This document shows, in pieces, positions 1 to 64,000 of a stretch of 64,000 bases of DNA. Position 1 is the first letter of the stretch. Each line of letters begins with the position of its first letter. Source of the stretch: Ruditapes philippinarum (taxonomy: Eukaryota); assembly GCF_026571515.1 (NCBI RefSeq), contig NW_026863691.1, positions 372,001 through 436,000 on the forward strand. The letters are read 5' to 3'. The notes below the pieces were generated by a model that saw only the letters and a list, made by a program, of their open reading frames with translations, searched no databases and was not told the origin of the DNA. The translations under genes and the position numbers were made by a program.

Positions 1-558
1 GTTAATAGACATATAACAATCTTATCTACAAATGAATTGATAAAACAACGATCCCAGAAGCATTTAAGATAATAACAATCATTGGAAAAAAATAAATGCA
101 TATAAATTGTAAATTTGTGTATGACAACTCACCCCTAAACAAAACATAATAGACTCAACCAAGACAAGCGTCTGCTTCTTTACCTTTCTATGTAGTTGCA
201 TGACCATGATTAGCAATAGCAAACAAAATTTAGGAGCTAAAGCTATTGTAAAAATAACACTATGACCACAGCAGATTACGTACAGAAAAATGATTTGACA
301 TGATTAAACCAGTCATAAGCAAGAAAATCGCTAAAGCTCGCCAAGATGCACTCTCTCTCTCTCACCGGATAAACCTTTCAGACATCAACTATGTATTCTC
401 TATATTACATAGCATAAAAAGGTCATGCTAATACGTCATATATATTTCAAAATATAATGTATAATAAAGCACTGGTAACAAATCCCGGAAATACTCTTTG
501 TAATAGTAGTTTTAGAGACAATTTTTGCTTTTGTTAGAAGGATCCCATTTCATCCTTC

Positions 559-3500
559 TTAATCCATCGTGTGCCTGACTGCTATTTGGTCGTTGTTTTT
601 GTTCCCTACAATCTGTTTATTGTGTCTCATATTATCATTATTGCATACATTGTCTGTTTTCTTTGCAGTTTGAATTATCACAACTTCTCCCTTTTTGTAG
701 CAACCGCCACCATTTTGAAGACAGATACTAGGCCAAACAACTTCGTAGATGGTACCTTCTTCTTTCATCGGATCTATAACTGGCTGTTTTGGTGAGTATA
801 TTCTAAAATGTTCAATACATTCCGAATGGTTTCTGCCAATAACATCAAAATCTAGTCTTAATGGAGGGTTTGAAACTATTATCAACCAGCAGCAATCGAT
901 ATATTTGTCGAAAAACTTTTTCAAATCATTGACTACCTCTGCTTTATTTGCCCCGACATCGAAAGCACTTATTTCTTCTGTCGTCTTTAGTTTTAACCAT
1001 ATTTCCTATAAAAGCAGAGAAAATCGCAAATATCAGGTTCTTGCAACTGTACACAAAAAATTAAGTCAGATCAAACCGGCTTAGCTGCCCTCTTGGTTAA
1101 CGCAGCGCCCAAACACTTATATTATATTCATAGAAAACCAGCATTTGCTGATGAATAGAAGTAAAAACCACAAGAAAGCACTCAAGAATACACAAAGAGC
1201 GAACAAATGCTATTATCCCTTTCCAACAAAATTTTCAAGTAAAGTTCTAGAATAATTTTCTTATGGAGCGTCAAAAACAAATAACACATTATTTTAGCTT
1301 GTAACAAAACATTTCCTATTACTCACAATTTTTCATGTAGATTTTCATAAGTCTAAAGTCTTTTTGTAAATTAAAAACTGAATTATACATAATACGACAA
1401 TAATGATAATAATAATAATAATAATAATAATAAAATTTCTAAAGTTACTTACATGTACCAGTCTATTGCGTACTGCCTCTGTCCGGGCATATTTTCTTCG
1501 TAAAGAAAATAGTTCTGGATTCTAAAGAAACATGTAAAATAAATGTACATTACTATTACTTCTTAAACATAGAATATAGTACTTAAAATTAGATACATTT
1601 TAATTTTGGAAGTATCAAATCAATCCAAGCTTTTAGTTTTTAGAACTTAATATCTTTTTTCCCGGTTGGGTTTTACGTCGTACCAACGCAATATAGGTCA
1701 TAATTATGGCGATTTTTCAGCTTTACTGGTACAGGAAGACATCATGTGTCCAATTGAACATTATTTCAGGCACAAACGAGCACCGATAGCTTTGTCAAGT
1801 GAAGAAAATCTTTGAATTACCGTAAGTTTTAGAAAGAAATCTTACATCTTCTTGAAGAGGTGTTGGTTCATTTTCAGTAAGCAAGAAAAACAGACGAATC
1901 TGAGAATCAGCAGCTTTTCCACATTCTTCATAGACAAACTAAAAGTATTCAAATATACAGATAATATAATTCAAAGTAAAAAGCCAATAACCTTTCACAA
2001 AATGAATGAAATAATAAATGAAAATGAAAAACAATTTACAAAAAGATTTATCAAAACAACTTCTTTTCAACCTTGTTACTTTACACAAGTTGGTTTAAGC
2101 TAAAAATACAGCATATTGTGCTCTTATCCTTTCATTACAATGGAATAATTCATGTTTATACTTTTTAAAATAAATATATGTTTATACTATTTTATGATTC
2201 CATTTTTTTTTTCTATCATATATCACTATAATACTTTGCCATATACATGGAAGTATTATTTCTAACAATCGCAACTTCCTGGCACTTTCCGTCAAACTTC
2301 GGATAACAACCTCGAACACAATAGTAAGAATACGCAGAACGGTCTAACCTACGCTAAGAAAACTAAACATGTAAACAAAAAGTGATTTAATGTTAGGAGG
2401 TGATTGACTAAGTTTACGTCAGTATATCTAGTAAAAGACCAACTAAATTAAGTAAATTTATAGAGAAATAAAAGTAATCAGTACATTTTATATAGTTATG
2501 ATCATAGTTGTTGAAAACGAAAGTAAATAATGCTTACAATAATTCGTATTTGGTTATAATTGTACATCAGTGGGCATTTTTGAATTGATAATGATTGTCA
2601 GACATATTTTCAATCATTATTTTACCGAAAGGAAAGTCTATTCATATTATATTTAGGTTATTATGAATAATAGCCGATATGTTCCGATTGCATTTTTAAT
2701 GGGCTTACAATTATCACGATTACCTTCATCATCTGTGTTAGGTGATGTATAAGTTCAAGCTCAGTTAATGAGACGCCCAGCTTTCCTAGTCGTCTAGACA
2801 GATAAACCCAGTCATTGTCATAAAGTTTATAGAACTTCTCTGTGATGTTTGAGTTGGAGAACTCGTCATTTAAATTTTCAAAATTTCCTTTCTCTTCCAT
2901 AACCTTTGCCATTTCAGTTGTTATAGCATGCGACCTGTAAAGGATTTTTTTGTTTGGTTTTACGGCGCACCAACACAATTTACTTCATAAGGCGCCGAAA
3001 CAAGAATGATAATTTTGTCTAAACTCGGGTGATACAAACTACCTGCTGAAGCTAAGAGATGCTTCGAAACTATTAAGTCGCCTCTTAGGCTCGGTCCCTG
3101 TAATTCTGATGCCTCAAATCATTAAAAGCAGCCCTAAGGCGACAAAGAAAGGGGTGGGGGCAGGAATGGGGGTGGTTGTAAAGGAATTAAAGGCTTTGTT
3201 TGATAGACTTCCTATGCTGTAATGAATCGTTATCATTACACTTACATTGAAAACAACTGACATGACAGACTAATATTGCATGACGAAATAATTAAAAAAA
3301 TGAAATTAAAAAAAAATCATATCTCGGTCTTAAATGTTTACCCAAACTTAAAAGTGATTGTGTCTACTAAAACAACTACTTGGAAAATTAATATATCGGT
3401 GAAATTACTTTATGAGGAAAGATTTTAATTTCCTAAGTAGGTCGGTCATGATTTCCCGTTAATGATCTCTTTAAGTAATTACGTATTCTTCAATTTTAGT

Positions 3501-4656
3501 TTCAATTTTGCATTATGTTCTTCGAAGTACTTATTATCATTTTATTACCGCCTTTCAAGTTCACGAATTCGTTGTTTAGCCTTTTTATTTGTCACTTTTA
3601 AGCGTTCTACTTCACATTCCCTATCCTTTATTATTTGTTCCATTTCATCAATCACATCCATTCCGCCAATTTCTTCCCTCTGAAATATAATATAGTAAGA
3701 CAATCATTTATGGAAGAATCACGTTAACTTTTATAACTTTTTTTAAATAATTTTTATTTCCGTATAAATTCTTTTTATGTCCTGTTTTAAGAAATACTAA
3801 ACGCGTTAATATAAGGTCTAAATTGTTGAGTCAGACATCCGAGCATGTTTATACTGTTGACTTCTCAGATATATATCTTTCATACTAAAATCCTAATACT
3901 ACAAAAAAATTGCAAGAAAGTTATATAAAACGAAGCCGAGAAAGAGTAATATATTGAATGGTGTGAAAAAAGTGTTTTGTTTATTCCAGTAAATTATTAG
4001 TATGTATTTTACCATCACCAATGTCTAGGGCAACATTTATTTGAAGAAATGTTTATATTTGTTATATGCTAAAAAGTCTTTACATTGTACATTATTCGGT
4101 ACTTCCAAATTTCTAAACTGTATCTTAAAAAGTTCAAAAAGGTAATAACCAACCCTTTGACGTTCATGTTTGTCATGCCTTTTATGTTCACTGTAAAAGA
4201 ACAAATGTTTAATCAGATCTTTGTTGTTTTTAATTCCTTAATTACGTTTAAGGCATTAATAAAATATCACCATATTAAATATCAGAATCAAATTCAAGCC
4301 GCTGTTTTGAATAGGCTACATGATAATATTAATATAGGAGGAGCTTATACACAATATCATTGTTATGGGTATTTTTTTTTAAAAGTTTAAATTGAATGGT
4401 GTTTGCAAATAAATGATACAAGATATTTAATATTCTAATCCCTACTTTAGCTACTGCTTAAGTTGACAATCTCTTATTGAAGGCATGCAAATTTTCAATC
4501 TAGAGAGTCACTTGTAAGGTTCAAATACCTTGAGCTTTCTTCCACCAGTGTCGTTCCGCCCAAACCACCGTGATCAGAAGCTGAACATGGGCCAATCTCA
4601 TCTAATAAAGCTTGAAATTGGTCAGTGTCCTTAACACAATCAGCACGTAGTTCCAT
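559..4656 (-). CDS. MIEAP/SPATA18-domain protein, paralog A (~371 aa, 7 coding exons)
   Basis: Exons 4529-4656, 4154-4190, 3549-3679, 2724-2934, 1846-1938, 1453-1521, 559-1005; GT/AG boundaries and compatible phases give one open frame. Coiled coil (EMEQIIKDRECEVERLK...ELERR), Mieap-type motif NITEKFYKLYDNDW, C-terminal CCWLIIVSNPP...EVVWPSICL...KKGEVV. The 5' exons are less certain than the last five. Confidence 0.82.
1665..1787 (-). mobile_element. SINE-like element fragment in a paralog A intron
   Basis: Reverse-complement similarity to 16286-16455 (gacgtaaaaccc tail, ataggtca, gaagac, ttatttcaggcac). Confidence 0.65.
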
Positions 4657-4827
4657 ATCTGTAATACATGCGTAGTAAATGCATAGAGTACATGACATAC
4701 TGACGAAAAATACAATGGTATGAATTCCATAATTAGGCAGTGTGGTTATTACAAAATAATGTATTTTATTTTAACAACATCACTTCCTGCATTAATATGT
4801 ACTTTATAAAGAAAGTGTAACTTAGTA

Positions 4828-4960
4828 CGCCCGCTTAGCTCACATAGGATTAGTAATCTAGGTTGGGTGGTTCGATCCTCAATCGAGACGACATTTATCC
4901 GTGACAATTCTCGGACACTGAGTCGTATGGTCATTTGTCTCTCCGCTGAGACAGATATCA
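4828..4960 (+). mobile_element. Degenerate tRNA-derived SINE head
   Basis: GCCCGCTTAGCTCA (A-box-like) followed by GGTTCGATCC (B-box-like); no full cloverleaf. Confidence 0.45.
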
Positions 4961-7900
4961 TATCATTTGGAATTATTAGTCGGTCACTTACGGTGAAAAC
5001 GATAATTTCTAGTTAGTTATCCAGGAAAGCGTGTTAGTTGGACAACCAAATTAAAATTAAATATTTGATATAAGATGATACTGATATTTGATGTCACTCG
5101 TAATTGTATCAAAGTAAGTTATCCAGATTACAAAGATAAAAAAATAAATAAAAAACAACAAGAACAAAACAACAAACAACAACAAAAACACTTCCTTTAT
5201 CGTATTGTATCTGTAAGATAATTGAATAATTGAGAGTAAATAGTGATAGTAAATATTAGATATAATTACTGCTACATTAAAGTTACAGATGACATAAAAA
5301 CTTACCATAGAGTTTACCTTTTGTTTTAATAATCAAACCAAATTTAATATAAATTGAAATGTACATACGATAATAAACTTCCGCTTTTTGAAGTATGCAC
5401 AAAGTGGTCTCTCTTGCATTTGATAAGACATGTATTACAAGTACCCGTACTTCAATACATACAACAACCATTTCAAGTACCCCTATTGTTTTTGGGCACA
5501 GATGCAGTGTGAATACTGTGTCAGCTTAATATCGTAAATAAATCGTTTGTTAATTGAACTCTTGAATATAATCTTTTTCGGCCGAAGGCCGTCTGATTTC
5601 ACCTTGACTTCCGCTAAAATTAACAGTAAAGAACTGAATATAGACAGAATTTTCATTGGTAGCCTGTCTGATTGACACTTTAGAAGAGCTTCCGTTATAG
5701 GTAGAGGTTTGTTCGATTGCGCGATGGAAAGAAGTGTTGGGAAAAGATATCAGTCAGAGTAAAAATAAAAACACAATAATGATATTTTCTAGATATTTAT
5801 ATTAACAACTTTTCAATAAATATATGAAATTAAATATGACAGATCGCCTTATTGATACTATTGTGTTCGATAGGGTTTCCCTTTCTTAGCTGTTCTAGTC
5901 ATTATTTTCTCTTCTCGAACCGGGCATAAGACGATTGAAACGAATTTTTGGCTAATTTACAGTTGCAAAATTCTCCGTGGAATTAGTGTACAGTATGTAC
6001 TAAATCTTTGTTTTATTGTAAATCCCTAAATAATAATTTTGTATCATATTGCACTAGATATGAGTATGATTTTTTAAAGCAGCTGTAAATCCATTAAAAG
6101 TAATTGGGGCGAGGGGGTGTCAGTTGTGTCATTTTGATATTTGACATTGGCGTGTCCCAAGAGTGGATATTGTTTTCGAGTCTTATATATTTATAACAGC
6201 GGTCTAGATATAGAGAACAGGAAACTACATTACTTTTATATTAAGTCTTGTTCTTAATTATGGGGGTCGTCTTGAGTACGGTTTCAACTTTAAATTGTTT
6301 CATATTTTAATGACAAAGCAAACTTTCATGTAAATTCTATATTATTGGACAGAAAGAAACCCAACGGAAAGATGTTATGAATTTTATATAAAAAGTTGTA
6401 CGCGTCTTATGTCAAAAATCCCTAAACAAAAGTTATGGGTTCACACAATGTGGATGAGTCATGTACATATTTGTTCGAAGGAAGTCCCATTTAAAAAATG
6501 TAATACTCACTACAACAAGTGCTAAATGCTGTGAGGAAGCCGTAATAAGTTGCTCGTACATCAGTGATGCTCTTTTTTCTGTAATCTGAAGCGCATTCGG
6601 TCAAATGTCCCACCACAGCTCGCTTTCTTCGAAGTAACTGGGAAGTGTATTCACTTAGCTGCATGCTAATTCTGGTCCATTTGATATCATTAATTTTACT
6701 TGTCAACGATTGAATAACGCTTAGCAAATTCAATGGTGCATGAGTTATGTTGCACATTACTTTATATCTAATAAACAGACTCACTGAAACCTTCGTTTCT
6801 GATATGATTGATTTTGATTTGATATCATTGCTTGAAGAACTTCCCTTTTCCAGAGGTTTTATACTCAAAACAGCGTGTGTCAGTTGCTGTGCGGCAGCCA
6901 CAAAAAGCCGCCTTGTTCTTTATCTCAGTGTGGTTATATGTTTCTGGTTCTTCGGGATCATTTGTTTTTTATACCTTTAGTCTTGTGACGATTAAAGCTG
7001 GTGCTAAGTTGCGTGTGAGGTGTTACTCATTACATTTTATCTCGTTAACGACCCCAATTATAGCGTGACTGCAATTTACAATTGTTTTTTTTTTCTTAAT
7101 GAAAGATCTCCTCTGTGCAGAGTTTCAGTATATAAACATTATTCAATTCAATCAAAACAGATTTGTGAAAGCTGATTACTTGTTCATTATAATACAAATG
7201 TCAATGGCACTGGCGTCATTGACAACAAAGAGCAATCGGTATATATATATATATATATATATGCCAATGATATTATTATTATGCATGCAATAGAAATAAC
7301 CGTTCAATATAAGATGTAGAATGCTTTTTTATTTTCTGTAAACTTTTCATTACAGAAAATCAAAAGTATATAGTACTCATTTTCTTTTCTTCAGATTTTT
7401 CTTTAAAAATATTGTTGTTAGTATTTATTTTTAGCTTTAGTTCTCAATCCACAAGAACGTTTCCTTAAGGTGAATATAGGTCGAGGTAAATTCATTTCAA
7501 AAAAGCGGCTACACTTTTGAAGACTATAGCACGCTATACAACTCTACTGATAAGGGGGGATAAAGGTTGTGGACATCAATACCCAGGCATATATGAAAGA
7601 ATATGAAAGGTACATCAATTCTATAAGCACAACCGCTGTTGTTAATCTATCGAATACTCAACTAACGGAAGTATGTTCAGGCAATATCAAATAATTGATA
7701 CGAAAAAACATTATCAACAACAACAATAAAAAACCAAAAACAACAACAACTTATATTCTGCATGGTGTTTTATTATAATACTACGGTATATCACGTGCAC
7801 AATGGTTAAGTACTTGCATTGAGTTAATAAAGCCAATAAATGTAATCGCTTCATGTAAAGGCAATCAAAAAGAAAAGCAAACTACATGTTATACATGTAT

Positions 7901-8047
7901 ATTTATATATTTTTACACAAGTATGACACAAGTATTTTCAACATTTTCAACAGAACACGTCATAGAGTTCAGAACGTTTAACAAACATCTCATTCAAAAA
8001 GAGTTCTTACAGATAAATTGAATTATTTATTTATGCATAACTATTCA

Positions 8048-11000
8048 CTATGCCTGTTTTCCCCTTTTGACAACAACAACATCACCTTTCATATAAATTG
8101 CAGGACCTTCTTCGAGTTGCACACATGGCCAAACAACTTCACATATTGTACCTTCAATTTTAGTCATATCCTCGACAGGTCTTTTAGTAGAATACATTTT
8201 AAAGTGGTCATCACAGTCACTAAACATTTTACCGACGACGTCAAAATCTAGAACCATTGCTGGATTCGATACTGCCAAAAGCAAGCAACATTCAATGTAT
8301 TCGTCCAGAAAAGTCTTTAATTTTTCCCTTGCTGTACTGGTATTATCCCCGGAGCATAATGCACCCACATCCTCTGTTTGCATAAGCTTATCTGTAATCT
8401 CCTGAAATTATCATTTCTTGCATAATTTCTTAAAAAGTGTAATTACGTCATTTTATAAAACGTCAATAAATACACTGTCGGTTTGCTTAAGAAAGTACAT
8501 GCAAATTAAACAAAAAATTTAAATCAAATAACAATATGTTAGTTAAAAATTTTAATAAGAAAGGCATATTCTATTTTCATTTTTAATCATGAATATTGAT
8601 AAATTACAATGTATATGAATATTTCAATAAAGTTACGAATAATAAGATTTTTTGACATCAGAAAGGTGTTGAATGAAACAATTAATATTCAATTACCTGA
8701 ACAATTCTTTGCTTTACATAATCTCCAAAAACATATTTCTTGAACATAATTTTGGCATCTGCCAGCTGAGAAGGGATGAAGTATATTTTATTAAAACATA
8801 TATTCAAGAATTCATTGTTAGAATTGTCGTATGTCGTATGTTTGTCAGACTTGTAGTGTCAAAAAGCATATGCTCTTTTGAATTAATTTTTATGTCGACA
8901 AAGAATTGCAAATAAGTAACTAGGCATTATCTATTTCCTATTGACTTTTGACAAGACACATCTATCAATTAGAATGTTAGGTCTTCTTTTGTATTTGAAA
9001 TGGACCAGAAAAAATAAACAATGAAAAGGTTGAATCTGATTTTTTTTCGTTATTTTACTGTGAAAATAGAACTGAAATAGTTCTTACATCTTCATCTATA
9101 GGGTTGTCTTTTAGACTGTTGACATGCAGAAGCACACATAACTTCTCTTCTGCCAATGTTTTACACTCTTGATATGCCATCTACAATTAAGAACAAATTC
9201 TTGTTATTATTGAAACTGAATCATAAATATTTTGATGCTATAAATTACATAATTTGCCATATTTACTTACTTATTTTACTTTTCTTATTAGGTTATAAAC
9301 GTATCTTTTTTATAAAGAACATAGAACCAACACAACAAGGCAACAAAACAAAGTAAAAAAATGACCACAGGTCTCTGAAAACATTAGTCTGGGAGCAACA
9401 TTTAAACGTATTATTAACATCTTGAACATTAAATAAGTGAAAGTGAAATATTTTGTTTATAAAATACCTTCATTAAATTCGTGATATGTGATATTCTCTC
9501 CACTTCAGGCATGGCTTGACAATTTTTTAACATCCACTTTATCAATAATACCCATTTTTGAGAGTACAAGCATTCAAATCTTTGGGATAGTTTCGTATTA
9601 TTTACTTCTTCATTTACATCCTCAAAGTTTCCTTTTGAATCGTTTATTCTTGACATTGCTCTTGTCAATGACATTGATCTGTGGACATAATAAGACATTT
9701 TGATAAGGTATTACCATCCAAATTTAAAATTCTTACACGAATATTAATTTATCAATCCATGTTATTAAGATATGGTGTTATGTTTTTTCCACAATGATAT
9801 TGGTATATGTTTAATTATTCATACCGTCTTCTAAATCGTCTGTTTCGATATCAACTTTGTACTTATGTATTTTGCATCAACGAAAGAAAGAAAAGAAATA
9901 AAAGCATTTCCTAAAAATAAAAATGCTTTATTCCGAGCTTACCGATTTTCCAAATCCTTGTTCTTTTTTCTTTGTTGTTCACATTCCTTCCTCAGATGTT
10001 CACATTCTTTTTCAAGTGTTTTATATTGTTCTTGTAATGCTTCATTTTCATGAGTTATTTGTAGCAAATTTGCATCATATTCTCGCTTTAGTTCCTGTGT
10101 ATGGTAGGCTTCATTCGGTCTTTCATTTTGCTAAATTTGTAAAATAGATTATATTATAACAGCCACATAATTCTAAAGTATATGTTTTTTGTTGTTATTA
10201 AATGGTTTTGATATCATTCTACACTCAATGATTGAATAGTTGGTAATAATATTTTGTCTCCGAATCTGAGGTCACTAGATGATAAAGGAAAAAAAATAAT
10301 GAACCATTACAAGAGTAAATAAAGTCATACTAAAAACAATTGTTAAAAATGTAGAAATGAAGCTGTAAATATTTTAACATACCCTTTCTAATATACCATG
10401 TCTTCCACCACTTTGGGCAGTATTTCCTTCATATCTGTTTCTAATGTAAAACATTAAACCATTTATACATACACTTCATTATTATAGAATAATATCCTGT
10501 AAGTATAATTCAAAAACATGTCCGCTTTCAATTTTAATCATAGTAAATTTAAGTACCTATATTTTGCTATGATTTAAAAGAAACCATATAGAAACGATTA
10601 TATATTTCAGAAAACAAGAAAGAGCTCCTTCCATCTCTTACCGACTTTGTAATTCATATTCTTCTCTTACATTCTCTGGCTGGCCAACATTATTGCTTCT
10701 TCTCCCGGTACTTTTATTTTGCTGAAAATGCAAAAAGGATATTACAGTTAAAACAAATAATACTTTAACATATATTAGTTATTTTTGCTTTCTCTCTCCC
10801 CAAGAAAATCTATATTCTAGGGGAATCTGAGCAAAGTATTAATGATAATAATGAAAGAAATGTCTAAAACATTCGATTATTAATGTATCATCAAAAATAG
10901 GTGATAAAATTTGTAAATTATAAAAAATTTAATTGCAATGGTTTTATTAGGCCAAAGGACACCATACCTTTTCTTCATTCCGTCCATTTTGAACTGTTTT

Positions 11001-11476
11001 TTCTTTAAACCTGTTTGCACAATTTAAAAATAATATTTGATTCGACAAAATATAAACATGTTTACAATTAATTGTAACCAAATAGATACGTACACATTAG
11101 CATTACCGTATTAACCGATTCAATATGTACACATGAACAACCTTTAAATGTAGGGCAAGTTCACACTTTTTTCTAACTTATTATATTAAAGCTTATAACG
11201 GTTTAAAATTTATATTTGTTTATCAGTTACTTGAATTCATGCTTTTACACAACTATAACAAAGTTTTGATTTGTCAATGACAAACCTCTCTAGCTTATAT
11301 TAGATTAACTGATTTGTGAATTGTAGTAAACATTAAAAATTGAAAACGAAAGTATAATACGAAACAATTACGTACGAATTTTGTATATCTGGTACATTGG
11401 ATGATGATTGTCCATCCGTTGCACTGGAAACAAAAGCAACTGCATATTCATTTCCATTAATCCAATCTGGCTTCAT
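8048..11476 (-). CDS. MIEAP/SPATA18-domain protein, paralog B (~398 aa, 9 coding exons, optional 15-nt microexon)
   Basis: Exons 11376-11476, 10968-11010, 10642-10721, 10383-10440, 9943-10130, [9825-9839], 9468-9678, 9088-9180, 8697-8765, 8048-8401, all phase-compatible. Motifs KLSQRFECLYSQKW and ECCLLLAVSNPAM...EVVWPCVQL...KGDVVV. Confidence 0.85.
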
Positions 11477-13364
11477 AATTAAGCAATTCAGCAGAAACTA
11501 TTACACGATGTTTAAACCTGCAGATCACGTGATATGTAGATATTTACAAAGCAGGAAGTTATTCATAAGTTATCTGTTTAAACATGTAACCAATGAACTA
11601 ATCCTACTTTCACTTTCGATTTAACTTTTTTATATAAGGGGTTTCTATGCCAAATTCTAAAGTAATTCAGTTAAGCATTTCAAAACAGGCTAAAGTGCTG
11701 GCCAATGAAGCAACTGAAGTCTTTATTAGTGAAAAATAATCAAATAGATACATTTTTGTCAGAAATGGGTTAATTATATTGCTGGTGGTTTTACGTAAGT
11801 AAGGTTAACATTACCTGTAAGTTACATATGGCTCATTTGGAGACACCATACATTCTTGAGCACTATTTACAACATATTTCTTTCCCTTTCTAATTCTAAT
11901 AAACGGTAAACAAGACATTCTATTGCAAAATAATAATAACGAATGAATACAAGCGATTCGCATTCATTAAACATGACTTGATAATGATTACTTTATACAC
12001 TCAAAATTTAATCATATCCATGTAGATTAATAGATGTCAGATGTTGTATGTTTACAATGAGGCCTTTACCACGTCCTTTATAACGAGGCCTTTACCGCTT
12101 CCTTTACCACGTGCACGACAACTTTCTTGAAAATATTCGACTTTGAACTTTTAAGTGTGCCTAATCTATTCTTGCATACTTTCATCCTTTAATTTCCAGT
12201 TTAATAACACAATGATATTTTACACATATCACTTGAGAGATAATGTGACGTTCATGAGTGTTTTCAATTAGCGGCAGCAAATAAAATCAATGGATAAAAA
12301 TATGTACAATTTTCCAATCTTTCCCAATTCAAAATACATTTTTGATTACAATAATGGGATTGAAATCTGACTTTCGGTACAGTATAGTATCGTATTTCTA
12401 TATTTATAGTACATATCCTATGCATGTCTCAGTCCATGAAATGGAATAATTCGAAATAGCTTAACGTACTGCAAAATCAATATAAATCGTGGGGAATAGG
12501 CCAATACACTTATTTAAGTTGCAACTAAATTTATGTCGTCTGCTTTAAGATTGTTTTGTATAACATCGTTTGCATTTTTTTTGCAATTTTGCAAAACAGA
12601 AAATCAACGAATTTAAGTATATACAAAATTCGTCCTTTTTGGCAAATGTACAATTTCCTGATGTGCAAATCAAAATAAAATGATATTCGTCTTCAATGTC
12701 GTGCTTATCACAGAATATACAATGACGTTGATTTCCCTCGTTTCTCTAGGTATCGTATCGACCTATTTGAATTTTCAAAGAATGTGAAGACAACCTTAAT
12801 TGTGTTAAATAACATCTTAAAGTTTAATAACGTTTATTCACAGTAAAGGCCAAATGTTGTTTTTCTACACCAAAATATGAAGCATGTCACTATTAAGCAG
12901 TCATTGGAGCATGTAATGATATCAACATACATACCATACACCCATTTATCCATTTCATTGACATTTACATCGATAGCTTGACTCAACTATCTGAAAAGAA
13001 AATGACTAGCTCTAGACAATATTGTGTTTTCTTAGGATATTTAGAATATGCAGAAAGTTGGTTTTGGTTCTCCTCATGCCGGTGCTAGGAGGAAGGTGAT
13101 GGATGATAACTTTGTACTTACCACTACTGTCTATGGACAGACTCATTTTCACTCATTTCATTTTTCCGTTTAGGGACTTTTTAGATACTTCGTTCTTTCC
13201 TATTCCATCACAAAAAAATTTCCTAGGCAACCACGCTGGTAGAGTGTATCCTACAGCTCTTCCGCACAATGTCATATTACCTACTTTTTTCTGACAGAAA
13301 CATCAAAAGGTGTAAGGAGACAGTAAGTTGTCATAGAGTATTTTGCTCGATGAATATCTCTCAA

Positions 13365-13545
13365 GGGGAGCACTGGCCGAATGGTTTAGATGTCTGCCTA
13401 CCAACCAAGAGTTCGTTGGTTCGAGCTCTTTTTGGGTCAAAGCCAAGATTTCTTAAACGACATCGTTTCTATAGATGTTCCAGGTAGCGGATTGTGATAT
13501 AAATATATGTTGCATGATCTGGTTTTTCAATCAAGCTTGGATAAA
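13365..13545 (+). mobile_element. Degenerate tRNA-derived SINE
   Basis: A-box-like TGGCCGAATGG and B-box-like GGTTCGAGCTC with tRNA-like spacing. Confidence 0.5.
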
Positions 13546-16285
13546 TATTTCCTTGTCATTGACAGAAGAGCCTACACGCAATAAGAGGCTCATTTTTGAT
13601 TACTTTGTATGACAAATATATTATGTGAGGGCATTTATAAATGAAAAGGCAAGATGTATAGTTTCATGGATAGTGAATATATCCGGCTGTCATTTGCCAG
13701 TGTGTCTTTTTAATGATTTAAGTTTAGAGGAAAATCTGTAAAAAAAACGTTATATCAGGTTGATACCGCATGCGTTTCGCATTTTGAATACAGGAAGAGG
13801 GTAAGGATTTCTCCATATAAGACATAAGACCATAAAAATGTTATAACGGTATGGGGAGGAAATATGACTATATTTTTGAATATTAAAATTAAAGAAATTA
13901 AAATGTTGGTTGATGTAAATAACGATATAAATATGTAATATATGTTGTGTGTTAATTTTTCTTAAACCCTATATTTTATGCTAGTTGAATCTTTGTTGTA
14001 TGATTTGTATGCTTTGTTCATATTAAAACTCCTTATTCCCCATTCCATTAGGCTGTGCATGCAACTTAATTTTAGTTAACTTTGTTTGTTACCCTGTATG
14101 TGCTTTATCTTGTTTCTTTTTTATGCTGTATTAGTTCTATCATAAATTTTTATGCACTTTTTATAAGTAAGTTTTATTTATCTATTTATTTATTTATATA
14201 TTTTTTAGGAAACCTTCAATTACGTATTTATAAATTGTAGATGTTAACTTATAACTATTACTATTCTATTAATTTTTTATATTTTATTATTATTTTTATT
14301 TATTTCACATTGCTATATGTATCATACTTAAATTTCTAGACTACAGTCATTTATTACTTTTAGAAACTGTTATTACCTTTAATACAATATGTACTGTGCA
14401 TGTCATCAATCTATGCCTTAATTTACCATCTTATTGTAAAGTTCTTCTTAACCATGATACTCTTATTTCATGCTTAAAGCTGCTAATAGTTTTATATGTT
14501 TTATTTTCAGAACTGTTATATGTTAGTAAATATGTTTTATGCCTTTGTTATTGTCGGTAAATAGCTTATTAGCTAATGTTTCTTGTAATATGTAATCCGA
14601 CTTAAAATAAAGTTTCTTGTATCTTGTATCTTGTATCTTGAAAGGCTGTGTATGTAGCAGTGTGAAACAGTCGCTAGAACATATCCTTTTCATCTTAGAA
14701 ATAATATGTGTTCTGTGCTGTTTCGACTAATACACAGCTTAAGACAACAGGGATACGTGTGTTTGAAATCATTTGAATGATAATGTTCTAGAAAGGATGC
14801 AAAAAAAACGTCTTTACTCTACAAATTCCAAGCACTCCTTAAATATTATTCTTGTTATCAAAATAAAATTAATGTTAATCTTATCTAAACAATTGAACAA
14901 ATGAGTTCCCCGACTCCTCTCTTCATCTTCACTTTAAGCATTCAGAAATACAAGATTCTTATTAGCTATTCTGGGTGCACATTACGACTTTAAATTGATA
15001 ATAAGAAACAATAGAACGTTATGAAATTATTTGATTTATTAAAAGAAAAAAAAACTCCAAACAAACATAAATAAGTGGTTAATATTGCTTGACTTTATAA
15101 GATTAAACATTGTCATTTTATAATCATGTTTTTCGTCATTTCCAAAATGATACATCAAAATTCAAACATAAAAAATTACACATTCAAACATAACAAATAC
15201 AATAAGAGTGTCACAACAGAAGCTTGATAAATCTCGTGTAGAAATGTACGAGCATCGAAACTGAACATGCATGCATACTTGATCAAGATACACTTTTACT
15301 TAAACATTTTTCATAAATTGCCACGCATTCTACCTTTACATAAAGTTGACATTATGCCATTTCTTTGTCAAGTTGAGCTTAATTGACTTTGTATTTCAAA
15401 AAAAAGGACTGCTCAAATGGCGATTGTCAAACAGCTGATATTGTAAAATGTTTATGATAAAATATAAATCTGCCTAAAATATAAAAAGACTGCCCCACTC
15501 TTTTTTATAAATGAACTTTACAGGTAAATTCCGATGGATATTTACAAAGTTTACCTTGGGTCTCGTGAGTGATTTATCGTCGATGCCAAATAAATATATA
15601 AATTGAAAGAAATTATGGAAAATGAAAGCTTATTATAACTTGTACCTTAACATTTGGATTGACATGTTATTGTTCAAATGCTGAATAAATAAATTGAAAA
15701 TTGAAAATGCATGGATGGGAATGTTAAATTTTTTTTATTTGTAAGTCTGTTTAAAATTACTTTTTGCACAATAGAATTGAAGTATTTCAAATGAATGACA
15801 ACACAATTTACTTTGGTAAATCAAGTAAATTTAATCAGTCTAGTAAATTGACAGTGTTATATAAAAAAAATCAAATACTAGTATCAATTTAATTTTGTAA
15901 ATGCTTACTTATAAACACTAACCTATACTTAAAGATCCGGTAACTCAATTTTTTATGATTGTATATCATAAATATTATGCTCAAATGAAGATTTGTCAAT
16001 ATTGTTAGTTCCAAAAAGCATTATTTGTAAACAAATTACCTAATTTTCATTTCAGGTTAATTAAGAGAGGTAATTAGAAATTTAGAAAAAGTCTAAGTCA
16101 AACTTTTCAATAAGAAATGAATGCATATATTTTAATGATTTCATAGAATGTGGACAAATATTTGCAGTACATATTTTATATATTCTTCGAAGTTTGAAGC
16201 ATAATTATATACATATATAAAATTTCTCTGAAGTGTGGTAATAATCTTAATTATAACATACAGGTTCTTTAAAGAAAAGACATCT

Positions 16286-16455
16286 ATCCAGCTAGTTTAC
16301 GGAACGTCGGTGGTTCTACTCAGGTGCCCGTTCGTGCCTGAAATAATGCACGGAAGGGCACCTGAGGTCTTCCTCCACCAGTTTAAGCTGGAACGTCGCG
16401 ATTTGACCTATACTGTGTCGATGTGACGTAAAACCCAAAACAAACAAACAAACAC
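16286..16455 (+). mobile_element. 5'-truncated SINE-like element with (CAAA)n tail
   Basis: GC-richer body ending gacgtaaaacccaaaacaaacaaacaaac; related inverted copies at ~1665 and ~42585. Confidence 0.75.
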
Positions 16456-16911
16456 AATAAAGAAAAGACATAACCAAGGGGTTTCATCACATATAAAACA
16501 CAAGATCAACAAGGAACGGCGGCGTTCAATGAACTCAACTCCTTCACGACCCAAGTTCATACATTAAATTATGCTAATGATAACAGGGGACATCTGGATG
16601 AATGTAAATTGTTGTTCTTAGCAAAAAATACGTAAACTTTTCGAGCACAATGATTTAATGCTAAAAAGTGCTTACAAATCTTATAATCTTATGGACTATT
16701 ATAAACAAGACCGAAATGACTTTTATGAAAAAGTCAGTAAATGTATTAGTATAATGTATCTAAGTAAACATTTTATTTTTTAAAATCTCACAAAATAACA
16801 ATTGTTTTTACTTTATAGCTCGTGCATCCTCAACGTGTTGAACAACATGTTCAAATTCAATGTTGAAATACCAACAATCGATGTAAATGGTCTAAACTAA
16901 ATAGCTTCACT

Positions 16912-19900
16912 TCACACATCTGTAACCTTTTTATTTACCGACGAATTTTCATCAACGGCTGTACGGTTCCCTTTGTCTTCCTTTGATACAAAACAAGTGC
17001 AATCAACAATGCCGGAATCTTCAACGGGTGTCGAACCTATTGATACTAAGAGGGCGTCGCCTTTTGTACAGAACACGGAACCGTCGGCATAGTACACACA
17101 GGGCCACACAACCTCATATACACTGTTCGTATCTTTTGTTTCATCTTTGATACGCTCTTTCGCTGAATAAACTTTGAAGTGTTCCTTACAATACTGTTTT
17201 CCAACAACATCAAAGTTCAAAGCTAGACGCGGAGTGGAAACAACCATCACCCAGCAACAATCTACAAATTTGTGTAAAAATTCCTGTAGCATTTTCTTTG
17301 CTTCTTCAGTTTTGTCCTCTATTTGAAACCATGGTATTTCTTTACCAATAAACACTTTTTCTAACACCTCCTGCATATAATTAGGTGAGATATGTTATTG
17401 TTAAGACATGTGAGAAGCAAGAATTATAGATATATAAATCTAAGGCATTTTCTTGAACTTTTATAAAGCAATATATATTTAAATAGCTTCTTAAAGAATA
17501 CTGAATGCTGTTAAAGTAGTAAGTTCAAAAGAAATATTTTTCAATGTCTTTATAAAATATACGCACCTGACTTATCCTTGCCCTTGCAGTATCTTTGATT
17601 GCATATTTCCTTCTCAATGCATACAGTTCTTCATGCTTAATAATACCAATAAAAGATTTTTTAACATTACAAAACATTCATAGTTGCTACATTTGGTAAG
17701 AAAAGCAACAATAATTCAATTTTTACACTGTATAATTTCTATTATTTTTTTCATTAGTATCTGCCTGGCTGATAAAAGACTATAAATCTATTTTCATTTT
17801 TGGGTTAAAAAAGCAAAACAACTATAGTTCGAGTAATGTAATCGGATGTCTGGATTTCAGCAGATAACAATCTTTATAAATACCTCTTCATGGGATGGAC
17901 TACCCTGTGATTCACTCAAAAGCATAAACTGACGGAGTTGTTCGTCTGCTAAACAAAGGCATTCTTGATAACTTTCCTAGAACCAAAAGACAATGTTCAC
18001 ATTGCTTTCAATCTATAAAACGTGATAGAATATATAAAGAATCAAAAGATCTTTTAAAAACATTTAGACATCTCATTACCGTTAAAAGAATAGGTAATTG
18101 TAAATGCAAAATTATAAGCATAATTAGCAAATGATAGTAAATATATCAGTAAGACAAGCCTGTTGGGAAAACGATGATAAAATAGTTGAAACTATTATAA
18201 CTCTTTTTTTCAACAAGTATTGAATCGAATCTCCAAACCTTTAAAAGTAAGTTTATACTGAGTCATGAAATGATAATACCACTTAAACGTTTCAGTAGAA
18301 AAACATAAAAATAAAAAGTTACCACCATTTTCAGTAGACGTCAAAATGTCTTTCTATTTATATGTTATAAATATTTTTAACATATAAATATCCGGAAAAA
18401 AGTATCGCTCGGAAGCATTTAAAACAGCAAAACATGAACATTGCAGACTCGGTTTAATTGAGTATGTACATGAGGGATAATGAAAAATGTAACACTCCCC
18501 ATGTCCCATAGCATAGCTTGAACTATGTCAGTTAGCTTTATTTTAATGTAATAGGTAAATCATATTGAGATATTGTTCCTTGTAAAAGTACCTTCATCAA
18601 TGACGTTAGACTCTGAATTATTTGATCTTCCAATATTCCCTGTTTTGCTAGCCAAATCGATAACTTTGCCCAATCATTGCTATATACATTGCTGAACTGA
18701 GTTATGATATTAATTTTCGACAAACTGTCATTGGTACTTTCAAAGGCTCCCGATGTGTCCATCACCTTCGCCATATGTTTAGTAATTTCACTTGAGCTAA
18801 AAATTGAAGGAAAGATACAATATTTATAACAGTAAAAATTCCAAAACATAATTAAAGTGACTTACATTTTAAACTACTTACTTTTTCATTAAATACACGC
18901 TGAATACTGTAACTTTATTTGATAAAACAAAAATGTAATAATAACCAAAAGTAAAGCACAAAAAATATGTTACCGTTTTTCTGCTGTTTTACTTCTCTCT
19001 TGAAACTTCTTGATAATTAATTGTTGGTCTTTGATTTCATTTTGTTGGTGTTTGATTTCATTTTGTAATTGTTTTATTTGGCGTTCCAATTTATCGTTAG
19101 TATCAAGAACATCATCGAGGACTGTGTTTTGTTCTGTCGGATTTCCGTTTTTAGCCATCAGTTTCTTTTATATAGAATATATAGAATAAAACGAAAAGTA
19201 TGTTAATCTTGCAACACACATTTTATACGACTATTCTTTCTTTATATAGCTTCAGGACTAAATTGGTATCCAGGTTTGTAGCTATCCTGTTGTTTTATTA
19301 AAATAATTATAAAAAGAATAATAAAATAGAAAACCTTGAAAACCAAACAAAACATAAGTTAATAAGAACAAAATTTGATCAGAATTTTAATACCTGTCTT
19401 AATTCCCACTTTAATCATTTAATTAATATTTTCATATTTTACATATTGGCGATAAAGAGTGTATACGAATTTAATATTGGGTTAAATTGAACAACTTACA
19501 AGAACAATATGTCTGCAAGTGTGCTATATAATTACTTACAGATTGTCCTCTGTTCTGTTGTGATTTTTTTTCTATCCTGAAATTTAATTGTAAGAAAACT
19601 AATCAATATCAAGTTGTATATCAAAATCAAGTGCTAACTGATATCAGAAAATAATCTTTCAATGTATTTTGCTGGTTTAACGAGCCTTCATTTCAATAAA
19701 ACATTGATGTAAAGATGAATTGGAATTTTTCATATTGAACACATACATAAATGATATTTTTACTTATTTCTTAGTTTGTTTTAATTAATCTTTTATTACG
19801 TTGATAAGAGCACATATGTTTCTTTGTGTTAACTTTCATACTATTGACCTATCTTTTATTGCAAAGGTGATTAGACATAAAAATTATCTATTTCCCCTGT

Positions 19901-20383
19901 ATGTAAATTACTATAGGTAACGTAAACATTCATATACATGCTCTTTTACTTACCACTTTCGATTTTGAAATGGTCTACTTTCGATTTTGAAATATTCTAC
20001 TTTCGATTTCAATTTTTGTTTTGTTTCGTTTTCGAATATTACTTATAAACAAAATACTGACTTTAAGGAGTGCATTTAGGTAGACAAGTAACAATAAAGA
20101 GATACTATTAACCCGTTCTTATTTCCTTTGTCAGTAGGAGCTTCAAGGACACAGTGTGATGCATTGGAAGCATTTATTAGACCTTCTACATACAGTCCTA
20201 AAATTATTAAAAGAAATTTTCATTATAAAATTATAAAAATAATGAATATATATGCATTAATTTTTCTGTTTAACATATTCAAGATTTAAGTCACAAATGA
20301 TTATAAGCTCATGTAAACTCAGTCATAAATATACTAATACTTTACTTTACTTTACTGGAGTTGAGGTCGCAAGACGTCATCAT
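16912..20383 (-). CDS. MIEAP/SPATA18-domain protein, paralog C (5' end uncertain)
   Basis: Exons 20356-20383 (tentative), 20113-20197, 19540-19576, 18974-19164, 18592-18796, 17884-17976, 17567-17635, 16912-17370. Motifs IITQFSNVYSNDW and DCCWVMVVSTPRL...EVVWPCVYY...KGDALL. The start is ambiguous because of the poly-C run at 20396-20413. Confidence 0.78.
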
Positions 20384-21159
20384 CGTCTTCTATAACCCCC
20401 CCCCCCCCCCCCCATGGTTTTGTACCCAGTTCTGATCCGGTATGGTGGTATACTGTGAAATGTTGCAACAGTAATCTACAGTTATCAACAGTAATAAAAA
20501 AAGTATTACCTTCATATAACATCGCATATGACCCTATTAATAATCACTTATAAATATTTACTTAGAGACAATAAAATACCAATAAGGAACCGTATACTTA
20601 ATATTTTGTATGATATTTAATTATTAAAGCGCCCCCTATCGTATCATAAACCAGTCGCAACTTCTCGGTCTCTTCCGTCAAGTTTCCGATAAAGGATCGA
20701 GTACGATAACGGTATTACTTATATAAAGCGTATAAATTATTACTGGGATTTATTTACTTTAGTTATTTCATTGTATCTTGTGAAAGTCGACTTAATTTAA
20801 ATAAACTTATAGATATGTAGTAAAAAAAAACGTTAATCATATTCTAATTACTATCACTAAGAGTGTACCTGATGACAATACGTCCTTGTATGTTTACAAT
20901 TATTATCCTTATTGTTCCTTTTATCTAAAACGTTTAACTGTTATCCTAAAACATAGATGATATGATTTTCATGCAGTTAGTTCATGTGTAATACGAAACG
21001 ACATATTTAGAAAATGTGTTTCTTCTGATTTATTAAGCATTGAAACTATTTTTAACGATGTAATTAATAATAATTTAAGCTTAGATAGCGGTATTGACTC
21101 TATATCTGCTATTTTATACAAAAATACATATGATATTTTCGGAGTTACGAAAGTTGTTA

Positions 21160-22031
21160 AAACTTTTAAGTACAGACGGAAATTTAAAAGTCAATGGTTT
21201 GACCAAAATTGTGAGCGTGAAAGAGAGAATTTTGTTCATGCAAATAGATTGTATTCAAATTGTAGATCTGCACTTCATAGAGAAAATCTGATTAATAATA
21301 GACGATTGTATAGATTAGCTAAGAGGAGAGCAAAGACAAAATATCACTTAGCTCAAAAGAATAAAATGCATAATTTATCAAAAACGTCTCCGAAATTGTT
21401 TTGGAAGGAAATAAAAAAGTTTAGAAAGAAAAGTCCCGATTGTATAAAGTGTCGAATGAAACGTTTTTTTAACCGATTTCAATAATTTATTTAATAGCCA
21501 AAATGTATTTTCAAATGATGATGTTGAACAGTGTATTAATAGTGATGATGTTATATTACAACAAGTTGATATGTCAGATAAAGAAATTACAATAGAGGAG
21601 GTATCTAAGGCTATTTCTTCGCTAAATAGGAATAAAAGTGGTGGTTATGACTTACTTTTACCAGAAATAATTATTGAATGTAATGATTTATTATCTCCAA
21701 TTTTAAGTAAAATTTTTAATCATATTTTCACAAGTGGATCTTATCCAACCTCATGGAATGAATAAAGCAATTAATTATTGTACCTGTCCCGAATAAAACG
21801 GATCCAAGTGAAGTAAATAATAATAGGGGTATTGCGTTTTCAAAAAATTTCTCAGTAATCCTAGATAATAGACTTCGAAAATGGTCAGAGGTCAATAATT
21901 TCTTAACAGATAATCAGTATGGATTTAGGAATAGTAGAAGTACTATTGACTGCATATTTGTTCTAAATTATGTTATTGATAAGATTATTAAACGTGATAA
22001 AAAGAAATTGTATACTGCATTTGTAGATTTC
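21160..22031 (+). mobile_element. Degraded LINE ORF2 fragment (linker to start of RT), RTE-X-like
   Basis: Broken frames encode WFDQNC, PKLFWKEIK, EITIEEVSKAISSLNRNKSGGYD, YPTSW, QYGFR..RSTIDCIF and KKLYTAFVDF; several stops and frameshifts. Confidence 0.85.
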
Positions 22032-22680
22032 CTAGTTTTAATACCACAATTCATTAAAGCAATATGTATGACCCTACTTGGGTTTTGATTTCAGCTTCTT
22101 GGCTTCTGATGAAGTTATTAAAGATATAATCTGGTCATCATATATACATTTTGAGATCTGACAAGTGACTTTTCTATTCATGAAAATTTCAGTTAGAATA
22201 GGAATAATCCTCTATAGGGATATTTTCTGAAATATTTTGCCCGTCAACCATATAAAACAAGATCATTTATATATGCCAGGCATATTTTTCTCCTTAAAAA
22301 ATCACATCTCAAGCATGAATACTAGATTTTAAGATAGGGTTAGGAACATTTCTTAAAATGTTAGTCTATGGGAAAATATCATAACGAAAAAGGCCTAAGT
22401 GACAAAAAATATTAAAATATAAAATAAAAGAAATATCATCGGCTCTGTGAGAACCAAATAACTGTGGTTTCTGAGCTCGAATATCGGCGAAGTATTCCGA
22501 ATAGTTTCTTGTTAACATATAAGCTTCCCTTCATAGCAATCTAAATTCCATTAAAACTCTATGCATTTTGGATTTTGTTTCATATCCCATAAACATAGAA
22601 CCTCAAAAACCACTTTTGAATGTGCTTTTATTCGGAACAGCAAAAGGGTAAAAAAGTAAACTCAGCCATTGACTATATTA

Positions 22681-23237
22681 CGGTGGCATAGAGGGGACAA
22701 CAGAAATATTTTATCACGTGCGCACGCGATGAGGGACATCAGAAATATTTTATCTATCACGTGCGCACGCGATAGCTACTACGTGCGCACGCGACAGCTA
22801 CTACGTGCGCACGCGATAACTACTACGTGCGCACGCGATATCTACTACGTGCGCACGTAATACCTTCCATTTCTAAAATGGACAGGGAAGTAAGTGCTCA
22901 TTCATGACTTGTTTGAAATTAAAAGCTATCGCGTGCGCACGTAATAAATTGTAGTATATAGTAATAGTTATAGTAGTCATAGCGTGCGCACAGTAATAGT
23001 AATAGTAGTCATAGCATAGTAATAGTAATAGAAGTCATAGCGTGCGCACGTGGTAGCTATCGCGTGCGCACGTGGTATTTAAATATTTTCCGATGTCCCC
23101 AAACGCGTGCGCACGTGACATATAAAATATGCTGTCCTCCATCGCGTGCGCACGTGATAGATAAAATATTTCTGATGTCCCCCATCGCGTGCGCACGTGA
23201 TAGATAAAATATTTCTGATGTCCCCTCTATGCCACCG
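22681..23237. mobile_element. MITE with TIRs CGGTGGCATAGAGGGGACA, flanked by TA
   Basis: Perfect 19-bp terminal inverted repeats, TA on both sides, many internal CGTGCGCACG palindromes. Confidence 0.9.
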
Positions 23238-26006
23238 TAATAATGTAATTCGCATGGACGAAAAATAGTCAGTTCAACTCAATTTTTACAATGATAAAAT
23301 ACATGTAAGCATAATGTCACTTTAATGGTTTGCGATTGGAAAAATTGGTTTACAGTGGCACAGAATGAGGAATTTGATAAACATTGTTTGGAATTTGCTA
23401 CTAGTTGTGGATTGCGGTTTCAATTTACGTGACTGTAATGTACGAGTAAAAAAGTTGTGTTAAGATGTATGTAAGATCCAAAGTCTTTGTCAGTACATTT
23501 ATTTAATTAATTTATTGTTCGGCAGTTAAAAAACATGTAAAAGCGGAAAATATGCTCATCTTCCAATGAATGTATGTCATTTCTATATGCAATGCATTGT
23601 TAATAAGATTTTTTTATATTTTTCACATACATTTCATTTATTCCTATTTAAAAAATTGTATTTAGATATATACAATGTATTGATTTATCTTTACTTTAAT
23701 TATAACTTGAATTTCACATGTATTACAATTCTATATCTTACGTTGTTTAGTTAATATACATATGACGTATTAAGTGTTTGTGATATAAACATATGTATTA
23801 CCTCATTACCTCATTTAAGGTGTTTTATATGTTTGCGTTTCATTTTTTATGTGTCTATAAAAATTGTTCACAATTTCCTTGCTTGTTTGAATGAAAATAT
23901 AAGTAGATTTATTTTCTTTAATAAATAAAGAGTTTTAATGTAGCGGGTTATTAACGTATGACCGTATCAACACTCGTCTAAGCGTGTATAAAACTGTTAT
24001 CTCTGTCACGTGAATTCCGTGCGCAGAATCCTACAGCTTTAGTAAATCACTTTAAATTCCAACGTGGTAACATCGTTCATTAAAATCCACAGCCAATGTT
24101 TATATAGCAGCTGATATGGTTTAAAATGCCGAATTCCGTCATCTAACATTCAGATAAGTATTTTATTTGCCATAATTGTTTTTTTTAACTGTTAGAGATG
24201 GTATTCTATGATTTTAAGTTTTACCTCTCATGTACATTGTATTTCATAGTGAGTTCGCTACCTTTGTTCTCTACCTTGTCTTAATTAAATAAATCAGTTA
24301 GCTTTAGTGCTGTTAGTATTATACAATATAAAAGTGCATGATTTATTTAGTTTCCGACTGTTTAATACATTTGAATATTCTTTTACTTTTTGAAAACCCA
24401 ATTTTCTAGTTATCTGGACACATCGGCACGAACACGTGCTTGGTTTCTCCTAAACAGATAAAGTGATTCAACATTGACGATTTATTCTATTTATCTATAT
24501 ATTTGGTTTATATTTCAATATATTACGAATTTCAATTACAGCAGTATATGCCCTATCTGTAGCAGAATTCTGTTGTTATTCATTGAATGAATTTAGTTGG
24601 GTTTTTTCCCCGCATAATATAAACTTAAATGAGTTTGCGTACATTTTATTTCTTATGTGGTGTCAATTAGCATCCACTTATTCAGTAGGTGGTTAAAACA
24701 AGATAAAATGAACAGAAATGGTAATGTACAACTTTCGTGAAAAACCCTAGCATAACCAAAATGATTGGCAGGTCATCGGCACGTGAGTCTAATCCCATCA
24801 GTTATCAAAGGACGTACACCTGTTGTCTTTTCTTATGAAGAAATTGGTCATTCAAGCAGTAAACAAAATAGCATAGTGGCATGGCATGATTTTTGGTTGA
24901 CAGTTAACAAAGAAATTCAATACGCATATGTATGGAGGGTTATTTATGCCAAAATTACATCTTGCTTTCTTACGTTACATCGTGCTTTCTAACTTGTACA
25001 TCGTGCTTTCTAACTTGTACATCTTGCATTCTGACATATACATCTTGCATTCTGACTTTTACATGTTGCTTTCTTACCTGCACACTATATATGCTTTCTG
25101 CTGTGTGCGACTTGCTTAATTTTATGTTGATGTCGTTATTTTACGATCAATTATTATTCATTTGTTGATCTGGTATATTAATTCAATAAATTAACCTGCA
25201 ACTGTTTGTATTTGGGTCTATTTACTCAGCATGAATGACGAATGTCATAAGGTAGAATGCGCATAGCCGAAAGCCGAATGCGGGAAGCATAATACAACGC
25301 GACATCTGGTGTAATAATATGTGATACCCAAATTATGCTAACAGGTGGCGCTACAGTTATATTCTCGGTAAAGTCCGTATTGCGGTTCGGATTCAGTTTA
25401 CCAAGTTACGTCCCTTTGTTTTAAAATTTCCATTTGCACTCATGGAGGAAATATACAAAACGATTTAACCAATTTTTATATATATTAATGAAACTCTGTA
25501 GGTCAAATTATATTTCCAGCTGACAATGACAAGTTGCACATTTCCAAATCAATGGTTTGAGAATTTTTTTTTATTCATCAACAAAATAATTATAAAATAG
25601 AACAGTTGTTCAACATTGTTCAAAGTTCTTTGGCCATAAAAAACTTCTTATTAAAATATTTCATACTCTTGAAAAGTTCTTAAATTTTGACATGGCTTAT
25701 TTCCAATACCTGTGACCATCCACAACATTTTTAATGTGTTTCTATTAATTAGGACATTTTCTTGCCTATTTTCAAACTAATTTTGTAGACACGTTAGATT
25801 TTTTAAATTCAACTTGTCAAAAAAAATGTCTTTTTTTCACTAAGTTGAAATTATTCCAAGATGCTTTATGAATACGGCCCCAGGTTCTTGTTCACAGTGT
25901 CAGCTTAAAACTGAAGGAACTGCTGCCAAAATCAGCTGATTCTTAGGAAGAAAAAAAAGAAAGAAAAAAGGCAAAACTGTCTAGACTGTCAATCTATGAG
26001 AGTTTA

Positions 26007-26388
26007 GCTTTAGGACGAATGATTTCATAATATTAATTGATGAGTACATAAAAACAAAATGTACAAAAATGTCCCAAGAAATGGTTATAAAATCAAATGA
26101 ATTGTTTGTCATAGAAGATATTAATAAACATTTTTTTTATACATTCTCAGTGGTGTTTGTATTGCAAATACTATTGCCTTAAGATATAAAACTTTTTTTT
26201 GTTTTAAATGAGTAAGATCTGCTATACATTTCCAATATCATGAACGCTATAATTAAAGAAAACTACTAAAAAGGCATCTTCAGCCAAACATGCAATATTC
26301 ATTTTATAACCATTTCTTGGGACCATTTTTGTACATTTTGTTTTTATGTACTCATCAATTAATATTATGAAATCATTCGTCCTAAAGC
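26007..26388. mobile_element. MITE with ~90-bp TIRs (GCTTTAGGACGAATG...), flanked by TA
   Basis: 26007-~26093 is the reverse complement of ~26301-26388. Confidence 0.85.
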
Positions 26389-26919
26389 TACACCACGGTG
26401 CATATCTATATCGGCACCCTCTTTGCGAAATCTGCTCAAACGGTACCCTCTTTACACATGCACAGGTCATTCTCTGCTAAAAACAAACCAGCGATGGATA
26501 ACAATCCAGTAACATTTCAATGTAATAAGGAAAGGGGGTTTGACACGTACAAAAGATATATACCACGGAACACTAAAATGTTTTATTTATGTGCTGATTT
26601 GTCATGTGCCCGTTTTTCATGTACTGCAACTTTACAATAAGCTACAAAAAATCGACGTGTCTTGCCTCGCCCATCACCTCGACATACTTTTCGGGCTGCA
26701 ATGAACCGTGGGCTTGATTATATATGCATCATACATATTTAATATGTTCATTTACATATCATCTTCGGATAAATGGCAGTATATTGTCAAAAATAAATTC
26801 ATAAAAACACCCTACTTTCGGTTTTGCAGCGTACCCTCATGGCACAACATATGCTTTTATTTGCGTTAATCGTTAAATAGGTATGTAATATTTCTTACTT
26901 TTATGTAAATATTACATAC

Positions 26920-27249
26920 ATAGAGGATATTGAATGAGTGTAAGATCAGTACTGAATTTATTGCACGAGTAGAATAAAATTATATTATGCGAGCCTCTGG
27001 CGAGCATAATATTATTTTATTCAACGAGTGCAATAAATTCAGTAATGAACTTACACGAATTTAATATTCTATTTATCACATACCCAAAATAAAGACCGTT
27101 TAAAGTGAAATTAGAGTCATTTTTCTAGTATAACGCTAACATTTAGCGCGTCCTTAAATAACGCTAATGAAGTCACGTCAAAATATATGCACGGCCGTGC
27201 AATACCATATTTACGGAGTCGCAAAATCGGCACGTTTGTGTGATAAATG
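26920..27249. mobile_element. Dispersed non-autonomous element with ~150-bp imperfect hairpin
   Basis: Palindromic arms around GCGAGCCTCTGGCGAGC; inverted copy at 48780-49144. Confidence 0.75.
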
Positions 27250-30200
27250 TACTTAACGATTAACGCAAATAAAAGCATATGTCGTGCCTTGTGGGTACGT
27301 ATGTGTTAAAAAAATGAGAGGGTACCTATGATATATAAATTCAAATGAAGAGAGGTTGCCCGTGCCGCTGCAAAAGAAAAAAAAGGCAAAACTGTCTAGT
27401 CTGACAGACTAGACAGTTTTGACATTTTATTTTATTTTTTTTTCTCAGAATCAGCTGATTTTGGCAGCAGTTTCTTCAGTTTTAAGCTGACACTGTGAAC
27501 AAGAACCTGGGCCGTATTCATAAAGCATCTTAGTGAATAATTTTAACTTAGTGAAAAAAGACATTTTTTTGACAAGTTGAATTTAAAAAATCTAACGTGT
27601 GTACAAAATTAGTTTGAAAATAGGCAAGAAAATGTCCTAATTAATAAAAACACATTAAAAATGTTGTGGATGGTCACAGGTATTGGAAATAAGCCATGTC
27701 AAAATTTAAGAACTTTTTAAGAGTATGAAATGTTTTAATAAGAAGTTTTTTATGGCCCAAGCACTTTGAACAATGTTGAACAACTGTTCTATTTTATAAT
27801 TATTTTGTTGATGAAAAAAAAAATTCTCAAACCATTGATTTGGAAATGTACAACTTGTCATTGTCAGCTGGAAATATAATTTGACCTGCAGAGTTTCATT
27901 AATAAATATAAAAATTGGTTAAATCGTTTTGTATATTTTCTCCATGAGTGCAAATGGAAATTTTAAAACAAAGGGACGTAACTTGGTAAACTGAATCCGA
28001 ACCGCAATACGGACTTTACCGAGAATATAACTGTAGCGCCACCTGTTAGCATAATTTGGGTATCACATATTATTACACCAGATGTCGCGTTGTATTATGC
28101 TTCCCGCATTCGGCTTTCGGCTATGCGCACTCTACCTTATGACATTCGTCATTCAAGATGAGTAAATAGACCCAAATACAAACAGTTGCAGGTTAATTTA
28201 TTGAATTAATATACCAGATCAACAAATGAATAATAATTGATCGTTAAATAACGACATCAACATAAAATTAAGCAAGTCGCACACAGCAGAAAGCATAATG
28301 TGCATGTAAGAAAGCAACATGTAAAAGTCAGAATGCAAGATGTATATGTCAGAATGCATAATGTACAAGTTAGAAAGCACGATGTACAAGTTAGAAAGCA
28401 CGATGTAACGTAGGAAAGCAAGATGTAATTTTGGCATAAATCACCCTCCATACTACAGTATTGGCCGATGTTAGAAATTGTTTGGTGGTAAAGAAATTTA
28501 CAGTAAGACTACCTTAAGGAATTTCAAATAAAAAACTACTAACTGATGAAGAAATGATACAAATAATTATTTATCCAGTGAAAAGATAAAAAAATTTAAT
28601 TAATAACAGCCTGGTAACAGCATTTGAACCTTCAAATGATTTTTTTTTCGAGATTCAGGAGGTGGCGCATTCCCATCTCACCCCCAAACATATTACAAAT
28701 GTATAGCACTTTAAATAAAATCTTAGGGAACTCCCTGATCATAGAATAGAAAGCATGCGTGAAAGCATGACACACATTGAGCTACACAAACTGTGTCATT
28801 TTAAAATCTCAAAGTACCCGGTACACCCACTCTAAAATATAAAAATATAAGGTTTCCAATGATCTTAAAATGTGTTTTCTCCTAAGCTATCATCAATGAA
28901 TGGATTTTTAATGCTTCCTTGTTTTTATTGAGATGGTAATGCAGGAAAAAATTGATCCTTAAATATTTTACCATCTTAGTTTTGATTTGCACAGAGGCCA
29001 CCATTTTATCTACTGATGTCTCGGGACTTGATCAAGCATTCTTAAAGGGACTCCACTGAGATATTTTACCATGATGGGACAGGCAATAATTTTTCGAGAT
29101 TAATGTTTTATTTGATGTATGTTTATTTCAATAACTTTTCTGCAAAATTTCAGATTATTTGCTCACTTTTTTTTCCAATTTTCACAAATTACCCAAAACT
29201 GAAAAGCGTTATTACCCTTTTCACTCAAATTAGGGTAAGAATATCACATAAAATACAATTTTCAATATATTTTGGAGTTATTTATTAATCATTTTTTGCA
29301 TATCTTTCTGTTTTAAAGGCCCAAGCCCAATTATGTAAGAAATGCTATTCATAGCTTATCTTTTTAGGCTTACTTGGGTTACTTCAACATGTATTTATAT
29401 TGTACATTTTTGTGTGTGTTAATACTTTTTTTTTAATGCTGTCCTGTTTCTTAGTCTTTGTTAAACTAAGAATATTAATAAAGAAAATTCTTAAAATAAT
29501 TTCTTTTGAATAAACATGAATATAATGATAGTACATTTAGGGTATGATTTTTATACACCCATTTGTAAAAAGAACATATTCTTTTTATTCTCTATTTTAT
29601 GATAAACTGATCGATATGTTAATATTTGTATAATGCTTTAAGTAGCAAAATAACTTTAGTAACAAAGACTCAAGTTCTATGATTAAAAGTTTACAACAAT
29701 TTCTTAAAATTGTTTCTCCCAAAGACAGTTTTCACTATGAATTATAAATCAAATATTATATTTTACAGGACTGATGCTTGTTGGACAAGTTGTTAAACAT
29801 TTGATAGAGAATCTCCATGTGAATTGATACTGTGACATTTAACATTGTAGTTCTATGGCAACAGATTGATACAGAGTTTTGTGCTGGACAGTGCCATGTG
29901 GGGGACGGATAGATTGAGCATGTTGATTGATGTGTTGCATGCAAAAAAAGATATAAAGGAACCATTTAAGACATTGTTTATGATTGGTAAAGACTTGAGC
30001 AGTTTTTATAAAAGACTATTGATTAAACATTCATTATTATATTAGCTTGATGATATTAGATCACCCTAGCTCTTAGGCAAATTATGTTCTACCACAGGGC
30101 AGCTGTAACATAAGGAAAATGGGGCCAATACATAATTGAAACATTTTTTTATTGTTTTTCAAATTGTTTTTCAATTCAGTTGGTTAAAATCAACATGGCC

Positions 30201-30900
30201 TTGATGACAAAATGGATTATATTATCAAGCAATGTATACTTCAGTTCTTTCAGTGCTTTGATTTTTCTTATGGCTGTGTTGAAAGTCTTCATGAAGATTT
30301 AGAGAGTATTAGTTAAATACTCATTCTAGCGGAACTTCTCAGGAGTTCTGTTTTCAAATCAAACTAGGGAAGTCAGTTTTATTACTACATGTAGTATACA
30401 ATAATGATACCTGTGGCAGCTGTATTTGATAAACTAGCACGCACAGGCTTACATTTTAAAATTAAAATAAAAAGAAGTACACAACGTAAAGTTAAGCTAG
30501 TGATTCACAGGAACAATCTTAGTATTAATATTGATAAACCGACTGTTAAAACAATTTGACTCTAACCAGAATAGAGGCGAGAACATCAGCATACATGTGA
30601 CATTAAAATAACATTGCTACACTTATCTACATTCAAATGAAATTAGTAAAGCATGATGTGCTTTTAGTGTTTAACTTAACGAATAAAACGTCCACAGATA
30701 AAATGATATTGGCCAATGTGAAATTAAAAAAAGATCTAATTCTTACTGGCTCATTGAATTTTTACATGGCAAAAAGTACAAAACAACATTTGCCGTGTAA
30801 TTTAAGCTTAATGGACAGCAAAACTTTTATTTCTTTGATCTGTACATAAAATGTAGTACATCATCATATACAGCATAGTTTCTGAGTAACAAATACATTT

Positions 30901-31134
30901 GAGCCGCGTCATGACAAAACCAACATAATGGGTTTGCGACCAGCATGGATCCAGACCAGCCTGCGCATCCGCGCAGTCTGATCAGGACCCATGATGTTCG
31001 CTATCAGTTTCTCTACTTGTTATAGGGTTTGTAAGCGAACAGCATGGATCCTGATCAGACTGCGCGGACGCGCAGGCTGGTCTGGATCCATGCTGGTCGC
31101 AAACGCATTACGTTGGTTTTGTCGTGACGAGGCT
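30901..31134. mobile_element. MITE (TIR GAGCCGCGTCATGACAAAACCAAC)
   Basis: Terminal and internal inverted repeats; second copy at 58753-58943. Confidence 0.88.
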
Positions 31135-32534
31135 AATTTCAATGCAATCAATCAATGCAATAATATAAAAGTAAAACACTAATGCTTGTAATCAAACATA
31201 CGTTGGTCGTTATCAAGCCTTAGTTAAATGAAGTTGAACAAATATAAAAAATAAGATAAAGTCGAAATTTTGTTTTATCATTGAACATTATTCAATATGT
31301 TTTAAGTTCTAATACTCATAGCTTTGAATATAAAGGCTACGAATACTTGAATAACATGGGCATAATAAGAATAAAAAGAAAAATTCATCTTCCAAGGCTC
31401 TTACAGAACAACATTGGCATTAGCGTTCATTTCTATGTATTCTATTCCTCGTCCATCTTCCACTTAGTATTCTTAGGTTATGTGTAGAAGTTCTTAATCT
31501 ATTATTAAAGGTGCAAGGAACATACCTAGATAATCTTCCTGATTGAAAGGTTTGCTTACACACTTTATATAAGTCTATCACAGAACTGCCGTATATGAAG
31601 CAGACAATAATTCGTTGTCTAAATATCGGAATAAGGTTTTTAAAATCAATGATAGAAGGTTTTTAAAATCAATGATATATGGGTTATTTCAAATATTTGT
31701 AAAACCATAGTCACATAAAAGCTTTTTAGCATATGCTACCCATTTATCGTGTAGTGCTAGCTGATAAACCCAGTACTTAACAATGCGTATATAAAGTGAT
31801 ATATTCAAAGCTCTGCATGAACACTTACAGAACAAGTAGTATTTCTTACTGACAACATCGTTTTACAAAATTTCAAATATAATCTTTCGATTTGTTTTGA
31901 TTTTGTAAAGCACAAGAATCAAATACCCGGCATCATAAGGTTCGTTTAAAATAATACTATTTACAATTTAATAGCAAAGCGTTAAGCGCATTTAACGCTT
32001 AACCGGTATCGCATTCCTGATTAAATATTTAATTAATAATAATAATTATGTTAAATGTCCACTTTTTCAACAGTATTATCATTACATGCCGAAAAACTCG
32101 TTTTTTTTAAAAAAAAAAAACATTTTTTTCTAAATAAAACAATTTTAGATTTATGTATATTTACTTCTATCATGATATATCTGATAAAAGTGATAATCCA
32201 TTCAACTGTGCATAATGTTGAAATAAATGCGACTAGAATTTATTTGACAAGTGTCTGTCGTTCAATTTTTAAAATTCATGTCTTTATACAAGGCATATTA
32301 TTTCATTCATTTTAGATGAAAATCTGGAAAAGGAGTGACATCTCGAAATGAAAAAAAACAACGTCGCCTCCCCCCCCTCCCCCCCCCCAAAAAAAAAACA
32401 AAAAAAACAACACACACACAAAAAAACCCACAAAAAATCACACATGTATTTGTATTTTTAGGTGTCTTCATATAATTTATATCTTCAAACTGTTATAGTG
32501 TTATGAATGTGTTTCCGAATTATGCTTGCATTGT

Positions 32535-35500
32535 TTAGGTTTGTGAAAATGCATCTTTTGTTTTATTTGTAATCACAATTGCGTCCCCTTTAGTATAAAG
32601 TTCTGATTCAAATTTTAGGTGGACCGATGGCCAAACAACTTCATAAACTGTGCCTGCAGTTTTGGTAGGGTCGTCTATATTTCTTTTTAGAGATAAAACA
32701 GAAAATTGGTCTGCACACTCGCTGTACATCTTGCCAACTACATCAAAGTTGAGAGACATTGTAGGTCTCGACACTGTCATAAGCCAACAACAATCTATGT
32801 ACTCGTCTAGAAATGTTTCTACTCTGTCTAAAAGACCGTGTGTTTTGCTTTCTTGACAGTGTTCAAAGAGAGTCTTCTCCACATGAACTTTATCCTTTAC
32901 AATCTAGATAAAAATAGATTCAACACATTTGATTTGCATGAAAAGTCATAAAAAGATGTTTGAAGAACCAAAAAAAAAAAATCAACAACAAAGATTCCTT
33001 TCATTTTGAGTAATGGCTTGATAAAACACTACTTCGCGCAAAAAATGTTATAACATAAATGTGTTTAACATACATCTTGTAAACGATATTACAATTTAAA
33101 TGCTTTTGCTTTCCATGTTACTTACATTCTTTACTTGGAGTCTCAAAGTATCAGTCTGTGCGTACTGTTTTCTAAGAGCAAAGAGTTCGGGATGCTGAAA
33201 TATAATTTTCTAAAATCTTAATTAAACAAAGGACGTATATACATCTATTTTAGCCATATATTATATCAAATTTGATAAAAGTTAAAATGCATGCATTTCA
33301 TTGTAGAAAATAAATTTATTTTAGACCTTTTTACCTTTTCAGATAAATTAAAATCAAATTGTAATTTTGACAAATTAAGACAATAATAGGTATTTTTTTA
33401 CATAAAATATCAAGCTTTTAAAAAAGTATTTCTTAAACAGAAAATCAATTGTGATGGCATCATTTACCTTCTCATACATTGGTATGTCGTCACTTTCGTT
33501 AAGAATCAAAAACTGCCGGACTTGATTGTCAGCCATGTTGAGACATTCTTTGTAGCATGACTTAAATTTAATAAAAAAACATGTGTATTATAAGATAACC
33601 ATTCATAAAACCTTTGATGAACGGTATCATGTGTTTCATGGAAAGTATTACTTATACATCAAAATTTACCTACATTGTGAATGTGTTAAGTTTATGGAAT
33701 GATAAAAGAGAATTAAACATCGTGATTATTAATACATATACTTATATTAATAGAAAATAAAATACAAAATACAAATATATCATACAACTTTTATAACCAC
33801 TTTCAATTTATTTCAGTTTTATGCTTTAATGATATCATATCATTCGTTCAAATAATGCCTATTAATTCGGTAAAATAAGTCCTGCATAACAAAATGTATC
33901 ATTCATTCTCAAATCAGAAAACGAAATATTGCAACTAAATAATATTCAAATTGATTCAAAACTGTAAGATTTAATAATGAATGAAAGAGGACCGACAAAT
34001 AACCTTTTTCCTTGTCACAATAAACTATGATTTCTTAAACTTTATAGCATTGTGTTTACGATTATATATGTATGAATAATAAGACACAATAAAAATAAAC
34101 TGACAACAATTATTCTACCTTAATCAGCAGTGAAAGGCATTGAATAATCTTAACTTCTGGAATCTGTCTGAATGTTTGCATCATCCATTTGCACAGTTGA
34201 ACCCATTTATCATCGTATAACAATTTGAATCTTTTGGCAATTTTTGAGGTGGAAAGGTCATCGTCACAATTTTCAAAATGGTTGCTGTTCTTCATCTGCC
34301 TCGACAATAGTTTGGTTAACTCATTTGTCCTAAAACGTTTATTGCAAATGCACTAAATACTTCAGTTTTTTTATTATCAATATGCAGTTGCATTTTGGTA
34401 AATTGACGTATCAATTTGGGCAATTAAAAAAACATAAGCAACAATTCAAAGAAATGCTAATGGCTTCTTTTAGACATTTGTTTTAATTATAAAATATCTT
34501 TCGACTGATATGTGAATATAGCTTTTACCACATTACAACTGATTATAACCAACATTGTGTGGTATGAAAAATAAATAACAACAAGTCATACATATATATT
34601 ACATGAATCACATTAAAAAGGGGGGGAACAAATTGCCTATTATATCCAACTTTACCGTCTTTCTATTTCTTTCTTTTCCTGTCGTAAGCGAATATTCATC
34701 TTTTTAAGCATTTCAATTTGTTTGTCTTTCTCTTTATCACTCATGTACTTATCATTCACTGGACGATCATCTACTGTGTTCTTGTACCTCTCTTTTTCTG
34801 CAGATGATCTTCTGTAATACACGATGTAATACACGAAACACATTTAAAAAGGTTTTAAATGAAAAACATATAACATTATTTCAATTCAATTTCCGTTTAC
34901 AAGTTTCTCAAACTGTATCGATTATGAAAACAAGTTTTCTGTCACCTGTATCGTCCATTTCGATAAACAAAATAGGATTCTTGTCAGTGTTGTATCTCTT
35001 TTCTTTAAATTACAATAGAACTATGTCTTTACAAATAACGCATAAGTTGTTATCATTAACTTAAGCGATATGTGCTAACAAACTTGCTTTCATTTACTTT
35101 ATAATTGTTTTGATGACGTATATAATGTGCTGTCATTGTTCTGCTCATGTTCAGTGGGCCGAAAACTTATAATCGGTCACATGACACTCATAATCAGTTG
35201 AAATCATAGACAATTTCGTTACTATATATAGTAACAAGTGTAATGGAAATCAAAACATGTACAAGCAAGAATATGATATTTTGTAAGAATGAACTTGTTA
35301 TATATGCTAAAACATGCAATTAGTAATACCTATAATCGCGGGAAGAACTTGAATATCCATCATCCCGATATCTTGTACCCGGCGGCGATTCTTCTTTACG
35401 ATTGCTAATTTCAATGTCATTTATTTGCCATTGATGCTTTTCTGTACTAATTGGTGGTTTTGACCTGGCATCAATTTCGGCATCAACTTCCACCCTTATA

Positions 35501-36615
35501 TGCTGGTCATGAATACTATTCTCAGCTGTTAATTGATGTGTTTGTTTTTCCAAGGATAAACTATCCCTTGAAGACACATTAGAAGTTTTGGGATTTACAT
35601 ATGATTGCGGATCTCCCTTGGCAAAGCCAGATATATTTTGCTGTTGTTGTTCTTGACTTGAATTGTTTAAAATATCTGACACAACTGAAGAGTGTTGTTT
35701 TACATTGTTTAAATATTTCGTTGGACTATCATAAATGATTCTGTCACGTGAATTGTCTGAAACATTTTCAGACCTAACATCATCATGCAAATGTGATTGG
35801 TGTCTGGCATTATTTCTATACGTTTGGTATTCGTTGGTTTCATTGCCATTAGCACATGAATTGTCTTTATACTTGTATTCACCTATATCGCCATATGCAT
35901 TTGTTTCGGTTGTAAATTTCTTCGTTCCCTTTTCTCCTGATTGCCAATATTGCGTATGAATGTCATGTTCATCGTTTTTATATAGATGCTCATCAACATA
36001 ATTTGAACTTGATGCTCTATGGTGTTTTGCACTACTACAGCTTATATGACTGCCAGATAGTGTGGAAATAGTGTTACTTTTTGGCATTTGATTAGTGTAT
36101 GTTCTAGAGCTAAGCGTTTTGCTTTTATGTGTCTCTCGACTTTCATCACCATGTATACTTGCTTTTGGAGAGAGGAGCCTACCACCACTCGTGTGATGAA
36201 TTCTATTTGTATCCGAATTATAATTAGTTATCACGTCTCTGTCTGTGCCTACAGAAGTATGTCTCATTGAACCGTTATTCAGGCGTGAAAGATTGCCTAC
36301 GTCTTGCATTTCACCACCATGATAACCAGTGTGATATGATTGTGAATTGATTTGACTTCCTCGTTGGTCTGCTTTTCTTTGAGAGTATGGCAAGGAAGTG
36401 GCAAAATTACTTTTTTCTCTTACTTTTAAATTGCTATCATAATTTTCGAATGCTTGGTCTGTATTGGAAGAAGGTGCTTTAACACTTCTAGATAAGTTCC
36501 TTCCCGAACTAACATGACTATTATCTGAAAAAGGTCTATGATGTCTTTCTCTTCCTATAGGGTTCAAAGGGTATGCATACACATTAGAACGGCTGTTATA
36601 ATGAGATCCTGCCAT
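32535..36615 (-). CDS. MIEAP/SPATA18-domain protein, paralog D, long S/H/N-rich N-terminus (~727 aa, 6 coding exons)
   Basis: Exons 35330-36615, 34656-34811, 34119-34329, 33468-33560, 33126-33194, 32535-32903. Motifs KIAKRFKLLYDDKW and DCCWLMTVSRPTM...EVVWPSVHL...KGDAIV. A likely non-coding first exon has its donor at 36968/36969. Confidence 0.85.
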
Positions 36616-36968
36616 TTTGTCACTGCCTTTGACTACTGAAAATATGTTAGGTTCATTAAAAAAGTGCAAACATTTTTATCTAAATTTGAATTGTGTGTAG
36701 TTAGTTTGTATTGAAATTTAGCATTCGTATGCAAATAAAGATAAAATATGATAGTGATAACAAACACAAATCCGCACTTTATGTGTATGAACAATAAAAG
36801 AAGCGTGTAAACATACAACTCAATATACACAGTATAAGTATAAGCTACACAGTATACAAGCTACAGTATATGTATGGTATAAAATCAGTGTCAAAGGATG
36901 CTTGAAATTCAAAATATATATGAAATATATGTACATGGTACATGTCATGATAAAATCGGTTATCTTAC

Positions 36969-37697
36969 CTTGAAAAAGAAACTTTGGAACACTTCCAAAA
37001 TAACGTTACATGATTGTAAACACACGTATCCAAATAACGATATCGAATCAATTGTTCGTGTACACTACAGTCACGCTGAGCAGACGAATCATTAGTTAAC
37101 AGTCTGATTTCGATGTAGAACTAAACCTCGTGTTATAATTCACGCAACAACTCTTTAGCAAAGAATATTTTTTGTTATGCTATTTCTTATATGCAAGTTG
37201 TTAAAATTTGATCAATGATACAACAATTTAAATTTAACCCACACCAGGTACGTATTACATACGTACCTGCCAACACTTAACTTGCAACTACAGTACATAA
37301 GCTTATTTTAAAATAAGAGTCGATGGTTTAATGTCACTTATGCCAACATGTATATATTTTGATCAGTGTACAGTATAAAATCTTATTTTTTTCTAATATT
37401 ATGTACAAGTTTTATATAAAGGTTGAATTATAAAAATCTTAAAAGGGAAGCAGGCATAAAGAATACTTTTTTAAGTATATCAACTATACGACGTGTAAGC
37501 TATTTATACCTTATCTGGTTTTCCACTTTTCGTTTATGCGTAGATTTGCAGAAAATGTAATTTCCAATATTGCAGCATCAAGTTTCTCTTTTAAAAAGAG
37601 CATAAGTCTTTGTAATATTTGAACGGATTTGTTAAAATATGAATAAACATTTATAGTGGAATTTTATATAGTTACAGATTTATTTAAAAACATCAAA
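36969..37697. promoter_or_regulatory. Putative bidirectional promoter / 5' UTR region shared by paralog D and HSPA12
   Basis: Divergent genes. Minus-strand donor at 36968/36969, plus-strand donor-like CAG|GTACGT at 37247/37248, acceptor TTACAG ending 37677 just before the HSPA12 ATG. Confidence 0.5.
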
Positions 37698-40600
37698 ATG
37701 ACAGATAATGATACAGGGATTGATGCAGGGCCAAGTCGAGATGACCCTGTAGATGCCGACAGCATTACTGTCGATACGATTGATTGTGTAAGTAACAATA
37801 TTGTATTTTAACGAAGCTGCAGGTGCTCATTTTACTTTAAATGTTGAAATTATATAACATTTTGTTATCGTTTATTTTTTTATCTTGTTTCGTTTTTTCA
37901 TTGGCAACAGTCAAAAGTAGGTTACAACGTTCTACAACTCTTATATTTATAACATAACTAATTTAATCATAGCTCATTCTCTAACAATTTTTTTTAAAAT
38001 AGTTTAGCTGTAGATAGTGTATATTTATGTCTGAATTGAATGCAAGATCGATCGAAATAGCATATACATGTAGTTTGATATTGAATAATTCGGTTACCAA
38101 TCATTTTTGAATGCTAAACTATGTTCTGTTTAGATATCTTTATCTGTGTGATAATATATACGTCTGTACCTATAACATACTTGATAAACAATTTGCAAAT
38201 GGCTTTGACTAACTGGTATGATATCGGGCAATTTTACACATTATAAAAAATACCACAAAGAGAGTAGAATGTTGCATATTTAAACAAATCGTTTCAAGGT
38301 CAGCTGTGTGTATAGCATAATTATAACTATCTTAACAAAAAAATTTCCTTGTTAACAAGTGTAGTCTTGACAGAGGTTTATTTACTGTACAGTATACTTA
38401 TTAATTCACAGTGCGATATGAAAAATATAAATATGATTTAAGAAGATATATTCATTTGAAACAGGATGAAGAAATCACACCCCGTTTAGTAATAGCCATC
38501 GATTTTGGGACATATGCGTGTGGTTATGCCTTGCAATGGAGATCCGACTATGAAAATGCAAACTGCCTCGAAAGCATCAAGGTTCCAACAAAATGGTCTG
38601 CAAGTGGATTTTGCACGAGAAAGACACCTTCATGTATACTACTAAAACCTGACAAAAGCATTGCCGAGTTTGGGTATAAAGCTGATTTTCAATTCAGCAA
38701 AAATGAGTCGCTTCCTGAGAGAAAGAGACCAAAAGACTGGAAGGACTGGTATTTCTTTCGCTTTTACAAGATGCGACTCTACACTGGAGAGGTAAGAATA
38801 TGATATCATGTGAACAATCGAAATAGAAAATAATTAACAGCATGCATGCAACAGAAGATAATTTGTATCATTGTGTTAATTACCTAATTCTGTGAAAAAT
38901 TTGATTCCACGGAAGCAGTGAAACACAATATTATATCGATATCGCAAACTCGGTTACGTGAAGCAGTATTTATGTCTAAACTTTGATTAAATTTCTAGGT
39001 CTGACTGCATGAGGTATTTAACTCCCGTTAGGTATTTTGCTTATTTTTTCAAAGTCGGTTTTTTGTCCTTTTGTAGGAACTTACAGTGGATACTCCAATG
39101 GAAGCCGCAAACGACAAACATTTGCCAGCAGTTGAGGTACTGGCAAAAACTATAGAGTATCTGAAGGATGAAGCAATCAATAAACTACGAGAAGATGGTG
39201 TTGTTTATCCAGAGGAAGAAACCAAATGGGTTCTTACTGTTCCTGCTATTTGGAATGACCCAGCTAAACACGTTATGCACGAGGCGGCAGAAAAGGTAAT
39301 TATCTAAGTGCTTGCACATGAATCAGAAATTTTTTGAATTTCTTGCAAAACGTTTTCATCATAAATTTATTATGCATATGATGTTTATAAAGAAACTATA
39401 TTATGATTAAATAAATATATCCATTTTAGCTGGAATAGAATTGAACTGAAAATGTAACTTTATTTGCCAGGCTGGAATAAATGGGAAAAACTTGTCAATA
39501 GCACTTGAGCCTGAATGTGCTGCAATATACTGCACTAAGCTTCCTCTTGATAAAATGGATGTCGCCATTGGCAGTAATGAAAAGACAAATATTGCAGCTC
39601 CTGGTCAAACACTGATGATTGTAGACATGGGAGGTAAAATATGTGGTTCTTTATTTATCGCATCCCTTTTCATTTTGCAGTTAAAAATGAACTGATAATG
39701 AGCATAGCATTGTTGAACAGCATTGTAGTATAACAGTGAACAGAATTGTAGTATCCTACAACATGTTTTACAGGCATTTTTACTTATAGAGATATACAAA
39801 TCTCTTTTCCTTTTAAATAATTTGCCATACCAGTATTCAATTGTTTCATATGTTACACTGTTTTTCTTTGAAGACCGACCGTCAATTATTTTACTGTTAG
39901 TGTAAAGGATTAACTATTGCTATACTATAATCTGTGGTTTATTTTTGTCGTGATCATTCTGTATCAAACCGGTTAAGTTTTATTATTACATCTCTTTTAG
40001 TCCCCCATTAAAAGAACTACATTCAAACCACATTGGGTCAATGTAATAAAAATCCAATGTGAGTGGAAAATGCTTGTGTATGTCCATGTGTGTTTGTGTG
40101 CGTGGGTCTCTAGGTGTATGTATGATTGTATGGCCTTCTCTTATACTGTGGGTTGTGGAGTTTAAACATCTTCAAAATCTGGAAGAAGGAAATCCGTTTA
40201 TACAAATGATAACAAAAACAAATGAGAAGAGTAGCATATAATTCACATCTTTGTACTGATTACAGCATTTTGTAAGACATTTTTAACCTCTATCTTCATT
40301 TTCCGATAATTCTACATATCTATAATATATCTAATTTGTCATAATAAGATTGTAAAATGTTTGTTTTATGTTCTAGGTGGAACTGTTGATATAACAACTG
40401 TAAAAATAAATGAAGACAAGACAATGCAACAGGTTTATAAATCATGCGGGGGTCCTTGGGGTGGTACGAAGGTCAATGAAAAATTTGAAATGTTTCTGGC
40501 AGAGTTGATAGGAAGAGAAACAGTCAGAACATTCGTAGAAAAGCATGCAATTGACTACCATGATTTGCGAATGGATTTTGAAAGCAGAAAAAGAGAGGTA

Positions 40601-41731
40601 TTTCTGATGACAATATATTATCATTTTAAAATTTAAAAATCATTGGCTTTAAGACTTTGCATTATTCAAATGCATAAATAAACTATGTATTTAATTATGT
40701 TACTTTGAAAGTTTTCTCAGCATCAAAAAATAAAAATACTTTTATTACAGTGATTGTAATCTTGAGACTTTTCTTTATAAAAAAATATTAAGGAGAACAC
40801 TACCCTCAAATACTTATTTTATTGCATGGAACAAATGTGATCTTTTTGTTTTATATTTTTACCTGGCAATTGTTTGTTTAAACAGATGAAAGGATCAGAT
40901 GATCAAATACCAATCAAACTCCCAGATTCACTCCGACAGTTATGGGAACGTGCAGAAGAAAAAGAAATCGATGAGATTCTTGAAGAAAAGAAAGAATTTG
41001 GAGAAATCGAATTTATGACAGGGCGATTATTCTTGGAAGCTAAAATAATTCAAAGGTTCTTCCAAGAAACCATCGATGGCTTACATAAATATATAAATGA
41101 AGAAGTTTTTGCAGAGGGGTCCAATATTTCAGTAAACTCAATTATATTGGTTGGTGGGTTTGCTGAATCAAGTTATGTAATGCAAAATGTGAGAGAAAGT
41201 CTCCGTTCTCGTAATATTCCTGTAGTGAGGCCTCAATTACCAGAGTTAGCCGTATTGAACGGTGCTGTTCTTTTCGGTCAGAATGAAAAGATTGTAACAT
41301 CACGGGTTATGAGGCATACTTATGGAATTGCAATGACAATGGAATTTGTTCCAAACAAACACAAGGCGGACGAGAAATATGAGTTAGATAACATGATAAT
41401 GGCAAACAATGTATTCAGAAAGCATGTTACTATCGGACAAACCGTTCAAATAAGTGAATGGATTTCTTCAAAGGAATATTACCCAGAAAATGAGAGGGAC
41501 TTAAAAACTACTGTTTTCGTTTTCACATCTGATTCCGAAGATCCTGTTCATACAACAGAAGAGGGATGCAAGTATATCGGCCAGGTTGATGTTGATTTCG
41601 GATATGGCAGAAATTTTACTGCGAGGAAGGCAGTGAAAGTGGAGTTCAAATTTGGGGGAACAGAGCTTAAAGTTAGAGCCATTACTTCGACTGCCAACAA
41701 ACCACACGTTAGATATTTGAAAGTACAATGA
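37698..41731 (+). CDS. HSPA12: Heat shock 70 kDa protein 12-like (atypical Hsp70), ~621 aa, 6 coding exons
   Basis: Exons 37698-37787, 38465-38791, 39077-39295, 39471-39633, 40377-40597, 40886-41731 join in frame. HSPA12-type motifs AIDFGT, KTPSCIL, WVLTVPAIW, ALEPECAAIYC, DMGGGTVD, GGPWGG, LVGGFAES, HTYG, FGGTELKV. No EEVD tail. A versus B orthology cannot be assigned. Confidence 0.93.
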
Positions 41732-42584
41732 ACGTTACCCTTTCCCTGACTTGACTCATTAGAATGTTATTATTTCTTAAGTTTCAACCAAATTGAGCAT
41801 AAAGTCCGTCTTTCTAGCTCAATGAGTGATAAAACTGTAAAAACAAGAGTTAACATATTATTGTCGTGTGTGCATGTTTGTGCCATTTTTGGTTCCTTCC
41901 ATTTTTAAACCTTTTCTATAGTTGGTTGATTCCAGTATTCCTATTTGAATACTGTATACTGATCCTTTGGATTTTTAAATTTGTCTTTTGCCGTCTTGTC
42001 TGTGAAATGCAGGATTCATAACCTTTGATCCACTTTCAAAATTCCTTTTTATTTGTTCCGCCCATTTTTTTTAGTTTACGGCACCCGCATTCTTTTACTT
42101 GGGACCATACGCCGCTTTAGATGGAATGACACAACCGTGTCGCATCAATTGAAGGTTCCATGTGGATTTATCTAAATTCAAAAGTGTCCAAATGTTGAAT
42201 TCTGCTTAAGCCGGTACCTTGCACTTTCAAGTACCGTTCATGAACAGGCTCAATCAAACAGAGCCCTCAACATTTTTCAATTTTGTCGTTTTGGGAAAGA
42301 AATCTTTCTGGATTCTGATTTTCTCTATTTTAACAATACAAAAAAAGTTTGCATACTATTTAAACCTACCCAACTGACATATTATCTTATCCTGCATACA
42401 GCTCATTAACAAAAAATGAAAACATTTTAAATGATTAATTGAATGTTTTGATTGTGTATGATTAGATTTGCAAAATAAAAATGCAAAATATTTAACAATG
42501 AACAACAGCAACCGATAAACATTTATAATAAATAATATTTTATTTCTGATTGTATTCTTTGTAAATAATACATTTTTGTCACCT

Positions 42585-42688
42585 TTTTGGTTGGGTTTGA
42601 TGTCACACCAACACAGTGGATATTACATGGCGGATTTCCAGGAAGACTTCGGGTGCCCCTCCGTGCATTATTCAGACAAGAAGTGGGA
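42585..42688 (-). mobile_element. SINE-like fragment
   Basis: ggaagacttcgggtgcccctccgtgcattatt is close to the reverse complement of the 16286-16455 body. Confidence 0.65.
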
Positions 42689-43139
42689 TTTGTCACTTTA
42701 ATAATTTTCTTAACTAAATATAAAGACAGATTATCATCTGGTTTGCATGTTTTTTTTTTTGTTTTATAGTAAGCTAAATTGGCAGATCTGCATATGAAAT
42801 ATACAAAACTCAAACAGTCTTCTTTCAGTTTTTTAAGAGAACTTAACTAAATATGGTAATCGTTATTATCATCAGTTGAATTGTCTCCAGTCAAACAAAA
42901 TGAACGTAATTAGTCGATACTTATAATATACGAAATGTATATACATACATATAAATGCATAGATCCTAACGCTACCCTACTGTGTCGAAATCAAACTAGA
43001 TCTATTAGATTATTGGATTCCAACACGAGTTGTTTACGAGTTGCATCGAAACATAAGGCTAGGATATTTGTACGGAGGCCCGTTTCTTTCTCTTTTGTAC
43101 AAAAACCCTTTCCCTGTCATCGCATTAAGAAGTATCGAC

Positions 43140-43460
43140 CATCATCTATTTTTGTCCATTTTCCTTGAAGTCTATTTATAGCAATACTTGAATGTGTAAT
43201 TTAAACTTATTAAAAAAGGAAGATAATTTAAACGAATATAATTTAAACTTATTAAAAAAGGAAGATAATTTAAACGAATGTAAAGATTTATAACACGTCA
43301 TCTATTTTTGTCCGTTTTCCTGGAAGACTATTTATAGCAATTAATACTTGAATATGTAATTCAAACTTGTTGAAAAATGTAGATAATTAAAACAAATGTA
43401 TAGATTTATAACAACTTGTACCTTTCTATATCCTAGAAGACTATTTATAGCAATACTAGG
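43140..43460. repeat. Degenerate local tandem duplication (2-3 copies)
   Basis: tcatctatttttgtcc..ctatttatagcaat recurs at ~43142 and ~43298, partially at ~43436. Confidence 0.7.
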
Positions 43461-44059
43461 AATAACAGGTCAAAAAATGTAAATCCACATGATTTAAGAG
43501 AACGTAATCAAACCGAGTCTTAAATGTTATTTTGTTGTTTTCATTCTTTCCTGCGTGGCAATTGAATCCAACCGTCCATAAATTTTAATTGTTCGGAAGA
43601 ATTTTCGCTGTAAATTAAAACTCAACGAAAAACACAATGCTGTGGAGTCGACCTTTTTCTATTCACTGGCCGTTTGGCAAATGGACTAGCTTATAGCGTC
43701 CTTTTGACGACAAGAGAAGGCACATCAAGCTAGATGAAATAGAATTTCCAAATGCCCATATGTATGTCACAGTAGTTTAAGCCCCATTGCGATTTTGTCA
43801 ATGTTAGTTAATATATAAATTCTACGCATGGCGCAAGTCCGTGAAACATGGCCGATATGTTTCACTGTCAATTCTTTGCTATATTGAAATTTCACTACTC
43901 AAAATTGCTTTCTTTTTAAGATGGATATAAATTTAGGGATTCCATTTGTCTCTTTTGTATCGTCCCATCAATTTTAAGTACTGAATTTCATCCAACACGG
44001 AAAAAAAACACTAATCAAGTTTTATAACTTCATTTGTAACAAATTTACAGATTCAATGT

Positions 44060-44750
44060 GTTATTAGATCAATCTATGATCAGTATATTCAACAGTTTTA
44101 TTCTGAACTTCGTAACTCACCAAAACTAGAAACATATTGTTTAATAAAAACAGATTTTTGTACAGAGAAATATTTATCAAGTATATCTAATAATAATCAC
44201 AGAATTGCATTATCTATGCTAAGATGGAACGCTCACAATCTACTTACTGAAGAGGGAAAGCATAGAAATATTGACAGAAGACTTAGAATATGTACAAAAT
44301 GTAATATGAGTAGTATTGAAAACGAATATCATTTTTTTCTAGTTTGCCCTTTTTATAGAGAAATAAGAAACGCATGTTTGCCGAAATATTATTGTCATTG
44401 GCCTAATTTGAACAAATTTAAAACATTATTATCTAGTACTCGGAGTAGCATTTTAAACAAAACCTCAAGATATATATATTTAGCCAATGTTATATATGTA
44501 ATGACCATATTGCATTTTTTCATCATTTTTTAAAATGAGTTTGTAATTATTGTTATAGCTTGTCAACAACTTCCTGCATTGTGTCGATCTTGTAAAATAA
44601 TTCAAAAGAATTATATAAGACTAATGTCATTTATTGACTAATCAATTATTATGTATTATCTACAACTGTAACTTTATAATAACATACTTTTCTCAATTGT
44701 ACATTATATCCGCCATACAGTTGTGTATTGGCGATGAACATTGTATACTT
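44060..44750 (+). mobile_element. 5'-truncated LINE 3' end (RTE-X-like)
   Basis: ORF 44216-44533 (RICTKCNMSSIENEYHFFLVCPFY) closely parallels the C-terminus of 46295-47212. Confidence 0.9.
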
Positions 44751-45680
44751 AAGGACTATGAAAACGCACGCCTGCACTATATGCATTTTATTACATGAAA
44801 ACATAACCCTAACGACTCCATTAGATATATATCATATATTTAATACAAAACGCAAACTTAACAACTGAAAATAATTCAAAATATTTGAAATCAAATGAAC
44901 ACCAGTAAATCGAAGAACCTAAGGTGAAAATCCCAAAATCACACATTTTTATCACAGTTATGCAAACTTAACAAAGGCAAAAACCAAAATGAAAATCCAA
45001 AACAAAGTCACTCATAAATGTCTTTTCTAAATGTCACCGTCGGGATCTCTAGAAACGACAATGTCCTCCATCAGCGTCTCTTACAGATGTACATCGTCGC
45101 CATATAGACATTACGGTGCGGATAGCCGCCTGTGGAATCTGACATGTAGTGTAGTTCAAAAACGCCGGTGAAGCCGAGAAATTGTAAACTTATGGACAGC
45201 AAAGCGGTTGGCACTTTTTTTGTAAGATAGACCAGACTGAATATGTCCTTAATCTACCCAGCGGTTATTTCTTTGTAGAACCATTGCATACAATTTGCTA
45301 CAAAGTATTCAGTAGTGTTTGAAATTTAGTACCTTTTATAGAGGAAAAGTGTGTTCATTTTGTATAATGCAATTTCAATGTGAGCTTATACGATTTCTAA
45401 AACTGACCATTGGCATAGTTCAATATTCATTTTCATAAAGATTTTAATTGCTCATTTGTGTCTAACATTTCTAGAAAGGTGTGAAAACAAGTTAATAATT
45501 AACAGTTTTAAAAAATAAATAATTTCATTTCATAATTTTAAGTAACCATGAATTGGTTCAATCTGTTTTTCTGTTGTGATCTTATAACAATTAGCCAAAA
45601 GTGTTACTTTTGATTTTTCGGGTACTGTCTTTATTATGCAATAACTTCATTAAAATGCAATCATTTGTCATAACTTTGGT

Positions 45681-47418
45681 TCAATCATAGATAAAGTTAT
45701 TTCGCATGATAAAAAGAAGCTATATTTAGCATTTGTCGATTTCAGAAAAGCCTTTGATGTAGTTTACAGGAACGGAATCTGGTTTAAATTATTATCTTAC
45801 GGAGCTTCCACAAAGTTTGTCAATATGTTACAGAAAATATATGAAAGTGTTAAATCTTGTGTACGTGTAAATGGACAGCTAAGTGATAATTTTGAGAGCT
45901 TTAAGGGCGTTAAACAAGGCGAACCATTATCCCCTCTGTTGTTTTTATTTTTTATAAATGATATGTATCAATATTTATATGACGACTCTATTGACTCGTT
46001 CACTATGGACGAATTACATCTCTTTTTACTTCTTTTTGCGGATGATACGGTGTTAATATCTTATTCCAAAGAAGGGTTACAAAACCTTCTAAATAATTTA
46101 CATTCTTATTGTTGCAATTGGGGTATCAGTGTTAATATTGATAAAACCGTAGTGATGATATGTAAGAAAGGTAATAGACCTGAAAATATTGATATATTTT
46201 ATGATAATCATAGACTTAAAATTGTTACTAAATTTACTTATTTATAGGTGTTACTCTGTCTGCTAATGGAAGTTTTTTCCAGGCACAAAAGTCATTGTCT
46301 AGACAAGCTATGAAAGCTTTGTTTTCGCTTACTTCACTATTTGAAACTGTATCACTAGACATTAAAGACAAAATTAAGTTATTTGATTCAATGATCACTT
46401 CGATTCTGAATTATGGATGTGAAATTTGGGGTTTACATAAGGCACCCGATATAGAAAAAATTCATTTAAAATTTTTAAAAAACGTTTTAAAAGTTCGTCA
46501 ACAGACTGCCAGTTCTGCGATTTACGGTGAATTTGGACGAGTTCCGATGATTATATGTCGTAAAATCAGAATGATAAAATATTGGTTCAGAATTATGAAA
46601 ACCCCGAATTCTTTAGTTTTTAAAGTATTTAATATGCGTGATGATCATGGAATATTAGTTAACAATTGGTCTGTAAGTGTTAAACAATTATTAGATAATT
46701 TAGGATACTCTTATTTATGGGATAATACAGAAATCACTAACTTACAAATTCAAACAGTAATAAGAACTATTTATGACCAATATCTACAGCAATGGTTTTC
46801 AGAGCTCAAAGAATCTCCTAAACTTGATACTTACTGTTTATTTAAATCCAGTTTTGAATTAGAAAAATATTTAAGTTGTGTAAAATATGATAGCTATAGA
46901 ATTGCTTTGTCTAGATTCCGGTGTTCTGCTCATAATTTAGCTATAGAAGAAGGGAGATATAGAAACATTAATAGAAGTCAAAGAATATGCACGAAATGTA
47001 ATATGAATAGTATAGAAAATGAGTATCATTTCCTCTTAGTATGTCCTTTTTACAGACAGATTAGATTTAATATTTTACCTAATTATTATTGTCATTGGCC
47101 AAATTTGTTTAAATTCATATCTCTTTTAAATTGTCAACAAAGTAATACTATTAATAAACTTGCAAAATACGTTTACAATGCTAATCTTTGGCGCGATAAC
47201 TATCAGGCATGATATGACTGTGTAATGTGGATTTATTTTATGTATGTTATAGATCATATATAGTATATCTTTGTTTTGTTATTGTAAGAATTCGACTGAT
47301 TTAATTAATATGAATTCATGCTTTTCTCTTTGTATTTGTACCGCCATTGTATATATGTTATATTGGCGATGAACATTTATATGTTTTTGCCGAATAAAAT
47401 ATTGAATTGAATTGAATT
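45681..47418 (+). mobile_element. 5'-truncated, nearly intact LINE (RT plus Cys/His C-terminal domain; RTE-X-like) with (ATTGA)n tail
   Basis: FVDFRKAFD, GVKQGEPLSPLLF, LFADD, CTKC...ENEYHFLLVC. One apparent 2-bp insertion at ~46245 splits the ORF. AATAAA followed by an ATTGA tail at 47393-47418. Confidence 0.95.
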
Positions 47419-47504
47419 GGTATCTAAATGACCGAAATGCATTCAGTTTTATGAAAATGTGAAAAAATATTTAAAAGAAATATATTTTTCTTGTTACAAT
47501 GCAA

Positions 47505-47583
47505 TTATCCCGACCGTGCGTTTTCATTGTCCTTAAGTATATATGTTTACGCCAAATAAATATTGAATTGAATTGAATTGAAT
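47505..47583 (+). mobile_element. Second short LINE-type 3' tail
   Basis: aataaatattgaattgaattgaattgaa ~165 bp after the first tail. Confidence 0.55.
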
Positions 47584-47779
47584 ATAAAGAGTCAAATTAC
47601 TGATTGTCTTATTTATGAATCATTCGAAAAAGCTGAACAATTAATTGAACGACTGATTGAGTTACCAAACTTAACTGAATGACAATTGTAATTAAGGAAG
47701 CCCCTAAAGCAATACCTCTCTCAAAATAGCACCCGCGTATCGACATTTATTGTTTTTCATAAAATTGAAAAGTATTAAA

Positions 47780-48400
47780 AACCTCATACAGGAATTGCGT
47801 CAGACCCAGGTGGAATAAATAGCCGTGTGCTCAAAGAAGCATCAGTTAAATTGTCAGTCGCAATTGTTCTCTTTGAAAGAAGTAAATGGAACTGCTATAG
47901 CCACTTGTCTTCAAGCAAAATTAAAATCTTATATATACAAATGTATATTTAAAAAACTCTTAAACGCAATCCACTTTGGAACTGTCACTTTTCCAGATCG
48001 GTTTGAGACCTTTCACCAATTAACACTACGACACAAGCTTTGATGATGTTTTAAAAGTATAAAGCATCGTATTTGATATAAGGCATTTAACAAGGTAAGG
48101 CACAAGTGCCTCTTGGTCATATTGCAGAATGCCAGTCTTTCGGGTAAATTATTACTGGTTTTCTAATTATGTCTTTGAAAAACGGCACTGCTTTGTGCTT
48201 TAACATGGGCTGGAGTTAGCGCTGCGGTACCCCAGGGTACATTTTAAGGCCCTTTTTATTTCTGAACTTGATCAATGATAGTTTTGTTCATATTTGTAAT
48301 CATGTAAGGCTTTTTAATGATAATACCAGGTAATATATAAAGTTGTTGAAAACCAAAATTTAGCCGAACATCTAAAGTCTGAATGCCTATTGTTTTTTAA
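47780..48400 (+). mobile_element. Highly decayed CR1/L2-like RT remnant
   Basis: Broken motifs resembling DISKAFDKVWH (~48075) and GVPQGSILGPLLF (~48220). Confidence 0.6.
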
Positions 48401-48779
48401 GGCATCAGCAAAAACTACCCATCATTAAATAAGCATTGCCAAAACAAACCGGAGGTAGAACATCACAAATGACTGCTCTTGGCATAAACATATTTACAAC
48501 AGTTGTGGCACCGATCAAAAATATAACGAAAATGATCAATATCGCTTATTAGCTAATTAAATGCCAGATATTCAGTAGATATGAACTTCAGTCACAGTGT
48601 CATTTTTAAGTATAACACGAATATCTGTCTAAACATCTGTCGGAGAAAATCTGTGTGATTGATACCAATCAAATGCCAATTTGATTCTTTCATTTGCAAA
48701 AAAACGCGCATAATAATGTACAGAACATGAGGGCTTCTAGTCAAGTGCAGATAACATTTACTGATATAATAATAAGTAT

Positions 48780-49144
48780 CATTATCACATAAACCGTGGC
48801 GCAGGAGTGTAATAAAGCCATTTAATAAAAACGATATTACACTAGCGTAATAACACTTTGACGTGACGTCATTTGCGCTATATAGAAACACAGCGTTAAA
48901 GCGCGCTAATGTTAGCGTTACAATATAGGCGCGTCGTTGAAAAATTACTCATTTTTACAGTTTATTGTTCTTATTTTATATTATGTGATAAATAGAATAT
49001 TATATTCGTATAGATTCAATACTAAATTTATTGAACTCGTTGAATAAAACAATATTATGCTCGCCAGAGGCTCGCATAATATGATTTTATTCAACTCGTT
49101 CAATAAATTTAGTATTAAACTACACTCATTGAATATCCTCTATT
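48780..49144. mobile_element. Inverted copy of the 26920-27249 hairpin element
   Basis: attatgctcgccagaggctcgcataat core with long palindromic arms; terminus gaatatcctctat. Confidence 0.75.
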
Positions 49145-49837
49145 TATCAACTGGCTTCAAATTCACTATATTTTCAAACTTAAGAGTTTCATACATATGA
49201 ACAATATGCGTTCTTTAAAATTAAACAATGTATTATTTTGTCACTGTGGCTTCTTTTCAACAGTCAACAGAACGGAAATATTTGCGGTATATAAAACTCA
49301 AAAACAGTTAAACAATAAAAAGTTTACTGCATAGATAAATTAACATTTAGCATATAATCTTATTAAAGTATTGAAAGCTTGTGGTGATAAATGCCTATCT
49401 ATCTGTCTATGCTAAATATAGCATCTAATACCAGGTTATCATTCACATTTACACAGTCTTACCCAATTATCAACAAATCTTTTTTAACATCTCAAACTTC
49501 AAAGAATGTGCCTGTTACACAAATTCAACAAAGTATTGCGTTAGTAAGTACTAATATCATTAATATTGAATTTGCTTGAGTTAGTAATTACGCCGTGCTT
49601 CCGTTTACGACCATGAAAAACATTTTTTATCGTAAATGGTTCCATAAATATTTAATGTCTGTAAAGAATTGATGTTACATGTAATAAGTGAATTTTGGAC
49701 GCATTTCGTAATTTGTTTATAGCAGATAGATAGCAATATCTTGTCTCTGACTTATTTACATAAAAACAAACATTATTAACAAACATAAAATGATACTATT
49801 TATCTTATGACTACAGAATTTTTTCAGTACCTACACA

Positions 49838-51291
49838 AACTAGAACTGCCACTATCATGGCATGAACACTTTGTCAGAATCAACAGTGGCCATTTAGAGC
49901 TCAAGGACAACCTCCCTGCCAAATCTGAGGTTACTAAGCCAGTGCATTGCTAAGTTATGTATTCTACATGCTTCAAATGTGAAAATGTCAAAATCAATAC
50001 ATTGCGGACAGGACATTCTTTAGCAATTGAGAAGAAAAGCTTTTTTTGTCAAGGTCCCTGTGACCTTGACCAATGACCAAGTGACCTCAAAATCAATAGG
50101 GGTCACCTAATAGTCATGATCAACATACATGCCAAATATGAAGACTGTGGGTCAAAGGAATCTTAAGTTAATGGGTGGACAAACTTTTTGAAGTCAAAGT
50201 CCCTATGACCTTGACCTTTGATCCAGTGACCTCAAAATCAAAAGGGGTCATCTACTAATCATGACAAACCTCCATTCCAAATATGAAGACTGTGGGTCAA
50301 AGGAATCTTAAGTTATTAGGCGGACAAGCTTTTTGAAGTCAAGGCCCCTGAGATCTTGACCTTTGACCTGGTGACCTGAAAGTCAATAGGGGTCATCTAC
50401 TAATCATGACTAACCTCAATGCCAAATATGAAGACTGTGGGTCAAAGGAATCTTAAGTTATTGGGCAGACAAGCTTTTTGAAGTCAAGGCCCCTGTGACC
50501 TTGACCTTTGACCTGGTGACCTCAAAATCAATAGGGGTCATCTACTAATCATGACTAATCTCCATGCCAAATATGAAGACTGTGGGTCAAAGGAATCTTA
50601 AGTTATTGGGCGGACAAGCTTTTTGAAGTCAAGGCCCCTGTGACCTTGACCTTGGACCTGGTGACCTCAAAATCAATAGGGGTCATCTACTAATCATGAC
50701 TAACCTCAATGCCAAATATGAAGACTGTGGGTCAAAGGAATCTTAAGTTATTGGGCGGACAAGCTTTTTGAAGTCAAGGCCCCTGTGACCTTGACCTTTG
50801 ACCTGGTGATCTCAAAATCAATAGGGGTCATCTACTAATCATGACTAATCTCCATGCCAAATATGAAGACTGTGGGTCAAAGGAATCTTAAGTTATTGGG
50901 TGGACAAGCTTTTTGAAGTCAAGGCCCCTGTGACCTTGACCTTTGACCTGGTGACCTCAAAATCAATAGGGGTCATCTACTAATCATGACTAACCTCCAT
51001 GCCAAATATGACAACTGTAGGTCAAAGGAATCTTAAGTTATTGGGCGGACAAGCTTTTTGAAGTCAAGGCCCCTGTGACCTTGACCTTTGACCTAGTGAC
51101 CTCAAAATCAATAGGGGTCATCTACTAATCATGACTAACCTCCATGCCAAATATGAAGACTAAGGGTCAAAGGAATCTTAAGTTATTGGGCGGACAAGAA
51201 AAAACCGACAGACGGCCGGATGGCCGGACAGCCGGACGGACAAGCTGATTCCAGTATACCCCCCTTACAACTTTGTTGTGCGGGGGTATAA
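49838..51291. mobile_element. Helentron/HINE-like non-autonomous element with ~8 x 145-bp tandem repeats
   Basis: Begins aactagaact; 145-bp units (50338, 50483, 50628...) containing TGACCTTGACCTTTGACC; GGAC-type microsatellite; terminal hairpin tataccccc...gggggtata. Confidence 0.85.
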
Positions 51292-52966
51292 TTATCAATT
51301 ATTAACACAATTAGTTGACAAAGAAGTGTATTTGCTAAGAAAACATGCCCTTTAAAGGCAAAATATGGCATCATCGGAAAACTGCATCTTACTGCCTTAC
51401 TCCTTCCACGTTTGTCAGCTTAACTTCATCCGAGGAAGCTAAAATCCAAATTCAATTCTGCACATTTCTCACTTCGGTTTACATTACTGCCAATAAAGAT
51501 AAAGAGCGAATACAAAATTGCTTACGAGAAGTGCTTCTAATAACATGCAAGATGTCTTTCCAGCATATAAAAATGAATTTATACAAGCAGACTATAACCA
51601 AAAATGTCAAATAGTCACAATAAAAATATAAACACATAACAAAACAATAAATGTTTAAGGAAAATACATATTGGAGTATAAGAATTTAAAATCTAGATAC
51701 ATTTACTAATTTCTTAACATTATAAAATAATAATATGGTTTGTATTAAAAACAATTCACGATAAAAAAGCATTTGAAGCAGTCTATAAACATGATGCAAC
51801 ACTGTTTTCAGAAAACAATATTGGTAAAATATTATAAAATATCGCACATATCTGCAATTGAAAACAGCTGATGGACATTTGTCTATTCTGTTAGCACAAA
51901 ACACATACATAATGACAAAAAAAGACGATGCACCTACTCTGTAAGCACTTCACACATACATAATGGCCAAATAGGATGATGTACCTGCTCTGTTAGCCCT
52001 TAACACATACATAATGACAAGAGGACGATGTACCTACTCTGATAGCACTTAACACATACATAATGACAAGAGGACGATGTACCTACTCTGATAGCACTTA
52101 ACACATACATAATGACAAGAGGACGATGTACCTACTCTGATAGCACTAAACACATACATAATGACAAGAGGACGATGTACCTACTCTGATAGCACTTAAC
52201 ACATACATAATGACAAAATAGGATGATGTACCTACTCTGTAAGCACTTAACACATAAATAATGAGAAAATAATACGATGTACCTACTCTGATAGCACTTC
52301 ACACATACATAATGGCCAAATAGGACGATGTACCTACTCTGATAGCACTTATCACATACACAATGACAAGAGGATGATGTCCCTGCTCTGTTAGCACTTA
52401 ACAAATACATAATGACAAGAGGACAATGTCCCTACTCTGATAGCACTTAACACATACATAATGACAAAAGGACGATGTACCTACTCTGATAGCACTAAAC
52501 ACATACATAATGACAAGAGGACGATGTACCTACTCTGATAGCACTTAACACATACATAATGACAAAATAGGATGATGTACCTACTCTGTAAGCACATAAC
52601 ACATAAATAATGAGAAAATAATACAATGTACCTACTCTGATAGCACTTCACACATACATAATGGCCAAATAGGACGATGTACCTACTCTGATAGCACTTA
52701 ACACATACATAATGACAAATTAGGATGATGTACCTACTCTGATAGCACTTAACACATACATAATGACAAATAAGAACAATGTACCTACTCTGATAGCACT
52801 TCACACATACATAATGGCCAAATAGGATGATTTACCTACTCTGATAGCACTTAACACATACATAATGACAAATTAGAACAATGTACCTACTCTGATAGCA
52901 CTTCACACATACATAATGGCCAAATAGGATGATGTACCTACTCTGATATCACTTAACACATACATA

Positions 52967-53083
52967 ACTAGAACTATCGCTGAATGCGATTCATACCCCC
53001 ACCAATGTCCAAACGGACGGACCTACCGACGCGACAAAGCGCATCCATTTTAGCCCCCCCCCCCATTTTGTGGTGGGGGTATA
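52967..53083. mobile_element. Mini HINE-like element (internal deletion derivative)
   Basis: Shares both termini (actagaactatcgctgaatgcg; gtggtgggggtata) with 53195-54633. Confidence 0.85.
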
Positions 53084-53194
53084 ATGACAAATTAGAACAA
53101 TGTACCTACTCTAATAGCACTTAACACTAACATAATGACAAAACAGGACGATGTACCTAATGTACCTACTCTGATAGCACTTAACACATACATA

Positions 53195-54633
53195 ACTAGA
53201 ACTATCGCTGAATGCGATTCATACCCCCACCAATGTCCTTGACAGAAGACGACTTGGAAAGGTGGTTAAGGGAATAACTTAAGTGGCACAAGAAAAAGAA
53301 ATTATCTCTGGTGAAAAAAAGACTAATAGTACAGGTAATAGTATAAATATATCATCAAATCATGTTCAAAACAGTTACAAAAAACCTTTCATTTTCCCTA
53401 AGTACTAAACATTTTATTTTTAAGTCAATTTTTGACCTTCAAGTGTGGCCTTGACCTTAATCTGACACACGGGTAAGATGGGTTTTGCACATCGCCCAGT
53501 TGGGGTGAATATTTGAGTAAAATTTGAAGAAAATCCTTCCATTAGTATAGAATTTATAGAGCGGACACAAAATATTGTCTAGTATTGATTGTATGTAAAT
53601 TTAAAGACTTAAAAAGGGGCATAACTTTGTCAAAATGCAATACAGAGTAATGAAACTTGACCTGCAAATCTTATTTGTGACATCTCATATATCTTTAAAG
53701 TTTAAAGCAAATACCTGTGCTAGTTTCAGAAATTTTCAAGTACATTTTAAAATTTAAGAACATTCCCTAAGTCAATTTTTGACCTTCAAGTGTGACCTTG
53801 ACCTTAAGCCGGCAAAAGGGTGACATGGGTTCTGCACATCCCCTTGTTGAGGTGAACATTTGAGCCAAGTTTGAAGAAAATCTTTCAATAAGTGTAGGAC
53901 TTACAGAGCGGACACGACAAACTGTCTAATATTTTATTGTTTGATATTTGACCTTCAATTTTGACCTTGACCTTAAGCTGACACATGGGCAACATGGGTT
54001 CTGCACATCCCCTTGTTGAGGTGAACATTTGAGCCAAGTTCAATTAGTGTAGGACTTACAGAGCGGACACGACATACTGTGCAATATTTGATTGTTTGAT
54101 ATTTGACCTTTAATTGTGACCTTGACCTTAAGCTGACACATGGGCAACATGGGTTCTGCACATCCCCTTGTTGAGGTGAACATTTGAGCCAAGTTTGAAG
54201 AAAATCTTTCAATTAGTGTAGGACTTACAGAGCGGACACAACGTACTGTATAATATTTGATTGTTTGATATTTGACCTTAAATTGTGACCTTGACCTGAC
54301 ACATGGGCAACATGGGTTCTGCACATCCTCTTGTTGAGGTGAACATTTGAGCCAAGTTTGAAGAAAATCTTTCAATAAGTGTAGGACTTACAGAGCGGAC
54401 ACGACAAACTGTCTAATATTTTATTGTTTGATATTTGACCTTCAATTTTGACCTTGACCTTGAGCTGACACATGGGCAACATGAGCCAAGTTTGAAGAAA
54501 ATCCTTCAATTGGTATAGGAGTTATAGTACGGACACGAAAATGGAGACGGACCGACGGACGGACGGACGCGACAAAGCGCATCCATTATAGCTCCCCCCC
54601 CCCCCACATTTCACATTTTGTGGTGGGGGTATA
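53195..54633. mobile_element. HINE-like element with ~150-165-bp internal tandem repeats
   Basis: actagaactatcgc start, TGACCTTGACC repeats, (GGAC)n, terminal C-run/G-run hairpin. Confidence 0.85.
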
Positions 54634-55344
54634 ATGACAAATTAGAACAATGTACCTACTCTGATAGCACTTCACACATACACAATGACAAATTAGAACA
54701 ATGTACTTACTCTGATAGCACTTCACACATACATGTACATAATGGCAAAATAGGACGATGTACCTACTCTGATAGCACAACACACATACATAATGGCAAA
54801 ATATGACAATGTACCTACCCTGTTAGCACTTAACACATACATAATGGCAAAATAGGCCAACGAACGGTATAAGCAATAGGACTGGATTATCACAGGAAAC
54901 CTTCAAATCAACAAGAAAACAAAAGCAAAATAAAAGAAATATTTCTAAAGTATGACTTATCAATTAAAGACGTGTTAAAATAAGTGCCTGTTGAATTTCA
55001 AATAGGATCAATGGTACAATGAGGTATTATATAAAAAGTTAGCAATATAAAAGAATACATAATAGTTATATTGCACTTTAAACATGAATTTTGTGTGATT
55101 AATAGAAATAAAAATAAAAATATCTGATTATTTTTAACGTAGACCATGGGTAATTGGCACTATAAGGAACTGTAACAAGAGCCACCGCCGGGCGGGGGCA
55201 ACGCTCGACTTTTTACTTTTTCTAAACGCAAACATAGAAAGGTTTGGACATATCTTAACGTTTCCTTTTTATAAATTAAGTTGGTCTGTCTTGTCACATT
55301 AGTTTTGTTTATATATTTTGTATATATATATGAATAGAAACATT

Positions 55345-56155
55345 TAGCAAATTTCTAAAAATAGGAACATTACGCAATTTCTTAAAATAGCAACATGACG
55401 CAATTTCTAAAAATAGAAAAAATGACACAATTTCTAAAAATAGAAACAATTTCTAAAAATAGAAAAAATGACGCAATTTCTAAAAATAGAAAAAATGACG
55501 CAATTTCTAAAACTAGAAAAAATGACGCAATTTCTAAAAATAGCAACAATGACGCAATTTATAAAAATAACAAAAATGACGCAATTTATAAAAATAGAAA
55601 AAAATGACACAATTTCTAAAAATAGAAAAAATGACGCAATTTTTAAAAATAGAAAAAATGACGCAATTTCTAAAAATAGAAAAAATGACGCAATTTCTAA
55701 AAATAGCAACAATGACGCAATTTCTAAAAATAGAAAAAATGACGCAATTTCTAAAAATAGAAAAAATGACACAATTTCTAAAAAAAAGCAACAATGACGC
55801 AATTTCTATAAATAGAAACAATGACGCAAATACTAAAAATAGAAAAGATGACGCAATTTCTAAAAATAGAAAAAATGACACAATTTCTTTAAATAGAAAC
55901 AATGACGCAATTTCTATAAATAGAAACAATGATGCAATTTCTATAAATAGAAACAATGACGCATTTTCTAAAAATAGAAACAATGACGCAATTTCTAAAA
56001 ATAGAAACAATGACACAATTTCTTTAAATAGAAACAATGACGCAATTTCTATAAATAGAAACAATGACGCACTTCTATAAAAAGAAACAATGACCCAATT
56101 CTATAAATAGAATCAATGACGCAATTCTATAAATAGAAAACAATGACGCAATTCT
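55345..56155. repeat. 27-bp minisatellite (~30 copies)
   Basis: Unit aatttctaaaaatagaaaaaatgacgc; generates the spurious 9-aa repeat ORFs. Confidence 0.93.
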
Positions 56156-56707
56156 AGTTGTTGTTGTTGTAAATATATATATATATATATAGACACACAC
56201 ACACACACCAATAAATATATAATTATGGTCATTTAATGCACAAATCTGAGAAAATTCAGTAATTTAACCTTCAAGGTCAAGGTCATTAAAGAGCCCAAGC
56301 AAATTTGGGTTTGATAAACAACAAGGTCTGATCCTTAAGAATGTTCTCTTATAATATGAAGTTGATCCCTTCAATAATAGCAAAGTTACAGTCAGTTACC
56401 GCCAAAACAATGAAAATTTCAATAATTTGACCTTTAAAGTCAAGGTCATTTATGAGTGAAGGTCAAGGTCTGGCTGGTAATTTTTAAGGGATTGAAGATT
56501 ATTATGTTCAAGTTTGAAAGACAATCCATTCAAAAAATAACAAAGTTACAGCCAAGTTAACAGCATGAACAATGCAAAAATTGGACTTTTTAACCTTGAA
56601 GGTCAGGTCATTTATGGATGAAGGTCCAAGGTTAGTGTGGTCTACTGAAAGGTCTTGTCCCAAGGGTTTGTTGTGGCCAAGTATGAAGACAATACACCAA
56701 AAAATAA

Positions 56708-58240
56708 ACAAGAGAGGCCATGATGACCCGAGTCGCTCACCAGCAACAACTGCTTTTCAGTGTTGGAATGTCATATATTTTTATATTAAATTTGAGCAAT
56801 AGAATAATGTTTAAACAATAATTTGAAGAAATGCCATGACCTTGGGTATTTAAGCTCTAGCTTAAACAGGGCTAATCAAAATAATATGAGCAAACTTGAT
56901 AAAAGACTACCTAAGAATGCTACAAAGTTTGGTGATCATCTTTCAATTATTTCAGTAGGAAATGATGTTTGAAAGTTTTTTCTGTTTTGAGCTTAAGTGG
57001 CCCCTTAAAGGGGCTAATCAAATAAATATAAGCAAACTTGATAAATGAGTACCCATGAATGCTACAGACAAAGTTTGGTGATCATCAATCAATTGGTTCT
57101 GAAGTAGAAGATGTTTAAGGGTTTTTCTATTTTTAGCTTTAGCGGCCCCTAAAAGGGGCCAATCAAATATATGAGCAAACTTCATAAAAGACTACCCAAC
57201 AATGCTTCAGACAAAGTTTAGTGATCATCCATCCATTAGTTCTCTAGAAATAGACATTTAAAGGTATTTCTTTTTTTTAGCTTAAGCGGCCCCTAAAAAG
57301 GGCTTATAAAATTCATATGAGCAAACTTGATAAAAGACTACCCAAGAATACTGCAATCAAAGTTTGGTGATCATCCATCAATTAGTTCTTAGAAAAAGGC
57401 ATTTAATTGTATTTCTATTTTTAGCAATAGGGACCCCTAAAAGGGGCTAAGCAAATTAATATGAGCAAACTTGATAAAAGACTACCCAAGAATGCTACAG
57501 ACAAAGTTTGGTGATCTTCCATCAATTAGTTATTTAGAAATAGACATTTAAAGGTATTTCTATGTTTAGCTTTTGCGGCCCCTAAAAGGGGCCAATCAAA
57601 TTAATATGAGCTAACTTGATAAAAACACTACCAGAACATGCTACCGACTAAGTTTGGTAATCATAAGTTTGGTAATCATCTATCAATTAGTTCTGAAGGA
57701 GAAGATGTTTAAAGGTTTTTTCTATTTTTAGCCCTAGAGACCCCTAAAAGGGGCCAATCAAAATAATATTAGCAAAATTGATAAAAAAACAACCCAAGAA
57801 TGCTACAGACAAAGTTTGGTGATCATCCACCTATTAGTTCTGTAGAAATAGACATTTAACAATATTTCTATTTTTAGCTTAAGTGGCACCCTAAAAGGGG
57901 CCAATCAAATTAATATGAGCAAACTTGATAAAACACTACCTGAGCATGCTACCGACTAAGTTTGGTGATCATCCATCCAATAGTTCTGTAGGAGAAGATG
58001 TTTAAAGGTTTTTCTATTTTTAGCCCTAGAAACCCCTAAAAGGGGCCAATCAAAATAATATAACCAAACTTGATAAAAGACTACCTAAGAATGCTACAGA
58101 CAAAGTTTGGTGATCATCCATCAATTAGTTCTCTAGAAATAGACATTTAAAGGTATTTCTATTTTTAGCTTTTGCAGCCCCTAAAAGGGGCCAATCAAGT
58201 AAATATGAGCAAACTTGATAAACTTGATAAAACATTACCT
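56708..58240. mobile_element. HINE-like element with ~10 x ~145-bp tandem repeats
   Basis: Begins aacaagagaggccatgatg..tcgctcacc; units contain ggcccctaaaaggggcc and aagtttggtgatcatcc. Confidence 0.8.
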
Positions 58241-58659
58241 GTGTATGTAAGATCTGTGGTAGGATAGAACATTTGACACTTTCCAGTGGGTGGGGTATTC
58301 AGTATAAATTATATTTCACTCATGGCACCAGCACTTAGAGACTACTTCTCAGTACAAAAAGTAGGTACCTGGGGGACATAACCTAGATTATGCTAACTAT
58401 TAACAAAAACAAATAGCATATTATATAAGGTCCAAATTTCACAGCTGTAGCTAAAACACAACTAGGCAGGTAATTCGAACAAATTCTAATAAAACTAATA
58501 TCAAAATGAAATTCTGCATCTGGCACTTCACATGTAGTGATGGACCTGGATGAAATATATCCCCTTTCCCTTTTGCAATGAACAAGGTGCTGCAACTTAG
58601 ACTTTAATATCTAACAGAACTACCATCAATTACTTCCAGTTTATTAAAACTTATCTATA

Positions 58660-61600
58660 CTATTTAACAACACTGTCATATGATGGTGGTTGATCTTCAC
58701 TTGAGCTTGTTGGTGCTGAAAGAGAAGGAAATTAGTGAAGATGATTATAATTGAGCCGCGTCATGACAAAATCAACGAAATGCCTTTGCGACCATCATGG
58801 ATGCAGACCAGTCTGCGCATCTGAGCAATCTGATCAGGATCCATGCTGTTCTCTTACAAACCCTATAACAAGTAGAGAAACTGATAGCGAGCAGCATGGA
58901 TCCTGATCAGACTGCGCGCATTGGTTTTGTCATGACGTGGCTCAATTATGATTTTATTATTATTTGTAAAAATCTTAACATCAACAACTCATACACATCT
59001 ATACAAATAACATATTTCATTATTGAAACAAAGAAACAATAATGAATTACATTTATTATGAGAATAAATTAAAAATATTTTGAAACTATCTTTACCTGAT
59101 GGTGCAGGAAATCTTCCATCAGTAAGGACAGGATTTACATGATGTGTTTCAGTCTGTGGTACTGGCTGGTATCCTGGCCCAGAAACAGAAGCGGTTCGTG
59201 AAGCACCAGGATAAGCACTCTGCATATCATGTATCTGGTAATTTCCTGGCAATCCTGGCTGGAATGGGGCTTGCTGTGGAGGTTGGTAACCTGCCTGAGG
59301 TGGACCTTGGTAACCAACTGGTTGCTGTTGTGGATGGTAACTAGACAAATGCTGACCTGCAGCAGCATTTCCTTGTACTGTAAAAGATATTGTACAGATG
59401 CAGACTAAATTCGAAGTGTATAGCCAACAAACATTTTGCTCTACTACCATGTAAAAAAAACAAGAGTCAGAGCCAAGCAGGGTCACGCTCAACATTTTCA
59501 TATTGCTAAACTCAAACACATCAGAGCTACAAAAAATTACATTTGGTGTATTGGGGGTGGAGGGGGGGTCAATTATGATATTTATGGTATTAAATAAAAA
59601 ATATATCATTATAATGTGCATTATATATAACACTTACTAAAATAGTAGTATAAAAAATAAACATCATTAGTGAAATATTAGAATTAAAATAACCTACAAG
59701 AGAGATGTCACTGCTCAAAAGGTCAAAATATTACAAGCATCTAGGCACATGGTATCATTACATTACTTTTTGAACATTCAATTTCTAAAAATAAAATTAA
59801 AAGGTATGATTACCAATTTGACTGCTACCAGTCTGATACATATATGGAGATCTTGGGAATGAATTCTCCATTCTCCTTCGACGGATTATTCCACAAGTTA
59901 TTATCAAGATTATGACAATGAACACAACGCTAACTGACATTGCAACAGCAACAGTTGTACCTGATGATGAGCTATTTATAACTCTGTTTGTACCTTCCCC
60001 TGGGACTGAAAAATTATATCATATTACATTTAAGATAACTATAGAAGCCAATGTCGCATATCACACATATCATGTCCTGTCATGTATGTAGCACACAAAA
60101 ATATGAAGAAAAGATATAAACTAGAGAGGGCAATGGTTACAGAAAACAGTACCCTACAAGCTCCTGTAACAAGCAGACCTCTCATCATGAACAAAAAATA
60201 TTCATACTCAAATATCAAGTATTGATAATACTTGATTATAATATCAAGTATATTGAGTGGCGGCATGGCGGACTGGTTAAGGAGTCGGACTTGTAATCCA
60301 ATGATCTCTAGCCGCATGGGTTCAAACCCTGTCAGGGGCAAGTTGTTGTTTCCTTGAGCAAGAAACTTAACACTAATTACTCAGTATTGGTTGGTTCCTG
60401 TTACAGATTTGAAAGTGTGTCTGTAAGCTTACAGCTTCCAACAATAGATCTAAAATAAATTCTGTATAAACCAAATATCAAGTAAATTTGGATTTTAAGA
60501 CAAAGAAAATTTCAAGATAAATGGCTGGCCTGGCTTTTATTTATATTTATGACATAAACCTATTAAATAGCAGCTAGTGATAAGAGAGAAAAGAATGATA
60601 AATATCAGGAGTTTAACTTACAATCTCTTAAGTACACTTTTATAACAATTGATTGTTTAGTTGACTCAACCCAACTCTGTCGCTTAAACAAAAGAAAGAA
60701 GTAAGCTGTTCTCTTAGGACCACACCACTCTTCAACAGATGCGTTGTGACATGTGTACCTTTTCTAAATAAAAAATAAAGCAACAAAGGTAATAAAATTC
60801 AGCTAAGTAGTAATATATAGATAAGTAATACATTTATGTTATGTAGGAATATACAGAATGAGATAGTGGTAATTTCACACTCATTTGTTTTTATATGAAC
60901 ATAAAATAGCATAGATTCTGAAGAATCTCATAAATATACCATCTTAATTTTGATTGAAGGCAGTGCACCATTTAATTGTAACGATCACAGCCCAACACTT
61001 TGAAATTGCAGGACCTTAAAACTATCAAAAAATGATGGACTGTAAAAAAAGGTAGTATAATATCTCTCATTATTTCAGCATCCACAGCATGAACTAAGAA
61101 TAAAATTGCCTACTAACCATCTTTAAAGAAGCCACACTGTGACACACTCAAATATTGATGTATAATTTTATAGTATACTCGACAAAATAGATTAAGCACT
61201 GATCACCATATACCAGTCAAAGACCAAGGCAGGTAACTCTTGTACATATCAACAGGTTTAATTTAAAAGTTTAATGCTATTCACAAAAATTCCTAATGCA
61301 CATGCCACTATTGCAATAAAATTGTACGAACCTCTGGAGTTAAATATTTGGAAAGCAAGTGTCTGCGGTATTCCACAATTGTATTACAGTTCAGCTTGAA
61401 ATTCAATGGCTTGACACAGGTCTGTTTTGTGAATGATGCCCAGTTTATTAACTTTACTGAGCATTCAAATTGATCAATTAGCTCTGCATTGTAGGTGACA
61501 TGTACTTCCCCTACATCCTCTAGATTGTAACTGTTCCCACATGTTTGAGAGTTTAGGTCCAGGTCTAACCCTAAAATAATAATTTCATCAATGACAATAA

Positions 61601-62357
61601 AATCTTACAGTCGACACATAATATTTGGCAAATTTATAATATGCAATATAATGTAGGGTAGGTTATGACATTTATTTAAAGCAGCATGCCTAAAAAATCA
61701 TGCTAGTTTTCCTAAAAATTTTTTAAATGTTTTCTAAAAGTAAAATACTAGTGTGAAGCGAACATAGAACAGTTATAATTGACATCATATTTTTATGGCC
61801 AATGTATTGTTTTAAACTTAAGTTAGAAACATGATAAAAGTTATATCAGCCCTAACACTATGTTTGAAATACAATCCCCTATTTCAGGCATATAATATAG
61901 ATCCCATTAATTTTTTCAAAGGACTGTTTTGACTCTGTTGAATAAATTATCCTTTCTATATAAATTGGCAGTAATGCAGTAGATCATGTAAAGAAAAAAA
62001 ATTTCGCATGATGATTTTGTCAACTTGTTTTATTTCATATTAAGGGGTCAGTAATAATAGATTTACACATTAAATTAAACCCGACTAAACCTTTTAATAC
62101 AAATTCTATTTCATTTGATTCATTTTACAATCAAGAGGCCTGTTGCTTTAAAAGTAGTTGGAGAAGTGTCCAATAAGTACAAACAAATCTATAATAAACA
62201 GATATCAGCAATCAGCAGTGCTTCCCTTTTTTTGAACCTACATAAATCAATAATAATTTATGCATGTTGTATGGTAGAATATAAGTCAATACTTACTTGC
62301 CATTACCAATTCTATAAAACACCAATGAAGACACAACAATAATATTTTTGTTTCCAT
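58660..62357 (-). CDS. Type-I membrane protein: signal peptide, divergent CUB-like Cys-containing ectodomain, TM helix, P/Q/Y-rich tail with PPSY (~323 aa)
   Basis: Exons 62297-62357 (METKILLLCLHWCFIELVMA), 61332-61570, 60622-60763, 59814-60005 (VAVAMSVSVVFIVIILIITCGII followed by RRRR), 59096-59377, 58660-58715 (EDQPPSYDSVVK*). All phases are compatible. The CUB-like call rests on size (~125 aa), six Cys and a beta-like pattern, and is inference. Confidence 0.85.
58753..58943. mobile_element. MITE, same family as 30901-31134, in the last intron of the membrane-protein gene
   Basis: TIRs gagccgcgtcatgacaaaa / ttttgtcatgacgtggctc. Confidence 0.85.
60257..60470 (+). mobile_element. tRNA-derived CORE-like SINE (intronic)
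   Basis: A box TGGCGGACTGG, B box GGTTCAAACCC, then CORE-like tccttgagcaagaaacttaac. Confidence 0.75.
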
Positions 62358-64000
62358 CTCTCCAGACTGCTTCCAAAACTGTAGCTTTTAGTTATACCTA
62401 TGGTAGAAAGAAATAAGAAAACAATGGTAAATTTACAAAATCTCAGAGGCAATAGGGTACTGACTTAAGGGCGAGTAACATTTTACAGGCACTTACAGGC
62501 TTATAATAAATTAATCGAGGGTTGACCGCAAAACTGTGGTTAGTGTTGTATCTCCTTTATTTAATATAAGTTACCACTCAATTACTGTCTAGTCCTACAG
62601 GGACAATGGAGTCTAGGAATATTTTAGCCCATGCAATTTAATCCTTGGCATATAAAAACTTAAGATGTTACACCATTTATGCTGTTTTAAAATAAATTCA
62701 TATTTCAACATCTATAATTCATTATTGATATATATTTGAGAAATACAAAAAAATGTAATATGTGCTTGAATAGTCACATATAAAAATTATTTAGAATTTG
62801 GATTTAAAGATCCTGTATGTGGTAATTCAGGTTGTATATCATCAATTAAGTTTATTTTAGCTCGGCGCCGGAAATTCCATATGTCCGAGATCTCAGCGTC
62901 CATGCCTGTCCTCTCTAGAAGTCTCATCGGGGACATCTTTTTCATGCCGATCTTCCTAAGTCCTGTACTTCATTCGATGGAGGAAAGACAATACTGGAAA
63001 AGCATCAAGTTCCGTGATGGCTGCAAACAGGCGGTTGACATAAAACGGCCACCCTCCAGAGTTAGTCACGACAGGTCAACCAATCACCTCTGGTACTTGA
63101 GATGACTTGACCTTGACCTGCCGTGTGCCTTCTCCGCGACATGCACGCCTCTGGAGGGTTTTGGAGAAATTAAGTGAAATTATATATATGTATATGATTA
63201 TGCTTATAAAACAATTTTCAAACATCTAAGAATATGTAAAATATGAACTGCAAATATTTGTACACATTTTATGTAATTATTAAATATATGCATTAATTTC
63301 TTATTGAAAAATTTGACTTAAATTTTATAGAAAATAAATTTCTAATTACCTCCCTTTATTTACATGAAATGTTAAATTCAGTAATGTCTTTGAGTACCAT
63401 ATTTATGATATAAAACCATCAAAAAATGTGTTACAGGATCTTTAGGACGATTTGAGCTCCACACCAAATGGCTATGGCTTAACTTGGTCCTTGACGATTG
63501 TTTAAGATTGTAATGTTGAGACATTATTGTTGTGTTAAACATTTTACATGAAAATGGTTAATTGAATTTAGAAGCATCTGCAAATGGGTGCATACGGCGG
63601 TCATCATGTAACTGTCAACAGTTCAATGTCACATGTTTGTGCCATTGAATGATTCCATAAAATGAAGCAAATGATCCCCAAATGATAAAATGCATTTGAC
63701 TGAACAAGAAAACAATGGATAAAACAAAATAAAATGAAATTTTGAAATGGGATCAGAGGTTGTGAAGCTTGTATATCACAGATACTAGCTGTCAAAAGAC
63801 AAATTTAAAAGCAGGCAACATATTCTAAGGGTGATTATACAGTATTTAAGTGAGGAATATGGAATCACCAAGCTAGTAAAAAGTCAAACAGAAAGAACTA
63901 ATAGCACCACAAATGTTAAATTCTGCGCAAGACGGTGCTAGGGGGCGTGGACGATAGTTTGCACTTTCCAGTACCATCCATGAACAGGCTCAATCAAACT

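What the first reader, a model, noticed from the sequence alone, without database searches (positions are those of the whole stretch)
559..1005. Terminal-exon domain resembles the GrpE beta-head
All four paralogs end in L-x-L-[DN]-FDV[VI]G ... [HQ]F ... [GN]-[TS]-[IV]-x-EVVWP-x-[IV]-x-[LY] ... KG[DE]-x-hydrophobic (also at 8048-8401, 16912-17370, 32535-32903). By eye this parallels the GrpE head consensus G-x-x-FDP-x-x-H-x-A ... GT[IV]-x-EV-x-x-x-GY-x-L-x-x-R-x-x-R-x-A-x-V-x-V. This is an eyeball alignment only. If real, it links the MIEAP domain to GrpE.
Basis: inference. Interest (0 to 1): 0.72.

Follow-up and report, generated by a model that had tools for sequence, protein, structure and literature searches.

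The report
Mieap domain: GrpE-like partner of HSPA12
Four clam genes of the 'mitochondria-eating protein' family end in a domain predicted to fold like the head of the bacterial chaperone helper GrpE, and they lie head-to-head with an atypical Hsp70 gene (HSPA12), a pairing that recurs elsewhere in this genome, so they are likely the missing helper of that unexplained chaperone.

Summary
Observation confirmed; the idea holds, with one correction and one addition. The four terminal exons belong to MIEAP-domain genes of the Manila clam. A confident model of 664-1005 (pLDDT 91.7) returns only GrpE chains in Foldseek ranks 1-10 (best E 0.0034) and VIA ranks 1-4 (Z 8.3-6.0). Direct profile comparison with GrpE is not significant. 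Tails of genes downstream of bacterial HSPA12-like genes bridge the two (HH 91% and 96%). Addition: an HSPA12 gene lies head-to-head with paralog 4, start codons 1.1 kb apart. Genome-wide, 9 of 77 MIEAP clusters have HSPA12 within 50 kb (1.0 expected; controls 0 and 1), 8 of 9 divergently. Locus tags are consecutive in Mactra and Mya. Best reading: a GrpE-derived cofactor, likely an exchange factor, of HSPA12. Binding and activity are untested, and most copies of both families are unlinked. The scan noted this pairing earlier in fungi and bacteria; I found it in no paper searched.

The parts
559..1005 (-). Terminal exon of MIEAP-domain paralog 1 (P0005, LOC132723025): last helices, GrpE-like beta head, low-confidence tail
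667..870 (-). GrpE-like beta head (exon residues 46-113); superposes on GrpE chain 1dkg_B 136-195, 60 residues, rmsd 2.1, Z 7.4
559..5471 (-). Paralog 1, 406 aa, 8 coding exons by mapping of the RefSeq protein; predicted 64-residue helix (86-149), helical bundle (161-301), head (307-369)
   Evidence: no splice joint of this gene among the joints shown
8048..11010 (-). Paralog 2; terminal exon 8048-8400; 5' end not fixed
   Evidence: five CT..AC joints in contigs of X1 and X3
16912..20198 (-). Paralog 3 (P0007, LOC132723027, 383 aa); passes the Pfam MIEAP cut-off (35.0 bits against 27)
32535..36615 (-). Paralog 4 (P0006, LOC132723028, 727 aa, long low-complexity N-terminus); the copy that faces HSPA12
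36616..37697 (.). 1,082 bases between the two start codons; transcript contigs reach about 36999 (paralog 4) and 37662 (HSPA12), so a shared bidirectional promoter is inferred
37698..41731 (+). HSPA12B-like atypical Hsp70 (P0092, XP_060563670.1, 621 aa, 6 exons); ATPase motifs DFGT, LEPE, DMGGGT and LVGGF present

Best explanation
These four genes encode MIEAP-domain proteins whose last exon is predicted to fold like the beta head of GrpE, they lie head-to-head with an HSPA12 gene, and they likely act as GrpE-derived cofactors that bind the ATPase domain of HSPA12 and would speed its ADP release. Shown: gene structure, MIEAP match, gene arrangement and its recurrence. Predicted: a long N-terminal helix, a helical bundle and a GrpE-like head, in GrpE's order. 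Inferred: descent from a bacterial two-gene unit (HSPA12-like ATPase plus GrpE-like gene) kept as a divergent pair; dimerisation through the long helix; docking of the head between NBD lobes IB and IIB as GrpE does; nucleotide exchange. My odds: head homologous to GrpE 0.9; physical or functional partner of HSPA12 0.7; exchange activity as the main job 0.5.
For: Fold: Foldseek ranks 1-10 are all GrpE, probability 0.87-1.00, and the next listed row has E 0.46. VIA against 48,161 chains ranks four GrpE chains first. The full-length model also ranks GrpE first. Sequence bridge: a 55-exon clam MIEAP profile against 8 bacterial HSPA12-neighbour tails gives HH 90.7%, score 37.4 over 78 columns, best of 60 shuffles 16.2; those tails against 30 GrpE give 95.8-95.9%, score 50.5-51.7, best of 40 shuffles 14.8. 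An HMM of the bacterial tails alone hits 10 of 55 clam exons at E<0.01. Linkage: 9 of 77 MIEAP clusters lie within 50 kb of one of 140 HSPA12 clusters (0.99 expected, P 1e-6); against 107 C1q and 119 BIR clusters 0 and 1; 8 of 9 hold a divergent pair (exon maps for 7 contigs). The linked HSPA12 genes fall in six separate groups of the tree. Consecutive identifiers: Mactra ACF0H5_014785/6 beside HSPA12 014787, Mya WAR25138 beside WAR25137, Mercenaria XP_053378123-129 after XP_053378122. In 9 of 9 bacterial-type loci with a full-length HSPA12-like gene and downstream DNA, the next gene ends in such a tail. Both families expanded in bivalves (PMC8382680).
Against: No Foldseek E-value reaches 0.001, and the tool notes that a best Z of 7-8 is common for models without a clear match; PASTA domains follow at Z 5.0. 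Direct MIEAP-GrpE profiles are not significant and a GrpE HMM hits 0 of 55 exons. GrpE's FDPxxHxA and KGY..R..RPA words are replaced in this subfamily. About 130 residues of helical bundle separate stalk and head, far more than in GrpE, so the GrpE geometry may not hold. 68 of 77 MIEAP clusters have no listed HSPA12 within 50 kb, and scans upstream of HSPA12 genes on 12 other contigs found no MIEAP exon. On this contig eight MIEAP genes share one intact and one broken HSPA12. The linked pairs share ancestry and are not independent. The bacterial tails were trimmed around a motif I chose, which favours their match to GrpE. Human Mieap is described as a cardiolipin condensate driver, in a paper with no mention of HSPA (PMC10845071).
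Confidence: 0.55

Rival explanations
1. The domain is GrpE-derived and binds HSPA12, but the pair is a stress or immune switch: the MIEAP protein activates, restrains or targets the ATPase rather than serving a folding cycle as an exchange factor.
For: Both families are large, tandem and fast-diverging here (143 MIEAP and 138 HSPA12 matches as lower bounds), like bivalve immune families (PMC8382680). N-termini vary widely. Bacterial copies are rare and patchy (3 of 251 and 1 of 301 genomes searched). HSPA12 lacks the lid (PMC13580251). Hsp70-GrpE genes occur in some bacterial conflict neighbourhoods (PMC7159879).
Against: No effector or sensor domain was found in the four proteins. The ATPase motifs of P0092 are intact. 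This reading overlaps with the best one, since exchange could be the switch.
Confidence: 0.22
2. The head descends from GrpE and the linkage is a relic or reflects a shared promoter; MIEAP proteins now work without HSPA12, for example on lipids or condensates as reported for human Mieap.
For: Most copies of both families are unlinked. GrpE signature words are lost. Human Mieap work points to cardiolipin (PMC10845071, passages).
Against: The divergent pair is kept in six deep HSPA12 lineages, in three other bivalve genera by identifier order and as an operon-like unit in bacteria. Lasting linkage of an Hsp70-type ATPase to a GrpE-fold gene is hard to explain without function.
Confidence: 0.18
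3. The likeness is analogy: a small beta domain after a helix that resembles GrpE and PASTA domains by chance.
For: Identity to GrpE is 7-15%; Z 6-8.6 is modest; PASTA domains match the same residues at Z 4-5; direct profiles are not significant.
Against: All GrpE entries outrank all others. The bacterial tails match both families well above shuffles, and they were found as neighbours of HSPA12-like genes, not by searching with MIEAP or GrpE.
Confidence: 0.05

Closest known systems
GrpE / GrpEL1 / Mge1 (Pfam PF01025), exchange factor of DnaK and mitochondrial Hsp70
   Same: Predicted order of disordered N-terminus, long helix, helical part and C-terminal beta head; head superposes at rmsd 2.1 over 60 residues; gene lies next to an Hsp70-type gene.
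   Different: No Pfam or profile match; about 130-residue helical bundle between stalk and head; signature words replaced; partner is HSPA12, not DnaK; more than 140 copies, beside one ordinary GrpE gene at G000:C1647. Dimer and activity untested.
Mieap / SPATA18 family (Pfam PF16026)
   Same: Only family matched by the domain; 62 of 76 relatives match at E<=0.01; coiled coil plus C-terminal domain.
   Different: A divergent clam subfamily with an insertion in the head; paralogs 1 and 4 score below the cut-off (19.0 and 24.6 bits against 27); no evidence here for mitochondrial or lipid roles.
Unnamed bacterial genes downstream of HSPA12-like ATPases (L051, L052, L081, L095, L108, L138-L140)
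   Same: Helix, PP-x-L linker, G-x-x-F-D, G-x-V-x-x-x-V-x-P and K-x-x-V tail; next to an HSPA12-like gene.
   Different: Same strand and operon-like rather than divergent; keep F-D-x-x-x-H and so are closer to GrpE; no significant Pfam GrpE or MIEAP match in the three scanned.
HSPA12A/B atypical Hsp70s
   Same: P0092 is annotated HSPA12B-like and keeps the ATPase motifs.
   Different: No cofactor was named in the passages read (PMC13580251: function 'presently unknown'; PMC12987570 does not mention HSPA12 or Mieap).

Membership tests
MIEAP (PF16026) | Profile match to the C-terminal domain | tested here: met
   P0007 35.0 bits, above the cut-off 27; P0005 19.0 and P0006 24.6 below it, but MIEAP is their best family and spans the domain; 62 of 76 relatives
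MIEAP (PF16026) | Coiled coil followed by the structured C-terminal domain | tested here: met
   Model of P0005: helix 86-149, bundle 161-301, head 307-369; a prediction
MIEAP (PF16026) | Mitochondrial location, condensates, cardiolipin binding as in human Mieap | not testable with these tools
   N-termini are variable and mostly hold several acidic residues; no targeting predictor was run
GrpE (PF01025) | Sequence or profile match | tested here: not met
   No Pfam GrpE hit on the exons; E 0.25 on the coiled coil of P0007 only; HH 1-4%; 0 of 55 exons
GrpE (PF01025) | C-terminal beta-head fold | tested here: met
   GrpE chains take Foldseek ranks 1-10 and VIA ranks 1-4 and 1-6; predicted model, modest scores
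GrpE (PF01025) | Long stalk helix followed by a short helical domain | tested here: inconclusive
   64-residue helix present, but followed by a bundle of about 130 residues; whole-chain rmsd 8.8 to 1dkg_B, Z 7.0, near coiled-coil background of 6.0-6.5
GrpE (PF01025) | Signature words FDPxxHxA and KGY..R..RPA | tested here: not met
   Replaced by G-x-x-[FYH], VVWP and KG in the four paralogs
GrpE (PF01025) | Homodimer through the stalk | not tested
GrpE (PF01025) | Binds an Hsp70 NBD and speeds ADP release | not testable with these tools
   Needs biochemistry; only gene linkage bears on it
PASTA domain | Best structural match of the head | tested here: not met
   Z 5.0 and lower, rmsd about 3-3.8, below every GrpE entry
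HSPA12 (neighbour P0092) | Hsp70-type ATPase motifs | tested here: met
   Motifs at residues 42, 224, 264 and 428; source name HSPA12B-like

The most novel reading that the evidence does not exclude
The whole MIEAP family, human SPATA18/Mieap included, is a second, non-organellar-type branch of GrpE that came into eukaryotes with HSPA12 as a two-gene ATPase-cofactor unit; Mieap is the exchange factor of HSPA12A/B, and the parallel bivalve expansions of the two families are one expansion of a single system.
Probability: 0.4. Interest if true: 0.9.

Novelty: new variant of a known kind. Interest (0 to 1): 0.76.

Why it matters
A 2026 review says that HSPA12's function is unknown, that its bivalve expansion is unexplained, and that no cytosolic GrpE isoform was retained in eukaryotes (PMC13580251, passages). 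Mieap is a p53 target whose C-terminal domain has no assigned fold family in the paper read (PMC10845071). If MIEAP is a GrpE-derived cofactor of HSPA12, two orphan families explain each other, the joint bivalve expansion reported in PMC8382680 gains a mechanism, and a direct test follows: human SPATA18 with HSPA12A/B.

Tried and rejected
Complex folding of HSPA12 with paralog 4 was not available; nothing was folded, so there is no verdict on binding. Sequence searches of the PDB gave nothing for the exon and mostly coiled-coil rows for the profile, with no GrpE among the 60 of 78 shown. Direct HH comparisons with GrpE were not significant. The third homologue search with the deep alignment returned only 6 proteins. 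The MIEAP tree is a quick tree on 104 columns and mostly unresolved; only one node matches the HSPA12 tree (C2299 beside C12178), so co-evolution is not shown. The 'LINK = 1 change' line compares linked rows with bacterial rows only and does not make them a clade. Upstream scans found no MIEAP exon on 9 contigs nor beside HSPA12 copies on C7883, C5237 and C14358; no HSPA12 upstream of MIEAP genes on C6225, C9848, C15145 or C3712, whose contig ends. Of 80 metagenome loci with HSPA12, clam MIEAP profiles hit one (L056, same strand, downstream); most are too short to tell. No RNA holder on record was listed; raw reads X23 and X24 gave low depth and no joints in these genes. The Atlas look-up of P0008 gave MIEAP clusters and an unnamed Mucoromycota cluster at 0.93, a lead only; a second look-up did not complete. 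Ten paper searches (listings seen) showed no paper linking MIEAP to GrpE or HSPA12. InterPro, ECOD and TED could not be consulted and may already class the fold.

Full report
Observation. Database proteins identical to three of them are named as Ruditapes philippinarum genes LOC132723025, 027 and 028, and they map exon by exon onto the window. Contigs of two public runs, guessed to be RNA, show canonical splice joints for paralogs 2, 3 and 4; for paralog 1 they cover the terminal exon, but no joint of it is among those shown, with 132 joints not shown. Pfam MIEAP is the best domain family for all; one of the three full-length proteins passes the cut-off and 62 of 76 relatives match at E<=0.01.

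Fold. AlphaFold2 on a 76-row alignment gave a model of window 664-1005 with mean pLDDT 91.7: three helices, then a small six-strand head. Foldseek against the PDB puts GrpE chains at ranks 1-10 (E 0.0034 to 0.052, probability 0.87-1.00); the next row listed has E 0.46; nothing reaches 0.001. VIA against 48,161 chains ranks GrpEL1 (Z 8.3), 1dkg_B (Z 7.4, rmsd 2.1 over 60 residues, model 46-113), 4ani_A (6.7) and 3a6m_B (6.0) first, then PASTA domains at 5.0 (likewise). The tool warns that a best Z of 7-8 is common, so the rank order matters more than the score. The full-length model has a 64-residue helix, a helical bundle of about 130 residues and the head; GrpE again ranks first but weakly.

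Homology. Direct profile comparison with 30 GrpE sequences is not significant (HH 1.0-4.4%, within shuffled scores), and a GrpE HMM hits 0 of 55 clam exons. A bridge came from bacteria. Searching with HSPA12 alone gave bacterial-type loci. In 9 of 9 with a full-length gene and downstream DNA (L051, L052, L081, L095, L099, L108, L138-L140; L099 repeats L052, and some are close kin, so about five lineages) the next gene ends in a GrpE-like tail, recognised by eye and motif. L050, a truncated fusion, has none; L103 and L113 end inside the gene. Eight of these tails match GrpE at HH 95.8-95.9% and a 55-exon clam MIEAP profile at 90.7% (score 37.4; best of 60 shuffles 16.2), and the window's own subfamily at 19% (score 22.8; best of 40 shuffles 14.4). 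Their HMM hits 10 of 55 clam exons at E<0.01. These are pairwise values, and I trimmed the tails around a motif of my choosing.

Neighbour. An HSPA12B-like gene (P0092, 621 aa) lies on the plus strand at 37698-41731, its start codon 1,082 bases from that of paralog 4. The contig holds five MIEAP genes on the minus strand, this HSPA12, a broken HSPA12 on the minus strand and three MIEAP genes on the plus strand, so two divergent pairs. With the first lists, 7 of 74 MIEAP clusters had HSPA12 within 30 kb (0.39 expected), and exon maps showed divergent pairs on all seven contigs. With pooled lists, 9 of 77 clusters have one of 140 HSPA12 clusters within 50 kb (0.99 expected, P 1e-6); the same test gives 0 with 107 C1q clusters and 1 with 119 BIR clusters (Fisher P 0.001); 8 of the 9 hold a divergent pair. 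One of the nine is the discovery locus; the lists are lower bounds; about ten long-frame hits may be ordinary Hsp70s; C3689 and C15439 rest on search rows only. Against this, 68 of 77 clusters are unlinked, and upstream scans on 12 other HSPA12 contigs found no MIEAP exon. In a tree of 42 rows the seven linked clam HSPA12 genes fall in six separate groups on an unresolved backbone (the broken copy was left out), so the linkage is not one recent duplication. Identifiers are consecutive in Mactra antiquata, Mya arenaria and Mercenaria mercenaria; this implies adjacency but gives no orientation. No partner was identified for the Sinanodonta HSPA12, and none was looked up for Dreissena.

Mechanism. 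GrpE dimers use a stalk, a short helical part and beta wings to wedge apart lobes IB and IIB of the Hsp70 ATPase domain and release ADP (PMC12987570, passages). I infer that the MIEAP domain does the same for HSPA12 (overall 0.55). Rivals: a regulatory or immune switch built from the same pair (0.22), a relic linkage with independent function (0.18), analogy (0.05).

Comparison. The proteins are divergent members of MIEAP. They are not members of the GrpE family by sequence, but are predicted to share its head and order of parts. Papers seen: PMC8382680 (main text, section 3 whole) reports Mieap OG24 at 53.1 genes per bivalve against 0.6 and Hsp70 OG10 at 68.1 against 4.4, without naming HSPA12 or any linkage. 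PMC13580251, PMC12987570, PMC10845071, PMC12692333, PMC7159879 and PMC11036304 were seen as passages only. PMC10845071 finds Mieap orthologues in metazoans alone, which remote bacterial relatives would extend. In PMC11036304 both HSPA12A and SPATA18 rise in zebra mussel under cadmium, among many proteins; I give that little weight. Supplements were not read; the chromosome maps of PMC8382680 may bear on linkage. Ten searches listed no paper that makes the link; structure-class databases could not be checked. Earlier notes of this scan describe the same pairing in fungi and bacteria; they prompted my bacterial search and are not counted as support. A search of them for an animal case returned nothing.

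Verdict. A real feature, a new variant of the DnaK-GrpE kind of pair, interest 0.76: it gives two unexplained animal families a common, testable job, but no binding has been shown.

Noticed in passing
G000:C12178:439772-442910 (L016), minus strand: Second HSPA12 gene of the cluster, with 9 stops inside its last-exon match; it faces three further MIEAP genes.
   Followed up: partly
window 17367-17565: The last intron of paralog 3 is listed with ends CT..GC, i.e. a GC-AG intron on the minus strand, in both transcript contig sets.
   Followed up: no
window 35329-36615: Paralog 4 has a 429-residue low-complexity N-terminus in one exon, absent from the other three.
   Followed up: no
G000:C7883 (two copies) and C5237: HSPA12 copies 72-82% identical to the window's gene in the last exon, two with stops, with no MIEAP exon in the 9-20 kb upstream.
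   Followed up: partly
G000:C15145:100835-130448: Two MIEAP genes head-to-head with each other and no HSPA12 between them.
   Followed up: partly
L051:3769-4989, L108:4256-5524, L081:1606-3093, N-terminal part of L050:3432-6290: A third uncharacterised gene lies upstream of several bacterial HSPA12-like genes and seems fused to one in L050 (likeness by eye; no Pfam match for the L051 copy).
   Followed up: no
L139 and L140:790-1395; L138:1-357: Upstream genes look by eye like a vWA domain and the end of an AAA+ ATPase, a context recalled from bacterial conflict systems.
   Followed up: no
window 20961-22085 and 44015-47209, plus strand: Broken frames that look by eye like non-LTR retrotransposon reverse transcriptase remnants.
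   Followed up: no
window 52135-52831, 55386-56100, 22700-23200: Tandem repeat tracts; the last has many copies of a palindromic GTGCGCAC word.
   Followed up: no
window 58992-61604, minus strand: Exons of another gene with a likely membrane span and a proline/glutamine-rich tail.
   Followed up: no
L056:4102-4449: In an unnamed animal-like contig a MIEAP terminal exon lies 2.9 kb downstream of an HSPA12 on the same strand.
   Followed up: partly

What the first reader, a model, noticed from the sequence alone, without database searches (positions are those of the whole stretch)
559..41731. Candidate module: atypical Hsp70 (HSPA12) head-to-head with an array of four GrpE-like MIEAP-domain genes
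Seen: four co-oriented MIEAP-domain paralogs are followed directly by a divergently transcribed HSPA12, with ATGs 1083 bp apart. Established: Hsp70 ATPase cycles use nucleotide-exchange factors; GrpE consists of a disordered N-terminus, coiled coil, helical bundle and beta-head; HSPA12 is a divergent Hsp70 family expanded in bivalves. I know of no dedicated HSPA12 exchange factor. Inference: the paralogs have a GrpE-like domain order and may be dedicated, diversified partners of the adjacent HSPA12, forming a eukaryotic dnaK-grpE-like cassette with possible stress or immune function.
Basis: partly seen in the sequence, partly recalled or inferred. Interest (0 to 1): 0.88.

Follow-up and report, generated by a model that had tools for sequence, protein, structure and literature searches.

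The report
HSPA12 gene paired with GrpE-fold Mieap genes
In a clam genome, an atypical Hsp70 gene (HSPA12) shares a promoter region with a row of Mieap-domain genes whose predicted fold and docking resemble the bacterial Hsp70 co-chaperone GrpE, which suggests a first candidate partner for a chaperone with no known function.

Summary
Four co-oriented minus-strand Mieap-domain genes (last exons at 559, 8048, 16912 and 32535) are followed by a divergent six-exon HSPA12 gene (37698-41731). The two ATGs lie 1083 bp apart. RNA contigs leave at most about 490 bp untranscribed between the pair. The genome is Ruditapes philippinarum.

The interpretation passed every computational test I could run.
- **Linkage recurs.** A mirror-image cassette lies just beyond the window. 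Head-to-head pairs also occur on at least four other contigs. Of about 78 Mieap clusters, 8 lie within 25 kb of an HSPA12 gene, against 1 of about 105 C1q control clusters. Accession numbers in Mercenaria and locus tags in Mactra place the orthologues next to each other.
- **The fold is GrpE-like.** For the last-exon domain, ranks 1-4 of 48,161 PDB representatives are GrpE (Z 5.8-7.7). There is no sequence similarity to GrpE.
- **Docking is predicted.** The HSPA12 protein with the neighbouring Mieap-like protein scored ipSAE 0.77, against 0.33 for the best control. The contacts centre on ATPase lobe IIB.

Binding and nucleotide exchange have not been measured. Most HSPA12 and Mieap genes in this genome are not linked. 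First-stage notes of this scan flagged similar modules elsewhere in this genome (s1-811300, s1-792527). No paper in the searched library links Mieap to GrpE or to HSPA12.

The parts
559..3667 (-). Mieap-like gene A. Mapped exons: 3572-3667, 2724-2951, 1849-1974, 1459-1533 and 559-1002 (last exon, stop at 559). The 5' end is not mapped. Its nearest named relative is Mercenaria LOC128547988.
   Evidence: tblastn (P0058/P0004 55-58% identical); weak Pfam MIEAP hit.
8048..9701 (-). Mieap-like gene B. Mapped exons: 9438-9683, 9058-9177 and 8048-8404 (last exon). The 5' exons are not mapped. Its nearest named relative is Mercenaria LOC123528986 (66% in the last exon).
   Evidence: tblastn; alignment.
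16912..18798 (-). Mieap-like gene C. Mapped exons: 18559-18798, 17878-17976, about 17528-17638, and 16912-17376 (last exon). The 5' exons are not mapped.
   Evidence: Pfam MIEAP E 2e-4; representatives search; tblastn.
32535..37061 (-). Mieap-like gene D (LOC132723028, P0235, 727 aa). CDS exons: 35329-36615, 34655-34816, 34119-34331, 33468-33581, 33123-33197 and 32535-32903. It has a 5'-UTR intron at 36633-36968 and a non-coding first exon reaching at least 37061. The protein has a 429-residue disordered first exon, then a coiled coil, a helical bundle and a beta domain.
   Evidence: 100% identity over the large exons; Pfam MIEAP at residues 508-700, 24.6 bits; RNA joint 36632/36969; last-exon model.
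37062..37550 (.). Shared divergent promoter region. This is the only stretch between the outermost transcribed bases seen for gene D (37061) and for HSPA12 (37551).
   Evidence: Transcriptome contigs. There is no heat-shock-element enrichment in the window (25 matches against 24 expected).
37551..41731 (+). HSPA12 gene (P0116, 621 aa). The 5' UTR starts at or before 37551. CDS exons: 37698-37787, 38465-38791, about 39077-39295, about 39469-39633, about 40376-40597 and about 40884-41731.
   Evidence: tblastn (98-100% apart from an over-extended exon-3 hit); five GT..AG joints in spliced contigs; Pfam HSP70 47 bits; catalytic-type residues D43, K132, E227, D264 and T269 invariant in 86 relatives.

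Best explanation
The window holds one arm of a conserved clam gene cassette. An HSPA12-type atypical Hsp70 gene is transcribed away from a tandem array of divergent Mieap-domain genes. The nearest pair shares a promoter region of at most about 0.5 kb.

Each Mieap-like protein has a fast-evolving disordered N-terminal region, a coiled coil of about 60 residues, a helical bundle and a small beta domain. The last two helices plus the beta domain have the fold of the C-terminal half of GrpE.

I infer that these proteins are dedicated co-chaperones of the neighbouring HSPA12. The conserved Mieap module docks across the ATPase cleft, mainly on lobe IIB with further contacts near lobe IB. There it acts like a nucleotide-exchange factor or a cycle regulator. 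The variable N-terminal regions would give each paralogue its own clients or location, in the way BAG proteins are modular.

Shown: gene structure, transcription, linkage, predicted fold. Inferred: binding, exchange activity, division of labour among paralogues.
For: Linkage:
- All 8 members of the window's Mieap subfamily lie on this contig. Five sit on the minus strand before HSPA12(+), and three on the plus strand after a mirror HSPA12(-).
- Head-to-head pairs also occur on C2299, C14781, C9370 and C6085. These fall in four separate branches of the HSPA12 tree.
- 8 of about 78 Mieap clusters lie within 25 kb of an HSPA12 locus, against 1 of about 105 C1q clusters (Fisher p 0.005). The expected number is about 0.6. 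Seven of the 8 pairs are divergent.

Other species:
- In Mercenaria the orthologue P0117 is XP_053378122. The Mieap-like proteins are XP_053378123-129 on the same chromosome.
- In Mactra the locus tags are ACF0H5_014785 (Mieap-like) and ACF0H5_014787 (HSPA12).

Fold:
- The last-exon model has pLDDT 81.
- VIA-align ranks 1-4 of 48,161 are GrpEL1 (Z 7.7), E. coli GrpE (Z 6.6, rmsd 2.9 A over 80 residues), and the Geobacillus and Thermus GrpEs.
- Foldseek's top 10 are all GrpE.
- A GrpE cluster also appears in the ESM Atlas structure search.

Docking:
- ipSAE was 0.77 in all three runs. Controls scored 0.33, 0.02 and 0.01.
- The best-defined contacts on HSPA12 are residues 325-389, which map to lobe IIB.
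- Interface residues on the Mieap side are more conserved than the rest (p 0.008).

Context:
- Both genes are transcribed in the same samples.
- The Mieap and Hsp70 families expanded in parallel in bivalves (PMC8382680).
Against: - There is no sequence similarity to GrpE.
- All structural Z-scores are below 8, a range the tool calls common.
- On the full-length model the GrpE match (Z 7.3, rmsd about 10 A) barely exceeds plain coiled coils (Z 6.1-6.5).
- The helical bundle is larger than GrpE's.
- A pass in the complex test may reflect memory of solved DnaK-GrpE complexes. One control, with the partner kept, reached 0.33.
- The HSPA12 side of the interface is not more conserved than the rest of the protein.
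- About 90% of Mieap clusters and most of the several hundred HSPA12 candidate loci show no such neighbour.
- The mirror HSPA12 has a decayed last exon with 9 in-frame stops.
- Cross-species adjacency rests on accession and locus-tag order, not on coordinates.
- Two transcriptomes are not a test of co-expression.
Confidence: 0.5

Rival explanations
1. The genes are co-regulated neighbours that do not bind each other. They share a divergent promoter because both families serve the same stress or damage response. The Mieap-like proteins act on their own, for example in condensates or mitochondrial quality control like vertebrate Mieap.
For: The divergent promoter is at most about 0.5 kb. Both families were reported as parallel bivalve expansions tied to intracellular damage (PMC8382680). 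Most family members are unlinked.
Against: The GrpE-type fold is specific: ranks 1-4 of 48,161. The complex test passed at 0.77 against 0.33. Conserved Mieap motifs sit at the predicted interface.
Confidence: 0.22
2. The Mieap module does bind HSPA12, but not as an exchange factor. It could be an adaptor or scaffold that recruits HSPA12 to targets, a lock on one nucleotide state, or itself a client.
For: The docking prediction says nothing about kinetics. The disordered N-terminal regions are highly variable: gene D's 431-residue exon finds only itself in 5.8 billion proteins. The bundle is larger than in GrpE. Reviews describe HSPA12 as lacking the helical lid and of unknown function (PMC13580251).
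Against: The predicted contacts lie on lobe IIB and near lobe IB. These are the lobes that known exchange factors pry apart. The catalytic residues of HSPA12 are invariant, so a nucleotide cycle is expected.
Confidence: 0.18
3. The neighbourhood arose by chance or by block duplication. Two very large, tandemly expanding families happen to lie side by side, and segmental duplication then copied the arrangement.
For: There are at least 149 Mieap and several hundred HSPA12 candidate loci. The mirror cassette and C2299 could be copies of one ancestral block.
Against: The expected number of pairs is about 0.6 and 8 are observed. The C1q control gave 1 of about 105. Seven of 8 pairs are divergent. 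Linked HSPA12 copies fall in four separate tree branches at 30-43% identity. Neighbourhood is kept in Mercenaria and Mactra.
Confidence: 0.08

Closest known systems
GrpE / GrpEL1 nucleotide-exchange factors of DnaK and mitochondrial Hsp70 (Pfam PF01025; PDB 1DKG, 9BLS, 4ANI, 3A6M)
   Same: The order of parts is the same: long helix, helical bundle, C-terminal beta domain. The last two helices plus the beta domain superpose on GrpE, which takes ranks 1-4 of 48,161 (Z 5.8-7.7). The predicted docking is on the Hsp70-type ATPase domain at lobe IIB and near lobe IB. The gene sits next to its Hsp70 gene, as grpE and dnaK do in many bacteria (from my own knowledge).
   Different: There is no detectable sequence similarity. 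The bundle has about six helices rather than two per subunit. A long disordered N-terminal region is added. The partner is an SBD-poor atypical Hsp70. Neither protein shows an obvious targeting signal by eye, whereas GrpE-like factors are described only from bacteria, mitochondria and chloroplasts (PMC12987570). Dimer formation and exchange activity are untested.
Vertebrate Mieap / SPATA18 (Pfam PF16026 MIEAP)
   Same: The domain family is the same: 41 of 47 relatives hit PF16026. The ESM Atlas structure search gives TM 0.72 to a mollusc Mieap cluster. A coiled coil precedes the domain.
   Different: The window's copies are a divergent subfamily that scores at or below Pfam's cut-off. They are tandemly multiplied and HSPA12-linked. 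No Hsp70 connection has been reported for Mieap in the searched library.
BAG-family co-chaperones of cytosolic Hsp70
   Same: The proposed logic is the same: one constant module that binds the ATPase domain, joined to variable regions that set clients or location. This comes from my own knowledge of BAG proteins and is an analogy only.
   Different: The fold is unrelated (BAG is a three-helix bundle) and there is no sequence relation. This comparison was not tested here.
Plant GIL1/IRK-interacting C-terminal domain (PF24994, DUF641 proteins) and unnamed fungal proteins
   Same: These are the nearest predicted-structure neighbours of the Mieap domain outside animals (TM 0.60-0.66).
   Different: This is a lead from one search only, with feature scores of 0.77-0.81. 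I know of no chaperone link for them, and I did not examine them further.

Membership tests
GrpE (PF01025) | Sequence match to the GrpE family profile | tested here: not met
   PF01025 is not among the 25 commonest Pfam families that 47 relatives match at E up to 10. No GrpE chain appears at E up to 10 in a profile search of PDB sequences.
GrpE (PF01025) | Helical hairpin plus compact C-terminal beta domain | tested here: met
   Model of gene D's last exon: VIA-align ranks 1-4 of 48,161 are 9bls_B (Z 7.7), 1dkg_B (Z 6.6, rmsd 2.9 A over 80 residues), 4ani_A (6.0) and 3a6m_B (5.8). Foldseek's top 10 are all GrpE, with probability up to 0.99 and E 0.014-0.28. All Z-scores are below 8.
GrpE (PF01025) | Long N-terminal helix followed by a four-helix-bundle contribution | tested here: inconclusive
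   The P0011 model has a 59-residue helix followed by a bundle of about six helices. Whole-chain GrpE matches score Z 6.7-7.3 at rmsd about 10 A, little above plain coiled coils.
GrpE (PF01025) | Homodimer | not tested
   A coiled coil is predicted, but no oligomer prediction was run.
GrpE (PF01025) | Binds the Hsp70 ATPase domain across lobes IB and IIB | tested here: met
   In silico only. ipSAE was 0.77 in three runs, against 0.33 for the best control. Contacts at 325-389 map to lobe IIB by alignment to Hsc70 and DnaK. Contacts at 52-82 lie near lobe IB by motif offset, which is an inference.
GrpE (PF01025) | Accelerates ADP release from its Hsp70 | not testable with these tools
   This needs a nucleotide-release assay.
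MIEAP (PF16026) | Pfam match above the gathering score | tested here: inconclusive
   The window's proteins score below the cut-off of 27 bits: P0235 24.6, gene C's last exon 21.9, gene A's 16.5. Same-locus and orthologous relatives score above it: P0011 35.4, P0008 33.4, P0003 29.6. 41 of 47 relatives match.
MIEAP (PF16026) | Same fold as annotated Mieap proteins | tested here: met
   The ESM Atlas structure search gives TM 0.72 to a cluster in which 98% of members carry PF16026.
HSPA12 (atypical Hsp70) | Hsp70-type ATPase domain with catalytic residues, and no full substrate-binding domain | tested here: met
   PF00012 scores 47 bits, covering profile positions 30-398 of 599 only. D43, K132, E227, D264 and T269 are invariant in 86 relatives. 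Orthologues are named HSPA12A/B-like.
HSPA12 (atypical Hsp70) | Groups with HSPA12 proteins in a tree | tested here: met
   P0116 sits in a clade with 99% SH-aLRT support, together with Mercenaria, Mactra, Dreissena, Mya and Sinanodonta HSPA12-like proteins.

The most novel reading that the evidence does not exclude
The Mieap domain is, across animals, a GrpE-fold co-chaperone module dedicated to HSPA12-type Hsp70s, possibly including human SPATA18 with HSPA12A/B. The two largest ancestral bivalve gene expansions, Hsp70 and Mieap, would then be two halves of one diversified chaperone/adaptor system.
Probability: 0.3. Interest if true: 0.9.

Novelty: new variant of a known kind. Interest (0 to 1): 0.8.

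Why it matters
A 2026 review calls HSPA12 a chaperone of unknown function and names no partner for it (PMC13580251). Its large expansion in bivalves is unexplained.

The biochemical activity of the Mieap domain is also unknown, and it expanded in parallel (53 genes per bivalve species against 0.6 in other molluscs; PMC8382680).

GrpE-like exchange factors are described only from bacteria, mitochondria and chloroplasts (PMC12987570).

If the pairing is real, it would do three things:
- It would give both families a testable mechanism.
- It would add a further type of Hsp70 regulator in animals.
- It would suggest a direct experiment for the human proteins SPATA18 and HSPA12A/B.

Tried and rejected
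Cross-species linkage rests on accession and locus-tag order.
I therefore could not inspect the head sides of 13 further Mieap arrays, nor the rest of contig C3712.
- A second HSPA12 search with a different paralogue found no new linked contigs.
- Sequence routes to GrpE failed: Pfam at E up to 10 and a profile search against PDB sequences.
- The heat-shock-element scan gave 25 matches against 24 expected, with none in the shared promoter.
- The ESM Atlas has no model for the canonical three-domain Dreissena Mieap protein. GrpE likeness of canonical Mieap is therefore untested.
- The HSPA12 side of the interface is not enriched for conserved residues.
- The tree test of 'linked' as a clustered label is uninformative, because the linkage state of most rows is unknown.
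- Literature searches found nothing that links Mieap with GrpE, Hsp70 or HSPA12.
The database proteins P0116 and P0235, which match the window's exons, stood in for the spliced products.
Full report
**What the window is.** The window is G000:C12178:372001-436000, in a 1.41-Gb genome of about 32% G+C. The plus-strand Hsp70-like gene matches RefSeq 'heat shock 70 kDa protein 12B-like [Ruditapes philippinarum]' (P0116, 621 aa). The match is 98-100% over its exons, apart from an over-extended hit at exon 3. P0116 lies on a contig of 534,739 bp, which is the length of C12178. The genome is therefore the Manila clam or a near-identical assembly of it.

**Check of the observation.** A library-wide phmmer search with one minus-strand ORF (16912-17376) found 57 relatives. 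The full-length ones are 300-540 aa and carry the matched domain at the C-terminus. Pfam calls them MIEAP.

tblastn of these relatives on the window marks four minus-strand genes with one shared exon pattern. I call them A (559-3667), B (8048-9701), C (16912-18798) and D (32535-36615, plus a 5' UTR). Their last exons are 30-41% identical to each other, so these are old paralogues.

Gene D is LOC132723028 (P0235, 727 aa), 100% identical over its large exons.

Spliced transcriptome contigs confirm all five HSPA12 introns. They also reveal a 5'-UTR intron in gene D (36633-36968). The outermost transcribed bases of the two genes are 37061 and 37551, so at most about 490 bp separates them. Contigs cannot fix true transcript starts, so this figure is a bound. 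Both genes are present in both transcriptome assemblies examined. That shows transcription, not co-regulation.

P0116 and P0235 came from database searches and stand in for the spliced products.

**Is the neighbourhood more than chance?** Both families are very large here. Pfam MIEAP gives at least 149 matches, with 202 candidates of which 150 were scored. HSPA12 last-exon queries give 136 and 115 scored matches, from 338 and 470 candidates.

A profile of the window's own last exons finds a subfamily of eight genes, all on C12178. Five lie on the minus strand before HSPA12(+): one of them about 15-19 kb before the window's start, and four in the window. Three lie on the plus strand after a second HSPA12 on the minus strand, at C12178:439745-443577. 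The locus is thus a mirror pair of head-to-head cassettes.

That second HSPA12 is the orthologue of a second Mercenaria gene (P0119). Its exons 1-5 are 67-90% identical to P0119 and intact. Its last exon carries nine in-frame stops.

Head-to-head pairs also occur on other contigs:
- C2299: Mieap(-) 21039-23794 and HSPA12(+) 27411-31704, plus an upstream fragment pair.
- C14781: Mieap(-) 133510-137685 and HSPA12(+) 145683-153275.
- C9370: Mieap(-) 135715-138989 and HSPA12(+) 153248-160689.
- C6085: HSPA12(-) 126207-131554 and Mieap(+) 134573-138660.

In a tree of 90 HSPA12 sequences, the window's gene, Mactra P0123 and the C2299 copy fall in one clade with 99% SH-aLRT support. That clade also holds Mercenaria, Dreissena, Mya and Sinanodonta proteins. 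The C9370, C14781 and C6085 copies sit in three other places. The arrangement is therefore spread over deep paralogues.

By my count, 8 of about 78 Mieap clusters lie within 25 kb of a known HSPA12 locus, and 7 of those 8 pairs are divergent. Random placement predicts about 0.6 (Poisson P about 4e-7, or about 0.01 if the background is five times richer). A control family, C1q, gave 1 of about 105 clusters (Fisher p 0.005).

The other side of this result is that about 90% of Mieap clusters, and most HSPA12 genes, show no such partner in the lists. The HSPA12 lists are incomplete, because only part of the candidates are scored.

- **Mercenaria.** The orthologue P0117 (75-89% identical per exon) is XP_053378122.1. 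Two Mieap-like genes closest to genes A and B are XP_053378123-126 and XP_053378127-129. All lie on the same 81.9-Mb chromosome.
- **Mactra antiquata.** A Mieap-like protein (P0016) and the HSPA12 relative P0123 carry locus tags ACF0H5_014785 and ACF0H5_014787 on one contig.

Consecutive numbering usually follows gene order. This is good but indirect evidence that the neighbourhood is older than the split of these clams.

**Fold.** An AlphaFold2 model of P0011 was built from 47 sequences (pLDDT 80, with 254 residues at 90 or above). P0011 is the third gene of the mirror array. The model shows disordered ends, a 59-residue helix, a bundle of about six helices, and a beta domain.

Against the PDB, Foldseek's best hits were GrpE structures, though weak (E 0.04-1). 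VIA-align put E. coli GrpE first of 48,161 chains (Z 7.3). However, the rmsd was about 10 A, and the score was only slightly above plain coiled coils at Z 6.1-6.5. On its own that match is not convincing.

I therefore modelled gene D's last exon alone: 122 aa, two helices plus the beta domain, without the long helix (pLDDT 81). The four best of 48,161 representatives were all GrpE family:

| Rank | Chain | Protein | Z | rmsd (A) | Residues aligned |
|---|---|---|---|---|---|
| 1 | 9bls_B | human GrpEL1 | 7.7 | 5.0 | 98 |
| 2 | 1dkg_B | E. coli GrpE (residues 116-195) | 6.6 | 2.9 | 80 |
| 3 | 4ani_A | Geobacillus GrpE | 6.0 | 3.8 | 87 |
| 4 | 3a6m_B | Thermus GrpE | 5.8 | 4.2 | 82 |

The next row (Z 5.2) covers helices only. 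Foldseek's top ten were all GrpE, with probability up to 0.99. A bacterial GrpE cluster also appears among structure neighbours in the ESM Atlas (TM 0.42/0.48). It ranks behind Mieap itself and behind plant and fungal proteins carrying PF24994.

Sequence methods see nothing. The likeness is therefore one of fold. I cannot tell whether it reflects very remote homology or convergence.

**Docking.** The one complex job used P0116 (full length) with P0235 residues 450-727. It scored ipSAE 0.77 in all three runs. The controls scored 0.33 (partner kept, HSPA12 replaced), 0.02 and 0.01. There were 150-162 contacts and the partner's pLDDT was 80. The tool's verdict is that the model supports binding but does not show it. 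That mark was reached by 51 of 78 solved complexes and by 2 of 108 mismatched pairs. The tool also warns that a pass may reflect memory of solved similar complexes.

The best-defined contacts on HSPA12 are residues 325-389. By alignment to Hsc70 (P0116 168-351 = Hsc70 119-283) and to DnaK (P0116 387-457 = DnaK 287-362), these lie in lobe IIB. Further contacts at 52-82 lie just after the first phosphate-binding motif. I place them near lobe IB by motif offset, which is an inference.

On the Mieap side, the interface takes in several of the family's conserved positions: F499, E500, N501, D504, S507 and T508 at the start of the domain, then E539, P652, S676 and K710. Interface residues are more conserved than the rest of the region (0.515 against 0.431; permutation p 0.008). 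The HSPA12 side shows no such enrichment.

Residues equivalent to Hsp70's catalytic set are invariant across 86 relatives. A nucleotide cycle is therefore plausible.

**Reading.** The best-supported explanation is a chaperone/co-chaperone cassette. A constant GrpE-fold module docks on HSPA12's ATPase domain. It is preceded by a coiled coil and by a disordered region that differs completely between paralogues. Gene D's 431-residue exon finds only itself among 5.8 billion proteins.

Whether the module speeds nucleotide exchange, holds one nucleotide state, or simply tethers HSPA12 to targets cannot be decided by computation. The rivals are co-regulation without binding, binding without exchange activity, and chance plus block duplication. 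They are scored separately in this report.

**What is known.** Reviews state that HSPA12's function is unknown and that it is greatly expanded in bivalves (PMC13580251). They also state that GrpE-like factors occur in bacteria, mitochondria and chloroplasts (PMC12987570).

Regan et al. 2021 reported parallel ancestral bivalve expansions of the Hsp70 and Mieap orthogroups (68.1 against 4.4 and 53.1 against 0.6 genes per species). The passages I read do not mention physical linkage or structural likeness (PMC8382680).

Five literature searches found no paper that connects Mieap with GrpE, Hsp70 co-chaperone function or HSPA12. The library holds open-access papers only.

First-stage notes of this scan flagged the mirror cassette (s1-811300) and a similar module on another piece of this genome (s1-792527). 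These are unchecked notes, not independent evidence.

**Verdict.** Nothing has been measured. I rate it a new variant of a known kind (an Hsp70 with a GrpE-fold partner), of high interest.

Noticed in passing
G000:C12178:439745-470365 (3.7-34 kb beyond the window's end; loci L001-L004): A mirror-image second cassette. HSPA12(-) lies at 439745-443577 and is the orthologue of Mercenaria P0119. Its last exon carries nine in-frame stops, while exons 1-5 are intact. Three Mieap-like genes follow on the plus strand, and the third is P0011 (LOC132723034).
   Followed up: partly
G000:C12178:353325-357457 (about 15-19 kb before the window's start; loci L005-L006): A fifth co-oriented Mieap-like gene of the same subfamily, 62% identical to Mercenaria P0008 in its last exon. 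The array is therefore longer than the window shows.
   Followed up: partly
window 45825-47212 (+): Reverse-transcriptase ORF (Pfam RVT_1, E 1.4e-16), followed by a 305-aa ORF with no family match. This is a retroelement remnant in the spacer after HSPA12.
   Followed up: no
window 50037-58222: A block of satellite-like tandem arrays: 145 bp x 8, 51 bp x 21.6, 163-169 bp x 4, 27 bp x 31, and 145/289 bp x 9. G+C and A/T skew are higher here. The overlapping ORFs at 55434-56080 lie in the 27-bp array and are probably not genes.
   Followed up: no
window 24956-25074 and 28287-28427: Two arrays of a 21-bp unit that are roughly reverse complements of each other, about 3.3 kb apart, between genes C and D. 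They may be the inverted ends of a transposon. G+C-rich 22/43-bp arrays lie at 22694-23225.
   Followed up: no
L008-L009 (G000:C2299:12981-31704): The order is Mieap(-) exon, HSPA12(+) fragment (18374-19467), full Mieap(-) gene, then full HSPA12(+) gene. This looks like a tandem duplication of the whole head-to-head unit, with one copy decayed.
   Followed up: partly
P0235 residues 500-727 (window gene D): The nearest predicted-structure neighbours outside animals are plant GIL1/IRK-interacting C-terminal domain proteins (PF24994, DUF641) and unnamed fungal proteins, at TM 0.60-0.66. The Mieap fold may therefore be eukaryote-wide.
   Followed up: no
P0049 and P0050 (hits): A Dreissena protein carries three Mieap domains in 1108 aa. 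The Mieap genes next to HSPA12 on C14781 and C9370 match it best. A fish NACHT-domain protein gave a weak match to the Mieap last exon.
   Followed up: no
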